The position numbers were made by a program, and so were the translations under genes. Below the pieces are notes generated by a model. That model searched no databases and was not told where the DNA came from. It was given only the letters and a program-made list of their open reading frames with translations. Below are positions 1 through 64,000 of a stretch of 64,000 nucleotides of DNA, in pieces. This DNA comes from Styela clava (taxonomy: Eukaryota). The number at the start of each line of letters is the position of its first letter. Within the stretch, counting starts at the first letter, position 1. The stretch is from NCBI RefSeq assembly GCF_964204865.1, contig NC_135254.1, forward strand, positions 10,664,001 to 10,728,000, read 5' to 3'.

Positions 1-19
1 ACAATAAAATGCTTTAGAG

Positions 20-223
20 CAGAATTTCCCAAACTGGGCTCCCTTAGCTTAATTGAGCAGTAAAAAGCATTAATGACGTTTGTGTTGCTACATTGATGAA
101 ACATTATCCTTCCTCCTCCTTTCTCCCGGTTAGACACATAAATTGATGCGGCATACGATGGGGTCCGACAAAACTAAGATTCACAAATATGGGTACGCGA
201 CTTAAAAAGTTTGGGAAACCCTG
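20..223. mobile_element. Internally deleted hAT-type MITE in intron 2 of receptor A0
   Basis: Ends CAGAATTTCCCAAACT / AGTTTGGGAAACCCTG form an imperfect TIR, flanked by CTTTAGAG / CTTCAGAT (decayed 8-bp TSD). The same element sits at the same intron site at 14063, 22992 and 53959. Confidence 0.75.
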
Positions 224-476
224 CTTCAGATTAATGGAAAGTTATGTCGTGTGCAATTATTGTTGTATGTAAACATGGCTGATCAGGACTGTTGGACATT
301 ATTGTAAACAGGTGCAAATATGTAAAGACTGACGAATTAAAAATTCTCAAACAAACGTATTGAGAATTCCAACACAAATCCCAAAACGCATGAACAAAGA
401 TAAAGATCATAATGTTAAATAACCTTAAGCAAATTCATTTCGGGATTTGGGGTAAAACGTGAAATGTCTTGTTTAC

Positions 477-787
477 CTGAGGTAGCTGAGACTTGATTCT
501 GAATAAACGTTTGAATCTCGCTCGTTTTTATCATTGCCATCTCACCATCATTGTTTTTACAGAATGTTTCACCATAAACATAAGATTTTATATCATTTTT
601 TCCAGATACGTAGTATTGGTAACTTCCAAATGCATTCCAAATACCTCTACCTTGTCGTAAAATAAAGAGTTTATGAATAAGCACAGCATTTGAAAGACAT
701 GATGATATATAGTATATGCCAACCTGCGCAAACGACGGCAACCATCCAAGCAAAAATCCCAACGAATATCAAAAGATTCTCCTTCAT
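477..787 (-). CDS. Receptor A0, 5' part only (signal peptide exon and first half of CTL); gene runs off the left edge
   Basis: Exon 787-724 encodes MKENLLIFVGIFAWMVAVVCA (signal peptide, phase 1). Exon 650-477 (174 nt) encodes GRGIWNAFGSYQYYVS...FCKNNDGEMAMIK. Type A assigned only from its position and similarity to A2. Confidence 0.85.
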
Positions 788-3202
788 TTCCGCGCTAATT
801 ATCTAACTTTCTTACCCCATAACATTCTAATTTGAATCCAAAAATTGAAATAAAACAAGGTTGATATATACCAGAGAGGAAAAACTAACAAGTATCGACA
901 TAAACTTTCCATGACAATACTAAAACATCAAAAGCTATGAATCGGTTAGATAACATTACTAAATATCTACAAAGCAAATAATATACAATGCATAATACTT
1001 CATGCCATAATTAGCAATGAATGATTTAATTGCCCACAATAGCATTAAATATAGTTATTCGAAAATCGTTATTATAAAAAGTTATTCGTTATTATTTTTA
1101 GTACACTGCAACTAAAGATCACATTTCTAGCCGCATTATTTTCATTATCAGAAGAGTGATGCAGATAAGACCTTAATTCGACTTGCCAGAATGAAATCAT
1201 AAGCAATATGATCTGACAATTCTTACCTTACAATAACTAAGTCTAATATGAGTAATGAAGTTAATAAAGATAACATTTTTATAGAATACAAAATGAAACT
1301 TCCTATTACGAGTGGGATGTTTCAATAACCTTCTAGTCACAACATTTTTGAAATTACAGCAAAGAGATGATTAATGACGAATATGCTTCAGAAGAAAATA
1401 CCTATTACAAAACTGATTAGCATTGTAATGCGGTATTCTCTAGTCACTTATGTTTATGTCATGGATCAAGCAAACCTTATTCATACAGAAACATAGCGGT
1501 ATTTAAAAACATGAAGCACTCAGATATCAAAGTTTAACAATTAGAACGGAAGAGGATTGGCCTATTTAGTTGAGATTTGAACACAACAATTTTTTCTTTT
1601 CTAAAAATAAATATCTGTTTCATATTTTAATATATGAGTTGTTTCTAATATTGGACAAATTTTTTAATATGAAATCCTTGATTCTGGGTTCACCAATCAA
1701 GTCAAATTATTTGCTTATGTTGAAAATGATATTTCGATCATATTCTGTTTGTTTTTGTAGTATAATAAACAATTACTATAATAAGGTAAATAAAATTTAT
1801 TAAACTCCTGACACATGAATAACAGACGAAAAGAATGAATGAATTGTATTGTTTGCTACATTGATTAGCTCATTGGTAGCGTTTTCCGTTTTGTCTTCTA
1901 CTGCAGAAGCCATACAATAACCATTATTATGGCCTTCTTACTAAGGAAATGCATGTCGAGAAAACAACAACGGAGAATATGACTAATCTAAGCAGAACGA
2001 AGATGAAAATTACATAAACAACAACTATTAAAGTCATACATGAATATCATGACAACTTTATAAGCAAAGCCAAGTAAAGCGATGAATATTGTGGGCTATA
2101 CTAGAGTTTTAACCTAATAAATGTATGATAATCTCTTGTGACCGACTGCTGTGCTATCGTAAATGGCAGAAGGATTATTGAACCATTATTAAAAATACAA
2201 AATTCGATATTTGTAGAAAAACTATTTATTCATAAAATAATAAATCCATGAGTTCAAATCAATTGCGTTTTATGGAACAAAAAAAAATAATCATTAAATT
2301 CTAAAATTTGTGTTGAAATAAATGAACGATTGTTGGTAAATGAGATGAATTCAGGTTTTAAGTTACACAAAATTTTTTTTTCTAATTATATGTAACAACA
2401 CGATTTCTCGAATATCATCCTTTTTCTTAAGGGGTGTAATTAGGCACTTTTATTTTCCATTGCAGAGATGAGTGTAACATTACGATGATGACTTGTGCAA
2501 CAAACACTATTTTCTGAGAGTAGATGTGTGAGCTACATATTTAGTGACGACTTATGTTTATTTGGTATGAGTATGTGATTCGTCCAATTTTCTAGAATTT
2601 GAGCCAGTTTTGGGGAAAGTTTAACGAAATTTGATTCAAAAATTACGATTACATATTGTAAACTGTATTTTAGAGATACACTAAGATAACTGTTTACGTA
2701 CTGACGTTTGCGCAAATGATTCACTGGAATAATTAGTCATAAAAAATGAACCTTGGTGATCCCCTCGCATATAATTGATCACAGTATAGTTAAATCTGTA
2801 TTCAAGTTGCATTTGTTTGCATTTTTGTTTATCAGTGCATATTATAGCCACCTGTGCTGTATATTTAAAAATATGAAAATTTCGCATTGTGACTAAATAT
2901 CTCAAACCGAAATTAGTATAGCGATACCAAACAGTGATATGTAAATGGGGCATTGGAGTATGTATCAAGCGCACGTATCTGACTTATTATACATATTTTC
3001 AATTTCAATAAAATATGAAGGAATAATATACTAGTGGCAGAAGTAACTGAATGCCAAGGATTTATCAATTCTTTGGAACAAGTTTTTTTTTTAATGTTTT
3101 GGCATTTTCATTATCATTCTGTTTAACATATTTTTCAGAGCAATCATCCGCAAAGCATTACAATCTATAATTGAATTTTGTCAGCTTATAGGATTTAGAA
3201 GA
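788..3202. promoter_or_regulatory. Divergent (head-to-head) intergenic region between A0 and V1; candidate bidirectional promoter
   Basis: ATGs at 787 (-) and 3203 (+) point away from each other. The region aligns with 23739-26283 and 54720-57035. No TSS can be located from sequence alone. Confidence 0.55.
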
Positions 3203-6200
3203 ATGAGAATTGAATCAATATTTTTGTTTATTCTTCTTCAATACCCAAGGCATCTGAACGCAGCAGGTATTATTTTATTGTTATGACTTTTTTAGGAAAT
3301 TTGCTAGAAACAAAGTCATTCATTCAAGAAAAAGGGAGCTTGATCACTGATCAATGTTAGTGCAACCACGAAACGCCATCAAGAAATTTTGAGACGTTAA
3401 GAGATTGAAGCATAGAATTGAGCGTTGGTTAATACCGATGGGCATGAGGCCTAAAACTAACTGAATTTAACGGCTGAAAACTTTTAGAGGGACAATATTC
3501 AAAGATTCAAAAGAAAATTTTAAAAGCGGTAACAACGGTTGTCTGACAATGTGAATGAGTTTAGAAAATATAGGATTACATTACATCTCAAATATTAATT
3601 TATTTTGCCAGAATGTCGTGAAACGCCCATGGATCTTGTATTTGTGCTGGATGGATCGGGTTCCATCAGAGATGAGAATTGGGAGCTTATGAAGTCATGG
3701 GTCAAGTTGGTAGCAGAAAATTATGACTTAGGCGGATTAACACAGATTGGCGTCGTTCAGTTCTCACACTGGTTTCCAAATGAAAGGTAAGCTTAGAAAG
3801 ATATAATCATTCAACAAATCCACGTCAATAAAGTAAGATTTTCCTTTTATTCATTTTGTAAGCCGAATTTATAATTTTTCTTTAAATTTTTCAAAGCAAC
3901 TGCTCAATCAATTAAAATTAATTTACCCATAAACAGCTGCCATGCCATGAATGATTTTTTTTCAAGCGTCAGACCATGAATGTAGCTTCGAAAATTTTCT
4001 GACTGATGTACTGAGCTGTGTTATATATTGTAATATTTTTGGACACGTTAGTGGACATAACGATCGTTTTGTTATTATGTTGTTATTGTTCTTGTTGTTC
4101 TTTGTTACACAGAAAAAAAAATCGTTTTTCTCTTTGATCACTGGACCAATCGCTTTAAAATTTCAGTGTTTATTGAGGATCGAATTTTTTGCTAAAATGC
4201 TATAACTTTGATTTATTTTAAATATTCAATCGAGCTGTATGAAATTCGTTATTTTGTGTGCTATGACGTCATCAAAGTTTGCCACCATTTGGCGCTACGT
4301 TTTCATATATTGAACATATCTCTCTAGTTTCAATTACCCAAAAAGAGTCAATTTCAAACTTTGCCACTTTGTTGTTCCACTTCGCTTCGTGTTTTCACTG
4401 CTTTTATTTGAGTACAGTCAGCATACATTCTTCCAAAATCATTTTCGGCTTTTTTTGGGGTTTTCGAATCCATTGTCATTCAAACACAAAATATGATAAA
4501 ATGATTTTCATTTTTTTTAACAGCGCACAGCCATATTTAAAAACTGAAATACAGCTCGGAAAACTGAAGACTGAAGCCCAATTCAAGGTAAAATATTCAT
4601 CGAGCGTTGAATACCGCTGAGAGGGGCAGCGTCACGGTACGATCAGACGAGAGTGCTTGCTGATAATGTCTCAAGCATGGTAGAATAAAAAGTATTTTTC
4701 TATAAATAAAATACAATGGTGAAATTTCGAGTTAGCTATTGGGCGACATGGGTGTCAAAAAAAAATTGAAAAAAACAGCAATATCATTCGTAAAATCAAA
4801 AATACTAAAAACCAAAATTCAGACGGACTTTTTTTTTTTTTTTTTTTTTTTTATATATTCATTAATATATAAAACACAATTGATCGGTACATCTACAACA
4901 ATCACTAATCATGAACAATACACAATTCATCATATAAAATAATCAGTAAATGTATCATAAAATTTTCCATTTTTGATCAGACGGACTTCGTGTGTACACG
5001 AAATGTAGTTTCCCAACAATGCTATTGAGCTAGTGTGGAGTCACCTTCTATGCAGAATAGAATTTAAAGGAAAATTCGTCGTATGATTTATCTTATTAAA
5101 AAGATTTGTTCACAAATGTGTGATATTTAAATATATCAAAATGCAATTAGCTTCAAAATAATAACTTGAACTGAGTATTCCTTAGGCCGCTGTTGACGAA
5201 ATATCAATTCATGGATTCACAACTTACACTGCACATGCTATCAACAAAACAGTGAATGAAGATTTCATGAGATCTGATCGTTTCTATGATGCTTCAGTGA
5301 AGAAAGTCATTATTTTATTTACAGATGGAAGGTAATATCTTGTGTGAACAATGTCTGAATACACGTAAAATGCACCTTTGAATCGTATCGTTAACTGTTG
5401 TTAATGTTTTTGTTATTATTGTTAATGTTCACGGTTCATGTAATGGTAGTTAGCAGAGTTCTTTTGATATATCCGTATATTTAGCCCCTTTGTTTTTCAA
5501 CTTGGGTTTCTGCGCGATATATATTATTTTTATACCATCAAGATATTAGTTGTTGAAAATCTAAATAAATGTTATTTCAAAGCTGATTACTACTTTATTA
5601 TTTACCAAATTATTCTAATCTTAGACATCCAAAAATTAAGAAGTAGTATAAAACCGTTTTTGTTTTGCTCGATTTTTTGAAGGTATGCTCGTGTAACAAG
5701 TCTTAAATATGTGTGTAGATTGTAGATAATTTTTTAAATCTTTTGAAGATCTACCGACAGAAATGATTTGCTTTTGTCAGCAAAATATGCTCGGTCAAAT
5801 GGGATTACTATATTTGCAGTTGGTGCTGGAGGTTATGTAATGGAGGAATTACAGGTAATCTGAAAAGTTGTAACAAATTGAAATAAGAGAAATTTTATGT
5901 TTCAATATATTATAGCTTTTCTACCTTTTGTCTAATCAATATATTTCTGTGTATTAAAGATTGTTCATCAACAAGACTGAGAAAGTATGACCAAATTAGT
6001 TATCAGGATAAAACTCTTTTTGACTGAGATTGATAAGTAACAATGTAGGCTACTGTAGTTGTTTAAATGTTCTTTCTATTTGGGCATTCGTGAGTGAGAC
6101 CAGCTTCTTCTCTGTTTCTTGTATCTGGGATTGGCAAAACATATTTCATTCAAATAATATTTTTCTATTAAATAATTAGGCATGATGATGGAGAAATGAC

Positions 6201-8756
6201 GTATCGCGGGAGCTCGAGCTGATATGCGACTGACGACGTTCCATTTAATCGCTGTAGCCCCAGTGGTGATGACATTTGTGGCTGCGAGCCATCGCACACT
6301 TGATTTGGATTTGTTCGCAATTACTGGATGGTGTGCTATATAGTAACTGAGAAAACACGCAAACCTATAAGCCATACTCGCATATTAATTTCATTCTGAC
6401 AAAATGTCTATAACTCTGGCGATGAATTTGTATCTCATGATTAGATAAGTTAGGACTCCATGATCCAGGAGAATTTGGAAATATTGAATAACCATCATTG
6501 TATGATACACCGATAAAGTCAACTAATACGCATTATGCACATGCACGTGATTTGCATATAAATCAACCCGGTAGACACCCAGAATCTTCGCTGATACATG
6601 AGGACCCGTTCTCCAGCAAAACGTTAAGCCATGCATGCAAAATTGCAGATCAATAACGGCAGTATATTGCGGAGCTGCCAGTTTATTTGGACGCTGCCCG
6701 GCTCTTCAGCATCTCAGCTTGTGCGGTTTTCCGTGGCTAATTGTCAAAACATGTTCACTTGAATTCCTAACTTCCAAACTTCCCCCAGTTGTGGAATATC
6801 GAAATTAGTTTACGAGAAAATCTCCTGGAGCAACATCTAACAAATCGATACTTCCATACGTTTGATATCAGAGCATTTTGTTTCCTTATTGCAAACCATA
6901 ATACACTGCATTTGATGAATGATCTCGTTTGCAATGAATTTTCTTTTAGGAATATTTACTATAGTGACGCTATGATTCGAGTCTTTTGCACCATCCACGT
7001 TTTGCCTGTGCTTGAACATATTTGAATAAACAGCGCTAGGATTGAGGGCATGGACGTGCCAAACTTTGCTGCTGCCCAGTATGAGGTTATGATAATGATG
7101 CCCCCCAACTTCAAAAATAATTCGTGGGATAAACAAATTAAAGCTGTTGCTATACATGAGAATGAATAAAGTAAATATGTGATAAATCACGCAATGAACA
7201 GACGAGCACATTGGCGGACAAGTGCGGTCAGCCACCACTATTATCACAATCAGTCACACATGACTACACACGTCATCTCAGCTTTCACTTGAATAAAACA
7301 CATAGAGAAAAAATGTGTGATATCGCGAACTCTACAGCTTGGATCTGCTGCCTCTTCCCCGCTGGTCTGCCCCATAGTGAGGATAAAATCAAATATTAAA
7401 TTGAAATTAAATGTTTCAAGCATGGTCTCTACTAGCACAATAAATCGTTTCTCAAATATCTCAATACCTGTGTGTTAGAAAACAGATTTGAGCTATGTTC
7501 ATCTATAGATCATAGTTGAATTATACTCGAGGAAATTTGAACTCGACCTCGGCAAAAACAACTATGTGTTGGCATGTAATAAGACTCCGGCATCCCTTTT
7601 CATTTAGCATTCACTGGTATGATTGTCTTCATTACGATTTTAATATTTATTGATGTAACAAGTTTTATTTATGTCTTTGTGTCCACGTTTAACGACCTAG
7701 TTGTATTGGGATCATATGAGGAGGTATCAAATAAAACGGTAACAAAAATATTTTTTTAGTAACGAACAAGACCTAACCTTGTATAGCTTTGCTACATCGG
7801 ATGTTTAAACCGAAAAATATAAAAATCAACTCTTATTAACAGATTATTGCAAATGGCCAGATCAATAACAATGAACGAGTGATTACAGTTTCAAATTTTA
7901 CTAAGCTGAATACTACGGTAGATATTTTGAAGCAGGGTATATGCGCTATCCAAGGTAATATTGAATATTATATATATAATAGGTAATATTAATTGTCAGT
8001 TTTTATTGGAGCTGCTACGATATGTTAGTAGCATATAATATCGAACTACGTTTTCAAAATATTCTTTGCGCCCGAATCTGATATTGAGCCAAGACACTAA
8101 AATAATTAAATGCTCCACATTTCGACATCATAGGCCGAAATGATATTCGATTTTTTTTGTTGTTAAAATCAGTGGATTATAAGATGAGATGCTTCTTGCA
8201 GGCTACCACAACAAATTTAACGATTGAAATTCATTTTCTCGTTTTCGAAAAGCATTTCGTTCAATGCGCAGAGCTAATAACAACTCATTTCCTACATATT
8301 TTATCGCATATAATATAGAAATTCACATTCACCACAAGGTATAACAGCTAAAATGTACAAATTAAAGAGGGAATTATATAAGATTCAAAAAAATATTTAT
8401 ATTCGTTTATGGTTCCCTTCATAGTGTCTCGCTACACTTGCACAACTTCATCGCTAGAAGTTCAATGGAAAACAACTACATTTAAGTTGATGTTCTCATA
8501 CAGACTTCAAATTCAGGTTACCTTCATAAATAGAATAAAAGTCATTTTATTGGTTTAAACACTTTCAGTTTGCGTTATAACATGTAATTTTATGCTAAAT
8601 ATCACATTTATGTATTTAACTTATAAGGATCTCAAGACCAAAGAAATCAAGAAGACAAGTGTTCAATTACTCATGAAAAAGGAACCAACAATAAAAATTC
8701 ACGAAGAAAACATATCTTCGACGTTTGCTTGTCGAATAATTTATCCTCGAACGTAA
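3203..8756 (+). CDS. V1: secreted vWA + FN3-like protein, FN3 part truncated by a deletion
   Basis: Exons 3203-3266, 3612-3786, 4524-4587, 5186-5331, 5749-5854, 7843-7954, 8425-8516, 8628-8756 are phase-compatible. Signal peptide MRIESIFLFILLQ...; DLVFVLDGSGS (MIDAS DxSxS), TYT, VIILFTDG, ITIFAVG. The exon 7 acceptor used in V2/V3 is mutated (TAG>TGG); an in-frame AG lies 12 nt downstream. Exon 8 diverges after FAC and stops at 8754-8756. Confidence 0.82.
4819..4988 (-). mobile_element. Short polyadenylated retroposed insertion with 12-bp TSD in V1 intron 3
   Basis: TCAGACGGACTT at 4819-4830 and 4977-4988 flanks about 146 nt beginning with a poly(T) run of about 22-24 nt, i.e. poly(A) on the minus strand. 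Confidence 0.8.
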
Positions 8757-9577
8757 GGGCAATCAGCTAACTAAAGCAAATCATTCGAGCATGTATGTTT
8801 TTACGTCACAACTCACAAATACCGCCATCGGTATCACATCATGAGAAAGCGTTTACCAAGATTTAATATGCGCTTCATGTTTTCATTTGAGATATATAGG
8901 TCATATTTGAACAAATACATTCAATTTAAAATATTAATTTGTGAATATAAGCTATCAAACAATATTCAGAAGGAAACGTGGGATGGCTGTTATCAGGATA
9001 AAGCTTTCAATAGATTATGACTTTAATTTACTCGAGTTTATGAATATTTGTTGAAAACACTTAATAATTAGACAATAGTGCTTGTGTACCCGTTTTCATT
9101 TATGGTGGGAAATAGAGAGCCAAGGAATATCACAATGCATCCATAATATACTACATCAAACTTATATTATTAAACGGGATGCTTGAAAAGGGGCAAATGT
9201 ATTTCAAAGAAACCATTAGCAGCTCAGATCATGAGAGTTATACAAATATAGATTCTTCTTAGCTGGTTCGTATGCCACTTTCGGTCTTTGCCACATTTAA
9301 AAAAACGGATCAGCAGATGACTTAACTACACGTGACTTGCCTTTATAATAAAAGAACCGAATTTCACATCCGAATCTCACGGAAAATTAACGAGAAAAAC
9401 TTGAATCAATATGCAATGGTATTTTGTTTCAATAAATATCAGTCAACACAAGCGCAGAAGTTTAAGAACAAGTAGTAAGAGTTAAAGTCACAATGCGTAT
9501 ATGTGTCTCGGAAAGAATAACATGATTCAGGATTGAACAAAAATGACAAAGGGCGATCGCCATTTATATTCAACATG

Positions 9578-12500
9578 TCAAGCATCATATTCATTTTCAG
9601 GCATTGAATTGATGTACGGATGTTCTTTTGTTGTACGATCATTCATTTCTTCGTTCTGATGATCTCCGTCTTTTATTTCTTCATAATTATGTGGGATTTC
9701 ATAATTTCCTTCTTTCTCTTCTCTTAACTCATTATTTCGGGAGTTCAATTGTGATGTTTGAATTTTATCATATTTTTCATAAGAAACCGGGACGTCATTA
9801 ACAACCTCATTCATCTCTGAAAGACGTTGTGGTTGAGTTGCGATTTTTTGAGAATTCCTTCTGTAAACAACAAAAAGGTTAGAAATAGTTCTCACATAGG
9901 CTTTTGAATAAGAAACAATGAATTTGAGACAATTTCTTGAATTGCTTCTGTTATAGAGGACTTAGACGTTATTGTGATCGATAGACACAAAACTCTGGAC
10001 GAAAATGTTAGAGCCCAGTATCTCAGCCATTGTTCCGGACACTGAGAATGGATATACGACTGTATAAAAAGTTTTATTACACTTACTCAATTGAGATGAA
10101 ATACTCAAAATCAGTGAAAATATACACATTTTGCTGTAGTATCGATCATTTCTCACCTCATTACTTTGCATCTACGAATCAGCAAACCAATTCCAAATAA
10201 AATGGCTGCAAGAATCAATGTGACTATGGATGAGACAATTGAAACCAATAAATTGTTGTGGTCTGCAATATAATTCAACAAATAAAAGGATAATAAATTA
10301 AAAAAAAAACTATCAGGATAGGACAAAATAGTTGTTTAGAAAACCTAATTTTGTGCACTTAAGATTATTGTCTCTCATAATTTGTAATCTATATAATCTT
10401 ACCACCAGAAGTGGAAGTCGATGTGGTAGTAGTGATTGCACTAGTTGGAAAGAGAATGTTTATCGCCGTAGTTTTTGTGTTGTTCGCATTAGCAGACAAT
10501 GTGGGAGTATGTGTCATGTCTCTAGGAATTGTAAATGTGGTAGTCATTTTAACAGTTACCGCGGTGGATGTTGTATCACAGGCAGTGTCTCCTGAACAAT
10601 TGGTCGTCTGAAGGAAGCAATTGTGTTTAGCAATTTTTTGATTCAATACGTTGTACAATAATCTTTATATATTTCAACAGTCATTTAAATCCCGAGTTTA
10701 ATTAATGTTTTTCAAAAAGTAAAAATATAAAAACCCAAAAGATAAAAAAAAATATACATTAATTCACACGCTAATGAAAAATATCGAAAGTGAATGATTT
10801 AGATAAATCAGAAACTTTTTTGGAGAATTTGTACATATTCAGTTCATGCGCCCCGAATCAGAAGTATAGCGGGGATGACCCTGAAGGATGCGGCTTACTA
10901 CTAAAACAATATAGCATGATGATCATTTTTCTTTAGCCCTTTAGAAGATCGAAAATTATTAACTTACTACAAAAAATGGCATTTTTTATTTCTTACCTCA
11001 AAATTAGAACCAATGCAAATATTGGGCCTCGTCCTTCCCGAGTCAATGCATGTTCTATAGCGTTCTTTCATCATTGAGCTGCAGTTGCATGTACTCCATG
11101 ATGACCACGTTTCCCAATATCTTCCTGCACATTGTAAAGATAATCTTAATTCAGAATTACCGCGCGCATACTCTTTTCATCGATGTTGTTGATGATGCAT
11201 ATTCAAACTATATCATATTCAAACTTTTCTGCCTTTTTAATTTGTTGTTTTCCTCAGATAGTTATAGATCAAGAGTCAGATTTATTTTTATCATCGTTGA
11301 AACTAAGTGAAGTTGGAGTTCGTGTTAAATTCAAATTACTTTTCGTCTTTTCCGTTATACTAAAAACCTATTTTTAACATTTATACTGTTCTAATCACAC
11401 AGCAAAAGTATATTCGCGCTGGAGTTGATTGTATTGGAGCTATGTTAAATAAATTTAAAACAGTTTGACCTGTCACCTCATTTCTCCTTATTTTTTATTT
11501 TTCAACTTTAATATCAGAAAAAATATGTTAAAAATTCATTTTTACTCGCTGTCGCAAGTTATTTTACTCACCGATATGGCGTTGACAAACGAACCCTTTT
11601 AACCCTGTTGCTCCGGTGAAACAGTCCATCGTATGCCATAGAAGATTTGCGTCATAAGTTTTTTGTTCACCTATCGATACACAAGTCTCTGTTCCACTGA
11701 TATGATTGTTTGGTTCTCCTTCATCCCAAAGAGGGAATGAAAGGTTCCTTCCATCGTTCCATTGAAATATCGACTTCGATTTGTCATAAACAAGTCCAAT
11801 GTAGAATGTGTATGGTTCTCCTGTAATAAAACATATCAAATTGTTTTATACTAGTAGGACACGTTTGGACAAGTGTTTTAGCGATGGTCGAGCAGTTGAA
11901 GCGTTAGCTCTAACTGTGTTGGCATTCCAGATTACGCATCTCAGTTTTAAAAGCCATCCCACGTCACCCCTGGGTGTAATATATTGGTCAGACAATGCAA
12001 AACACTAATAGAAGCTCCTTATATATTGTTAGATATCAGTGGTTTTTGCACGGGTCCGCGTTCGCGTCCTCGTGGGTGTCATATCCCACAAGGAACGGAC
12101 TCGTTGCATTTCGTTCGTAATGCCATCAACGACCGAAATTATTATATCGCCGCAATACATACACATTCATTGACTTTTAATACTTACAATAATGCACGTA
12201 CCTGATCCATCAGAAATGAGTGCTTTTATAAATCTTTGTGTTATTTCATTCTTTATTAATGCTAATTCGCCTCCTTCATTTTTGCAAAATGTTTTCGAAT
12301 ATTCATAAGAACTTGAACTACCACCCGGTGAAACATAATATTCATAACTTCCATTGGGAAACCAGTTTCCTCGACCTGTTTCACAAATGAAATACCAAAT
12401 ATTTGAAAAATACCAGAATCTCGAAACATGCGCAGCGAAAATGCACGGTGGAACGAGATGCCATCAGGTATTGCAGGCGCTTGGTTTACTTTAAATACTA

Positions 12501-15099
12501 AAGTCAAAAATAAAGAGAAGCGGTAATATAGGGACTATTTAAAATTTTTTGGAATATTAGCTATTTTATCACCTTTTGATTAGAGCGAATAGCATAGTTA
12601 AAGGCAACGGCGTTGAGTCAGTGGAAACATTCGTAACATAATTACAAAAAGACGTGTGTTCGACGTGACTTATGTGAAAGAGTTTAACAGAGCCCATTGT
12701 TCATTTCCCAATCTCTTTTTAGCATTAATTGTAATAAATGGTCAGTTTTCGGGAAATGAAGACGTAATAATATAAATTTAAAATGAGTTTTCCATTCTCA
12801 CCTAGTTGAGTCGGAGCTGTGTTCATAAAGGCACAGGTAGCGGATGGCGTGCATATCTAAAAACAACGTTCAAATTGTTCATTCGGCATGCAAGTATTTT
12901 AACCGAGCTAACTATAATAAACAAGCATTTTGAACGGAAAGTCAATCATAATAAGTTATATATCTAAAACAAGTTTACTTCAGACTGTGTTGCCGTGTCA
13001 TTGCATGAGTATGGACCAATTCTTCCGCTGTCAACACAAGTTCGGTTACGCTGTCTTATTCCCGGGCATTCACAACTTCCCCAAGACTCCAATGATCCCT
13101 AGTTCCAGCCTGCAGAAACATACAAAGAAAAATAGGAGGTATATTCTTTACAACTAAGTATTCTGGATCAATTTTTTATCAGTAAATGTAAATCAAGGTG
13201 AACTGTTAATACAGTATGAGCGGCAGAAACAATAGCATAGATGTGCAAGGTATATAAGTAGTGATAAGATCAAAAACAGTTAGATAGTTTTGCTTGCAGT
13301 AAATTTATGATATTGTGAAACTGCTTTCTTTAAACATAATTTATCCAGTTAAATTTAAAATATTGGACCCAGATAACCCAATTCTCAATTTTTCTTAAGA
13401 GTATTTGCTCAAAGCAAAGTTAGTCGCACTCATTCGGAATAAAGAATACTAGTATCTGATAAATATACGGGCGGTAGCTAAAATGCCAAGTGTCACTGCA
13501 ATTATACAGTATTTCGTTGGTGCAATAAACACCAGCGGATGCCTGCTGATGCGTTACTACAAGCAGTTCAAATTAATGCTATAATGAGCATAATCATGGG
13601 CAGTAACTCTTGACATGGTTACAATTTATCAAATTGGCGTTAAAATATATAAATAGGTATTTGCAAAAAGATTTTGACTCTTGTGTTTTACAAAGTTCAG
13701 ACGACCATTTATTGCATAAAAGATTAGTCCGTATTCACAAAAAATATATAATCTACAAATTAAGTATAAATTTATTACAAACAAATGTTATTACCGATTA
13801 ATCGTTGACAGACAAATCCAGTTGGTAAATTCGCAGCGCAATCGACGTCAGACCACGGTAGATTTGCAATATACGTGTGAAACCACCCTATAGCACCACA
13901 AGGTTGGGGTCTCCCACTAGAAGGTTCTCCTGCGTTCCAGTTAGTGTAGGTTAGTTCTGAATTGTCATTCCATATGAAGGTATTACTTGTGCCAACTTCC
14001 TTTAAGCCAATATAAAATCCATATGGTGTTCCTGTAAGTGTAGACAATAAAATGCTGTAGAGCAGGGTTTGTCAAACTGGGGCCCTCGGGCCCGCGGTAC
14101 GTGTTGACTGCACAGAGAGTCCGCAACGATATGAAAAGATTGTGATTGATCTTTAACGATTGATCTTAATCAACAAGTCATAGCATCTTTTTGGTTCAGC
14201 TTTGTGGACAAATATTGCAGTCAGTAAAAGCGATTTCAATTTCATTGCTATTTGCGACGATCTACATTGTGAGGCAGCATTTTTAGCTCTTACCAATATG
14301 ATGACAAAATACAAGTCGAGACTTGTCGTATAATCGAACCTACAAGTTTACTAGTCACAAATTGCTCAAGAATCGATAAATTGAGCAGTGAAAAGCATTA
14401 TTACCGTTTATGTTGTTATGTTGACAAAACAAATTCTTTCCCCGTTGGTTAGGCGCAAAAACTGATACGGGGTCTGTCAAACCTAAGATTCACAAATAGG
14501 GGTCAGACCCAAAAAGTTTGGGAAACCCTGCTTTAGAGTAATAAAAAGTTTTGTCGTGTGTAATATTTGTTGAATGTAAACATCACTGGTTGGAACTGTT
14601 GGAGATAAATGAAACTATATTCTTATATATGACGACTGACGAATTAAACAATTCTCAAACAAACGTATGGAGTATTCTAACGCAAATCCTAAAACGCACG
14701 AACAAAGATTCTAATGATCATAACGTTAAATACTCTTAAGCAAATTCATTCCGGGATCTGGGGTAAAGCGTAAAATGTCCTGTTTACCTGAGGTAGCTGA
14801 GACTTGATTCTGAATAAACGTTTGAATCTCGCTAGTTTTTATCATTGCCATCTCACCATCATTGTTTTTACAGAATGTTTCACCATCAGCATATGATTTT
14901 ATATCTCCATTTCCAGATACGTAGTATTGGTAACTTCCAAATGCATTCCACTCACCTCTACCTGGTCGCAAAAATAAAGAGTTTATCAATCAGCACATAC
15001 TTTGAAAGACATGATAATATATAATATATGCCAACCTGCGCTAACGACGGCAACCATCCAAGCAAATATTCCAACGAATATCAAACGTTGTTCTTTCAT
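9578..15099 (-). pseudogene. B1: SP-CTL-TSP1-CTL-TSP1-stalk-TM-tyrosine tail receptor with a premature stop
   Basis: Exons 15099-15036, 14961-14788, 14031-13795, 13109-12979, 12856-12802, 12375-12202, 11820-11572, 11124-10997, 10607-10403, 10262-10157, 9860-9578 all join in frame. TAG at 13101-13099 replaces the TGG present in A2. TM is LLVSIVSSIVTLILAAILFGIGLLI. Confidence 0.82.
14063..14530. mobile_element. hAT (Charlie-like) MITE in B1 intron 2, longer form
   Basis: Ends CAGGGTTTGTCAAACT / AGTTTGGGAAACCCTG, flanked by CTGTAGAG / CTTTAGAG (8-bp TSD, 1 mismatch). Confidence 0.85.
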
Positions 15100-16508
15100 T
15101 TCCGCGGCTAATTATCTAACATTTCTAACTTTCTTAACCCGTACAATTCTGATTTAAATCCAAAAATTGAATAAAACGAGATTGATATATACCAGATAAG
15201 CAAAACTAACGACATAAACTTTCCATGACAATACTAAAACATCAAAAGCTATGAATCGATTAGATAACACTACTAAATATGTACAAAGCAAATAATACAA
15301 TTCATAATACTTTATGCAATACTTAGGAATGAATGATTTGATTGCCCACAATAGCACTAAATGTAATTATTCAAAAATCTTCGATATTATTTTCAGTACA
15401 CTGCAAATAATTATCAAATTTCTAGCCGCATTAATTTCAGTTTCAGAAGAGTAATGTAGATGAAACCCTAATTCGACTTGCCAGGATGAAATCATAAGCA
15501 ATATGATCTGACAGTTCTTACTATTCAATATTTAGGCGTAATATGAGTAATGAGGTTAACATTTTTACACATGTTAAAATAAAGCGTTTGTGGGGGACAG
15601 AAAGAGTAAAACTTACTGTCATGAGTTGGACATTTCCATAACCTTTTAGTTACAACGTTTTTAAATGACAGCAAAGAGATGATTAATGACGAATATGCTG
15701 CAGAAGAAGATACCTATTACAAAGCTAATTAGCAATGTTATAATATTATCTAGTCACTTATGTTCGTGTTATATATTGAGCAAACCTTATTCATACAGAA
15801 ACATAGTGGCATTTTAAAAAATGACAAAACTCGGATATCAAAATGTAAAAATTATAACAGAGTTGGCCCAATGCTATTTAGTTGAGATTTGAACGAAACA
15901 ATTAGTTTCTATCCTAAAAATAAATATATGTTTTATATTTTAATGTGAATAAAAATAATATCGTTTAGTGCCATTTCACACACATTTGGTTTTCATAAAT
16001 AAATAGTGAGAAATTGAAATTGCAAAACTCCTAAATGCAAGTATATACAAGTGTTATAGTGATCACTGACTCAGAGAAATCTTTATGCGGTAATGTAATC
16101 AATACGGATAAGTGTGTCTTTTGATGCATTATAATAAAACCGTTAAACTTGAGATGAGATAGCGGGTGCTACAGAATTTAGAGGTAATGTTAAAGACATA
16201 ATATATATAAGCAACGGCATTCTTGCGGTTTTGCAATGTTTAGGTACTGGGAATCAGAAATCGATTAGTTGGAGTTCAATTACGACAAAATAGCCTTTGG
16301 ATTCATCACTACAACATCGACAACAACAGTAATTTAGAAAAACGATTTATATGTTCATTTCGTGTTCATAATTTGCACGGGGCAATATTCAAATAACTAT
16401 TTTTGATTGTTACTTTAGATTTCAAGATTAGACACCGGGCTGTCATCATCTGCGTGCCAACAACAAACGGCCCGTCAGGCGATAATGTTACTTGAGCATA
16501 GCGATTAA

Positions 16509-16598
16509 TTAGACTTCTTTTGTCACAATGACATATTCATCACCTTCGGGACCAATAACTGTCCTTTGTATTCTTTTCTGCCTTCGGACTGCCGTGGT
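16509..16598 (-). pseudogene. C1: last ~30 codons of receptor C tail; rest deleted
   Basis: TTAVRRQKRIQRTVIGPEGDEYVIVTKEV* matches 42790-42701. The flank joins directly to sequence found at 44923 in unit 2. Confidence 0.7.
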
Positions 16599-18508
16599 AA
16601 GTAAATTTTTGGTGCTATCTAAACCTATATTCTGCAAATTTTTCAATTTATATTCACAGTATTGCAAAACTCTTACTTGTAAATTCCATGACACATAAGG
16701 TCCAGTAGAAAAAGAAGAATTGCATTTCTACCTTTACGTCAACATATATATTAAAATCTCAATAATAACTTGAAATCCCTTTTTATTTTGAACAACCAAT
16801 CAAAACTTTTGCGCACGTGTATCCAGCTCAAATCATTTTATCCAGCCTCCTACCAACCCTATCCAATCGTCTTATTTCACAGACCTACAAAATAATGCAT
16901 GTTCTGTTACTTCCCTGTATTGCCCTATTTTAAAGATATTAAAACTTTAATCCTCCTCAGCGATTAATGAACAGAATTTATGTATGCAAAATAGATATAT
17001 TTTTCATGAAATCTAGACATCCCACTCGTTTACATTATTTGTTTTGACGTGTTTTATATACGTTGTTTCTACATCACCACGCTTTCCTATTCTTGCTAAT
17101 ATACGTACATGCATGCAGCTATACGTTATGTTGTTTTGAGTCGATAAATTTATAACAAGACATTTACACAATTTGAATTATATGACAAAAAGATGGTGAA
17201 ACTTTCAGAGATCTTACAGTAAGTTTCTCATTGTTCAGACTTGTTCTGGCATATGTAACACCAAAGTAATCAATTGTATTGGTTGACAAGAGCCCTCTCC
17301 TAAATTTATTGTATGTTTTTCCACATATGTGACTTTTGGTTGAATACAACTATATAAAATTAAACTCAGTTACTTTGTAGCTCCATTCATGAATCGTGGT
17401 TGAGCCTAACAAATCTTGTAACATGGCCCTGATTAGGTAACAAAATTTGGACAAATAATAGCTGTGACCTCCAAGTCAGGAAGTTTGATTAAAATTTATA
17501 TCAATTTACAATGAAAGGTATATATGTGAAGGTAAACTAGTAATATATATTTGCGAAATGCGTTTTAAATTCAATGTTCGATAAAAAATAAATTCAAATT
17601 AGTTAGTAAAATTCTCTGACCAAGTTTATTGCATATATATATTTGAATAAATGTCAAATTCTAACACGATTGTCAGCTCTACCACTAGAGAATCAGATGA
17701 AATTTAGTTTTGCATATTTCATACCTTTATTGGGAGATTTGATAGACAAAACGGAAAAGCTAGATTTGATAAAAATACCCATCGATTAAATAAAATTGGT
17801 AGTGTAAATTTTTATAGATTGGAATGAAATACTGTTACTATGACGAAAAAGGCAATGCTATGCATGATTGAAAAGTATGGATTCAACTTTATTTATGGAA
17901 TCTGTAAATAAAATATAAAGCAGTATAAGGCAGAACAGCGTAACATATTCGAAAACTAAAAAATAGTCAAAATTTACGGTAAAAATAACTTGAAAAACCC
18001 TTCCAGATAACCAGACAAATGAATATTGTTCCCAATACATGTTTATATCATAGCATCAAAGTAGATATAGTTTGGTAAAGATTTAAACAACGAAGGCGTT
18101 TTGTCTAATAACCGATCCGGGTCCGATCTGTAAATAGTTAACCAAGTAATCATTGAAGTAATCAAATGTTTCATTGAAGAAGAATATCATGACAATTTTC
18201 TAAGTTTCGTTCACACCTTCAATGAAAATAACGCTTTGGTAAAGCAGTTTGAATTGGATTGTTCAAATTCATAATTATTTTACAAAATCAATAAAGTATA
18301 TTCATTGTGAATTTAACTTATATATTGGTACTAAGTTGATATTTTTGTCAGTTTTCTTTTGTAAATTGTCGACCTTGGGGCGAAGTTGTTGAACCTTCAT
18401 CATTTAATCAATTTAAAACAAACTTCAAATTTACTATCGTAAAGTTAATAATTGGTATTCGAAAATACCTTTTCAAAAAACAAAGCAGGAGCAGTTTATA
18501 GTCAACCC

Positions 18509-18725
18509 GGGGCGCTCCAGAGGTGTGTGTACCAATATGGAAGTAGTTAATTTTGTTCGCCTACTTTACATCAAGTTTTGTGAAGGTACTGAAACCTGTG
18601 GGCAAAGGGCATGTTAACTTGACTAACACAGACAATCCCAAGTTCGTAATACAAACAAATAAAAGGGAAATCGGGATAAAATTATGGCCTAACCCTAACC
18701 TGGTACACACACTACGGTAGTAGCC
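18509..18725. mobile_element. Old MITE-like element downstream of A1 (counterpart at about 46928-47593)
   Basis: Subterminal inverted repeat GTGTGTGTACCA / TGGTACACACAC and an internal CCTAACCCTAACC motif. Termini are degenerate and no clear TSD is seen. Confidence 0.55.
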
Positions 18726-18891
18726 AACCAGATGTATAATATATTAGATAATCAACAGTTACTTCCAGAAGCAACATGGCTCGTAGTTAGGTAAGCATTA
18801 GTAGGTTTATTCATCAGTCTGAACCTGTTTTTCTGCTACTAATCCAATAAATATGTAATATTGATTATAGTTTAATTTAACTTTCCCATCC

Positions 18892-21800
18892 TTATTTAAT
18901 GTTGTCAATATTTGCATATGGATCATCGTTTACTTCAATGTCAGCCCCTTCGGCATCTCCCGTGACATCGGAATTCTGATCTGTTTCAGGTTTATTGATC
19001 GTTGCATAAGTTACTTCATTGAAGTTTGAAGAATCATCTTTTCTGGGTTTCTGTACAACAAGGGTCACTTTATTGTCGTCTCCATCTGAAGATGTTTCCT
19101 GTTTCACGGGTTCTTTCGATTTGGTCTTCTGCACGGTAGCGTAAGTCGGACTAGGCACTAGCTTTTCATCAAAAGAATTTTCTGGTTGCGACATTTTTTT
19201 AGAATCCTCAACATAGTGCTTTTGAACCGTTGCGTAAACCACAGGGGAGTTCTCGTCAGGGTAACCAGAAACATTACATTTTTCACTCATTTTTTGCTTA
19301 TCAACAACAGCGTATTGAGTTTCTGATACATCTGCCGCATCCAAATCTTTTGAGAATTTGGATACCTTTTTCGAATTTGTCTTGTTTACAGCAGTATATA
19401 AAGCATTGTCGTTGCCTTCTGTGGTCACATCGTTTATCTGATTCTGATGGTTATCGGCAATGGCGTAGAGGGAATCTTGCCCGTTTGATGAGTCAACTTG
19501 ATCTTCGGGTAAGAGAGAATTATTGTCTGCGTGTCCATCAGGGTTTGCAAACGTCTGATAACGAAGAGTTTCCGTATTTTGAGAATTGTCTCGACCTGAT
19601 TCCACATCTTCGGGATCTGTAGCAGTAAAACATGTTAGTGATATATATTAATATGAATCAGCTGTTTTGACACACTTGAAGCATTTTCGTTTGGAGGAGT
19701 TGGAAAATAGGTCGGAGCCATTCAGATTAACTGACTACATTTGGATACGGACTCATACACCCTATTACCTACTCGAGTTACTTATATTAATATAATAAAC
19801 CAAAACTGAATGCATGATGAAGTTCATTAGAAACAACAATTATGAATTGTTACTGGAAAGATTCTATTTAGTATAGGTTGGTATCGTTGCAACAGGTTGT
19901 GAGTTAAATGTAACATCTTATCTTGTTTTACGCTTCTCTGTGTAGTATTCCTATATGCTATATATTCTCAATATATTTCCCACAAAATCACTTTTTTCCC
20001 ATTAGGCATATAGCTCAAATAAGATAATCATATGTTGCACATTTTGGGGGCTCCCGAAGTATGCGAACCAAGATGGCGGACATCGGAATGTAATATGTGT
20101 ATTAGGTTAAGGTTAGGCCATAATATTAGGTATAAATACTACGGGAGGCTCTTGGCTAGTCTTCGAACTGATAATAGGACTAAAATGAGGAAAATTGGAA
20201 AAAAATTATCGCCTAACCCTAACCTGTTACCCATGTTACGTTCCGATGTCCGCCATCTTGGTTCGCATACTTCGGGAGCACCCCTTTTTGTTTGTCATAC
20301 ATTTACTAGCATGTGGTGGACAGTAAAGTATAAGAATTCATCAACGCAGGTAGAATACGTTGACGTAATACTTTAAATGAAGTTACATTAACTTACGATC
20401 TGACATTATATCTCTCGAATTAAGTTGATTTTCCATTTCTAAATCTTTATGGTAATTGCAACGATCTCCTGTGTTTATGATTCCGCGGCCTCTTCTGAAA
20501 GCAAAACTTTAGATTGTATGCATTCTCGGTGAAATGAGTAAACCCTTAAAAAGATATTTGGTATTTTTTCACTATTCATAAAAGATGTAATGTCATAATG
20601 TTGGGTATATTACCTTTTTTTGAGTTGCTTTGAAAGTATAAAAACAATGATAAGCGCTAAAAGAAGACACCCTCCGATAGTTCCCACGACTGGTCCAATG
20701 ATTGATGTTTGTGCAGCGGGTGTAAATGAACGAAGAATTCCAATCGTCGAAATGTCAGGAATTTCTGTGTGAGATAATATAGGAATTAATATCAGTACAA
20801 TATAAATGATCAGAAATCTAATTTAATACATTATGTTCATTTAACACATTTTTGCGAGCTGAAATTGAATTTAAAATATTTTGCAACGCTCACATTTGAA
20901 AATTAATCGTACGAAAGTTATTTGACTGCTTCATCATGATGTTATACATTTGAACATTCTAATTGGTCTTTTGATCGATGAACAAATGTTGGCCACGTTC
21001 TCGCGTGCATTTTAATAAATGACTCAATTGTAGAAAAGGTGAAACTGATTGTATAAACTTATTATTTGTTATGGCAATGCTGTTATAATCATCCCACGTT
21101 ACGTTTGTTGAAATTATTTGAGTTTGGTTTAAGGAGGATTTTGTCAATATTAACTCTGATCAAATATAGATTGTTGCTTTCATGCAGCTACTAGTATAGG
21201 ATCAAGCCATAAAATTATAAATTGCTGTTATTTTGCGCGTTGCGTGTTGATTGCTACTAGATTCTGGATTGGTAATGACTGTAGAATTCTGCTCAAAGCA
21301 TGTAGTGGCGGCAGTAGACGTAGAATCAGTGTTTGTGGGAGTAGAATCAGATTGAGTAATTCTTCCGGTGGTTGTTTTCATTACCGTTGTTGCTGTAGAC
21401 AAAATTGGCGATGTGACTTCACAATTATTTCATTGACTCGTTTCGTACGTTGATTGTATAATTGTACTTGTAGGGATAGTGGTTTCCAGTGAGCTACTTG
21501 GTATTTCACCGCTACCGAAAGTTGTCATTTCACTTGCCGTCGTCGTCCTCTTCTCATTTATCTGTGTGAGAGACATGGTTGAAGGCCCTGTAATCATCGT
21601 GCTTTCCGTATTAAAAACGTGGCTGTTCGGCGATCTGGATAGTTGAATGGGTAAAAATTTATGCCCGTTCCTTCAGTGCTATTAATTTTAAATTAAGATG
21701 TGAATTAAAAAGTCACTGTCGTCATTTGGTCTTCTTCCGTGCCTGCAAATGAAGAAGAAGTGCCTTGCAAGTTAAAGTTTGCGTTTGCCACAACATACAC

Positions 21801-23738
21801 ACCGGTAGTCATGGTAGTCATTACTTCGGTGGGTTCTTCGTTTGTTGACGAGGTGGTTAACTCATCAGCAGTTGTAGTTAATGGAGATGTTGTTTCCGCA
21901 ACAGTAGTGGTATAACAAGTTGGGTCTTTTGTACAATTTGCAGTCTGTTAAAAATATTAAATCAAACTAAAAGAAAATTGAAATTGATCAGTATAATTAC
22001 AATTCCCAAGCATGGCTTTAAATGGCAAAAGTTTCTGTAACATACCCAGAAAGCATTAATATTTTCAATATACACAGGTTATGATATACAATAGTATCAC
22101 TCTGATTCTTCCACCGCCAAAACGATTTGATCATGCCGTGGAAATAAGTTCTACGCTATACGCTATATTATTTTGAGGTTCAAGATCATCTCTAACATGC
22201 TAAAGTAGATTATTCCGAATGAAGAATGCCATCACTTTATAACGTGGTTACTCGAGAATGAAAAACTATCATTCATTATAGCTGTGTATAAATTTGACAT
22301 TGAGTTCAATCTACACTGCAGTACAAAATTGCAGATAAAATAAACAACCACGACGACAAGAAAATTATAAAATGTACACATTAAATATTTAGCTTCTTCA
22401 TACCTCATTGTGACTGCCAACGCAGGCATCGGGCCCTGTTCGCGGAGAATTGATGCAAGTGCGATTTCTCAATTTGATTATGGTTGAGCAGTTACATTCA
22501 CTCCAAGAAGACCAGGTTCCCCAGTATTTACCTATATTGGAACTGTTATTTTTTATAAATGCAATCAGCTAGATAGTAATATACCTAAATATACAATGGG
22601 GGTGGTTCAGCAAAGTTCGCATTGACTATGAAGTCAATGTCATTAAAATATATAAATATTTATTTGTATAAAGAAATAGGAATTGAGTGGCAAATTTAGT
22701 ATACATTTATTACAAACAAAGTTTTTTACCGATTACTCGTTGACAGACAAATCCAGTTGGCGAATTCTTAGCGCATTCGACGTCATACCACGGTAGATTT
22801 GCAAAATACGCGTTAAACCACCCCATAGCAACACACGGTTCAGGTTTATCACTAGACGGTTCTCCTGAGTTCCAGTTAGTGTAAGTTAGTTCCGAATTGT
22901 CATTCCATATGAAGGTATTGTTTGTGCCAACTTCCTTTAATCCAATATAAAATCCATAGGGTTGTCCTGTAGACAATAAAATGCTTTAAAGCAGAATTTC
23001 CCAAACTGGGGTCTTTTAGCTAAATTGAGCAGTAAAAGCATTAATGACGTGTGTGTTGCTGCATTAATGAAACATTATCCTTCCTCATCTTTCCTCCTGG
23101 TTAGATACATAAATTGATGCGGCATATGATAGGGGTCCGACAATACTAAGATTCACAAATAGGGGTACGCGACTTAAAAAGTTTGGGAAACCCTGCTTCA
23201 GATTAATGGAAAGTGATGTAAGGTTGTATGTAAACATGGCTGGTTAGGACTGTTGGACATAATTGAAAAGAGGTGCAAATATGTAAAGACTGACGAATTC
23301 TCAGACAAACGTATTGAGAATTCTAACCCAAATCACGAAACGCATGAACAAAGATAAAGACCATAATGTTAAATAACCTTAAGCAAATTCATTTCGGGAT
23401 TTGAGGTAAAACGTGAAATGTCCTGTTTACCTGAGGTAGCTGAGACTTGATTCTGAATAAACGTTTGAATCTCGCTAGTTTTTATCATTGCCATCTCACC
23501 ATCATTGTTTTTACAGAATGTTTCACCATCAGCATATGGTTTTATATCTTTTTCTCCAGATACGTAGTATTGGTAACTTCCAAATGCATTCCAATTACCT
23601 CTACCTTGTCGTAAAATAAAGAGTTTATGAATGAGCACATAACTTGAAAGACATGATATATAATAGATACCAACCTGCGCTAACGACAGCAATCATCCAA
23701 GCAAATAATCCAATGTATATAATAGGTTTCTTATTCAT
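18892..23738 (-). CDS. A1: SP-CTL-TSP1-S/T stalk-TM-ITIM/ITSM tail receptor (about 572 aa)
   Basis: Exons 23738-23675, 23604-23431, 22966-22730, 22531-22404, 21944-21803, 20764-20614, 20494-20397, 19616-18892 total 1719 nt, open. TSP1 WGTWSSWSEC...RNRTC; TM IIGPVVGTIGGCLLLALIIVFIL; tail TQYAVV, VVYATV, VTYATI. The donor at 21803 (G|GTGTGT) is inferred from phase. Confidence 0.85.
20046..20284. mobile_element. MITE with long TIRs in an A1 intron
   Basis: GCTCCCGAAGTATGCGAACCAAGATGGCGGACATCGGAA at the left end and its reverse complement at the right end, with T-runs on both flanks. Absent at the paralogous A2 site (about 49310). Confidence 0.9.
22992..23195. mobile_element. Short hAT-type MITE in A1 intron 2
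   Basis: Same termini and intron position as 20-223. Confidence 0.75.
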
Positions 23739-24916
23739 TTCCGCGGCTAAATATATAACATTTCTAACTTTCCCCATAACATTACAATTTGAATACGAAA
23801 ATGGAAATAAAACAAGAATGGTGTGTATTTGCGAGCTGAGAACGTTTTCATCTTCTTCATCAAAAAATGAGAATATTTAAAATAGTGTTTGGTTAGGTTT
23901 GAAAACAACTAACAAAAAATTTGTCTATATATTGTGAATTAACGCTCTGACCGTGAATGCAGCTATGTATTTATTCAGCAGAGAACCCTGCGGAAAACTA
24001 ACGACATGAACTTTTCTTGACAATATTAAAACATCAAAAGCTATGGACCGATTATATACCACTACTAAATTTCTTCCAAAGCTAATAATACAACTTTATG
24101 CAATACTTATGAATGGGTGATTTGTTTGCCCACAATAACATTGAATATAATTATTCGAAAATCTTCGATACTATTTTGAGTACACTGCGACTAATTATCA
24201 AATTTCTATCCACATTACTTTCAGTATCAGAAGAATGATGCAGCTGAAACCTTAATTAGACTCGCCAGGATGAAATTATAAGCAATATGATATAGCATTT
24301 GTTAGATCAGTCAGTTAGATCTGACAGTTCTTATCTTACAATAACTAAGTCTAATATGAGTAATAAAGGTAATATTTTTATAAATGAAAACATAAATAAA
24401 ATTTTTGTGGGGGACAGAATGAAACTTCCTATTACGAGTGGGATGTTTCAATAACCTTTAAAGAAAAGATTAACGACGAATATGCTTCAGAAGACGAAAC
24501 CTATTACAAAGCTACTTAGCAATGTTATAGCATTATTCAGTCACTTATGTTCGTGTTATATATTGAGCAAAGCTTATTCATATAGAAACATCGTGGCATA
24601 TTAAAAACTGATAACACGCAGATATCGTATTGTGGAAAATTAACAGGGTTGGCCTAATACTATTTATTGGAATTTCTACGCAACAATTAGTTAATATTCT
24701 GAAAATACCTGAATTATATTTTAATATACGAATTGTTTCGAATATTGGCCGAATTGTTTTCATATGATATTCTTGATTCTGGTTTCACCAATCAAATCAA
24801 TTTATTCGCCTATGTTGAAAATAATATTTTTTCATCGTCTGTTCGTCCTTGTGGTATATGACTAGGAACTCACAAAATAAATATTATTCATTTCACTACT
24901 GACACATATAAACACT

Positions 24917-24996
24917 TGAATGAATGAATGAATGAATGAATGAATGAATGAATGAATGAATGAATGAATGAATGAATGAATGAATGAATGAATGAA
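24917..24996. repeat. (TGAA)20 microsatellite in the A1/V2 divergent intergenic region
   Basis: Perfect tetranucleotide run. Only 2-3 imperfect units at the paralogous sites (about 1833 and 55655). Confidence 0.95.
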
Positions 24997-27900
24997 TAGC
25001 TTGTTTGCTACATTGATTGGCTCATTAATTGCGCTTTGACTTCTACTGCAGAAGCAAGGATAACCATTACTATGGCCTTCTTACTAAGGAAATGCATGTC
25101 GAGAAAACAACAACGGAGAATATGACTAATCTAAGCAGAACGAAGATGGAAATGACACGTACCACAACTATTAGAATAATACATGAACATCATGACAACT
25201 TTATAAGCAAAGCCAAGTAAAGCGATGAATATTGTGGGCTATACTAGAGTTTTAACCTAATAAATGTACAGTAATCTCTTGTGACCGACTGCTGTGCTAT
25301 CGTAAATGGCAGAAGGATTATTGAACCATTATTAAAAATACATTATTTGATATTTGTAAGAAAACTATTCATTTATGAAATAATAAATCCATGAGATTAG
25401 ATCAATTGCGTCTTGTGGAACAAAAAACAACAACATAAAATTCAAAAATCTGTGTTGAAATAAATGAACGATTGTTGGTAAATGAGATGAATTCAGGTTT
25501 TAAGTTTCACACAAAAAATTTAAATTATATGTAACAACATGATTTCTCGAATATCATTCTTTCTCTTGAGGGGTGTAATTAGACACTTTTATTTTCCATT
25601 GCAGAAATGAGTGTAACATTACGATGATGACTTGTGCAACAAACACTATTTTCTGAGAGTAAATGTGTGAGCTACATATTTGATTCAAAATTTACGATTA
25701 AATATTGTAAACTGTATTTTAGAGATAAAATAAGTAAAATAACTGTTAACGTTCTGGCATTTGCGAAAATGATTCACTGGAATAATTAGTCATAAAAAAC
25801 GAACCTTGGTGATCCCCTCGCATTTAATTGAGTTAGATAGTTAAATCTGTATTCAATTTGCATTTGTTCGTTTATCATTGCATCTTAGCCACCTGTGTTG
25901 TATATTTGGAAGATATGAGCATTTCGCACTGTGAGTAAATATCCTCAATCGAAATTAGTATAGCGATACCAAGCAGTGTTATGTAATTGGGGCATTGGCG
26001 TATGTATCAAGCGCACGTATTTAACTTATCTATTACATATGCCTGAAATTATACATATTTTAAATTTCAATAAAATATGAATAAATTAATATACTAGTGG
26101 CAGAAGTAACTGAATGTCAAGTATTTATCAATTCTTTGGAAAAGTTTCTTTAAAATGTTTTGGTATTTTTATTAGTCATTTTGTTTAACACTTTTTTCAT
26201 AGCTAATCTTTTTTACTGCTAGTTACGTCCGCAAAGCGTTACAATCTATATTTGAATTTTGTCAGCTTATATGATTCAGAAGAATGAGAATCGAATCAAT
26301 ATTTTTGTTTGTTCTTCTTCAATATCCGAGGCTTCTGAACGCAGCAGGTATTATTTCATTGCTATGACTTTTTTTTAGAAAATTTACTGAAAACAAGATT
26401 ACTCATTCAGGTATAAGGGAGATTGATCTGATTAAAGATTTTGAGACTATAAGAGATTAAGGGATAGAATTGAACGTTGGTAAATACCGATCGGCACTAA
26501 GCTTAAAAGCAGTTCATATCAATACAATCATTAAAAGATGTGTGAGGTATTGAATTCCATATACATGGAGTTTTTGGAATGAACCTAGGAATTATAGGTA
26601 CACTAACAGTAAACCGATGAGAGCTCACAGTCAATCGTATTTAACGGCTGAAAACTTTTTAGGGGGACAATATTCACATTTTTGAACATTTGGTAAGCGG
26701 TAACAACGGTTGCCTGACAATATGAAATGGTAAAATTTGTTTAGATAATATAGGATTACATTACGTTGAATATAGTTCCAAATATTAATTTATTTTGCCA
26801 GAATGTCGGGAAACGCCCATGGATCTTGTATTTATGCTGGATGGATCGGGTTCTATCACAAATGTGAATTGGGAGCTTATGAAGTCATGGGTCAAGTTGG
26901 TAGCAGAAAATTAAGACTTAGGCGGATTAACACAGATTGGCGTCGTTCAGTTCTCACACTGGTTTTCAAATGAGAAGTAGCTATAGAAAGAGATTTCATT
27001 TTATTTAATTAGATTTAAGCCGCATTGATACCTAATTTATTTAAATTATTCAAAGCAGCTGCTCTATCAGTCAAGATCAAATTGCCTAGAAACAGCTTCC
27101 ATGACATGTATTTGGCTTAACTTTGTGGCGAAGAATGATTCCTTCTTAAGCGTCAAATGAGATCATCATGATCATAATATTTCAAAAATTATGTCAACAG
27201 TGTTTTAGCTATGTTTTATCTTTTAGTTCTTTATTAGAAATTAACAAAGAATTAGTTTTGATCGTTTTCCACTTTGTTCCACTTCGGTGCGAGTGTTTTT
27301 ACGACTTTTATCTGGGTACAGTAAGACTAAGATACATTCTTCAAAAATCATTTTCGGCGTTTGTTTGTGTTTTCAAATTCTTTGTTATTCGATAAAAAAA
27401 ATTCGATAAAACAATTTTCATTTTTTTTTCATAGCACACAGCCATATTTAAAAACTGAAATTCAGCTAGGAAAACTGAAGACCAAAGCCCAATTGAAGGT
27501 AAAATATTCATCAATGGTTGAGCAGTCGAGACTGGTACCGTCACGGTAAGATCAGACCACAGTTCTTGCTGATAAGGTATCGAACATGGCGGAATAAAAA
27601 GTATTCCTCTCTAAATAAAATACAATATTAAACTTTCGAGATAATCATTTGGTTCTATAATTCTTAAAAAAAATACCATTCGTAACAAAAAAAAGAAGTT
27701 AGCATATTTTAGATTCACATGTACAATAAACGCATTTGCAAAACAAAGCTTGTGAGATAGTGTGGCGTCACGTTTTATGCGAAAAAGGACTAAAGAGTGA
27801 TGTTTATTAAAGTAATATAAGAACTAAAATAATAACTGAGTATTCATTAGGCCGCTGTTGACGAAATATCAATTCATGGATTCACAACTTACACTGCACA

Positions 27901-29427
27901 TGCTATCAACAAAACAGTAAACGACGATTTCATGAGATCTGATCGTTTTTATGATGCTTCAGTAAAGAAAGTCATTATTTTATTTACAGATGGAAGGTAA
28001 TAATTTTATTTCAATGCCTGAATACAAGCAAAATGCATCTTTGCATCGTATCGTTAACTGTTGTTCATGTTTTTGTTATTATTGTTAATTTTCACGGTTC
28101 ATGTAATGGTAGTTAGCAGAGTTCTTTTGATATATCCGTATATTTAGACCCTTTGTTTTTTTTCAACTTGGGTTTCTGCGCGATATATATTATTTTTATA
28201 TCATCAAGATATTAGTTGTTGAAAATCTAAATAAATGTTATTTCAAAGCTTATTACTCAGAATTGCTACTTTATTATTTACCAAATTATTCTAATCTTAG
28301 ACATCCAAAAATTAAGAAGTAGTATAAAACCGTTTTTGTTTTGCTCGATTTATTGAAGGTATGTAGATTATATGTATGTAGATTGTAGATGATTGTAGAT
28401 AATTTTTTAAATCTTTTGAAGATCTACCGACAGAAATGATTTGCTTTTGTCAGCAAAATATGCTCGGTCAAATGGGATTACTATATTTGCAGTTGGTGCT
28501 GGAGGTTATGTAATGGAGGAATTACAGGTAATCTGAAAAGTTGTAACAAATTGAAATAAGAGAAATTTTATGTATCAATATGTTATAGCTTTTCTATCTT
28601 TTGTCTAATCATTATATTTCTGTGTATTGAAGATTGTTCATCAACAAGACTGAGAAAGTATAACCAAATTAGTTATCAGGATAAAACTCTTTTTGACTGA
28701 GATTGATAAGTAACAATGTAGGCTACTGTAGTTGTTTAAATGTTCTTTCTATTTGGGCATTCGTGAGTGAGACCAGCTTCTTCTCTGTTTCTTATATCTG
28801 GGATTGGCAAAAAATATTTCATTCAAATAATATTTTTCTATTAATTAAATAATTAGGCATGATGATGGAGAAATGACGTATCGCGGGAGCTCGAGCTGAT
28901 ATGCGACTGACGACGTTCCATTTAATCGCTGTAGCCCCAGTATTGATGACATTTGTGGCTGCGAGCCATCGCACACTTGATTTGGATTTGTTCGCAATTA
29001 CTGGATGGTGTGCTATATAGTAACTGAGAAAACACGCAAACCTATAAGCCATACTCGCATATTAATTTCATTCTGACAAAATGTCTATAACTCTGGCGAT
29101 GAATTTGTATCCCATGATTAGATAAGTTAGGACTCCATGATCCAGGAGAATTTGGAAATATTGAATAACCATCATTGTATGATACACCGATAAAGTCAAC
29201 TAATACACATTATGCACATGCACGTGATTTGCATATAAATCTACCCGATAGACGCTCAGGATCTCCGCTGACACATGAGGCCCGTTCTCCAGCAAAACTG
29301 TAAGCCATGGAAGCAAAATTGCAGATCAATAACGGCAGTGTATTGCGGAACTGCCAGTTTATTTGGACGCTGCGCGGCTCTTCAGCATCTCAGCTTGTGC
29401 GGTTTTCTGTGTCTAATTGTCAAAACA

Positions 29428-29614
29428 GGTGACCGTACATTTGAACCCATGTACATTTGAACCCATGTGTATATCCGCGGGTTCAATCAATATGCGGGTT
29501 CTAAAACCCATGGGTTAGGTTAGTATGAGTACAAATATCCGTAAAACCAAAAAAATTTCCATAGGTGCAATGGCATGCAGGTGCAATTGTCGTGGGTTCA
29601 AATGTAAAGAAACC
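29428..29614. mobile_element. MITE with 9-bp TSD (Mutator- or Merlin-like) in V2 intron 5
   Basis: GTCAAAACA duplicated at 29419-29427 and 29615-29623. TIR core TACATTTGAACCCA / TGGGTTCAAATGTA. Empty site in V1 and V3. Confidence 0.88.
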
Positions 29615-31460
29615 GTCAAAACATGTTCACTTGAATTCCTAACTTCCAAAGTTTCCCCAGTTGTGGAATATCGAAATTAGTTTACTAGAAAATCATCTGG
29701 AGCAACATCCAACAAATCGATACATCCATACGTTTGATATCAGAGCAGTATGTTTCCTTATTGCAAACGATTGCGGAAGTTCTACCATAATACACTGCAT
29801 TTAATGAATGATCTCGTTTGCAATGAATTTTCATTTAGGAATATTTACTATAGTGACGCTATGATTCGAGTATTTTTCCACCATTCACGTTTTGCCTGTG
29901 TTTGAACATATTTGAATAAACAGAGCTAGGATTGAGGGCATGGACGTGCCAAACTTTGCTGCTGTCCAGTATGAGGTTATGATAATGATTCCCCCCAACT
30001 TTAAAAATAATTCGGGGGATAAACAAATTAAAGCTGTTGCTATACATGAGAATGAATAATTTAAAGGTCACGTATGAGGGGGAATGTTTGTAAAATTGTG
30101 ATAAATCACTAAATAGCCAGACGAGCAAAAGGGCGGTCAGCCAATGCTGATTCACCACAACCATCACAATCAGTCACACAAATCTATACACGTCATGTCA
30201 GCTTTTACTTGAATAAAACACATAGAGAAAAATGTGTGAAATCGCGAACTCTACAGCTTGGATCTGCTGCCCGCTCATCCGCTGGCAGAGGGAGGATGAA
30301 ATTCACTTAGTCTAAGTTGAATTAAATGTTTCAAGCATGTACTGGCACAATAAGCCACTTCTCACATATCTCAATACCTGTATCTTAGAAAACATATTTG
30401 AGCTATGTTCAGCTATAGATCATAGTTGAATTATACCCGAGGAAACTTGAACTCGACCTTGGCAAAAACAACTATGTGTTGGCATGTAATAAGACTCCAA
30501 CATCCTCTTAATTTTATTTTTTAATTTGGCATTCACTGGTATAATTGTCTCCATTACAATTTTAATATTCTATTTATGTCTTTGTGTTCACGTTTAACGA
30601 CATAGTTGAATTGGTATCATATGAGGAAGTATCAAATAAAACGGTAACAAATTTTTTTTTTAGTAACAATCAAGACCTAACCTTTTATTGCTTGGCTACA
30701 TCGGATGTTTAAACCGAAATTGGGACAGTCGTAAAATGCACACAAGTAAAACTCCACTGGCGAATAAATTTTATATATTTTGACTTTTATTTACAGATTA
30801 TTGCAAATGGCCAGATCAATAACAATGAACGAGTGATTACAGTTTCAAATTTTACTAGGCTGAATACTACGGTAGATATTTTAAAGCAAGGTATATGTGC
30901 TATTCAAGGTAATGTTGATATTAATAGTCAATTTTTATTGAGGCAGCTACGATATGTTAGTAGCATATAATTTCGTACTACGTTTTCATTCTTTGCGCCC
31001 GAATCTGATATTGAGCCAAGACACTATAATAATTTTTTTTGTTTAAATCAGTGGATTATAAGATGAGATGCTTTTTGCAGGCTACCACAGCATAATCAAC
31101 GATCGAAATTTATTTTCTCGTTTCCGAAAAGCATTTCGTTCAATGCGCAGAGCTAATAATAACTCATTTCCTACAGATTTTATAGCATATAATATAGAAA
31201 TTCACATTCACCACAAGGTATAACAGCTCAAATGTACAAATTAAAGAGGGAATTATATAATATTCAAAAAAAAATATTCATATTTGTTTATAGTTCCCTT
31301 CATAGTGTCTCGCTACACTTGCACAACTTCATCGCTAGAAGTTCAATGGAAAACAACTACATTTGAGTCGGTCTTCTCATACAGACTTCAAATTCAGGTT
31401 ATATTAATAAGTAGAATGAAAGTCATTATATTGCTCTAAACATTTTACTGTGCGCTAGAA

Positions 31461-32747
31461 CAGTGGTTCCCAAACTTTTTTGACCCCTAAAGTAGTATAT
31501 ACAACTTCATCAGGGTTCTACCTCCTCAAAAACCGCCGTGTACTCTTGCTTTATAGCATTTCACTTCCTAAATTCATCCCATTTCACATTAAAATAATGA
31601 AAACAAAGTTCGTAATAATAATTTTCGTACATCTCATTCATTCCTACAGCCTGATGACTGGCAACAAAATACTTCGGAAAAATTCATCCCCGATTCCTCA
31701 TCCTACCACGGCCTCCAGTCCGATCACCAGTCCATAGAATTAATCAGCCATTTGTTTTTGGATTCATGGACTCACATGTGGAAGAAGCCGTGACCGACTA
31801 TCGGCTACTGCCCAGGGGTCGGCAAAGATTATGTCGCTCGTGGGACAAAATTTAGGGTTGCTAGTCTTTTGCGGGTCCAATATATTTTTTGAAAGTTAAA
31901 AATGGTACAGTACGAAAACTGCGACAATTCGTGAACTCAACTCAGTCGTCTTATTAAAAAATTATTTCAAATGACATTCAACGTGACACTGTCTTGTTGC
32001 TGTATCACGCTTGATAGCTTTACGACGCCAAGATTGGAACATTTTCCAAATGGGCATCACTAACCCCAATTCTTTGCTTGTTCTTTGTAATGTTCATTTT
32101 CAAAAATAATTGTTCGCACAAATATGTACTTCCAAACATCGAAGTGAATATTTTTGCATGGTTTCTGAAATTTTGATGAAGATTTTCTTTAAGAAGATAC
32201 GTTCTTACAAAAATGAAGCAGTGATGAATCTCTCGAATCGAATATGAATTTTATTTTCCTATTGCAAGAATTCTTTTCGATACTTTTAAATAACAGATTG
32301 TTGAATGGTATGAATTAGAAAGATAGTTTGAAACAATTACCCCATTTTACAGGCAACTACTCGCGAAACCACTCTTAAACTAAGCACTGAAAATTTAAAA
32401 ATGGTAAAATATACAAAGAATTTTCCGCAGTCAAAGGTCGGGAAAGGTCCATTCAGTGAATCGACCGGGCCAGATTATTTTACTCCGGCCGTATTTTGCC
32501 GACCACTGGGATACGCAAACTACCGTACTTTACTGCGAAGACGAGTTCAGCAACCCCTTCACGTGTAATAATCGCCCACATGATTCAAGACTGCGAATGC
32601 ACACAGAGTACAGAATTTGGTGCACGATGCGCCAAACAAAAACAGATTACGCGAAATCGCCCCTCTATCGCCCCCTTCGATTTTTTCGCCCCCCTCTGTA
32701 TCGTTTTCTCCCACCGGGGGGCGATATCGCCACTTTGGGAATCACTG
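31461..32747. mobile_element. Non-autonomous hAT element in V2 intron 7
   Basis: TIR CAGTGGTTCCCAAA / TTTGGGAATCACTG with a perfect 8-bp TSD CGCTAGAA. Empty site with a single CGCTAGAA in V3 (about 61734). Confidence 0.93.
31813..32508 (-). mobile_element. Inner hAT element carrying a transposase C-terminal (dimerisation domain) remnant
   Basis: TIR CAGGGGTCGGCAAA / TTTGCCGACCACTG. Minus-strand 32190-32020 reads KENLHQNFRNHAKIFTSMFGSTYLCEQLFLKMNITKNKQRIGVSDAHLEN, resembling the Buster/SPIN-type STYxCEQxFS motif. No TSD. Confidence 0.78.
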
Positions 32748-33394
32748 CGCTAGAACATGCAATTATATGCTTGGTATCACAATTATGTATTTAACTTATA
32801 AGGATCTCAAGACCAAAGAAACCAAGAAGACAAGCGTTCAACTACTCATGAAAAAGGAACCAACAATAAAAATTCACGAAGAAAACACATCTTCGAAGTT
32901 TGCTTGCGTCACTACGACAAATTTGTATATTTCAAGCAACTACGAAATCGTTGTTGAGCAAATATCGGCAAAAACAAACAATCAAAAAAAAACTATATCC
33001 AAAGTTCTTCACAATGCAAATGGGAAGACTGTTATGCGGTTAACGTTTCTTGACTTTGTCTAAGTTATATTCCGGATATCAGACATTTTCAGAAAAAGAT
33101 ATTTTTTACACATACCAACTTGAAACACATGTAAATCTATAAATGTGTGCGTGTTTTTTTCATTCAGTGTATCGGTGGAAACCAAATAAACATATTAGGA
33201 CAATCCGTCTATTATATGCTGATATAGCCACCACCACATTCAGAGTGTAATAAACTGGGTTAGGAATGCGGAACCGGAAATATTCTGGTCCACCAAGCTC
33301 TGTTCTTTATGTATTATTGACTACTTCCATGGTTTCTTATTCGAAATGAAATTGTGGGGAACACTTCATAAAAATAGTGCCAACTGATTACAAC

Positions 33395-33613
33395 TTTAGT
33401 CACAGTGCGAAATGCTCATATCTTCCAAATATACAGCACAGGTGGCTAAGATGCAATGATAAACGAACAAATGCAAATTGAATACAGATTCAACTATACT
33501 ATGATCAATTAAATGCGAGGGGATCACCAAGGCTCGTTTTTTATGACTAAATATTCCAGTGAATCATTTTCGAAAATGCCAGAACGTTAACAGTTATTTT
33601 AGTGTATCTCTAA
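33395..33613 (-). repeat. Inverted ~220-bp copy of the V upstream region inserted 3' of V2
   Basis: Reverse complement of about 25718-25940 (e.g. GGATCACCAAGG vs CCTTGGTGATCC; GGTGGCTAAGATGC vs GCATCTTAGCCACC). Absent in V3 at about 62380. Confidence 0.85.
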
Positions 33614-35175
33614 TTGATTGGAATTCGATTCAAATCGATAATAGGCCTACATTCAATTATCCAGGCTGTACAGGGTCATTCGATGATGGCGAGGAAAGCC
33701 AACATTGCTTGACAAGCAAACTCAGTCCAGTTGAAATAAACTGAATATTTTCTACTTCATTCAGATTCCAGCTTTGTCAAACAGATTATCACCATGTAAT
33801 GTAAATAGATGGAAATCATGTTTTTAAATTTATAAGAAAAATTTATAGATTTTTGTAATATTATTCGAGGACGCTTTCGAGGTCAATTTGACAATCAGCT
33901 AACTAAAGAAAATCATTCGAACATTTATGTTTTTACGTGGTGACGTATTGTTTTACGTCACAATTCACAAATACCGCAATCAATGTTATGCTACGGTTCA
34001 CATCATGAGAAAAAGTTTACCAAGAATTTATATGTGATTTTTATTTAATTTGGAAAGATTTAGGTCATAATTGAACAAATACCTTCAATTCGAATTATTA
34101 ATTCAAGATTATATGGTTACAAACATTATTTTTATTGAATATATAATCTTTTTGACTTATATTCATAGTTTTGTACAAGACAAAAACAATAATGGACCAT
34201 ACAAGTATGTTCTGAATTTAGTTATATGTTAAATTTTCCATTACGAACAAAACGAAATCAAGTAATTTTTAAAGTGACATATTTACTATGTGGTCGTGAA
34301 TTCTATTATTCTTTTATGTCAGTTTGAAGATTTCTTGATAGTGTTGATAAACAATTACAAGAAATTCCATTTTAATGATAACATGCATATTCTTATTCAA
34401 ATTATGTTTAATCTAACTACTTGAAAAGTCTTTATCAAGAATGTAACCAATTTAAGGTTTTTTTTCTGCTCATATTTTATTCAAAGTATTGACATGCAAG
34501 GCAAATAGGTGAGTGTGAACTTATCACTTAGTCCTATAGCATTATATAATAAGACGATTTCACCAAGCTTCAAATTATTAAATACCGAATATTGAAAGAA
34601 GAATGTCAGTGGCACATACAAACAAAGAAGAAACAAACTTAACAAGAAATGTGCTTCTAAATTAGAAGGAAAAACGGGATGGATGTTATCAGGGTAAACT
34701 TTTCAATCGAATATTTGAGATTAGAAATACCTGTTGAAAACATTTAATAGTTAGGCAATAGTGCTTGTGTACTCGTTTTCATTTATGGTGGGAAATAGAG
34801 AACCGAGGAATATCACAATTCATCCATAATACAATACATCAAACTTATATTATTAAACGGACGCTTGAAAAGGGGCAAATGTATTTCAAAGAAACCATTA
34901 CCAGCCTAGATCACGTTATGCGAGTTATACAAATCCAGATCCATCTTCGGCATATTTAACAAAACGCATCGGCAGATGACGTCACTACACTTGATTTGCC
35001 TTTATTAAAAAATCCGAAATTTACATCTGCGATACTCACGAAAAAATAAACGTTTATAATTTGATTTGTTTCAATAAATATCAGTTAGCACAAGCGCAGA
35101 AGTTCAAGAACAAGTAGTAATAGGTAAAGTCACAACAAAAGTAGCAATGGTTGATCGTCATTGATAATCAACATT

Positions 35176-38100
35176 TCAAGCAGCATATTCACTTTCAGGC
35201 ACTGAATTGATGTACGGATGTTCCTTTGTCATGCTATTATTCATTTCTTCGTATTGATGATTTTCGTCTTTTATTTCTTCATAATTATGCGGGATTTCAT
35301 AATATCCTTCTTTCTCTTCTCCTAACTCATAGTTTCCGGAGTTCAGTTGTGATGTTTGAATTTCATCAATTTTTTCATTAGAACTCGAGACATCATTAAC
35401 AACGTTATTCATCTCTGAAAGACGTTGTGGTTGAGTTGCGATTTTTTGAGAATTCCCTCTGTAAACAACAATAAGCGAAATTAAAAATAAGTTCGAAATA
35501 ATTCATACGTAGGATTTTGAACAAGAAACAAAGACATAGATTGTTTATCGAATTGCTTCCACCATAAATAAAATTGACATCATTGTGATCGATTGACACA
35601 AAACATTGGACGAAAATGTTCTTCCAGTCCAGCATTTCAGACATTTTTCCGGAAAATAAGATTGGGTATACGACTGTATAAAAAGGTTCACTTAACTGAT
35701 TAAATTTAAAGGAAATACTAGAAATTTCCGGAAAATATACACATTTTATTGTAGTATCGAACATTTACTCACCTCATTACTTTGCATCTACGAATCAGCA
35801 AACCAATTCCGAATAAAATAGCTGCGAGAATCAATGTGACTATGGATGAGATAATTGCAACCAATAAATTGTTGTGGTCTGCAATATAATTCAACATATA
35901 CTAAGAATCATGAAACTTAAAAAATCTAACAGGAATTCACCACGAAACAGTACTGAAGAGCGGTTAAACATGAGTTGTAAAAATTTGAAAGTCAGTGAGT
36001 ATATTGTACTACAAAATGGTAGTTTAGAAACTCTAATTTTGTGCACTTCAGACTAATGTCTCCTATAATTTGTAATCTATTTTAATCTTACCAGCCGTTG
36101 TGGTAGTGGTGATTGCACTAGTGGGAAAGAGAATGTTTATCTCCGTAGTTTTTGTGTTGTTTGCAATGGCAGACAATGTGGAAGTATGTGTCATGTAAGT
36201 AGGAGTTGTAAATCCATGATATATATTCGTTGTTGTCATTTCAACAGTTGCCGCGGTGGACGTTCTATTACAGGCAGTGTCTCTCGAACAATTGGCCGTC
36301 TGAATAAAGTAATTGTTATTTAGCAATTTTTCGTTTAATAAATGTACGATAATTTTTTATATATTCCAACAGTTATTTAAATCCGAAATTTAGTGTTCTT
36401 CAAACATTCATAATAATTTAAAAATGCAAAAAATTTAATTCACACGCTAATAAAAAATGTAAATAGTGAATAATTTAGATGAATCAGAAACTTTTTAGGA
36501 GAATTTGTCAATAGCCAGGTCCTGCGCCCTGAATCAGAAGTATCAGAAGTATACACTTTTAAGATCGCAGAAACACTAAGATGGTAAGAATAAAACAACA
36601 TAGAATGATGATATTTTTCTTTAGAGCGCTTTAAAAGATCATAAATCATTGAATTGCTTTATTTCTTACATCAAAATTAGGACCAATGCAAATATTGGGC
36701 CCCGCCCTTCCCGTGTCAATGCATGTCCGATTCCTTACTTTCATCATAGAGCTGCAGTTACATATACTCCACGATGACCAGGTTTCCCAGAATTTTCCTA
36801 CATAGCGTAAAGATAATCATAAGTGTGGTTCCGCTTTTTATTGATTTTGTTGATGATGCAAATTTCCTCTATATCTCATTCTGATTTTCTGATTTTTCAA
36901 TTTATTGTTTTTTACAACTAACTATAGACTCCGAGCCAGATTTATTTTATCATAGTAGAAACTAAGTTAAGTTGGGGTTCGTGTTAAATCTATATATCTC
37001 TTTTAACCTTTTGCGTTTTACCGAAACCCTATTTTTCTAAATAAAGCTAACCAATCGAAACATATTTTTAACTGAATGTGGGAGGTAAACTACCACAATG
37101 CTTGCTTGATGTGTCGGCACGTTTTATCGGAGACAAAAGAAAATCATTTTTAACGGAATTTTAAAATCTTGTGAGCAATGAGAATTTTCCAACGTTAAGG
37201 GATTTTGCTCTGAGAATCTGATCGATGTTATAAAGCACTTACATTTGCAGAAGCACTTTCTACGTTGTGAAGAGTTTTCACACTAAATGCCTAAATCTCT
37301 CTACCTACATCAGGGGTCGGCAACCTACGGCCCGCGGGCAGGATCCAAATCAGGTGTTTTTACGATTATATTCTTTACCTAACAGAATTTATTGCGAGAC
37401 ACGTGTAGACTAAACTATATTATAATCTAACAGGTATAAAATTCACAATTACTCGTTTAATGAGCCTATAATTTCATTATAATTAGACAAATGGCAACAA
37501 AACGCAGAAAAGTTGATGTTAATTGCAAAGGTTCAATGGTGCCGAAAATATTCGAATGAAATTTTTAAGATGCAATGCAATGTATCACTGCTTGATTTTT
37601 ATTATAAAAAGTATTATCCGTTCCGTTTTCAACTTTCTAAAAACATGTGCGGCCCGCCAATGACTTGCAACCCTTAATTTTGGCCCGCGAGCGACAAAAG
37701 GGTTGTCCACCCCTGGCCTACATCTTGCACTAAATATAGATATAGGAAGACTTTTGCAGGTTTAGTAAGTTTTTTTGGTGGTTGTTTGCATGTTTTAGCT
37801 TGATAAATGATAACAGGCAAATAAAAACTTGATTTAAAACAGTTCTCTTTGAAATTAAATATAGCAATTCGATCTGTCACCTCATCATTTCAAATATTTT
37901 TTAATTTTTTATCTTCAATATCACAAAATAACGTTGAAAATTCGCTTCTCCTCGCTGTCGCTAGACATTTTACTCACCGATAATGCGTTGACACACCAAT
38001 CCTTTCGACCCTGTTCCTGTAATACAGTCCATGGTATGCCATAGAAGATCTGTGTCATAAGTATTTTGTTCACCTATCGATACGCAAGTCTCTGTTCCAC

Positions 38101-41100
38101 TACCAGTATCATGATTATTTGGTTCTCCTTCACCCCAAAAAGAGAATGACAAGTTTGTTCCATCGTTCCATTGGAACATCGACTTTGATTTTTCATAAAC
38201 GAGTCCAATGTAGAATGTGTATGGTACTCCTGTAATAAGACATATCATATTGATTTATACCCCTAGGACACGTCTAGACAAGTGTTTTAGCGATGACCAA
38301 TCGGTTGAAGCGTACGAAGTAATTATGTTGGCATTACAGATTATTGTTAGATATCAGTTGGGTTTGTACAGGGACTTGTTCGCTAACTAAGCGTTGAATC
38401 CCACGAGAAACGGGCCTATTGCATTCCGTTCGTGATGCCATCAACGATCGAAGTTATTATATCGTCGCAGTACATACATTCCATTGGCTTTCAATGCTTA
38501 AAATAATGCACGTACCTGATTCATCAGAAATGAGTGTTTTTATAAATCCTTGAGTTAATTCATTCTTTATTAATGCAAATTCTCCCTCGCTATTTTTGCA
38601 AAATGTTTTCGAATCTTCATAAGATCTTGATCTACCCGCCGGTGAAACGTAATATTCATAAGTTCCGTTAGGAAACCAGTTTCCTCGGCCTGTTTCACAA
38701 ATAAAATATCGAATAATTGAAAAATATCAGTAACTCGAGAAATGCACGGTGGAACAAGATGGCATCAATTGCAGGCACTTGCTTTAACTTCAATACCGAA
38801 GTGGGAAATAAAGATAAACGTTGATATATTGACGCATTTAAATTTTTCGATTATAAGCCGTTTTAGCACTTTCGGATTAGAGCGAATGGCATAGTAAAAG
38901 CAACGGCGTGATTCAGTGGAGACATTCGTAACCTAGTTACAAAAAAAGAAGTTGGCTTCGACGTGACTTATGTGAAAGAGAATAACAAGCCCATTGTTTA
39001 TATCTCTTTTTTTTGCAACAATTGTAATAACTGGTCAGTATGCTGGGGACTGAAAACGTAACAATATAATTTTACAATGAATTTTTCATTCTCACCTGGT
39101 GGAGTCGGAGTTGTGGTCAATAAAGGCATAGTTGCATTGCAAGAAGCGGATGGCGTGCATATCTAAAAACAACGTTAAATTGTTCAATCGTGCATGTAGG
39201 TGTGTTAATCGAACTAACTGTAAGTCCAAAATATAATCAAAAAAAAAATAATTCTGTAACAATAAAATCCAAATTAATGGGGACCAGACTGGATTTGCAA
39301 GTCACATTTAAAATTAGAATTGGATTATGGAATTATTTCGATACGTTAGTCAATTTGTTTTAATTAATAACTAAGTATGACTAAACTGACTTGAATAAAT
39401 TTATCTGAGTGGAAATGCTGGATGTAGCTAAATAATGTCGTCGATGAAGTTGAGTACAAAAATATACCAAACGATAGTTGTATAATGTAAGTGTGTGTCA
39501 ACAGTGTGCATGAGAAAAAATGTTATTCCCATTTAGAAGTTATCGTTTTGGAACGACAAACTAATCGACATGCTAGAACTTTATAAAAACCCAATCTTAT
39601 ATGTAACAGTCATCAATACAGCTAGGTAATGAGTATTTTGAACGGAAACACAATCATAATGCGTTATATATGTAAACCAAGTTTACTTCCGACTGTGTTG
39701 CTGTATCATTGCAAGAGTTTGGACCAATTCTTCCGCTGTCAACACATGTTCGGTTACGCTGCCTTATTCCCTGGCATTCACGACTTCCCCAAGACTCCCA
39801 TGATCCCAAGTTCAAACCTGCAGAAACATACAGATCAATATAAGAATTATACAACTAATTATTTGGAAGCAGTTTTTTTATCAGTAAATGTAAATCAAGA
39901 TGAACTGTTAATACAGTATGAGCGGTATAGAAACATTAGCATAGCTGTGCAAGGTATATATAAACAGTGATAAAAGGTCATTATTAAAACTTTAATTAAT
40001 ACATGAAAAGAATGTTTTTTGCGCTAATAGCAAATCAAAAGCAGTTAGTTAGTTTTGCTTGCAGTAAATTTATGATATTGTGAAACTGCTTTCTTTAATA
40101 AACATAATTTATCTAGTAAAATTTTAAACATTGGACAGATAACCCAATTCTAAATTTTCCTCAAGACAATTTTCTCAAAGTAAAGTTAGTCGCACTCATT
40201 CGGAATAAAGAATACTAGTATTTGATAAAAATACGGGCTGTGGCTGAAATGCCAAGTGTCACTGAAATTATACAGTATTTTGGTGGTGCAATAAACACCA
40301 GCGGATGCCTGATGCCTGTGGTAATACAAGCAGTTCAAATCAATGCTATAATGAGCATAATCACGGGCAGTAACTCTTGACATGGTTAAAATTTACTAAA
40401 TTGGCGTTAAAATATATAAATAGGTATTTGCAAAAAGATTATAACTCTTGTGTTTTACAAAGTTCAGACAACCATTTATTGCATAAAAGATTAGGCCGTA
40501 TTCACAACAAATACATAACCTACAAATTAAGTATATATTTATTACAAACAAATGTTTTTACCGATTAATCGTTGACAGACAAATCCAGTTGGCGAATTCG
40601 CAGCGCAATTGACGTCATACCACGGTAGATTTAAAAAATATACGTTAAACCATCCCATAGCACCACAAGGTTGGGATCTCTCACTAGAAGGTTCTCCTGA
40701 GTTCCAGTTAGTGTAAGTTAGTTCAGAATTGTCATTCCACATGAAGGTATTGCTTGTGCCAACTTCCTTTAATCCAATATAAAATCCATAGGGTTGTCCT
40801 GTAGACAATAAAATGCCTTAGAGAAAAAAAAAGTTTTGTCGTGTGTAATATTTGTTGTATGTAAACATGATTGGTTGGGACTGTTGGACATTATTGTAAA
40901 CATGTACAAATATATGAACACTGACGGTTTATAAAATAAAACAAAAAACGTAAAATGTTCTATTTATATATACCTGAAGTAGCTGAGACTTGATTCTGAA
41001 TAAACGTTTGAATCTCGCTTGTTTTTATCATTGCCATCTCCCCACTATTGTTTTTACAGAATATTTCACCATAAACATAAGACTTTATATCTCCTTTTCC

Positions 41101-41273
41101 AGATACGAAGTATTGGTAACTACCAAATGCATTCCACTCACCTCTACCTGGTCGCAAAAATAAAGAGTTTATGAATAAGCACATAATATGAAAGACCGGA
41201 TGATATACGATATATACCAACCTGCGTTAACGACGGCGATCATCCAAGCAAATATCAAAAGTTGCTCTTTCAT
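35176..41273 (-). CDS. B2: intact SP-CTL-TSP1-CTL-TSP1-stalk-TM receptor with activating-type tyrosine tail (about 603 aa)
   Basis: Exons 41273-41222, 41147-40974, 40798-40562, 39817-39687, 39162-39096, 38689-38516, 38229-37978, 36797-36670, 36299-36092, 35878-35773, 35458-35176 total 1812 nt, open. CTL1 has EPS/WYD and CTL2 has EPN. Tail: YYEIPHNYEEIKDENHQYEEM...PYINS. Confidence 0.88.
37163..37270 (+). mobile_element. Decayed hAT transposase C-terminal fragment in a B2 intron
   Basis: Reads NFPTLRDFALRI*SML*STYICRSTF, resembling the hAT dimerisation-domain motif, with two stops. Confidence 0.55.
37311..37715. mobile_element. hAT (Charlie-like) MITE in a B2 intron
   Basis: TIR CAGGGGTCGGCAACC / GGTTGTCCACCCCTG; TSD ACCTACAT / GCCTACAT. 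Confidence 0.88.
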
Positions 41274-42700
41274 TTCCGCGGCTAATTATCTAACATTTCC
41301 AACTTTTCCAATAACATTTTAATTCGAATGCAAAAATTAAAAAAAAACAAGGATGATATATATTTGCGAGCTGATAACGTTGTCAACTTCTTCGTCACAA
41401 AAATGAGAATATTCAAAAAAGTTGTTGCGTAAAGAACCAATATGAAAAACCAACGACATATACTTTTCTTGACGATATTAAAACATCAAAAGCTATGAAC
41501 CGAATATATAACACTACTAAATTTCTTTCAAAGCTAATAATGCAACAATATGCTATACTTATGAATAAATGATTTGATTGCCCACAATAGCATTAAATAT
41601 AGGTATTCAAAAATCTTCGATAATATTTTCAGTACACTGCAAATATTCATCCAATGTCTAGCCGCATTAATTTTGAGTTTCAGAAGAGTGATGCAGATGA
41701 AACCCTAATTCGACTTGCCAGAATGAAATCATAAGCAATATGATCTAATATTTCTATCTAATTAGGCCTAATATGAGTAATGAAGTTAACATTTTTAACA
41801 TGTAAAAATAAAAAGCGTTTGTGGGGGACAGAAAGAGCAAAACTTACTATCATGAGTGGGACATTTCCATAACCTTTTAGATACAACCTTTGTTTTAAAT
41901 GACAGCAAAGAGATGATTAATGACGAAATCTCCTTCAGAAATCGATGCTTATTACAAAGCTAATTAGCATTATTATAGTATTCTCTAATAACTTATGTTC
42001 TGTTATGTATTGAGAAAACCTTATTCATACAGGAACTTAGTGGCATTTTAAAAAATGACAAAACTCGGATATCAAAAAGTAAAAATTATAAGAGGGTTGG
42101 CCTAATGCTATTTAGTTGAGATTTGAACGAAACAATTAGTTTCTATTTTAAAAATAAATAATGTATTATATAATAAATGTATTATATTGCAAAACTCCTA
42201 AATGCAAGTATATACAAGTGTTATAGTGATCACTGGCCCAGAGATATCTTTCTGCGGTAATGTAATAAATACGGTTAAGTTTGTTCCCATATTTCATAAA
42301 AATGTCTTTTTATGAATTATAATAAAACAGTTACATTTGAGATGAGATAGCGGGTCCTACAGGATTTAGAGGTAATGTGAAAGACATAATATATACAAGC
42401 AATGGCATTCTTGCGGTTTTGCAATCTTTAGGTACTGGGAATCAGAAATCGATTAGTTGGAGTTCAATTATATCAAAATAACCTTGGATTCATCACTACA
42501 ACATCGACAACAACAATAATTTAGAAAAACGATTTATATGTCCATTTCGTGAACACAATTTGCACGGGGCTCTATTGCATGCAAATAGCTATTTTTGATT
42601 GTTACTTTAGATTTCAAGATTATACACCGGGCTGTCATCATCTGTGTGCCAACAACAAACGGCCCGTCAGGCGATAATGTTACTTGAGCATAGCGATTAA

Positions 42701-44830
42701 TTAGACTTCTTTTGTCACAATGACATATTCATCACCTTTGGGACCAATAACTGTCCTTTGTATTCTATTCTGCCTTCTGACTGCCGTGGTCTTATCAATT
42801 TCCTCGTATACATCCTGTTCACATGATTTAAAACTTGGATTGACCGGTGTTGCAACCTTAATGTAGTCATCATCAAGACTCCCTTCTTCAGCTAGAGATG
42901 AACGGAGAGCGGTCCAGACTACTTTGGTTGTTGATTCCCTTTGTATTTCAGCGAAAATTTCGTTTCAACTTTCCACAGGAGATTTTCTATCGTTCATTGA
43001 TATTGGTATTGCAGGTAAAATCATATTCTGTATGACTGAATTATTCTTATTTGAATCATTGTTGAGACTTTCTTTAGTTCTCCGGGATTCTTCGGTGTCT
43101 GTAGATTTTTTGCTCGTATTCTATTGCTCTATATAGCATAATATCATTTCCGATTTTTATAACTGTGACTTTTGGTAAGGTCGGCAAAGTACTGCGCTAA
43201 AATATTTTGATCCTGCTACTATTTTTTGTCTTTCTTCTCATTGAATTTTGTTTTGTTAGGATAACTTCAGGCAGCTGTACAACCTATAATGACACAGTTT
43301 TCATTTCCGCCATTATTATTGGGTTTTCCAGTAAACCAAGTTTCATAAGATTCAACCTCGCCATCAATCCACGCAAAGATGTTATTTCTCACTCTTTATA
43401 AACTAATAAAAAAGTCATATGGCTTATCTGTGCAATAAATTTTTGTTGTTAAAATTTTGTCGATTATTATGGGCTACAATAAATCTTTGTAGACACGGCC
43501 TTGCTCGTTAATAGTTCAAGCCAAAATAATATCCAATAATTCAGAAACTTCAAAATTAAACAAATTTTTATCAGCTATATAAAAAATCTTTCGTCACATT
43601 TTCAGCAACTTTATGTCAAACTTATTACTACGCATTTTCAATACTGAATGACGCTACACAAAAAACATCAAGAAAGGAGTATTTGCTCAATGTCATAGCC
43701 TATACAACATTGGTAACCAAACTATTATCGCTCGTGGCTCCCTACCAGAGGCGTTTAGCATTCATGGCCCCCTGTTTATGATTCCAGTAGTATTTTATTT
43801 TGTAGTGTTATTTTAATTGGTAATTTCCAAATCCCATCATGTTCAAACAAGTAAAAATACCTTGTGAAATAACTTTAACGTCAATGAAATTAGGAAAAAC
43901 TTGAAATTTCCATGTGAAGGAAAAAGTAAAATCAGAGTTGAGTCTAGCATGATGGCCCCCTCCAACTGCTCTGTAGCCTTTGTGAACCACAGGTACCCGG
44001 TTGGGAACTGCTGCTATACAATATAATACCTGAGTCCGATATCACAATACTAGGAATGAAATTTTGCGTTTCGCTTGTTTTACCAAAAGCATCCCACCCT
44101 GTTTTATACAAAAGTTTTTACTTTTGACGAAACTCCTTATGTCATCAGCTTTGGATACATAATATTTGATATTTTTATAGTCTCTGCCAACTCCCATGAC
44201 GATCTATTTAGAGAAAAACTTTGGTACACTGGTTGTGTACATTAAAATTTATATAAAAAAAACTCAATCGGCTTTTGGTGTTCGAAAATATGAGACTAAT
44301 AATTTTAATAGACTATTTTTATCTGGCTACTGTTTAATAATTTCGTAAACTCTTTAAAAGACCTTTGAAAATTAAAACATTTTTGGGGATGTATTTATTT
44401 ATTTTTAACATTGTAATTATTTCCATCATCGTTGTAATATTGAGTGTCAAATTGGGACAATATCTCGAGTGCAGAATACATGCTTTGAAGAGAATCGACT
44501 TACATATATCACGTACCTTGGACAGAAATAAATTCATAAAGGTTCGTGCTTTGAGTTGTTGTTGTTGATCGGGTTGGTATAATATATGTCGATGCCGTTG
44601 AAAGGAATTTTGTCTACCGTATTCTGGGAACTGGTTTTATCCGATGTCGATATTGCCTCTAGAGTTGTCTGCTGGACTGATTGATTGACGAAGTGCAAAG
44701 CAAAGACAATCTCATTATCATAAACTGTTGAGGCGATGTTGTCAGCGTTTGCTGTTGTCGATTCGTCCAACCCGAAACCGATGAGCCCAGAACAGGTATT
44801 TAAAAAATCACAACAACTAAGCTTCAACAT
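42701..44830 (-). pseudogene. C2: decayed third C-type lectin receptor paralogue with a distinct tyrosine tail
   Basis: A 174-nt exon 44203-44030 (YYVSKADDIRSFVKSKNFCIKQGG...KTSETQNFI...SDSG, with a stop and frameshifts). An exon from 43427 (DKPYDFFISL*RVRNNIFAWIDGEVESYETWFTGKPNNNGGNENCVIIG). A tail at about 43120-42701 (...DDDYIKV...QDVYEEI...GDEYVIVTKEV*, internal TGA at 42967-42965). A possible N-terminal exon at about 44830-44517. Confidence 0.8.
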
Positions 44831-47114
44831 TTATGATACTTGATTCATTCAGAGTAATTTTTCATAAAAACACGAAGACCCTTTCCCTTTTTTATTATTT
44901 ATTTCACATCTTCGATTCTAGAAAGTAAAGTTTTGGTGCTATCTAAATCTATATTATGCAAATTTTTTATTTTATATTCACAGTATTGCAAACCTCTTAC
45001 TTACCATGACACAGAAGATCCAGTAGCAGTAGAAGAATCGCATTCCTACGTTTACGTCAACATATATATTAAAATCTCAATAATAACTTGAAATTCCCTT
45101 TCTATCTTGAACAACCAATCAAAACTTCTGCGCACGTGTATCCAGCTCAAATCGTTTTATCCTGCCTCCTACAAACCCTATCCAATCGTCTTATTTATTT
45201 CACAGACCTACAAAATATTGCATGTTCTGTTACTTTCCTGTATTGCCCTATTTTAAAGATATAACTTTAATCCTCCTCAGCGATTAATGAACAGAATTTA
45301 TGTATGCAAAATGGATATATTTTTTCAGTTTCATGAAGTTTAGACATCCCACTCGTTTACATTAACTGTTTTAACGTATTTTCTATACGTAGTTTCTACA
45401 TCACCACGCTTTCCTATTCTTGCTAATATACGTGCATGCATGCAGCTATACGTTATGTTGTTTTGAGTCGATAAATTTATAACAAGACATTTACACAATG
45501 TGAATTATATGAAAAAATGATGGTGAAACTTTTAGGGATCTTATAGTAAGTTTCTTATTGTTCACACTTGTCCTGGCATATGTAACACCAAAGTAATCAG
45601 TATTGGTGGACAAGAGCCCTCTCCTAAGTTTATTGTATGTTTTTCCACATATGTGACTTTTGGTTGAATACAACTATATAAAATTAAATTCAGTTACTTT
45701 GTAGCTCCATTTATAAATCGTGGTTGAGCCTAACAAATCTTGTAACATGGGCCTGATTAAGTAACAAAATTTTGGTCAAATAATGGCTGTGACCACCAAG
45801 TCAGGAAGTTTGATTGAAATTTATATGAATTTACAATGAAAGCTATATACGTGAAGGTAAACTAGTAATATATATTTGCGAAATGCGTTTTAAATTCAAT
45901 GTTCGATTAAAATAAATTCAAATTAGTTAGTAAAAAATTCTCCGACCAAGTTTATTGCATATATATATTTGAATAAATGACAAATTTTAACACGATTGTC
46001 AGCTCTACCACTAGAATCAGATGAAATTTAGTTTTGCATATTTTATACCTTTATTGCGAGATTTAATAGACAAAACGGAAAAGCTAGATTTGATAAAAAT
46101 ACCCATCGATTAAATAAAATTGGCAGTGTAAATTTTTATATCTTGGTATGAAACATTGTTACCAAGACGAAAACGGCAATGCTATGCATGATTGAAAAGT
46201 ATGGATTCAGCTTCATTTATGTAATCTTATGAATCTTTTTCTTTTTCTGTTTTATCAGTGTATATATTACATGAAGCAGTATAAGGCAGAACAGCGTAAC
46301 ATATTCGAAAACTAAAAAATAGTCAAAATTTAGGGTAAAAATAACTTGAAAAAACCTTCCAGATAACCAGACAAATTAATATTGTTCCCAATACATGTTT
46401 ATATCATGGCATCAAAGTAGATATAGTTTGTTTGGTAAAGATTTGAACAACGACTGCGTTTTGTCTAATAACCGATCCGGGTCCGATCTGTAAATAGTTA
46501 ACCAAGTAATTGTTCCGAATGCACAACGTGGAAGCAACACGATACTTTCCATTAGATTTGGATCAAAATTCTGCTTTACTGCTTGTTTGTTTCATTGAAG
46601 AAGAATATCGTGACAATTTTCTAAGTTTCGTTCACACCTTCAATGAAAATAACGCTTTGGTAAAACAGTTTGAACTGGATTGTTCAAATTCATAATTATT
46701 TTACAAAATCAATTAAAGTAAATTCATTGTAAATTTAACTTATATATAAGTACTATGTTGACCTTTTTGTCAGTTTTCTTTTGTAAATTGTCGACGATGG
46801 GGCGAAGTTGTTGAACCTTCATCATTCAATCAATTTAAAACAAGCTTCAAAATTACTATTGTAAAGTTAATTGGGATTAGAAAATACCTTTTTAAAAAAC
46901 AAAGCAGGAGCAGTTTATAATCAACCCGGGGCGCTCCAGAGGTGTGTGTACCAATATGGAAGTAGATAATTTTGTTCGCCTATCTTACATCAGGTTGTGT
47001 GAAGGTACGGAAACCTGTGGGCAGAGGGCATGTTCACTTGACTAACACAGACAGTCCCAAACTCGTAACACAACTAAAATAGGGGGAAATCGAAATAAAA
47101 TTATGGCCTAACCC

Positions 47115-47555
47115 TAGGCTTACCATACGTCCCGCTTTTCAGAGTTTTGTCCCGCCGTCCCGATAAGTTAGCCAAGAGTACCGCTTTTCCAGCATAAAAC
47201 ACAAACATGTTCTCGTTACTGTTGTAGCCTACTTACTGAAGGTGAATGCGTTTGATTTCCATTGATGGCAGACGTATCACATGTAAAACCAATACTAATT
47301 AGTCTAAATTCGAATTATTTGTACCGGTATCGTTAACGTCAATTCCTTCCAATTTTTCGAACTGAATCCGATATTTGGACAGAGAATATGCGCATGAAAT
47401 TTCGATAACAATATGGTCAATAAAGACAGCCGAGATAGCTTTAAATGTAGGCCTATGTAGTAAAATCGGGAAATGTGAAGTTATAAAATCACAGCTAAGG
47501 GGTCGTTGCCTTTCGAGGCGTCCCGATTTGAAGTCACAAAAATATGGTAACCCTA
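47115..47555. mobile_element. hAT (Tip100-like ends) MITE nested in an older MITE
   Basis: TIR TAGGCTTACCATA / TATGGTAACCCTA with a perfect 8-bp TSD CCTAACCC. Empty site at about 18688. Confidence 0.9.
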
Positions 47556-47672
47556 CCTAACCCTAACCTGGTACACACACTATGAGAGTAGCCAACCAGA
47601 TGTATAACATATTAGATAATCAACAGTTACTTCCAGAGGCAACATGGCTCGAAGTTAGGTAAGCATTAGTAG

Positions 47673-48063
47673 TGTAGCGTACCGGCAGTCTATGTAATAA
47701 TTATCCAAGTTCAGAATATCTTTCAATATGATCTGAAGTTTCCTCCCAATATTCACTTCAATTTATACTATTTTGTTCTATTTATTAATCACAATCCGCA
47801 ATACAATCAAATACTCCAATAAAATCAAGAAAACAGAAAGGGTACAACGAAAATAACAAAAATACACAATACTTGAACAGCACTGACAAGACAATAACCA
47901 AATCCGTAGTACAACCAACGATTAACATACCGGTACAACCTATAGCAAAACAACTGCAATTGCACTACACTTAAACAACAAAATCATTCTATTGAGCAAT
48001 TTTAGAATATCCAAACCCGTCATAAACCATAAAATCAAAAATAAACACCAAAAGGTCGTCACA
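47673..48063. mobile_element. Solo LTR (391 bp) just 3' of the A2 stop codon
   Basis: Starts TGTAGCG and ends CGTCACA, flanked by GTAG / GTAA. Empty site ATTAGTAGGTTT at about 18797. Confidence 0.75.
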
Positions 48064-48154
48064 GTAAGTTTATTCATCAGTATGAACCTGTTTTTCTGCT
48101 ACTGATCAAATAAATATGTGATATTGATTATAGTTTAATTTGACTTTCCCATCC

Positions 48155-51100
48155 TTATTCAATGTTGTCAATATTTGCATATGGATCATCGTTTACTTCA
48201 ATGTCAGCCCCTTCGGCATCTCCCGTGACATCGGAATTCTGATCTGTTTCAGATTTATTGACCGTTGCATAAGTTACTTCATTGAAGTTTGAAGAATCAT
48301 CTTTTTTGGGTTTCTGTACAACAGCAAGGGTCACTTTATTGTCGTCTCCATCTGAAGATGTTTCCTGTTTCACGGGGTCTTTCGATTTGGTCTTCTGCAC
48401 GGTAGCGTAAGTCGGACCAGGCACTAGCTTTCCATCAAAGGTATTTTCTGGTTGCGACATTTTTTCAGAATCCACAACATTGTGTTTTTGAACCGTTGCG
48501 TAAACCTCAGGGGTGTTCTCGTCAGGATAACAAGAAACATTAATTATTTCGCTCTTTTTTTGCTTATCAACGAAAGCGTATTGAGTTTCTGATACATCTG
48601 CCGCATCCAAATCTTTTGAGGATTTAAATAACTTTTTCGATTTTGTCTTGTTTACAGCAGTATATATAGCATTGTCGTTGCCTTCTGGGGTCACATCGTT
48701 TATCTGATTCTGATGGTTATCGGCAATGGCGTGGAGGGAATCTTGCCCGTTTGATGAGTCAACTTGATCTTCGGGTAAGTGAGAATTATTGTCTGCCTGT
48801 CCATCAGGGTTTACAAACGTCTGATAACGGAGAGTTTCCGTATTTTGAGAATGGTCTCGACCTAATTCCACATCTTCGGGATCTGTAGCAGTAAAACATG
48901 TTAGTGATAAATATTAATATGAAGCAGCTGTTTTGACACACTTGAAGCATTTTCGTTTGGAGGAGTTGGAAAATAGGTCGGAGCCATTCAGATTAACTGA
49001 CTACAGATTTGAATAAGGATTCATACAAGCTATTACCTACTCGAGTTACTTATTTTAATATAATCACCATAACTGAATGCATGATGAAGTTCATTAGAAA
49101 CAACAATTCTGAATTTTTACGTGGAAAGATTCTATTTAGTATCGGTTGGTATCGTTGCAACAGGTTGTGATTTAAATGTAACACCTTTTCTTGTTTTACG
49201 CTTCTCTGTGTAGTATTCCTATATGCTATATATTCTTAATATATTTCCCGCAAAATCACTTTTTTCCCATTAGGCATATAGTTCAAATAAGATAATCATA
49301 TGGTGCACATAGAAATGAGTATTCCTTTTTGTTTGTCATACATTTACTAGCATGTGATGGACAGTAAAGTATAAGAATTCATCAACCCAGATAGAATACG
49401 TTGACGTAATACTTTAAATGAAGTTACATTAACTTACGATCTGACATTATATCTCTCGGATTAAGTTGATTTTCCATTTCTAACCCTTCATTGTAATTAC
49501 AACGATCTCCTGTGTTTATGATTCCGCGGCCTCTGCTGAAAGCAAAACTTTAGATTATATGCATTCTCGGTGAAATGAGTAAACCCCTATTAAAAAGATA
49601 TTTGGTATTTGTTCACTATTCATAAAAGATGTAATGTCATAATGTTGGATATACTACCTTTTTTTGAGTTGCTTTGAAAGTATAAAAACAATGATAAGCG
49701 CTAAAAGAAGAAACCCTCCGATAATTCCCACGACTGGCCCAATAATTGATGTTTGTGCAGCGGGTGTAGATGGACGAAGAATTCCAATCGTCGAAATTTC
49801 AGGAACTTCTGTGTGAGATAATATAGGAATTAATATCAGTACAATATAAATGATCAGAAAATTGATTTAATACATTATGTTCATTTAAACAAGCTGACAC
49901 ATTTTCGCGAGCTGAAACTGAATTTAAAATATTTTGCAACGCTACCATTTGAAAATTAATCGTACGAAAGTTATTTGACTGCTTCATTCTGATGTTATAC
50001 ATTTGAACATTCTAATTGGTCTTTTGATCGATGAACAAATGTTGGCCACGTTCTCGCGTGCATTTTAATAAATGACTCAATTGTAGAAAAGGTGAAACTG
50101 ATTGTATAAACTTATGATTTGTTATGGTAAACTATTGCTAATGCTGTTATAATCATCCCACGTTACGTTTGTTGGTATTATTTGAATTTGGTTTAAGGCG
50201 GATTTTGCCAATATTAACTCTGATCAAATATAGATTGTTGCTTTCATGCAGCTACTAGTATAGGATCAAGCCATAAAATTATAAATTGCTGTTATTTTGC
50301 GCGTTGCGTGTTGATTGCTACTAGATTCCGGATTGGTAATGACTGTAAAATTCTGCTCAAAGCTTGTAGTGGCGGCAGTAGACGTGGAATCAGTGTTTGT
50401 GGGAGTAGAATCAAACTGAGTAATTCTTCCGGTGGTTGTTTTCATTACAGTTGTTGCTGTAGACAAAATGGGTGATGTGACTTCAAAATTACTTCCTTCG
50501 CTCGTTTCGTACGTTGATTGTCTAATTGTACTTGCAGGGATAGTGGTTTCCAATGAGCTACTTGGTATTTCTGCGCTACCGAAAGTTGTCTCATTTGCCA
50601 TCGTCGTTCTCCTCTCATTTATCTGTGTGAGAGACATGGTTGAAGGCCTGTAATCATCGTGCTTTCCGTATTAAAAGCGTGGCTGATCGGCGATCTGGAT
50701 AGTTGAATGGGCAAAAATTTATGCCCGTTCAGTGCTATTAATTCTAAATTTAGATGTGAATTAAAAAGTCACTGTCGTCATTTGGTCTTGTTCCGTACCT
50801 GCGAATGAAGATGAAGTGCCGTGCAAGTTAAAGGTTGCGTTTGCCACAACATACACACCGGTAGTCATGGTAGTCATTACGTCGGTGGGTTCTTCGTTTG
50901 TGGACGAGGTGGTTAACTCACCAGCAGTTGTAGTTAATTGAAATGTGGTTTCCGCAACTGTAGTCGTATAACAAGCCGGGTCTTTTGTACAATTTGCAGT
51001 CTGTTAAAAATATTAAATCAAACTAAGGGAAAATTGAAATTGATCACTATTATTACTATTCCCAAACAGTACTTTTAAATGGCAAAAGTTTCTGTAACAT

Positions 51101-54100
51101 ACCCGGAAAGCAATAATATTTTAAATATACACAGGCTATGATATACAATAGTATCACTCTGATTATTCCACCGCCAAAACGATTTGATCATGCCGTGGAA
51201 ATAAGTTCGACGTTATACGCTATATTATTTTGAGGTTCAAGACCCTCTCTAACATGCTTAAGTAGATTATTCCGAATGGAGAATGCCATCACTTTATAAC
51301 GTGGTTACTCGAGAATGAAAAACTATCATTTGATATAGCTGTGAATAAATTTGACATCGAGTTAAAGCTACACTGCAGTACAAAACTGCAGATAAAATAA
51401 ACAACAACGACGACAAAAAAATAATAAAATGTACACATTAAATATTTAGCTTCTACATACCTCATTGCGGCTGCCAGCGCAGGCATCGAGCCTTGTTCGC
51501 GGAGAATTAATGCATGTGCGATTTCTCAATTTGATTATGGTTGAGCAGTTACATTCACTCCAAGAAGACCAGGTTCCCCAGTATTTACCTATATTGGAAC
51601 TGTTATTTTTTTATAAATGCAATCAGCTAGATAGTAATATATATAGATATACAAAGGGGGTTTTCAGCAAAGTTCTAACTTTCTAACAAACTTTTTTGCA
51701 AAATGTTCTCGAATCTTCATAAGATCCTGAACTACCATCCGTTGGAACATAGTATTCATAACTTCCATTAGAAAACCAGATTCCTCGATCTGTTTCACCA
51801 ATTAAATATCAAATAATAGAATAATGACAGTATCTCGAAAAATGCGCAGTGAAAATGCGTGAGCTAGTGAAAACAATTGAAAAATAATTACGAAAAATAG
51901 TTGGCTTTGGCGTGACTCATATGGAAGCGAATAACAGAGCCCATTGTTCATATATCCCATCTCTTTTCCCCGACGATTGCAATAAGTGTCCAGTTTGATG
52001 GGAAATGAAGACGTAACATGGGTTTTTCATTCTCACCTTGTGGAGTCGGAGCTGTGGTCACTAACGGCATAGTTGCATTGCAGGAAGCGGATGGCGTGCA
52101 TATCTAAAAACAACGTTCAATTTGTTCAATCGTGCATGTAGGTGTTTTAACTAAACTAAATGTAAGTCAAAAATTTAATATTTAATGTAGAATGATCAAA
52201 AAATGATTGGCAATGAAATCCGAATTAGTTGGGTCCGGACTGAAGGGTTCGCAAGTCACATTCAAAATTGGATTATGGAAATATTTTGATACGTCAATCA
52301 ATCTGAATTAGTAACAAAATACGACTAAACTGACTTGAATAAATTTACCTGGGTGGCAATTCTAGGTGTGGCTATTAATGTCGTCGATGAAGTTAGGGAC
52401 AAAAATCTACAAAACGGTTGTTATATAACGTAATTGAGTCTCAACATGGATATGTATGGGTATTTTTTTTTTATTTCATTGGAAAGTTAGTTTTCGAACG
52501 ACACACTAATCGACATGCTAGGACCCTATAAAATCCTAAACTTAAATTTAATAGTTATCAAAATAGCCAGGTAATAAGGAAGCATTTTGAACGAAAACAC
52601 AATCATAATGAGCTATATACAGTGGTGGGATTCAGCCGGTTCGCACCGGTTCTATAGAACCGTCTCACGGAATTTTATGAGATCAGCGAACCGGTTAGCA
52701 TTACTGGTTACTGTCAATGTTATATTTGTAACAGATCCGGCTGAAAAAGATGACTTTAGTGAAGGAACCGGCTGACAAAAAATTTGAACCCACCACTGGT
52801 TATATATATATATATATATGTAAAACAATTTTACTTCAAACTGTGATGCCGTATCGTTGCATGAGTATGGACCAATTCTTCCGCTGTCAACACAAGTTCG
52901 GTTTCGCTGCCTCATTCCGGGGCATTCACAGCTTCCCCAGGACTCCCATGATCCCCAATTCCAGCCTGCAGAAACATGTAGATTAAAATATTCGTTATAT
53001 ATTTTACAACCGAGTATTTCAAAGCAATATGATATCAGTAAATTTAAATCAAGATGAACTGTTAATACAATATGAGCGGTAGAAAAAATAGCATAGCTGT
53101 GCATAGTATAAATAACGATGAGATGACATTATGGAAACGTTAAAACATTTTCAAAATCTTTCCTGCACTTATAGCTAATCGAAAAAAGTTTTGTACGGAA
53201 TATTTTAGATGAAATTCAGCTGACACGTTTTTGGCGGTTTTATCGAAAACTGAGATTTCTTCTGACAGTAATTTAATAATATGGCGCTGCTTTCTTTATT
53301 AAACATAATTTATCCAGTTAAATTTAAAACATCTGACCCAGTTAACTCAATTCTCATTTTTTTATAGGAGATTTTACTCAAAGAAAAGTCAGTCGCAATC
53401 ACTCGAAAAATGTAAACTAGTGTCTGATTAAAATGCGCGCAGTCGCAGAGATGCCAAGTGCTACTGAAATCAAACAGTATTTTAATGGTGCAATAAGCAA
53501 CAGCGAATACCTGATGAAGTGATACTTGAAGCACTTTAAATCGATGCTATAAAGTATGAGGCAGTAAACATGGCATGAATAAAATTTACTAGATTGGAGT
53601 CAATGTCATTAAAAATATATAAATATTTATTTGTATAAAGAAATAGAAATTGCGTGGAAAATTTAGTATACATTTATTACAAATAAAGTTTTTTACCGAT
53701 TACTCGTTGACAGACAAATGCAGTTGGCGAATTCGCAGTGCAATTGACGTCATACCACGGTAGATTTGCATAATACGTGTGCCACCACCCCATAGCAACA
53801 CAAGGTTCAGGTTTATCACTAGAAGGTTCTCCTGAGTTCCAGTTAGTGTAAGTTAGTTCCGAATTGTCATTCCAGATGAAGGTATCGTTTGTGCCAACTT
53901 CCTTTAATCCAATATAAAACCCATAGGGTTGTCCTGTAGACAATAAGATGCTTTAGAGCAGAATTTCCCAAACTGGGCTCCCTTAGCTTAATTGAGCAGT
54001 AAAAAGCATTAATGACGTTTGTGTTGCTACATATATGAAACATTATCCTTCCTCATCCTTTCTCCTGGTTAGACACATAAATTGATTCGGCATACCATAG

Positions 54101-54719
54101 GGATCCGACAAAACTAAGATTTACAAATATGGGTACGCGACTTAAAAAGTTTGGGAAACCCTGCTTCAGATTAATGGAAAGTTATGTAAGGTTGTATGTA
54201 AACATGGCTGGTTAGGACTGTTGTACATAATTGAAAACAGGTAAAACAAATACGTAAAGACTGACGAATTAAAAATTCTCAAACCAACGTATTGAGAATT
54301 CCAACACAAATCCCAAAACGCATGAACAAAGATAAAAATCATAATGTTAAATAACCTTAAGCAAATTCATTTCGGGATTTGGGGTAAAACGTGAAATGTC
54401 TTGTTTACCTGAGGTAGCTGAGACTTGATTCTGAATAAACATTTGAATCTCGCTAGTTTTTATCATTGCTATCTCACCATCATTGTTTTTACAGAATGTT
54501 TCACCATCAACATAGGATTTTTTATCATCTTTTCCAGATACGTAGTATTGGTAACTTCCAAATGCATTCCACTTACCTCTACCTTGTCGTAAAATAAAGA
54601 GTTTATGAATAAGCACATCATTTGAAAGTCATGATGATATATAGTATATGCCAACCTGCGCTAACGACGGCAACCATCCAAGCAAAAATCCCAACGAATA
54701 TCAAAAGATTCTCCTTCAT
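48155..54719 (-). CDS. A2: SP-CTL-TSP1-TSP1-stalk-TM-ITIM/ITSM tail receptor (about 639 aa if the broken CTL2 exon is skipped)
   Basis: Exons 54719-54656, 54582-54409, 53933-53697, 52965-52835, 52103-52037, 51588-51461, 51000-50859, 49808-49658, 49535-49438, 48882-48155 total 1920 nt, open. A truncated CTL2 exon remnant lies at 51789-51692. Tail TQYAFV, EVYATV, PTYATV, VTYATV. Confidence 0.8.
52620..52798. mobile_element. hAT-type MITE in A2 intron 4
   Basis: TIR CAGTGGTGGGATTCA / TGAACCCACCACTG; TSD GCTATATA / GTTATATA. Empty at the paralogous B1 and B2 sites. Confidence 0.85.
53959..54163. mobile_element. Short hAT-type MITE in A2 intron 2
   Basis: Same termini and position as 20-223; left TSD CTTTAGAG. 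Confidence 0.75.
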
Positions 54720-57035
54720 TTCCGCGCTAATTATCTAACTTTCTTACCCCATAACATTCTTATTTGAATCCAAAAATTGAATAAAACGAGATTGATATAT
54801 ACCAGATAGGGAAAACTAACGAGTAACGACATAAACTTCTCAAGACAATAGTAAAACATCAAAATCTATGAATCGATTAGATAACACTACTACATATCTA
54901 CAAAGCAAATAATTCAATGCATAATACTTCATGCCATAACTAGGAACGAATGATTTGATTGCCCACAATAGCATTAAATGTAAATATTCGAAAATTTTTG
55001 ATATTATATTTAGTACACTGCAACTAAAGTTCATATTACTAGCCGCATTACTTCCATTATCAGAAGAGTGATGCAGATAAGACCTTAATTCGACTTGCCG
55101 GGATGAAATCATAAGCAATATGATCTGACAGTTCTTACCTTACAATAACTAAGTCTAATATGAGTAATGAAGTTAATAAAGATAATATTTTTATAGAATA
55201 CAAAATGAAACTTCCTATTACGAGTGGGATGTTTGAATAACCTCCTAGTCACAACATTTTTGAAATTACAGCAAAGAGATGATTAATGACGAATATGCTT
55301 CAGGAGAAAATACTTATTACAAGACTGATTAGCCTTGTTATGCGGTATTCTCTAGTCACCTATGTTTATCTCAAGATTGGCCTATTTAGTTGAGATTTGA
55401 ACGCAACAATTGTTTCTTTCCTAAAAATAAATATCTGTATCATATTTTAATATATGAATTGTTTCTAATATTGGACGAGTTATTTAATATGAAATCTTTG
55501 ATTCTGGTTTCACCGATCAACTCAAATTATTCGCTTATGTTGAAAATGATATTTCGATCATATTCTGTTTGTTTTTGTAGTATAATAAACAATAACCATA
55601 ATAAAGTAATAAATATTTATTTCACGAATGACACATGAATAACAGACGGAAAAAATGAAAGAATTGTATTGTTTGCTACATTGATTGGCTAATTGGTTGT
55701 GTTTTCCGTTTTGGCTTCTACTACAGAAGCCATACGATAACCATTACTATGGCCTTCTTACTAAGGAAATGCATGTCGAGAAAACAACAACGGAGAATAT
55801 GACCAATCTAAGCAGAACGAAGATGGAAATTACATAAACAACAACTATTAAAGTCATACATGAATATCATGACAACTTTATAAGCAAAGTCTGGTAAAGC
55901 GATGAATATTGTGGGCTATACTAGAGTTTTAACCTAATAAAAGTTTAGTAATCTCTTGTGACTGACTGCTGTGCTATCGTAAATGACAGAAGGATTATTG
56001 AACCATCATTCAAAATACACAATTCGATATTTGTAGAAAAATTATTCATTTATAAAATAATAAATACATGAGTTCAAATCAATTTCGTTTTGTGGAACAA
56101 AAAAAAAACATAAAATTCAAAAATATGTTGAAATAAATGAACGATTGTTGGTAAATGAGATGAATTCAGGTTTTAAGTTACACACAAAAAAATTAAATTA
56201 TATGTAACAACATGATTTCTCGAAAATCATTCTTTCTCCTAAGGGGTGTAATTAGACACTTTTATTTTCCATTGCAGAAATGAGTGTAACATTACGATGA
56301 TGACTTGTGCAACAAACACTATTTTCTGAAAGTAGAAGTGTGAGCTACATATTTAGTGACAACTTGTGTTTATTTGGTATGTGTATGTGACTCGTCGAAT
56401 TTTTTAGAATTTGACCAAGTTTTGGGAAAGTTTAACGAAATTTGATTCAAAAATTACGATTATATATTGTAAACTGGATTTTAGAGATACACTAAAATAA
56501 CTGTTCACGTTTTGGCGTTTGCGAAAATGATTCACTGAAATAATTAGTCATAAAAAACGAACCTTGTTGATCCCCTCGCATTTAATTGATCATAGTATAG
56601 TTAAATCTGTATTCAATTTGCATTTGTTCGTTTATCATTGCATTTTAGCCACTTGTGCTGTATATTTGAAAAATATGGGAATTTTGCACTGCGACTGAAT
56701 ATCTCGAACCGAAATTAGAATGGCGATAACAAGCAGTGATATGTAAATGGGGCATTGACGCATGTATCAAGCGCACGTATTTGACTTATTGTACATATTT
56801 TCAATTTCAATAATATATGAAAGAATAATATACTAGTGGCATAGGTAACTAAATGCCAAGGATTTATCAATTCTTTGTGGAAGAAATTTCTTTAAAATGT
56901 TTTGGTATTTTTATTATTCATTTTGTTTAACAGAGCGTTTAACGTTTTTCAGAGCTAATCATTTTTACTGCTAGTTACATGCGCAAAGCATTACAATCTA
57001 TATTTGAATTTTGTCAGCTTATATGATTCAGAAGA

Positions 57036-60000
57036 ATGAGAATCGAATTAATATTTTTGTTGGTTCTTCTTCAATATCCGAGGCATCTGAACGCAGCAGG
57101 TATTATTTCATTGTTATGACTTTTTTTTTAGAAAATTCACTGAAAACAAGGTTACTCATACAGGTATAAGGGAGATTGATCTGATCAAAGATTTTGAGAC
57201 TATAAGAGCTTAAAGGATAGAATTGAGTGTTGGTAAATACCGATCGGCACTAAACTTAAAAGCAGTTCATATCAATACAATCAGTAAAAGATGTGTGAGG
57301 TATTGAATTCCATATACATGGAGTTTTTGGAATGATCTTAGAAATTATAGGTACACTAACAGTAAACTGATGAGAGCTCACAGTCAATCGTATTTAACGG
57401 CTGAAAACATTTTAGGGGGACAATATTCACATTTTTGAACATTTAGTAAGCGGTAACAACGGTTGCCTGACAATATGAAATGGTAAAATTTGTTTAGATA
57501 ATATAGGATTACATTACGTTATGTCTCAAATAATAATTTATTTTGCCAGAATGTCGGGAAACGCCCATGGATCTTGTATTTATGCTGGATGGATCGGGTT
57601 CTATCACAAATGTGAATTGGGAGCTTATGAAGTCATGGGTCAAGTTGGTAGCAGAAAATTATGACTTAGGCGGATTAACACAGATTGGCGTCGTTCAGTT
57701 CTCACACTGGTTTTCAAATGAGAAGTAAGCTATAGAAAGAGATTTCATTTTATTTAATTAGATTTTAAGCCGCATTTATAAATAATTTATTTAAATTATT
57801 TGAAAGCAGCTGCTCTATTAGTCAAGATCAAATTGCCTAGAAACAGCTGCCATGACATGTATTTGGCTTAACTTTGTGGCGAAGAATGATTCCTTCTTAA
57901 GCGTCAAATGAGATCATCATGATCACCATAGTTGTCAAAATTATGTCAACAGTGTTTTAGCTCTGTTGTGTATTTTAGTGCTTTATTAAAAATTAACAAG
58001 GAATTAGTTTTGATCGTTTTCCACTTTGTTCCACTTCGCTGCGAGTGTTTTTACGACTTTTATCTGGGTACAGTAAGACTAAGATACATTCTTCTAAAAT
58101 CATTTTCGGCGTTTGTTTGTATTTTCAAATTCATTGTTATTCAATAAAAAAAATTCGATAAAATAATTTTCATTTTCTTTTCATAGCACACAGCCCTATT
58201 TAAAAACTGAAATTCAGCTAGGAAAACTGAAGACCAAAGCCCAATTGAAGGTAAAATATTCATCAAGGGTTGAGCAGTCGAGACTGGTACCGTCACGGTA
58301 AGATCAGACCACAGTTCTTGCTGATGAGGTATCGAACATGGCGGAATAAAAAGTATTCCTCTCTAATTAAAATACAATAGTAAACTTTCGAGATAATCAT
58401 TTGGTTCTATAATTTTTTTAAAAAATTCCATCCGTAACAACAACAAAAAACAAAACCCAGAATTTAGCATATTTTAGATTCACATGTACAATGAACGCAG
58501 TTGCAAAACAAAGCTAGTGAGATAGTTTGGGGTCACGTTCTATGCGAAAAAGAACTAAAGTTATATTTGTCGTATGAATTGTCTTATTTAACGATTTGTT
58601 CACAAAATTGTGATACCTTCAGAATTCAAAATGCAATTAGCTTTAAATTAATAACTGAGTATTCTTTAGGCCGCTGTTGACGAAATATCAATTCATGGAT
58701 TCACAACTTACACTGCACATGCTATCAACAAAACAGTGAACGAAGATTTCATGAGATCTGATCGTTTTTATGATGCTTCAGTGAAGAAAGTCATTATTTT
58801 ATTTACAGATGGAAGGTAATAACTTGTGTGTACGTCTGAATACACGTAAAATGCACCTTTGAATTGTATCGTTAACTGTTGTTAATGTTTTTGTTATTAT
58901 TGTTAATGTTTACGGTTCTTGTAAGGGTAGTTAGCAGAGTTCTTTTGATATATCCGTATATTTAGCCCTTTGTTTTTCAACTTGGGTTTCTGCGCGATAT
59001 ATATTATTTTTATACCATCAAGATATTAGTTGTTGAAAATCTAAATAAATGTTATTTCAAAGCTGATTACTACTTTATTATTTACCAAATTATTCTAATC
59101 TTAGACATCAAAAAATTAAGAAGTAGTATAAAACCGTTTTCGTTTTGCTCGATTTATTGAAGGTATGCTCGTGTAACAAGTCTTAAATATGTGTGTAGAT
59201 TGTAGATAATTTTTTAAATCTTTTGAAGATCTACCGACAGAAATGATTTGCTTTTGTCAGCAAAATATGCTCGGTCAAATGGGATTACTATATTTGCAGT
59301 TGGTGCTGGAGGTTATGTAATGGAGGAATTACAGGTAATCTGAAAAGTTGTAACAAATTGAAATAAGAGAAATTTTATGTTTCAATATATTATAGCTTTT
59401 CTACCTTTTGTCTAATCAATATATTTCTGTGTATCAAAGATTGTTCATCAACAAGACTGAGAAAGTATAACCAAATTAGTTATCAGGATAAAACTCTTTT
59501 TGACTGAGATTGATAAGTAACAATGTAGGCTACTGTAGTTGTTTAAATGTTCTTTCTATTTGGGCATTCGTGAGTGAGACCAGCTTCTTCTCTGTTTCTT
59601 ATATCTGGGATTGGCAAAACATATTTCATTCAAATAATATTTTTCTATTAAATAATTAGGCATGATGCATGGATAAATGACGTATCGCGGGAGCTCGAGC
59701 TGATATGCGACTGGCGACGTTCCATTTAATCACTGTAGCCCCAGTGGTGATGACATTTGTGACTGCGAGCACACTTGATTTGGATTAGACGCCCAGATAG
59801 ACGCCCAGGATCTCCGCTGATACATGAGGCTCGTTCTCCAGCAAAACGTTAAGTCATGCATGCAAAATTGCAGATCAATAACGGCAGTGTATTGCGGAAC
59901 TGCCAGTTTATTTGGACGCTGCGCGGCTCTTCAGCATCTCAGCTTGTGCGATTGTCTGTGGCTAATTGTCAAAACATGTTCACTTGAATTCCTAACTTCC

Positions 60001-62175
60001 ACAAATCGATACATCCATACGTTTGATATCAGAGCACTTTGTTTCCTTATTGCAAACCATAATACACTGCATTTGATGAATGATCTCGTTTGCAATGAAT
60101 TTTCCATTAGGAATAATTACTATAGTGACGCTATGATTCGAGTCTTTGCCACCATTCACGTTTTGCCTGTGCTTGAACGTATTTGAATAAACAGCGCTAG
60201 GATTGAGGGCATGGACGTGCCTTTGCTGCTGTCCAGTATGAAGTTATGATAATGATGCCCCCCAACTTCAAAAATAATTCGGGGGATAAACAAATTAAAG
60301 CTGTTGCTATACATGAGAATGAATGAATTAAAGGTCACGTATGAGGGGAATCTTTGGAAATATGTGATAAATCACGCAATGACCAGACGAGCACATTGGC
60401 GGACAAGAGCGGTCAGCCACCATCATCATCACAATCAGTCACACATGACCATTCACGTCATGTCAACTTTACTTGAATAAAACACATACAGAGAAAAATG
60501 TGTAATATCGTGAACTCTACAGCTTGGATCTGCTGCCTCTCCCCCGCTGGCCCGCCCCAGAGTGAGGATGAAATTCACTTAGTCTAGGTTGAATTAAATG
60601 TTTCAAGCATGGTCTCTACTAGCACAATAAATCGCTTCTCAAATATCTCAATACCTGTATCTTGAAAAAACAGATTCGAGCTATGTTCATCTATAGATCA
60701 TAGTTGAATTATACCCGAGGAAATTTGAACTCGACCTCGGCAAAAACAACTTTGTGTTGGCATGTAATAAGACTCCGGCATCCCTTTTAATTTAGCTTTC
60801 TCTGGTATGATTGTCTCCATTACGATTTTAATATTCATAGTTCTAGCAAATTTTATTTATGTCTTTGTGTTCATTTTTAACTACATAGTTCAATTGGGAT
60901 CATATGAGTAGGAAATAACAAATAAAACGGTAACTAAAATATTTTTTTAGTAACGAACAAGACCTAACCTCGTATAGCTTGACTACAACGGATGTTTAAA
61001 CCGAAACATATAAAAATCAACTTTTATTCACAGATTATTGCAAATGGCCAGGTCAATAACAATGAACGAGTGATCACAGTTTCAAATTTTACTAGGCTGA
61101 ATACTACGGTAGACATTTTAAAGCAAGGTATATGTGCTATCCAAGGTAATGTTGATATTAATAGTCAGTTTTTTATTGAGGCTGCTACGATGTGTTAGTA
61201 GCATATAATTTCGAACTACGTTTTCAAAAAATTCTTTGCGCCCGAATCTGATATTGAGCCAAGACACTATAATAAATAAATGTTCCACATTTCGACGCCT
61301 AAGCTGAAATGATATTCGATTTTTGTTTTGTTAAAATCAGTGGATTATAAGATGTTTTGCAGGCTATCACAACAGAATTAACGATTGAAATTTATTTTCT
61401 CGTTTTCGAAAAGAATTTCGTTCAAAGCGCAGAACATATAATAACTCATTTCCTACAGATTTTATAGCATATAATATAGAAATTCACATTCACCACAAGT
61501 TATAACAGCTGAAATGTACAAATTAAAGAGGGAATTATATAAGATTCAAAAAAATATTTATATTCGTTTATAGTTCCCTTCATAGTGTCTCGCTACACTT
61601 GCACAACTTCATCGCTGGAAGTTCAATGGGAAACAACTACATTTAAGTCGGTCTTCTCATACAGACTTCAAATTCAGGTTGCCTTTATAAATAGAATGAA
61701 AATCATTACATTGGTCTAAACATTTTTACTGTGCGCTAGAACTTGCCATTTCATGCTAAATATCACATTTATGTATTTAACTTATAGGATCTCAAGACCA
61801 AAGAAATCAAGAAGACAAGCGTTCAGTTACTCATGAAAAAGGAACCAACAATAAAAATTCACGGAGAAAACACATCTTCGAAGTTTGCTTGCGTCACTAC
61901 GACAAATTTGTATATTTCAAGCAACTACGAAATCGTTGTTGAGCAAATATCGGCAAAAACAAACAATCAAATAAAAACCATATCCAAAGTTCTTCACAAT
62001 GCAAATGGGAAGACTATTATGCGGTTAACGTTTCTTGATTTTGTCTAAGTTATATTCCGGATATCAGACATTTTCAAAAAAAAAAATTGTTTTACACATA
62101 CCAACTTAAAACACATGTAAATCTATAAATGTGTGCGTGTTTTTTTCATTCAGTCTATCGGTGGAAACCAAATAA
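57036..62175 (+). CDS. V3: intact secreted vWA + FN3-like protein (about 342 aa)
   Basis: Exons 57036-57099, 57550-57724, 58187-58250, 58670-58815, 59229-59334, 61034-61145, 61574-61677, 61788-62023, 62154-62175 (alternatively exon 8 reads to a stop at 62048). MIDAS DGSGS..T..TDG. FN3-like SLEVQW...SYRLQI...NLYISSNYEIVV. No TM segment. Confidence 0.85.
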
Positions 62176-63829
62176 ACATATTAGGAAAATCCATCTATTA
62201 TATGCTGATATAGCCACCACCACATTCAGAGTGTAATAAACTGGGTTAGGAATGCGCAACCGGAAATATTCTTGTCCGCCAAGCTCTGTTCTTTATGTAT
62301 TATTTACTACTTCTGGTTTCTTATTCGAGGTGAAAGTGTAGATAACACTTCATAAAAATATTGTCAACTGACTACAGCTCCAAACTTGATTGGAATCCTG
62401 ATTCAAATTGATGATACATTCAATTATTCAGGATGTACTTGGGCATTTGATAATGGCAAGGAAAGCCAACATTGCTTCACAACGCAATCGGACTCAGTTC
62501 AGATGAATTAAACTAAATGTTCTTTTTTTCATTCAGATTTTAGCTTTGTCAAAAAGTTATCACCATCCAGTGTAAATAGATTGAAATCTTGTTTTCAAAT
62601 TTATAAGGAAAATAGGTCGATTTTTTTTTAAATTTCCAAACTCGCTTTCGAGATCAATTTGCTTTGACTCATTCTAATGGAATATTTACTAAGAACTCAT
62701 TTCACACTTGGTAAATAAAAACAAAATGAATATAATAAATTTTGATTGTATTTATCGATAGTATTTTAGTCTTGGAGAAATCGTCATTACCAATAATTAA
62801 TTTTTAGTACGAGACTAAATCATTTAGTTTATACTTTATCGAATACCTTATTGCCCAACTTAAGGACAGTCAGCTAACTAAAGAAAATCACTCGAGCATG
62901 TATGTTTTTACGTGGGGACATTTGTTTTACGTCACAATTCACAAATACCGCAATCGATGTTATGCTACGGTTCACATCATGAGAAAGCGTTTACCAAGAT
63001 TTTATATATATGTGATTTTTGTTTAATTTGGAAAATTTTAGGTCAGGATGGTCCAAGGTTGTCGGCTCCGCGGGCCACAAAATTATTTTTGCATGGTTCG
63101 CGGGCCACAATAGTGCCAAGAATAGGTAAACAGTGCAATACAAAACAAACTCTTTCATTGTGCAAACACATAGTTATCAGGCAAAGCCATTCTAGGCTAA
63201 TAGAAGCCGCATTCGATTTTTAGTTTTCTCTGATGCATATATTCTCGTTAGCATATATTCCCGATCAAATAGTTAAAAACCTGATAATAATTTAGACTGA
63301 CAAGCACATTATTTAACTTCGCTAGTTGACTCAGCTAGCCATAACACTATTTAATTCAGTGACATTATAAACACTTGAGCGAAATCAAGTAATCTTTGAA
63401 GTGATATATATATTCACTATATGGTCGTAAATTCTATTATTCTTGTATGAATATGTCAGTTCAGGATTTCTTGATAGTGTTGATAAAAAATTACAAGAAA
63501 TTCCGTTTAAATGATAACACGCATATCCTCATTCAAATTTATGTTTAATCTGACTACTTTACAAGTCTTTATCAAGAATGTAACTAACTGAAGCGAGTCA
63601 TATGAAAGCATATTATATTTTCTGCTCATCCTTTATTCAAAGTATTGACATGCAATGCAAATAGGAAAGTGTGAACTTATCACTTAGTCCTATAGCATTA
63701 AATAATATGACGATATCACCAAGCTTCAAATTATTAAATAACAATTATTGCAATAAGAATGTCAGTGGCACCTACAAACAAAAAAGAAACAAACTTTACA
63801 AAAATGTGTTTCTAATTTAGAAGGAAACA

Positions 63830-64000
63830 TGGGATGGATGTTATCAGGGTAAAGAAACCATTATAAAAGAAACCATTAGCAGCCTAGATCACGTTATGCG
63901 AGTTATACAAATCCAGATCCATCTTCGCCATATTTAACAAAACGCATCAGCAGATGACGTCACTACACTTGACTTGCCTTTTTAAAACATCCGAATTTTA
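63830..64000 (-). other. 3' flank of a further B copy (B3) predicted just beyond the window
   Basis: Matches the sequence immediately downstream of the B1 and B2 stop codons (e.g. GATCACGTTATGCGAGTTATACAAATCCAGATCC, also at about 34910). Confidence 0.65.

What the first reader, a model, noticed from the sequence alone, without database searches (positions are those of the whole stretch)
9578..54719. Paired inhibitory/activating C-type lectin-TSP1 receptors in one tandem cassette
Seen: genes A and B have closely similar signal peptide and CTL1 exons plus homologous TSP1 exons, but unrelated TM and cytoplasmic exons. A tails carry ITIM (VVYATV, VTYATI/V) and ITSM (TQYAVV/TQYAFV) motifs. The intact B tail carries YEEI-x6-YEEM and YINS. 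Known: similar ectodomains with opposing tails in a gene cluster define vertebrate paired receptors (Ly49, KIR, Siglec, DCIR/DCAR). Inference: this is an independently built invertebrate paired-receptor system on a type I CTL+TSP1 scaffold, for self/non-self or pathogen discrimination. I do not recognise the family, but cannot confirm novelty without a search.
Basis: partly seen in the sequence, partly recalled or inferred. Interest (0 to 1): 0.92.

Follow-up and report, generated by a model that had tools for sequence, protein, structure and literature searches.

The report
Sea-squirt lectin receptors with opposing tails
The sea squirt Styela clava has a tandem cluster of at least 24 uncharacterised cell-surface lectin receptors that share one outer recognition part but carry one of two unrelated inner tails, one resembling vertebrate inhibitory immune receptors and one resembling activating ones; whether the tails signal in opposite directions has not been tested.

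Summary
The window is Styela clava C5:10,664,001-10,728,000. On the minus strand it holds B1, A1, B2 and A2, plus the 5' end of A0.

- **Gene models:** RefSeq models ("uncharacterized protein") map at 100% with GT-AG introns for A1, A2 and B2.
- **Architecture:** signal peptide, mannose-receptor-like C-type lectin domain(s), TSP1 repeat(s), Ser/Thr stalk, one TM, tail.
- **Shared and unshared parts:** A and B share DNA, introns and about 350 bp upstream included, at 75-90% as far as the TSP1-2 exon. TM and tails are unrelated.
- **A tails:** six conserved Yxx[V/I] sites, including canonical ITIMs and an ITSM.
- **B tails:** YEIP, YEEI-x6-YEEM (ITAM-like, not canonical) and YINS.
- **Not a simple pair:** the genome holds 8 A tails (5 intact) and 16 B tails, all within 0.34 Mb.
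- **Transcription:** RNA contigs cover B exons only and show the predicted splice joints.
- **Binding loop:** the CTL1 ligand-binding loop is hypervariable (omega about 1.85).
- **Relatives:** none outside S. clava, and no paper describes the family.

Opposing inhibitory/activating signalling is plausible but inferred (about 0.45). An endocytic role is the main rival. B1 has an in-frame stop. This scan had separately noted ITIM-tailed CUB receptor clusters on other DNA of this genome.

The parts
48158..54719 (-). Gene A2 (RefSeq LOC120344702 isoform X2, 658 aa). Order of parts: signal peptide, CTL1, TSP1-1, linker, TSP1-2, stalk, TM, juxtamembrane exon, long tail. Exons: 54719-54656, 54582-54409, 53933-53697, 52965-52835, 52103-52037, 51588-51461, 51000-50799, 49808-49658, 49532-49438, 48882-48158.
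   Evidence: P0167 maps at 100% with GT-AG introns. Pfam Lectin_C E=3.2e-15 and TSP_1 E=2.2e-7.
48158..48882 (-). A2 cytoplasmic tail exon. Holds canonical ITIM VTYATV (48260-48277), ITSM TQYAFV (48569-48586), and further YTAV, YATV (twice) and YANI sites.
   Evidence: Six Yxx[ILV] sites against 1.4 expected, p=0.0006.
49658..49808 (-). A2 TM exon. The membrane span is glycine-rich and has no charged residue. Phase 1 in, phase 2 out.
51686..51808 (-). Remnant of the CTL2a exon, lying in an A2 intron. It is not part of the RefSeq model. The rest of CTL2 is deleted.
35179..41273 (-). Gene B2 (RefSeq LOC144422857, 603 aa). Order of parts: signal peptide, CTL1, TSP1-1, linker, CTL2, TSP1-2, stalk, TM, short acidic tail. 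Exons: 41273-41222, 41147-40974, 40798-40562, 39817-39687, 39162-39096, 38689-38516, 38229-37978, 36797-36670, 36299-36092, 35878-35773, 35458-35179.
   Evidence: P0173 maps at 100% with GT-AG introns. Pfam Lectin_C (two domains) E=1.1e-25 and TSP_1. RNA contigs lie on exons only, with spliced joints at 40797/40973 and 39162/39687 in all 4 runs.
35179..35458 (-). B2 tail exon. Holds YEIP (35290-35301), ITAM-like YEEI-x6-YEEM (35242-35283) and YIN(S) (35206-35214).
   Evidence: These tyrosines are kept in 15-16 of 16 B tails. RNA contigs end at or within about 10 bases of the 35458 acceptor (records 24, 11, 9).
35773..35878 (-). B2 TM exon. No charged residue in the membrane span. Phase 1 in, phase 2 out, the same phases as the A-type TM exon.
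18895..23777 (-). Gene A1 (RefSeq LOC144422856, 585 aa). Order of parts: signal peptide, CTL1, one TSP1, stalk, TM, juxtamembrane exon, tail. Exons: 23777-23675, 23604-23431, 22966-22730, 22531-22404, 21944-21803, 20764-20614, 20494-20397, 19616-18895. Relative to A2 it lacks 1.9 kb carrying TSP1-1, the linker and the CTL2a remnant.
   Evidence: P0169 maps at 100%. Self-BLAST. RNA-type runs hold 8-17% of its sampled words.
18895..19616 (-). A1 tail exon. Holds ITIMs VVYATV (19225-19242) and VTYATI (18997-19014), ITSM TQYAVV (19303-19320), and further YTAV, YATV and YANI sites.
9581..15099 (-). Gene B1 (RefSeq LOC144422855, 602 aa), with the same layout as B2. Approximate exons: 15099-15036, 14961-14788, 14031-13795, TSP1-1 about 13110-12976, CTL2a 12382-12200, CTL2b 11839-11567, TSP1-2 11125-10988, stalk 10613-10404, TM 10266-10156, tail 9868-9581. 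It is probably defective.
   Evidence: Canonical splicing of the TSP1-1 exon reads an in-frame TAG. RefSeq bridges it with a micro-exon of about 14 nt. The tail has NEEM instead of YEEM.
418..787 (-). 5' end of gene A0 (RefSeq LOC144422996): signal-peptide exon and CTL1a exon. The rest lies left of the window, where its tail is cut by a TAG after the ITSM.
53697..53933 (-). CTL1b exon of A2. Equivalent exons: 22730-22966 in A1, 40562-40798 in B2, about 13795-14031 in B1. It holds the hypervariable loop between EP[ST] and W[YSF]D, which is the canonical C-type-lectin ligand site.
   Evidence: Loop pN/pS 1.69 against 0.35-0.53 in the flanks. N:S changes 52:7 against 89.5:48.5, Fisher p=0.0009. 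Alignment to mannose-receptor lectin domains.
54720..55176 (-). Upstream region of A2. It is homologous (79-83%) to the upstream region of B2 at 41274-41789. A1 and B1 show the same relation at 85%.

Best explanation
What it is. The window holds four and a half members of a Styela clava-specific tandem family of type I membrane receptors. At least 24 genes lie on C5 between 10.51 and 10.85 Mb.

Each protein has these parts in order:
- a signal peptide;
- one to three or more mannose-receptor-like C-type lectin domains alternating with TSP1 repeats, encoded as phase-1 symmetric exon modules that can be gained or lost in frame;
- a Ser/Thr-rich stalk;
- one TM helix.

The family comes in two forms. 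They share the 5' half, upstream region included, and carry two unrelated 3' cassettes:
- **A:** a glycine-rich TM and a tail of about 280 aa. The tail has six conserved Yxx[V/I] sites, among them canonical ITIMs and an ITSM.
- **B:** a tail of about 100 aa, acidic, with YEIP, YEEI-x6-YEEM (ITAM-like) and YINS.

How it most likely works (inferred, not shown). The variable loop of the outermost lectin domain binds a ligand. The loop lacks the Asn residues of the EPN and WND motifs, so the ligand may be a protein or a non-classical glycan. Src-family kinases then phosphorylate the tails. A tails would recruit tandem-SH2 phosphatases, SHIP or Csk and dampen the cell. B tails would recruit Src/Syk-type kinases, PI3K p85 (YxxM) and Grb2 (YxN) and activate it. 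The cell would integrate the two signals, as cells do with CEACAM1/CEACAM3 or Fc-gamma-RIIB/IIA.
For: Shown here:
- Gene structures are exact against RefSeq models.
- Pfam domains are present.
- The 5' homology includes introns and the upstream region, and it ends at the start of the stalk exon.
- The tails are unrelated.
- The motifs are located. Core Yxx[ILV] is enriched in A tails, p 0.0005-0.004.
- The B motif tyrosines are kept in 15-16 of 16 copies.
- There are 8 A tails and 16 B tails, all in one 0.34-Mb cluster. The map of 228 kb shows 11 B and 4 A genes with varying module numbers.
- On the CTL1 tree the A and B labels are intermixed (3 changes against 3.6 when shuffled). An A-type gene with the full two-lectin B-like ectodomain exists (P0168/P0005).
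- B-type exons are transcribed and spliced at the predicted sites in 4 runs. The same runs also hold A1 words.
- The ligand-site loop is hypervariable.

From the literature:
- Ascidians have Src, Syk, SHP-1, SHIP, PI3K and Grb2 homologues (PMC12582321).
- ITAM-like motifs plus YxNx are typical of the activating CEACAM partners (PMC5112662).
Against: - No functional data exist.
- B has no canonical ITAM: there is no acidic residue at -3, and M stands at +3 of the second tyrosine.
- B has no charged TM residue for an adaptor.
- Canonical ITIMs are few. A2 has one, and their count is not beyond chance on its own.
- Tyrosine columns are no better conserved than other columns, 0.89-0.91 against 0.89-0.90, because the paralogues are young.
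- Tail pN/pS is only moderately below 1, at 0.52-0.73.
- Within the window the A genes are closer to each other than to the B genes. The A/B split therefore predates the cassette duplications, and no A/B pair has identical binding loops.
- The ratio of B to A is 2:1, not 1:1.
- The TM-to-tail splice joint was not among the joints listed.
- Cell type and co-expression at the cell level are unknown.
Confidence: 0.45

Rival explanations
1. These are endocytic or scavenger lectin receptors. The Yxx-hydrophobic sites are AP-2 sorting signals, and the two tails direct different trafficking routes rather than signals of opposite sign.
For: - The lectin domains are closest to the endocytic mannose-receptor family: MRC1, DEC-205, PLA2R and Endo180. 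RefSeq names some members 'macrophage mannose receptor 1-like'.
- Every YATV, YEEI and YEEM site also fits YxxPhi.
- The papers themselves box 'endocytic or ITAM-like' motifs together (PMC5112662).
Against: - Six repeated YxxV sites, an ITSM and V/I at -2 are more than sorting needs.
- Own knowledge: YEEI is the preferred Src-SH2 site, YxxM the preferred p85 site and YxN the preferred Grb2 site.
- The other domains that define the mannose-receptor family (ricin-type, FNII, 8-10 lectin domains) are absent.
Confidence: 0.2
2. Both tails are generic phosphotyrosine docking platforms of the same or a context-dependent sign. The family would then serve adhesion, phagocytosis or a non-immune recognition task, such as gamete or settlement recognition or tunic and tissue morphogenesis, rather than paired immune inhibition and activation.
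For: - More distant S. clava paralogues at other loci (P0094, P0174, P0078, P0164), and class C (P0095), also pair a lectin domain, with or without TSP1, with long Tyr-rich tails of yet other sequence.
- TSP1 repeats are common in matrix and adhesion proteins.
- The tissue of expression is unknown.
- Weak language-model leads point to multi-tyrosine adaptors of either sign: PAG/LIME1 for A, A36R/SCIMP for B, with scores of 0.76-0.79.
Against: Hypervariable binding loops, copy-number expansion, pseudogenes and module shuffling are typical of immune or allorecognition families. The ITIM/ITSM-like against ITAM-like dichotomy is clean across all 24 tails.
Confidence: 0.25
3. This is a decaying gene array of little function. 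The motifs would be chance features of low-complexity tails copied by recent duplication.
For: - Three of 8 A tails and at least 4 of 16 B tails carry stops or truncations.
- B1 has an in-frame stop.
- Motif conservation is no greater than background.
Against: - Most copies keep open frames through 8-11 exons with intact splice sites.
- pN/pS is 0.33-0.61 in the TSP1, CTL and TM_B exons.
- The genes are transcribed and spliced.
- Nonsynonymous excess is confined to the ligand loop.
Confidence: 0.05

Closest known systems
CEACAM1 / CEACAM3 (and Xenopus Ceacam) paired receptors
   Same: - Type I receptors in a tandem cluster.
- Near-identical ligand-binding ectodomain exons.
- The inhibitory partner has ITIM/ITSM in its own tail.
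- The activating partner has a non-canonical 'ITAM-like' motif plus a Grb2-type YxNx in its own tail, and no adaptor is needed (PMC5112662).
- Fast nonsynonymous change at the binding face.
   Different: The ectodomain is built of Ig domains, not C-type lectin plus TSP1. There is no sequence relationship. CEACAM function is demonstrated, whereas here it is inferred.
NK-complex and myeloid C-type lectin paired receptors (Ly49, CD94/NKG2A-C, DCIR/DCAR)
   Same: - A C-type lectin-like recognition domain without the full Ca/sugar motif.
- A clustered multigene family.
- ITIM-bearing members alongside activating members.
   Different: Those receptors are type II with a single lectin domain. Their activating members have a charged TM residue and borrow ITAM adaptors (DAP12, FcR-gamma). 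Here the receptors are type I with a signal peptide, have TSP1 repeats and a mucin-like stalk, have no charged TM residue, and carry their motifs in the receptor's own tail.
Botryllus schlosseri Fester family / Fester co-receptors (FF/FcoR)
   Same: - The host belongs to the same ascidian family (Styelidae).
- Large, polymorphic, tandemly encoded receptor families.
- Tails carry ITIMs (such as VAYAIV and LAYAIV), hemITAMs and 'core' YxxV or [A/D]VYxxV motifs much like the YATV/YAVV array of the A tail (PMC12582321).
- The signalling machinery is present in ascidians.
   Different: FF and FcoR are Ig-superfamily/sushi proteins. In that system recognition and signalling are split between two co-expressed chains. 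No lectin or TSP1 domains are involved.
Mannose receptor family (MRC1, DEC-205, PLA2R, Endo180)
   Same: These give the best sequence matches for CTL1 (E 3e-23 to 1e-14). Like the family here, they are type I. The 'GEPS' variant of the EPN position is shared with a mannose-receptor lectin domain.
   Different: The family here has no ricin-type or FNII domain and only 1-3 lectin domains instead of 8-10. TSP1 repeats are interleaved between the lectin domains. The tails are different.

Membership tests
Paired inhibitory/activating receptor system (functional class) | Clustered multigene family with highly similar ectodomains | tested here: met
   There are 8 A tails and 16 B tails within 0.34 Mb. 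CTL1 is 80-85% identical at the aa level between A and B. Introns and the upstream region are homologous.
Paired inhibitory/activating receptor system (functional class) | Inhibitory members carry ITIM ([ILVS]xYxx[ILV]) and/or ITSM (TxYxx[VI]) | tested here: met
   A1 has two ITIMs and one ITSM. A2 has one ITIM and one ITSM. This is shown at motif level only, and the count alone is not beyond chance (p 0.05-0.35).
Paired inhibitory/activating receptor system (functional class) | Activating members carry a canonical ITAM ([DE]xxYxx[LI]x6-8Yxx[LI]) or a charged TM residue that pairs with an ITAM adaptor | tested here: not met
   B has YEEI-x6-YEEM: M at +3 of the second tyrosine and no acidic residue at -3. 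There is no charged residue in the TM. It fits only the looser 'ITAM-like' class used for CEACAM3.
Paired inhibitory/activating receptor system (functional class) | Same or overlapping ligand, opposite signalling, co-expression in one cell | not testable with these tools
   The only data are at sample level. The four RNA-type runs that hold A1 words also hold spliced B-type contigs.
C-type lectin-like domain superfamily (PF00059) | Match to Lectin_C above Pfam's cut-off | tested here: met
   E 1.9e-14 to 1.1e-25 and 54-91 bits, against a cut-off of 22.6.
C-type lectin-like domain superfamily (PF00059) | Ca2+/sugar site motifs EPN or QPD together with WND | tested here: not met
   CTL1 has EP[STH]/QPS and W[YSF]D. 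CTL2 has EPN but WHT. Classical Ca-dependent sugar binding is therefore doubtful.
Thrombospondin type 1 repeat (PF00090) | Match to TSP_1 above the cut-off, with the WxxWxxW and CxxC pattern | tested here: met
   22.7-31.4 bits against a cut-off of 21.6 in A1, A2, B1 and B2. The W-x-x-W-x-x-W-G-S-C pattern is visible in the exons.
NK-complex type II C-type lectin receptors (Ly49/NKG2/DCIR) | Type II topology: N-terminal cytoplasmic tail, with the lectin domain C-terminal | tested here: not met
   There is an N-terminal signal peptide, the TM lies after the ectodomain, and the tail is C-terminal.
Mannose receptor family | N-terminal ricin-type domain, FNII domain and 8-10 lectin domains | tested here: not met
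   Pfam finds only Lectin_C and TSP_1.
Botryllus FF/FcoR | Ig-like and sushi ectodomains | tested here: not met
   There is no Ig or sushi match.

The most novel reading that the evidence does not exclude
The cluster is a histocompatibility or self/non-self receptor system of solitary styelid ascidians that works like NK-cell receptors. Polymorphic, loop-diversified lectin-TSP1 receptors would deliver ITIM-type and ITAM-like signals that haemocytes integrate. This would explain the long-known allograft rejection and haemocyte contact reactions in Styela. The ligand might be encoded by the vWA gene that sits head-to-head with the A genes.

One hint comes from two RefSeq releases of a single locus (LOC120344507). 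They differ by 20-30% in the lectin domains but by 0-3% in TM and tail.
Probability: 0.12. Interest if true: 0.9.

Novelty: new variant of a known kind. Interest (0 to 1): 0.64.

Why it matters
Paired activating and inhibitory receptors are a recurring solution for self/non-self discrimination in vertebrates. Whether and how non-vertebrate chordates build such systems is an old question.

So far the only tunicate example is the Ig-type FF/FcoR system of colonial Botryllus, described in 2025. A second system, unrelated to it, would now be available in a solitary styelid with a good genome. It is built on a type I lectin-TSP1 scaffold, carries its signalling motifs in the receptor's own tail, and has a diversifying binding loop.

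It would also provide concrete candidate genes for Styela allorecognition and pathogen sensing.

Tried and rejected
- **No joined exon models.** I neither built nor searched joined exon models of my own. Exons were searched by reference. For whole proteins I used the RefSeq entries that those searches returned.
- **Right half of the cluster.** That part is known only from the 3-kb loci around the tails.
- **Cross-species searches.** Searches for either tail and for the whole A protein found only S. clava. These searches are word-based and bounded by length, so this is not proof of absence.
- **Nearest non-Styela lectin domains.** They are mannose-receptor-like proteins with several lectin domains from hemichordates, echinoderms and molluscs, at 34-42% identity. 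They are not orthologues.
- **Motif conservation.** Motif tyrosines are not conserved above background.
- **Omega above 1 in the loop.** It is suggestive only (binomial p=0.08). The region was delimited after seeing the variability, although it does coincide with the canonical ligand site.
- **CTL1 tree.** It cannot decide between one and several A/B switches, because well-supported branches force only one.
- **A-tail similarity to other Tyr-rich tails.** Similarity to the tails of distant paralogues (P0094, P0095) is at the noise level.
- **ESM-Atlas hits.** They score below or at the edge of significance and are leads only.
- **Read laying.** The splicing of A therefore rests on RefSeq models and on word share in RNA-type runs. 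The B TM-to-tail joint was not among the joints listed.
- **Not run.** Structure prediction and complex prediction were not run, because they would not discriminate between the explanations.


Full report
**Organism and place.** Earlier follow-up notes of this scan name the genome as the sea squirt Styela clava. I confirmed this independently. Every close protein hit is a Styela clava RefSeq entry. The window is G000:C5:10,664,001-10,728,000. It is AT-rich (31-37% GC) and holds no N.

**Checking the observation.**
- A self-comparison shows a tandem cassette. A1 (18.8-23.8 kb) matches A2 (48.1-54.8 kb) at 90-94% nt. B1 (9.5-15.1 kb) matches B2 (35.1-41.4 kb) at 76-90%. A third A-type 5' end (A0) lies at 1-860.
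- An all-against-all HMMER search with the CTL1b exon (collected), followed by a word-based search, returned the RefSeq models.
- P0169 (LOC144422856), P0167 (LOC120344702 X2) and P0173 (LOC144422857) map to A1, A2 and B2 at 100% identity. Every intron is GT-AG.
- P0003 (LOC144422855) is B1. P0171 is A0.
- All are named "uncharacterized protein" or "macrophage mannose receptor 1-like".
- Pfam finds Lectin_C (E 1e-14 to 1e-25) and TSP_1 above the cut-off, and nothing in TM or tails.
Exons were searched by reference, and whole proteins were the database entries returned.

**Anatomy.**
- Each protein is type I: signal peptide, CTL1 (two exons), TSP1-1 plus a 22-aa linker, CTL2 (two exons), TSP1-2, Ser/Thr stalk, TM, tail.
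- The domain modules are phase-1 symmetric. TSP1 plus linker is 131+67 nt and CTL2 is 174+252 nt. This explains family members with one, two, three or more lectin domains.
- In the window the A genes have lost CTL2. A remnant of its first exon sits in an A2 intron. A1 has also lost 1.9 kb carrying TSP1-1.
- Elsewhere in the cluster, an A-type gene keeps the full two-lectin ectodomain (P0168/P0005).
- The A and B TM exons enter in phase 1 and leave in phase 2, so the 3' cassettes are interchangeable in frame.

**Where A and B are alike and where they are not.**
- A2 and B2 align at the DNA level from about 350 bp upstream of the start codon onwards. The alignment runs through CTL1, TSP1-1, the linker, the start of CTL2a and the TSP1-2 exon, introns included, at 75-90%.
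- Protein identities are 84.5% (CTL1a), 80-85% (CTL1b), 82% (TSP1-1), 90% (linker) and 58-59% (TSP1-2).
- Only the first residues of the stalk exon still align (33% identity, E=0.006 for the single comparison).
- TM, juxtamembrane and tail pieces of one type find nothing in genes of the other type. Tail-against-tail BLASTP is at noise level.

**The tails.**
- A tails are about 280 aa long. Their conserved tyrosines are LRYQTF, AIYTAV, TQYAVV, VVYATV, PTYATV, VTYATV/I and DPYANI.
- By the definitions quoted in PMC5112662, A1 has two canonical ITIMs and one ITSM. A2 has one of each, because it has EVYATV at the first site.
- The canonical ITIM count alone is not beyond chance. The core Yxx[ILV] is: 6 of 9-11 tyrosines against 1.4-1.8 expected, p 0.0005-0.004.
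- B tails are about 100 aa long and acidic. They carry YEIP, YEEI (or YEKI), YEEM six residues later, and YINS. These are kept in 16, 16, 15 and 16 of the 16 copies.
- YEEI-x6-YEEM is ITAM-like, not a canonical ITAM. Neither TM holds a charged residue.
- By my own knowledge, YEEI is the preferred Src-SH2 site, YxxM the preferred p85 site and YxN the preferred Grb2 site.
- ITAM-like motifs together with YxNx are what the activating CEACAM partners carry.
- Because the paralogues are young, tyrosine columns are no more conserved than other columns (0.89-0.91 against 0.89-0.90). Tail pN/pS is 0.52 for B and 0.73 for A. Paralogue conservation therefore does not prove constraint on the motifs.

**Family size and layout.**
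- In the whole genome the A tail occurs 8 times, 5 of them intact. The B tail occurs 16 times, of which at least 4 end early after YIN.
- All lie on C5 between 10.51 and 10.85 Mb.
- The 228-kb map shows 11 B and 4 A genes, all on the minus strand, with very different module numbers. It is therefore a multigene family with a B:A ratio of 2:1, not a single pair.
- On a CTL1 tree the A and B labels are intermixed (3 changes against 3.6 for shuffled labels). A_10551 groups with B_10526 (support 89/81). The well-supported branches alone, however, do not exclude a single switch.
- Within the window the A genes are closer to each other than to the B genes. The A/B split therefore predates the local cassette duplications.

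**Recognition surface.**
- CTL1 is closest to lectin domains of the mannose-receptor family.
- Between the EP[ST] position and W[YSF]D, which is the canonical ligand site, the paralogues are hypervariable. pN/pS is 1.69 there, against 0.35-0.53 in the flanks.
- Counted on per-codon minimum spanning trees, N:S changes are 52:7 in the loop against 89.5:48.5 elsewhere. Fisher p is 0.0009, omega is about 1.85, and the test for omega above 1 gives p=0.08.
- The Asn residues of EPN and WND are missing from CTL1, so a protein or non-classical ligand is possible. This is an inference.
- Two RefSeq releases of one locus (LOC120344507, P0005 against P0168) differ by 20-30% in the lectin domains but by 0-3% in TM and tail. 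This fits either high polymorphism or exon exchange. I could not tell which.

**Transcription.**
- Nine small RNA-type runs hold 8-17% of the sampled words of the A1 gene stretch. DNA runs hold 54-58%.
- I laid four of the RNA-type runs on B2 at 88% likeness. Coverage falls on the annotated exons and is zero in five intron bins.
- The joints at 40797/40973 and 39162/39687 have CT..AC ends, which read GT..AG on the gene strand. They are present in all four runs.
- Single contigs bridge CTL1b to CTL2a and TSP1-2 to the stalk. Contigs on the tail exon stop at the 35458 acceptor.
- Most contigs are 88-95% alike, so they come largely from paralogues or other alleles.
- The TM-to-tail joint itself was not among the joints listed.
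- A and B are thus co-present at sample level only.

**Defects.** Canonical splicing of B1's TSP1-1 exon reads a TAG where the paralogues have TGG. RefSeq bridges this with a micro-exon of about 14 nt. The B1 tail has NEEM for YEEM. A0's tail, which lies outside the window, is cut by a TAG after the ITSM.

**Comparison with what is known.**
- No relative with either tail or this architecture was found outside S. clava.
- No paper in the searchable library describes the family.
- The known tunicate C-type lectin receptors, Botryllus CD94 and Ciona CiCD94-1, are type II (PMC5465252).
- The closest functional analogues are CEACAM1/CEACAM3 and the Botryllus FF/FcoR system. FcoR tails carry ITIMs, hemITAMs and YxxV cores. 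That paper also documents Src, Syk, SHP-1, SHIP, PI3K and Grb2 homologues in ascidians (PMC12582321).
- The family is not a member of the NK-complex lectins (wrong topology), nor of the mannose-receptor family (defining domains absent), nor of FF/FcoR (no Ig or sushi).

**Verdict.** The paired-receptor reading fits the anatomy and is the best single explanation. Its key step, opposite signalling on a shared ligand in one cell, is inferred. An endocytic role or a same-sign docking role remains open.

Noticed in passing
window 12976-13110 (-), B1 TSP1-1 exon: There is an in-frame TAG where the paralogues have TGG. The RefSeq model XP_077968869 avoids it with a micro-exon of about 14 nt ('DYIFF'). 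B1 is probably a pseudogene. Alternatively it must skip TSP1-1 plus the linker, which together are in frame.
   Followed up: yes
window 42704-44815 (-) and 16512-16598 (-): These are remnants of a third receptor class C, like P0095 (LOC120344945). That class has a single C-type lectin domain, a TM and a 464-aa Tyr-rich tail. The remnants lie between each A gene and the next B gene. The copy at 42.7-44.8 kb has an internal deletion, and the other is only the last exon.
   Followed up: partly
window 3605-3790 (+) and 57543-57728 (+): vWA-domain exons (Pfam VWA, E=1.8e-10) of a plus-strand gene repeated once per cassette. The gene is head-to-head with the A genes. It is a possible linked ligand or co-factor, as another first-reader note proposes.
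   Followed up: no
window 37179-37778 (B2 intron): A high-copy transcribed repeat. RNA contig depth here is about 165-5,900, against about 1-200 on the B2 exon bins. There are many rearranged joints and loose ends.
   Followed up: no
L036-L037 (C5:10619669-10634941): One B gene spans 15 kb and holds three tandem copies of a CTL2-TSP1-stalk-TSP1-stalk block. This is an ongoing internal expansion of the ectodomain.
   Followed up: partly
P0005 against P0168 (LOC120344507, A-type gene at about C5:10.844 Mb, plus strand): Two RefSeq releases of the same locus differ by 20-30% in both lectin domains but by 0-3% in TM and tail. This points to extreme allelic polymorphism or to exon exchange between paralogues.
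   Followed up: partly
P0094/P0162, P0174, P0078 and P0164 (other S. clava loci): These more distant paralogues (45-56% identity in CTL1b) have the same architecture of lectin, TSP1, stalk and TM. Their long Tyr-rich tails have other sequences. The broader family therefore has several tail types.
   Followed up: partly
P0010/P0161 (LOC144422881, A_10764) and P0172 (A_10746): These A-type genes have broken or internally deleted tails. They would encode receptors that lack most ITIM-like sites, and might act as tail-less decoys if expressed.
   Followed up: no

Follow-up and report, generated by a model that had tools for sequence, protein, structure and literature searches.

A tandem array of CTL receptors in Styela clava with two classes of tail and a mosaic 5' block

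Results

Organisation of the array

The window analysed here, a stretch of 64,000 nucleotides of the Styela clava genome, is part of a tandem array of 24 receptor copies built from CTL, TSP1, stalk and TM parts. The 24 copies of the first CTL domain (CTL1) cluster within about 330 kb, and the best match of a copy in the other class is 82-90% identical in amino acids. Eight copies have long tails with ITIM/ITSM motifs (class A), 15 have short tails with YEEI/YEEM/YIN motifs (class B) and one is truncated. A and B genes alternate in the window, which contains the following features (window coordinates):

1-787, minus strand: 5' part of A0 (P0011, LOC144422996), with signal exon 787-724 and CTL1 exon a 650-477; the remainder of this long-tail gene, exon b included, lies left of the window, and its tail has a stop after the ITSM
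9581-15099, minus strand: B1 (P0004, LOC144422855), signal-CTL1-TSP-CTL2-TSP-S/T stalk-TM-short tail, the tail with YEIP, YEEI and YIN and the YEEM tyrosine lost (QNEEM)
13795-14031, minus strand: B1 CTL1 exon b, with the predicted binding loops (EPS...WSD)
16512-16598, minus strand: fragment of gene type X (tail of a P0163/P0085-like receptor)
18895-23738, minus strand: A1 (P0007, LOC144422856), signal-CTL1-TSP-stalk-TM-long tail, the tail with two ITIMs (VVYATV, VTYATI) and one ITSM (TQYAVV)
22730-22966, minus strand: A1 CTL1 exon b, in the six-gene core-A clade; codons flagged as positively selected map here
23831-23880, no strand assigned: upstream block, with a second copy starting at 41366
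35179-41273, minus strand: B2 (P0003, LOC144422857), signal-CTL1-TSP-CTL2-TSP-stalk-TM-short tail, the tail with YEIP, YEEI-x6-YEEM and YIN
40562-40798, minus strand: B2 CTL1 exon b
42704-43422, minus strand: remnant of a type X gene with deletion and stops, lying between A2 and B2
48158-54719, minus strand: A2 (P0010, LOC120344702), signal-CTL1-TSP-TSP-stalk-TM-long tail, the tail with ITIM VTYATV and ITSM TQYAFV
53580-55830, minus strand: tract near-identical in A2 and A_p163k, from upstream through the whole of CTL1
55400-61900, no strand assigned: A-type upstream intergenic DNA, found also at about 1600-8700 and 24700-31500

X is a third type of gene, of which an intact copy (P0163) is found some 120 kb to the right of the window. 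The 464 kb of sequence examined contain no N, and the copies differ from each other by 4-20%, B_p133k and B_p120k being near-identical twins of 13.4 kb each. Several copies are damaged: B_m54k has a frameshift, O_p92k a stop and a truncation, and the tails of A0 and A_p107k contain stops. In databases the genes of the array are labelled 'uncharacterized'.

Domains, tails and transcripts

Lectin_C and TSP_1 are the only Pfam domains in the array proteins scanned, and the Lectin_C profile scored 54.7-90.9 bits in 6/6 proteins (curated cut-off 22.6). An identity with FcoR/fester was rejected, as these are IgSF proteins. Canonical CTLs with Ca-dependent sugar binding carry EPN or QPD plus WND; here CTL1 has EPS with WYD (WSD in B1) and CTL2 has EPN but WHT, so that neither is of this canonical type. 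The best sequence matches of CTL1 among solved structures are CTL domains of the mannose receptor family (MRC1, MRC2, LY75, PLA2R), at about 30% identity and at the level of the domain only. Members of that family (group VI) have a Ricin-FNII-8 to 10 CTL architecture; the Styela proteins, in contrast, have no ricin or FNII domain, one to four CTLs, TSP1 repeats and tyrosine-rich tails, and membership was rejected. Since the AlphaFold model of P0013, from a 19-sequence alignment, reached a pLDDT of only 47.7, the binding loops were assigned by sequence alignment to solved CTLs together with the usual CTL topology.

An ITIM was present in 7/8 scanned long-tail proteins, the truncated P0011 having only the ITSM, while the short-tail proteins carried YxxI-x6-YxxM (4/5), YEEI (4/5) and YIN (5/5). 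A motif scan found no canonical ITAM or hemITAM in the B tails and no charged residue in any TM. Most tails of the array retain their tyrosine motifs. Judged by tail motifs only, class A is likely inhibitory and class B likely activating.

Both classes are spliced in contigs from three studies which we take to be RNA-derived, although no source run is recorded as RNA, and which neither separate paralogues nor rank expression: the contigs of the family join across the A1 introns and splice out the introns found in B2 at 40797-40973 and 38228-38515. Two proteins under one locus id, P0005 and P0016, differ at 21/79 residues of CTL1 exon b and at 6/278 in the tail; CTL2 exon a of P0016 matches a B gene at 55/56, and P0016 could be a paralogue that was wrongly assembled or wrongly assigned. 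Short CTL1 alleles were sought in other individuals and no candidates emerged, and a search for relatives of the B tail returned only four S. clava proteins. A profile-free search of 1.84 billion representatives found no orthologue outside S. clava, a result that does not imply absence from other tunicates; the six intermediate matches that were checked (37-61% identity) were all from S. clava.

Mosaicism of the 5' block

A first-pass annotation of this DNA had proposed a patchwork exchange of sequence among the 5' ends of A and B genes, and formal tests bear out the mosaicism. Recombination and selection were tested with in-house programs of the 3Seq, PHI and GY94 M1a/M2a types, checked against simulations. 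For the five window copies 14/60 triplets were significant (12/60 using silent sites), and for 22 copies 454/9240, or 286/7980 without the outlier A_p174k; each of six simulations with no recombination gave 0 significant triplets. Segment trees disagree: an AU test rejected the core-A clade upstream (p 5e-6), and this clade, which comprises six of the eight A copies including all three in the window, is already present in intron 2 (100/100) and exon b (99/95). Among the window five, strong discordance is confined to the upstream region, with an A1+B2 split at 17/37 informative sites; in intron 2 (8/14 sites) and exon b (6/13) the informative sites most often give the plain A/B split. Mixing of A and B peaks upstream and in the signal exon; recombination breakpoints are present in every segment.

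Within exon b, PHI was significant at 15 and 30 nt (p 3e-4, z -4.3 vs a minimum of -2.5 over 60 simulations); at 60 nt it was not, and exon a gave no significant value either. Codon 50 of exon b is TTT or TGG only, with six changes and no intermediate; on the exon's own tree this takes three steps, reached in 0/300 and 1/300 simulations. No short cross-class tract within exon b unambiguously survived correction. The candidate linking A_p107k and B2 at codons near WxD was discarded (raw p 6.6e-5, corrected 0.61), and an A or a B donor fits the best exon b tract of B2 almost equally. The tract shared by A2 and A_p163k, 109 kb apart, has 20 mismatches in 2249 positions, with 92/1457 and 57/748 in its flanks; this bounded tract is likely a recent A-A conversion.

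The markers from which exchange had been read were of unequal value. All four protein motifs said to cross the A/B split exist on the minus strand: KSYVYGE at 588 (A0) and 41085 (B2), YADGE at 14893 (B1) and 23536 (A1), W.HTY at 13885 (B1) and 53787 (A2), and WFN.YF at 22820 (A1) and 40652 (B2). As markers, most of them are weak. YADGE is the most frequent state (9/23 in-frame copies), W.HTY pools WFHTY with WWHTY (8/23), and WFN.YF occurs in 5/23, among them A0, whose exon b falls just outside the window. Only KSYVYGE (2/23) is private to a cross-class pair; we rejected it as a conversion tract, with about three informative bases being too few and the exon a tree giving no resolution for A0 and B2. 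The upstream block, thought to be shared by A1 and B2 alone, is present in both but also in 11 further copies, giving 13/23 as read from the alignment (a pattern search gave 12, missing A_p107k). It is deleted in A0, A2, B1 and seven other copies, and occurs in the outlier A_p174k. The block is thus likely the ancestral state and its loss in A0, A2 and B1 the derived, informative one; this deletion pattern does cross the A/B classes.

Hybrid genes and divergence along the gene

Class A and class B appear to draw on one pool of 5' blocks. Their ligand-binding exons are closer to each other than the membrane-proximal exon is: A-B pS is 0.15, 0.20, 0.23 and 0.20 in exon a, exon b, TSP0 and CTL2a, while the last TSP exon stands at 0.69 (A-A 0.11, B-B 0.22). 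The value of 0.69 might also stem from paralogous exons of old origin that were fused a single time, and not from continued homogenisation. A-type upstream DNA precedes 7/8 A genes (all seven on the minus strand) and 8/15 B genes, the latter being the outcome that unequal crossover would give. The reciprocal hybrid, B2-type upstream DNA on an A body, is absent from the array (0/8 A). Much of the cross-class patchwork, which had been ascribed to gene conversion, lies upstream, in the signal exon and in intron 1, and is accounted for better by unequal-crossover hybrids. A different kind of composite is A_m113k, whose tail is at pS 0.00-0.05 to five of the six core A copies and 0.05 to the sixth, whose introns are 96-99% like those of B copies, and whose CTL1 is B-type.

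Variation and selection in the binding-loop exon

Variation had been described as concentrated at binding loops within a nearly invariant framework. The first part stands. In the segment WNxGEP..WxDxxC, delimited by canonical CTL motifs and chosen after the alignment had been viewed, 15/34 positions vary among the window five vs 24/102 elsewhere, and over 21 copies pN is 0.165 vs 0.065 elsewhere (permutation p 1.5e-4). The second part does not: the framework is not close to invariant, and exon a holds a second variable patch. Framework pN/pS is 0.38, which denotes purifying selection. The predicted excess of nonsynonymous change in the loops is found both by this permutation and by the site model for exon b (M1a/M2a, own implementation with fixed topologies, not codeml; LRT 19.8, p 5e-5, omega2 2.7 on 18% of sites), with 9/12 flagged codons inside the loop segment. 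None of 59 mosaic-neutral simulations matched the LRT (maximum 16.3 vs 21.9 on refit). In exon a M1a/M2a detected no positive selection (LRT 0). The tree-free ratio of pN to pS in the loop segment is 0.97 (CI 0.62-1.40), not above 1, so by that test the loops are also compatible with relaxed constraint.

Discussion

The reading that we favour, and hold to be probable, is that of a tandem array of CTL receptors with likely inhibitory and likely activating tails, in which recombination has made a mosaic of the 5' block and positive selection diversifies the predicted binding loops. The basic unit would be [A-upstream - A - X remnant - B], and crossovers in the shared 5' block would remove an A body together with X, leaving a hybrid B gene behind the upstream DNA of A. 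The mosaic would then likely stem from unequal crossing-over plus gene conversion: bounded tracts, such as that of A2 with A_p163k or the B-type CTL1 in A_m113k, could be conversions or double crossovers, and short conversions may shuffle loop codons. Either tail would thereby have access to a shared and changing set of CTL specificities, homogenised at the level of the family with no one-to-one matching. Putative signalling would run through SHP phosphatases for A tails and through Src/PI3K/Grb2 for B tails. Our best guess for the ligand is a molecule on the surface of a pathogen or of non-self cells, which may not be a sugar bound through Ca.

The first-pass annotation had gone further, suggesting that conversion keeps activating and inhibitory binding domains matched, as in Siglec-5/14; both receptors of a pair would then see the same ligand. 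The homogenised 5' block (relative to the membrane-proximal part), the B-type CTL1 in A_m113k, the B-like CTL2 exon in P0016 and the A/B alternation in the window are all compatible with such matching, but the binding domains themselves speak against it. Near-identical cross-class domains are absent: the best cross-class identity of each of 21 copies is 82-90% in CTL1 (amino acids) and 71-88% in the loops. Furthermore, six of eight A copies group apart in the trees of intron 2 and of exon b, as a clade of their own, window neighbours are not mutual nearest relatives, and core-A exon b occurs in 0/8 hybrid B genes. We therefore regard matching as improbable; for this haplotype it appears already to have failed at the sequence level.

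Non-adaptive turnover, in which tandem homology alone brings about unequal crossover and conversion, the loops are simply under relaxed constraint and many copies decay, would explain the broken copies and X remnants, the breakpoints across all segments and the loop pN/pS of about 1. We nevertheless consider it unlikely, given a site-model LRT that beats all mosaic-neutral simulations, purifying selection on the framework, tyrosine motifs kept in most tails, and hybrids in one direction only (0/8 vs 8/15). The patchwork could also be an artefact, produced by haplotype switches and collapsed or duplicated units in the assembly or by recurrent point mutation at fast sites; the near-identical twins, and the three of four protein motifs that can be explained with no exchange, are what such an account would lead one to see. 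This is very improbable, since the signal persists at silent sites and is lacking in simulations, the copies are 4-20% apart in gap-free sequence, and tracts link copies more than 100 kb apart.

A mosaic array with opposing tails has several known counterparts. As far as the available text of PMC3210942 goes, 'merohomogenization' is described there in vertebrate paired opposing receptors (KLRC/NKG2, KLRA/Ly49, KLRB, KLRI, PIR, DCIR/DCAR), which are likewise clustered, carry opposing tails, and have ligand-binding exons homogenised in patches with membrane-proximal and signalling parts kept separate, conversion and recombination both contributing. The Styela receptors differ in being type I, CTL-TSP1-stalk proteins of an invertebrate, with tyrosine motifs in the B tails and a TM that lacks a charged residue to engage an adaptor, and in their loose homogenisation, most A copies still being separate from B in the binding exon, in a single species. 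Partial conversion between opposing receptors is also a feature of Siglec-5/14 and Siglec-11/16; in the parts of PMC6288428 that were accessible, conversion reaching regulatory DNA is said to have altered SIGLEC11 expression, and null alleles are common in Siglec pairs. Those are, however, two-gene systems of Ig domains with extremely similar ectodomains, DAP12-coupled activators and demonstrated shared ligands, whereas the Styela array has 24 copies, a best cross-class identity of 90% and a putative ligand.

Among invertebrates, the Botryllus FF/FcoR genes, in the excerpts of PMC12582321 at hand, resemble the array in being clustered polymorphic type I receptors of a tunicate, with ITIM or hemITAM-type tails and unit-wise copy-number variation; they belong to the Ig superfamily with Sushi domains, so the CTL-TSP1 proteins are not of that family. 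The Hydractinia Alr cluster (10.1101/2022.03.25.485889, accessible text) also combines similar variable ectodomains with ITAM-like or ITIM-like tails, but is cnidarian, built of Ig domains and genetically tied to allorecognition; the term 'gene conversion' is absent from that portion of the text. We also entertain, as a tentative and rather unlikely extension, that the array evolved independently, in a solitary ascidian, into an equivalent of the NK lectin complex of mammals: a haplotype-variable self/non-self locus, with activating receptors repeatedly made by unequal crossover under the promoter of the inhibitory gene, MHC-like microconversion of loop codons, and inhibitory tails that stay the same while whole ectodomains are swapped from one individual to another.

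The mosaic array is, in our reading, a real and apparently undescribed invertebrate paired-receptor-like system with a shared pool of ectodomains. Homogenisation of opposing receptors was known from mammals, and clusters with ITIM/ITAM-type tails, built from Ig domains, from Botryllus and Hydractinia. If our interpretation is true, the same design and recombination dynamics arose again in a solitary tunicate, from the group that is sister to the vertebrates, and on a lectin scaffold. The genes of the array would be candidates for receptors by which Styela recognises non-self, and they would allow one to ask, in a natural setting, whether clusters of inhibitory receptors give rise to activating ones again and again.

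Organization of the receptor array

The protein search returned 15 proteins, every one named Styela clava, and exon-by-exon mapping assigned a protein record to each receptor copy in the window.

Receptor copies in the window (minus strand)
A0, long tail (class A): P0011
B1, short tail (class B): P0004
A1, class A: P0007 (LOC144422856)
B2, class B: P0003
A2, class A: P0010

All five are type I membrane proteins with a signal sequence, at least one C-type lectin domain (CTL), TSP1 repeats, an S/T-rich stalk, a transmembrane segment (TM) and a tail. Surveying the window plus 200 kb on either side, we found 24 copies of the first lectin domain (CTL1, encoded by exons a and b), spread from about -150 kb to +174 kb, eight with a long tail (A), 15 with a short tail (B) and one truncated; for copies beyond the window, the name gives the class followed by the kb position (p, plus; m, minus). 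The long tails contain ITIMs and ITSMs. The short tails have YEIP, YEEI and YIN, in most cases with YEEM six residues after YEEI, which we take to be docking sites for Src, PI3K and Grb2, and a motif scan of these tails found no canonical ITAM. Judged by these motifs, A would be inhibitory and B activating. Introns of both classes are spliced out in RNA-like contigs from three studies, the contigs not being assignable to single copies.

Individual copies vary in structure. The module of second lectin domain (CTL2), TSP and stalk is triplicated within B_m29k (P0001; about -29 to -44 kb, L016-L018) and duplicated in B_p76k and B_m9k, and in the core A genes, the six A genes described below, a decayed CTL2 exon is all that is left of it. 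The B_p133k and B_p120k units (about +116 to +134 kb, L026-L027) are 99-100% identical and 13.4 kb apart, either a very recent duplication or an assembly artefact. Inactivating or signal-altering changes comprise stops in two A tails (A0, L020, and A_p107k), a frameshift in B_m54k, the truncation of O_p92k, and, in the B1 tail (9581-9868), a YEEM that has lost its tyrosine. More distant relatives with CTL, TM and tyrosine tail flank the array (P0067, about -182.7 to -172 kb, L002-L003) or lie on other contigs (P0076, P0162, P0165).

Several repeats were also seen. A MITE-like insertion of about 240 bp with 82-nt inverted arms lies in an A1 intron (20042-20283); it is absent at the matching place in A2, has very high depth in contigs, and a contig from a different DNA run skips it. 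A B2 intron holds a high-copy repeat (37300-37800), a (TGAA)20 microsatellite lies upstream of A1 (24917-24997), and an element of about 220 bp occurs in every A-type upstream region and, once, in inverted orientation (33395-33613, 2670-2897, 25719-25939, 56481-56699).

Exchange between the classes is concentrated at the 5' end

The first-pass annotation had proposed a patchwork of A and B 5' ends from shared motifs and an upstream block. Every motif was found in its place, and the conclusion holds under formal tests, but the markers themselves are weak. Among 23 in-frame copies, YADGE is the commonest state (nine copies), W.HTY occurs in eight with two variants lumped, and WFN.YF in five, A0 among them; KSYVYGE is confined to A0 and B2, a pairing that depends on about three bases. 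The upstream block is present in 13 of the 23, including the outlier A_p174k, and is deleted in A0, A2, B1 and seven others, so its deletion is the likely derived, informative state.

A 3Seq-type triplet test from upstream to exon b confirmed significant mosaicism among the five window copies (14/60 triplets; 12/60 on silent sites alone), the strongest signal being that A0 and A2 resemble B1 from upstream to intron 1 and A1 thereafter (p 1e-8 and 1.5e-9). Across the array (22 of 24 copies, dropping B_m54k, without signal exon, and B_p120k, the twin of B_p133k), the test flagged 454 of 9240 triplets as significant, and none in any of six one-tree simulations. With A_p174k left out because its far upstream is not homologous, 286/7980 remained, in 175 of which one parent is an A copy and the other a B copy.

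Segment trees were discordant. The one built from upstream sequence, signal exon and intron 1 intermingles the two classes, its well-supported branches forcing at least four changes; intron 2 (100/100) and exon b (99/95) each place A0, A1, A2 and three further A genes in a single clade. For this core-A group, defined post hoc with the trees already seen, the AU test rejected the clade upstream (p 5e-6) and was borderline in exon a (p 0.058); for all eight A genes together, a clade was rejected by intron 2 (1e-7) and by exon b (0.033). Synonymous divergence between A and B is 0.15 in exon a, 0.20 in exon b, 0.23 in the first TSP and 0.20 in CTL2 exon a (a single A gene). For the last TSP exon the figure is 0.69, against 0.11 and 0.22 within the classes; the 5' block therefore constitutes a shared pool.

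Proposed crossover units and bounded tracts

Full units are ordered A, X remnant, B, where X is a third CTL receptor with TM and long tyrosine tail (P0163/P0085) that survives intact solely at the array's inverted right end.

Copies of X
about +183.9 to +188.3 kb (L033): intact X (P0163)
window 42704-43422: decayed X remnant
window 16512-16598: decayed X remnant

Decayed remnants lie 3' of most A genes, and an ORF at 44830-44537 resembles the X N-terminus by eye. At 1.4-2.8 kb upstream, 7/8 A and 8/15 B genes have DNA of A type, four B genes and the truncated copy have the B2 type, and in three B genes and A_p174k the type is mixed or absent; within this interval the B2 type was found in none of the eight A genes, and a second comparison of upstream DNA was in accord. 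A crossover between homologous A and B 5' blocks would remove the A body and X, and its product would be exactly the units of A upstream and B body that are seen, in which the A upstream could affect expression of the B body.

As such a crossover would give, B_m96k is A2-like in exon a (98%) and then B1-like in intron 2 (95%). Bounded tracts were seen as well: A2 and A_p163k differ at 20/2249 bases over upstream and CTL1 and at 92/1457 and 57/748 in the flanks, and A_m113k combines the tail of a core A gene (pS 0.00-0.05) with introns and exon b of B type. Two records of LOC120344507, P0005 and P0016, whose accession series differ and which presumably come from different assemblies, share 58/79 residues in CTL1 exon b, 30/30 in the TM and 272/278 in the tail, and CTL2 exon a of P0016 equals a B gene at 55/56 residues. 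In three control pairs of records from other CTL genes, identity is 90-100% whichever 40-residue window is taken; the P0016 record may be a mis-assembly. B_m96k (L011) and A_p107k (L025), 200 kb apart, are 100% identical about 5.0-3.8 kb before exon a, and the A0 upstream is 98-100% like B_p120k/B_p133k.

Variation in the predicted binding loops

The loop-concentrated variation reported earlier was recovered: pN is 0.165 in the WNxGEP..WxDxxC segment, predicted to bind ligand from alignment to solved CTLs, and 0.065 elsewhere (permutation p 1.5e-4). With EPS and WYD standing in for EPN and WND, CTL1 cannot be assumed to bind sugars in a Ca-dependent way. Our own implementation of the GY94 site model gave an LRT of 19.8 for exon b (p 5e-5), with 18% of sites assigned an omega of 2.7 and 9/12 flagged codons in the segment, and an LRT of 0 for exon a. 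None of 59 mosaic-neutral simulations (six-block mosaics, four discordant trees) matched the exon b value; against selection, loop pN over overall pS, taken without a tree, is 0.97 (CI 0.62-1.40). Over short distances exon b is a mosaic as well: PHI gave p 3e-4 at both 15 and 30 nt, beyond simulated values, and was non-significant at 60 nt and in exon a. Codon 50 is only TTT or TGG, with six changes and the one-step intermediate never seen, a double-base homoplasy reached in 0/300 and 1/300 simulations. We read this mosaicism and codon 50 as microconversion; no short A-B tract in exon b was unambiguous after correction.

Sharing across the family and comparison with known systems

Both the observation and the interpretation of the first-pass annotation thus hold in part. 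The idea that conversion keeps activating and inhibitory binding domains matched, as in Siglec-5/14, is not supported: the nearest other-class CTL1 is 82-90% identical, and the loop segment 71-88%, among 21 copies (the 22 minus O_p92k, which has a stop). No A/B pair among these copies is matched, and sharing is at the family level, not pairwise. Identity with FF/FcoR, as described in the available parts of PMC12582321, was rejected.

In the passages available, a review on tunicates names an ITAM glycoprotein for Halocynthia haemocytes and ITIM/ITAM transcripts for Ciona (PMC5465252), and a S. clava genome paper gives MBL and ficolin genes as expanded, its two 'lectin' passages not describing the array (PMC7540406). 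The full-text matches listed, a scope outside which most subscription journals and supplements (with possible gene lists) fall, hold no account of the receptor family. Hydractinia Alr genes, in the parts available, offer a parallel, but are Ig-based (bioRxiv 10.1101/2022.03.25.485889).

As far as the accessible text describes them, vertebrate opposing-receptor clusters undergo partial homogenisation (PMC3210942, PMC6288428), and the Styela array would work alike. As read from its sequence, the array consists of real, spliced, recombining receptors with tails of opposing type by motif and with fast-evolving loops.

What the first reader, a model, noticed from the sequence alone, without database searches (positions are those of the whole stretch)
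54719..62175. Secreted vWA-FN3 gene head-to-head with the inhibitory receptor in every unit: linked ligand or co-factor candidate
Seen: all three A genes are divergently paired with a V gene at 2.3-2.5 kb ATG-to-ATG, and V is tail-to-tail with B. V has a signal peptide, complete MIDAS, several N-glycosylation sequons (NKT, NFT, NTT), an FN3-like domain and no TM. Known: receptor and ligand genes are physically linked in several recognition systems (NKR-P1/Clr; s-/v-Themis self-sterility pairs in Ciona). Inference: V may be a co-regulated ligand, opsonin or self-marker read by the A/B lectins. Co-duplication as a passenger is an equally valid explanation.
Basis: partly seen in the sequence, partly recalled or inferred. 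Interest (0 to 1): 0.75.

Follow-up and report, generated by a model that had tools for sequence, protein, structure and literature searches.

The report
Secreted VWA gene beside lectin receptors
In the sea squirt Styela clava, a small secreted adhesion-type (VWA) protein gene sits back-to-back with a lectin receptor gene in every copy of a young tandem repeat; copying of one ancestral pair explains this, and it does not prove that the two proteins work together.

Summary
The layout is real. Three V loci (+ strand) each lie 2.3-2.55 kb, ATG to ATG, from the first exon of a tail-A C-type-lectin receptor gene (- strand), and a tail-B exon follows each.

Only V3 is intact. V2 has a stop in exon 2. 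V1 lacks most of exon 8 and one acceptor. V3 has 8 exons and 343 codons: signal peptide, VWA domain with DxSxS/T/D motif, four sequons, no second hydrophobic stretch. RNA contigs from three studies confirm introns 1-4. The FN3 call is unproven.

The window is part of a ~330-kb Styela clava array with 14 V loci and 24 lectin first-domain exons. All 14 V are head-to-head with a lectin gene, but 8 partners carry the B tail, not A.

V copies are conserved (dN/dS about 0.3). They change about four times slower than the neighbouring lectin domain and do not co-vary with it. The nearest outside relatives of either gene are unlinked.

So the pairing is one ancestral event, copied. V is a working, lineage-restricted secreted VWA protein. 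Binding to the lectins is untested. The scan reached the same reading on the neighbouring window (s1-817487).

The parts
57036..57099 (+). V3 exon 1: ATG and signal-peptide-like hydrophobic segment (21 full codons)
   Evidence: RNA contigs start at 57013 and splice 57099 to 57550 in 4 of 4 runs.
57550..57724 (+). V3 exon 2: start of the VWA domain, with a Cys before the domain and DGSGS (the DxSxS of MIDAS)
   Evidence: Pfam VWA 1.3e-09, 39 bits, above the 23.8 cut-off. Aligns to collagen VI and integrin alpha-M/alpha-X A domains. Junction 57724 to 58187 in 3 of 4 runs.
58187..58250 (+). V3 exon 3 (VWA, 64 nt)
   Evidence: Junction to 58670 in 2 of 4 runs; the other two runs carry variant joints.
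58670..58815 (+). V3 exon 4: VWA, with the T of GFTTYT, the D of LFTDG and the sequon NKT
   Evidence: Pfam VWA profile positions 67-113, E 0.0029. Junction 58815 to 59229 in 4 of 4 runs. Sequon.
59229..59334 (+). V3 exon 5 (VWA)
   Evidence: Pfam VWA profile positions 116-148, E 0.02. Loose end behind 59334 reads into exon 6 in 3 of 4 runs.
61034..61145 (+). V3 exon 6: end of VWA, with the second flanking Cys and the sequons NFT and NTT
   Evidence: Joined to exons 5 and 7 in the RefSeq fragment P0001, which comes from a sister copy.
61574..61677 (+). V3 exon 7: first half of the C-terminal all-beta domain (Cys, then Trp nine residues later)
   Evidence: No Pfam hit on its own.
61788..62048 (+). 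V3 exon 8: second half of the C-terminal domain, sequon NTS, stop TAA
   Evidence: Only 3 hits among 1.84 billion representative proteins, all from Styela clava.
62171..62176 (+). AATAAA, 123 nt after the V3 stop (likely poly-A signal)
   Evidence: motif only.
55656..57035 (.). V-proximal half of the intergenic region. It is uniformly similar among 10 units (mean K 0.068), like V introns, and travels with V.
54720..55655 (.). Lectin-proximal half of the intergenic region. It falls into two haplogroups (K about 0.23 between them) and is rich in indels, so its history differs from that of V.
   Evidence: No RNA contig between 54813 and 56522 in any of 4 runs.
54656..54719 (-). A3 exon 1 (ATG and signal peptide), head-to-head with V3
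   Evidence: Exon 1-2 junction (54656 to about 54581) in RNA contigs of 2 of 4 runs.
54409..54581 (-). A3 exon 2, first half of C-type lectin domain 1
   Evidence: Pfam Lectin_C profile positions 2-36. RNA contigs and loose ends at 54408.
53680..53952 (-). Open segment holding A3 exon 3, second half of C-type lectin domain 1
   Evidence: Pfam Lectin_C 4.4e-10, 40.7 bits, above the 22.6 cut-off.
48158..48913 (-). A3 tail-A exon (five Y-x-x-V/I motifs)
   Evidence: Tail-A exons occur only in this array (11 matches, all C5 10.55-10.85 Mb).
26284..33063 (+). V2: all 8 exons present, but TAA at 26912-26914 in exon 2; intron 7 is 1405 nt
3203..8732 (+). V1: exon 7 acceptor changed (gg for ag); exon 8 homologous for only about 35 codons, then unrelated sequence and a stop
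23676..23738 (-). A2 exon 1, head-to-head with V2 (2546 bp ATG to ATG)
725..787 (-). A1 exon 1, head-to-head with V1 (2416 bp ATG to ATG)
35179..35502 (-). B2 tail-B exon, tail-to-tail with V2 (2.1 kb after its stop)
9581..9886 (-). B1 tail-B exon, tail-to-tail with V1

Best explanation
V is a Styela-restricted gene for a small secreted protein. It has a signal peptide, one collagen-VI/integrin-type VWA domain with the full MIDAS motif set, and a C-terminal all-beta domain of about 120 residues and uncertain fold.

V probably arose by exon shuffling. A multi-VWA gene 300 kb away has the same exon pattern. The C-terminal two-exon module also ends unrelated EGF-rich giant proteins and a further tandem family on contig C2.

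One ancestral segment [lectin 5' end <- -> V -> <- tail-B end] was copied again and again. This built an array of about 330 kb with 14 V loci and 24 lectin receptor first-domain exons. That copying is why V is head-to-head with a lectin gene in every unit.

V plus 1.4 kb of its own upstream DNA behaves as one homogenised block. Purifying selection keeps it, while single copies die by stops and deletions (birth and death).

Most likely V acts by itself as a metal-ion-dependent adhesive or bridging protein of matrix, tunic or blood. It is not matched copy by copy to the receptor next to it.

Shown here: anatomy, splicing, array structure, constraint, lack of co-variation. Inferred: secretion, metal dependence, the exon-shuffling origin, and the absence of a specific tie to the lectins.
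For: Gene model and VWA domain. Splicing and transcription: and the RefSeq fragment P0001, which joins exons 5-8 as modelled.

Array structure:
- 14 exon 8 places and 14 exon 2 places, all on the + strand at C5 10.52-10.83 Mb.
- 20 lectin signal-exon matches, 14 of them 2.26-2.62 kb upstream of a V start.
- Tail-A and tail-B exons occur only in this array.
- 24 first-domain exons at 73% identity or more, of which 14 have a V, 1 has a lone V exon 1, and 9 have none.
- Partner tail is A for 6 of 14 and B for 8 of 14.

Single origin: the outside lectin relatives (C18 15.69/15.70 Mb, C5 10.486 and 10.849 Mb, 52-55% identity) have no V exon 2 or exon 8 match nearby. The nearest VWA relative has no lectin marker in 10 kb.

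Constraint: over 45 pairs of V copies, mean dS is 0.073 and mean dN 0.023. Exon lengths are unchanged in intact copies while intron lengths vary. A crude neutral model expects 1.8 nonsense and 3.6 frameshift hits per copy, so P(intact) is 0.005; 7 of 12 are intact.

No co-variation: lectin domain 1 has dS 0.183 and dN 0.099 over 105 pairs, and the Spearman correlation of V dN with partner dN is -0.003.

Separate histories of the two halves of the intergenic region.

Lineage restriction: 3 hits among 1.84 billion representatives, all Styela clava.
Against: - Adjacency is never broken for V (14 of 14), although 9 lectin genes do without V. Selection keeps V.
- V and lectin 5' exons are both present in the same RNA runs.
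- C-type lectin-like proteins are known to bind VWA domains: bitiscetins bind VWF A1 and A3 (abstract of PMC9024624, listed).
- V carries four sequons that a lectin could read.

None of these is excluded by my data. I had no tissue-level expression, no allelic polymorphism data and no binding test.

The dN correlation uses non-independent pairs. Gene conversion of V could also hide older co-variation.
Confidence: 0.58

Rival explanations
1. V is a constant soluble partner of the whole receptor array, serving A and B types alike. It could be a bridging opsonin or co-factor. Its MIDAS face would bind a target or the receptor stalk, and the lectin domains would read its glycans or surface. On this view V is kept beside the receptors so that they are expressed together.
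For: 14 of 14 V are head-to-head with a lectin 5' end, and 13 of 14 are followed by a tail-B exon. V is under purifying selection and nearly invariant while the lectins diversify, as expected for a shared partner. Both are transcribed in the same runs. Four sequons are present. There is precedent for C-type lectin-like proteins binding VWA domains (abstract of PMC9024624) and for linked receptor and secreted-ligand genes in the related Botryllus (passages of PMC12582321).
Against: The adjacency is one event copied. Nine of 24 lectin first-domain exons have no V, and at least 5 of 14 V are broken, including 2 of the 3 in the window. The outermost RNA contig ends of the two genes lie about 2.27 kb apart with no shared conserved core, and the two halves of the intergenic DNA have different histories. 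There is no binding, co-expression or synteny evidence.
Confidence: 0.22
2. V is a variable self-marker or matched ligand. Each V would be read by the receptor encoded next to it, as in the Ciona s-/v-Themis pairs or the Botryllus fuhc ligand.
For: Tight physical pairing. The receptor family has two tail types, like paired inhibitory and activating receptors.
Against: V copies are 93-100% identical per exon at protein level. V dN is 0.023 against 0.099 for lectin domain 1, with no correlation across unit pairs. Partner type is mixed: 6 A and 8 B. Several V are dead while their partner's first lectin-domain exons read open. Allelic polymorphism was not examined.
Confidence: 0.05
3. V copies are functionless passengers, decaying after being dragged along by selection for more lectin genes.
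For: At least 5 of 14 copies are broken and 1 more is doubtful. The array is young, with intron K about 0.07 in the main group.
Against: dN/dS is about 0.3. There are no exon indels in 7 intact copies, against many intron indels. P(7 or more of 12 intact under neutrality) is about 3e-14 under a crude star model. Spliced RNA contigs come from three studies.
Confidence: 0.05

Closest known systems
VWA1 / WARP (vertebrate extracellular-matrix protein)
   Same: A signal sequence, one N-terminal VWA domain, then beta-rich module(s). It is small and secreted, with no membrane anchor. WARP is described as 445 aa, with a VWFA domain followed by two fibronectin type III repeats, and it binds perlecan and collagen VI (passages of PMC8263055).
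   Different: V has 343 codons and one C-terminal domain. That domain fails the fn3 cut-off and does not model as FN3. No orthology was shown. V is a 14-copy tandem family inside a lectin receptor array.
Collagen VI, integrin alpha-M/alpha-X I domains, VWF A domains (solved VWA domains)
   Same: These are the best sequence matches of exon 2 in the PDB: collagen VI alpha-3 at 2.7e-24 summed over its repeats, integrin alpha-M at 6.8e-06. They share the DxSxS start, and a Cys lies on each side of the domain as in VWF A domains (the latter point is recalled).
   Different: Those are large multidomain or membrane proteins. V is a single-VWA secreted protein.
NKR-P1 / Clr in the rodent NK gene complex (recalled, no paper read)
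   Same: Lectin-type receptor genes, some inhibitory and some activating, are interspersed with genes for their ligands in one cluster.
   Different: Clr ligands are themselves C-type lectin-like membrane proteins related to the receptors, and their binding is shown. Here the neighbour is an unrelated secreted VWA protein and no binding is known.
Botryllus schlosseri fuhc locus (same family, Styelidae)
   Same: Multigene receptor families with ITIM or ITAM-type motifs sit in linked haplotypes, and a secreted protein (fuhc-sec, 550 aa) acts as ligand (passages of PMC12582321).
   Different: The receptors there are the fester families, not C-type lectins, and the ligand is hyper-polymorphic. That paper has 0 occurrences of 'von Willebrand', 'VWA' or 'Styela'. 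V copies are nearly invariant.
Ciona s-Themis / v-Themis self-sterility pairs
   Same: Tightly linked receptor and ligand gene pairs in an ascidian (title of PMC7018956 in the listing; details recalled).
   Different: Those pairs are multi-allelic and co-evolving, and they act in gametes. V shows no co-variation with its neighbour.
[quoted passage not shown]
   Same: They show that a C-type lectin fold can bind a VWA domain as a protein ligand (abstract of PMC9024624).
   Different: They are venom heterodimers acting on another species' protein, with no genomic linkage.

Membership tests
VWA domain (Pfam PF00092) | Profile match at or above the gathering score | tested here: met
   Exon 2 alone scores 39.0 bits against 23.8. 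Exons 4 and 5 match profile positions 67-113 and 116-148 in order, each below the cut-off on its own.
VWA domain with MIDAS | DxSxS at the end of the first strand | tested here: met
   DGSGS aligns with the DGS motif of collagen VI A domains. It is present in 11 of the 12 fully examined copies; Vf has a stop inside it.
VWA domain with MIDAS | The conserved Thr and Asp that complete the metal site | tested here: inconclusive
   A T in GFTTYT and a D in LFTDG stand where the motif is expected. This was read by motif only, not aligned residue by residue to a solved MIDAS.
VWA domain with MIDAS | Metal-dependent ligand binding | not testable with these tools
   Needs protein work.
Fibronectin type III (Pfam PF00041) | Profile match at or above the gathering score | tested here: not met
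   No hit for exon 7 or exon 8. P0001 gives E 2.5e-4 and 21.6 bits, below 25. Atlas neighbours are fn3 clusters, but only at 0.85-0.88, which is a lead only.
Fibronectin type III | Seven-strand beta-sandwich fold | tested here: inconclusive
   In the model from an 18-row alignment, the domain has block pLDDT of 62-92 (at least 72 in all but the last three residues) and forms nine consecutive hairpin strands. Foldseek finds nothing at E 0.001 or better. The best VIA matches are propeller blades at Z 8-9.3, near background, with no FN3 or Ig chain in the 50 entries listed. The alignment is shallow, so the topology may be wrong.
VWA1 / WARP | VWA followed by two FN3 repeats; orthology | tested here: not met
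   V has one C-terminal domain that is not demonstrably FN3. The family was found only in Styela clava.
Linked receptor-ligand recognition system | Physical linkage of the receptor and candidate ligand genes | tested here: met
   14 of 14 V lie 2.26-2.62 kb from a lectin first exon, but this traces to a single origin.
Linked receptor-ligand recognition system | Co-variation of the ligand with its neighbouring receptor | tested here: not met
   Spearman -0.003 over 45 unit pairs. V dN is 0.023 against lectin dN 0.099. This compares paralogues only.
Linked receptor-ligand recognition system | Allelic polymorphism of the ligand | not tested
Linked receptor-ligand recognition system | Direct binding | not testable with these tools
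   No multimer prediction or assay was available.
Bidirectional-promoter gene pair | Transcript starts less than about 1 kb apart (usual definition, recalled) | tested here: not met
   The outermost RNA contig ends are 54739 (lectin) and 57013 (V), 2274 bp apart, with no contig at 54813-56522 in any of 4 runs. Contigs cannot fix true starts.
C-type lectin domain (partner gene, Pfam PF00059) | Profile match at or above the gathering score | tested here: met
   A3 second half-domain scores 40.7 bits against 22.6, and the first half matches profile positions 2-36. TSP_1 scores 19.2 bits, below 21.6.

The most novel reading that the evidence does not exclude
V is the common soluble component of a lectin-based paired-receptor system in a solitary styelid. 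It would be a nearly invariant, glycosylated, MIDAS-bearing protein deposited on self or on targets. Diversified inhibitory-type (tail A) and activating-type (tail B) CTLD-TSP1 receptors would then read it. Each receptor gene would keep its own V copy head-to-head so that the two are made together. That would be a chordate recognition module with no described counterpart, built from a Styela-specific chimeric gene.
Probability: 0.15. Interest if true: 0.75.

Novelty: new member of a known kind. Interest (0 to 1): 0.35.

Why it matters
[quoted passage not shown] Their self/non-self and innate recognition systems are lineage-specific and poorly known outside Botryllus and Ciona.

This array joins two things. 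One is a diversifying lectin receptor family with two tail types. The other is a constrained, secreted VWA protein found only in Styela clava in a library of 1.84 billion representatives.

If V proved to be the receptors' partner, it would give a tractable receptor-ligand pair in a solitary ascidian. As the evidence stands, the lesson is cautionary: perfect repetition of a gene pair in a tandem array is one observation, not fourteen. Two of the three 'ligand' copies in this window are dead.

Tried and rejected
- FN3 by sequence. Exon-by-exon Pfam gave nothing for exons 7 and 8. A profile of the exon 8 alignment against PDB sequences gave only noise, E 0.1 or worse.
- FN3 by structure. The second (A2) was usable but matched no FN3 or Ig fold.
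- Shared promoter. An alignment of 10 intergenic regions showed no block more conserved than V introns. The V-proximal half has K 0.068, against 0.077 for intron 1.
- Structured RNA in 54000-64000. There were no Rfam matches.
- The GC-richer patch in V3 intron 5. Part of it (about 60210-60540) is a dispersed repeat with 514 first-look candidates on many contigs. The rest is shared by the V copies. It is not a separate gene.
- Synteny in other species was not possible. No other tunicate genome is reachable, and the exon 8 domain has no hit outside Styela clava.
- Print searches (Styela clava with C-type lectin, von Willebrand, hemocytes, genome; ascidian with C-type lectin, ITIM, thrombospondin) listed no paper on this array. 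I read listings only, except passages of PMC12582321 and PMC8263055. Supplements were closed and might hold gene lists.
- The joined step was left out. I never built or searched a full-length spliced V protein. Domains were searched exon by exon, and the C-terminal half was studied through the RefSeq fragment P0001.

Full report
WHAT THE WINDOW IS

The window has about 33% G+C, no N, and split genes. It is contig C5:10664001-10728000 of a 377-Mb genome. An exon 8 query found a RefSeq protein of Styela clava on a contig of exactly the same length, 24,897,793 bases. The organism is therefore the solitary ascidian Styela clava.

THE V3 GENE

By eye and then by phase tracking I built an 8-exon GT-AG model on the + strand:
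- exon 1: 57036-57099
- exon 2: 57550-57724
- exon 3: 58187-58250
- exon 4: 58670-58815
- exon 5: 59229-59334
- exon 6: 61034-61145
- exon 7: 61574-61677
- exon 8: 61788-62048

The total is 1032 nt, or 343 codons ending in TAA.

Logan contigs of four runs from three studies are marked 'RNA?' by the tool. They cover exons and not introns or intergenic DNA. They carry these features:
- the junction 57099/57550 in 4 of 4 runs
- the junction 57724/58187 in 3 of 4 runs
- the junction 58250/58670 in 2 of 4 runs, with variant joints in the other two
- the junction 58815/59229 in 4 of 4 runs
- a loose end behind 59334 that reads into exon 6 in 3 of 4 runs

The RefSeq fragment P0001 (163 aa) belongs to the sister copy at C5:10773325. 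It joins exons 5 to 8 exactly as in my model.

All searches were made exon by exon.

WHAT V3 ENCODES

- Exon 1 is a short hydrophobic leader; its maximum 19-residue hydropathy is 1.12, the highest of the gene.
- Exons 2, 4 and 5 match Pfam VWA colinearly at profile positions 1-47, 67-113 and 116-148. Exon 2 alone scores above the curated cut-off.
- In the PDB the closest sequences are A domains of collagen VI, integrin alpha-M/alpha-X and VWF, plus a mussel thread matrix protein.
- The MIDAS signature is present by motif: DGSGS, a Thr in GFTTYT, an Asp in LFTDG. A Cys lies on each side of the domain.
- There are four N-glycosylation sequons (NKT, NFT, NTT, NTS) and no second hydrophobic stretch.

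THE C-TERMINAL DOMAIN

Evidence about the fold:
- Exons 7 and 8 give no fn3 hit.
- P0001 gives fn3 at E 2.5e-4 and 21.6 bits, under the gathering score of 25.
- Language-model neighbours are fn3 clusters, but at 0.85-0.88, which the tool calls a lead only.
- A first AlphaFold model was useless, with pLDDT 36.
- An 18-row alignment that added the exon 7 and exon 8 equivalents of relatives gave a better model. Overall pLDDT is 70.9, and the 10-residue blocks covering residues 41-160 run 72-92.
- That model is a run of nine hairpin-connected strands.
- Foldseek found nothing at E 0.001 or better.
- The Foldseek-independent search gave propeller-blade segments at Z 8-9.3, which is close to the tool's stated background. 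No FN3 or Ig chain appeared among the 50 entries listed.

I call it an all-beta domain of uncertain fold.

The domain is a Styela speciality. Among 1.84 billion representative proteins, exon 8 hits only P0001 and two EGF-rich giants of S. clava, of 1121 and 2255 aa, which end in the same domain. In the genome it also ends a tandem family on C2. In that family the domain is split into two exons at the same point.

The closest VWA relative is a multi-VWA gene at C5:10.211-10.221 Mb. It has V-like exons 2-6, and its exon 4 is 70-74% identical to that of V.

Together this suggests that V is a chimera made by exon shuffling. This is inference.

THE OTHER TWO V LOCI IN THE WINDOW ARE BROKEN

- V2 (26284-33063) has all exons, but TAA replaces TAT at 26912-26914 in exon 2.
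- V1 (3203-8732) has tatgg instead of tatag at the exon 7 acceptor. Its exon 8 is homologous for only about 35 codons, then runs into unrelated sequence and a stop.

THE LAYOUT IN THE WINDOW

The neighbours on the - strand are receptor genes. Each has a signal exon, two C-type lectin domains, thrombospondin-type repeats (Pfam TSP_1, under its cut-off), a Ser/Thr-rich stalk, a membrane span, and one of two tails.

ATG-to-ATG distances are 2416, 2546 and 2317 bp.

Of the tail-A tyrosine motifs, one fits the usual ITIM consensus and one fits the ITSM consensus. I read these, and the consensus sequences are recalled. 'Inhibitory' therefore remains a label, not a result.

THE WHOLE ARRAY

I fetched 160 kb upstream and 20 kb downstream. 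Own-genome searches gave the coordinates of the rest. The array runs from C5 10.51 to 10.85 Mb.

Counts:
- 14 V loci, all on the + strand.
- 24 first lectin-domain exons at 73% identity or more, all but one on the - strand.
- Tail-A and tail-B exons are found nowhere else in the genome.

Pairing:
- Every V (14 of 14) has a lectin signal exon upstream. Twelve distances were measured at 2317-2620 bp. Two were inferred at about 2.26 kb.
- 13 of 14 V are followed within 2-2.9 kb by a tail-B exon.
- The head-to-head partner has tail A in only 6 of 14 and tail B in 8 of 14. For the four downstream V, the partner's tail type was assigned from the nearest tail exon below the signal exon, so it is inferred.
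- In the left half of the array the repeat is a 13.4-kb unit [B <- -> V].
- 9 of the 24 lectin first-domain exons have no V, and one has only a lone V exon 1.

State of the V copies (12 examined across all exons):
- 7 are intact.
- 1 is doubtful, with an 8-nt insertion at the exon 3 acceptor.
- 4 are broken.
- A thirteenth copy has two stops in exon 8.
- One copy was not examined fully.

HOW V EVOLVES COMPARED WITH ITS NEIGHBOUR

I counted substitutions exon by exon with the Nei-Gojobori method.
- Over 45 pairs of V copies, mean dS is 0.073 and mean dN 0.023. Introns have mean K of 0.112.
- Exons keep their length in the intact copies, while intron lengths vary widely.
- With the intron substitution and indel rates of the main group, a crude star model expects 1.8 nonsense and 3.6 frameshift hits per copy, so P(intact) is 0.005. 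The observed figure is 7 of 12. The copies are not independent and gene conversion can repair them, so this is only an order-of-magnitude argument.
- Lectin domain 1 has mean dS 0.183 and mean dN 0.099. The median dN/dS is 0.54, and 8 of 105 pairs exceed 1.
- Among the three A genes of the window, dN/dS is 0.93-1.06.
- V dN does not track the partner's dN (Spearman -0.003 over 45 non-independent pairs).

THE INTERGENIC DNA

The intergenic DNA splits near 55650.
- The lectin-proximal kilobase falls into two haplogroups with K about 0.23 between them.
- The 1.4 kb next to V is uniformly similar (K 0.068). It is no more conserved than V intron 1.

V and its own upstream DNA therefore form one homogenised block whose history is uncoupled from that of the lectin gene.

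No RNA contig lies between 54813 and 56522 in any of the four runs. The outermost contig ends of the two genes are 2274 bp apart.

IS THE LINKAGE OLDER THAN THE ARRAY?

The nearest lectin relatives outside the array are at C5 10.486 and 10.849 Mb and at C18 15.69/15.70 Mb, at 52-55% identity. They have no V exon 2 or exon 8 match near them. The nearest VWA relative has no lectin marker in the 10 kb fetched. The pairing is therefore one evolutionary event, multiplied.

READING

The layout is explained by tandem copying of one ancestral segment, followed by concerted evolution of the V block and by birth and death of single copies. V is not junk: it is expressed, spliced and constrained.

The data speak against three ideas:
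- a copy-matched ligand or self-marker
- a special tie to the tail-A (inhibitory-type) genes
- a compact shared promoter

The data do not speak against a constant soluble partner for the whole receptor family. That idea has three things in its favour:
- the unbroken adjacency
- the sequons
- precedent, both for C-type lectin-like proteins that bind VWA domains (abstract of PMC9024624) and for linked receptor and secreted-ligand genes in the related Botryllus (passages of PMC12582321)

By architecture, the closest known protein is the matrix protein WARP/VWA1, a VWFA domain plus two FN3 repeats (passages of PMC8263055). Membership fails on the FN3 test.

An earlier follow-up of this scan on the neighbouring window (s1-817487) reached the same conclusion. 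I tested it independently here.

Limits:
- There is no tissue-resolved expression.
- There is no allelic data.
- There is no other tunicate genome.
- Paper supplements were closed.

Noticed in passing
L015, L017 (C3 18.63-18.65 Mb); L019-L030 (C2 11.5-12.6 and 24.3 Mb): The C-terminal domain of V is a two-exon module. The same module ends EGF-rich giant proteins (P0002 of 1121 aa, P0003 of 2255 aa) and a tandem family on C2. The exon split falls at the same point, and a Cys, a Trp and a second Cys are conserved. It looks like a Styela-specific shuffled module of unknown fold.
   Followed up: partly
L047 (C5:10211001-10221000), - strand: A gene with at least two tandem VWA units, each split into V-like exons 2-6. 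Its exon 4 is 70-74% identical to that of V. It is the likely source or sister of the VWA part of V. There are no lectin markers in this 10 kb.
   Followed up: partly
window 54720-55655 and its equivalents in 9 other units: The lectin-proximal half of the intergenic region has two haplogroups (K about 0.23). The minor group (the units of Vf, Vg and V2) holds 3 of 3 broken V copies, against 1 broken and 1 doubtful of 7 in the major group. This could be chance (about 1 in 30 if the doubtful copy is counted as intact).
   Followed up: partly
window 53680-54628 (A3), 22713-23650 (A2), 1-696 (A1): Lectin domain 1 of the three tail-A genes in the window has dN/dS of 0.93-1.06. Changes are concentrated in the loop region around the EPS / W-x-D positions. 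The adjacent V has dN/dS of about 0.25.
   Followed up: partly
L046:3099-3826 (C5:10657099-10657826), just before the window: The tail-A exon of A1, the partner of V1, has a TAG, and its match is split over two frames. A1 may be a pseudogene, like V1.
   Followed up: no
C5:10619669-10635076 (L042-L044): One tail-B gene carries three repeats of the CTLD2-TSP1 cassette, so the ectodomain has grown by internal duplication.
   Followed up: no
window 60210-60540 (V3 intron 5): A dispersed repeat at 70-80% identity, with 514 first-look candidates on many contigs. It is also present in intron 5 of other V copies, so it was inserted before the array grew.
   Followed up: yes
window 56576-56752: One 177-nt contig of run X3 (depth 4.9, 4 differences) lies in the otherwise silent intergenic region. 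It overlaps a stretch (56481-56699) that recurs inverted at 33395-33613, downstream of V2. It may be a repeat transcript or an upstream non-coding exon. It is unexplained.
   Followed up: no
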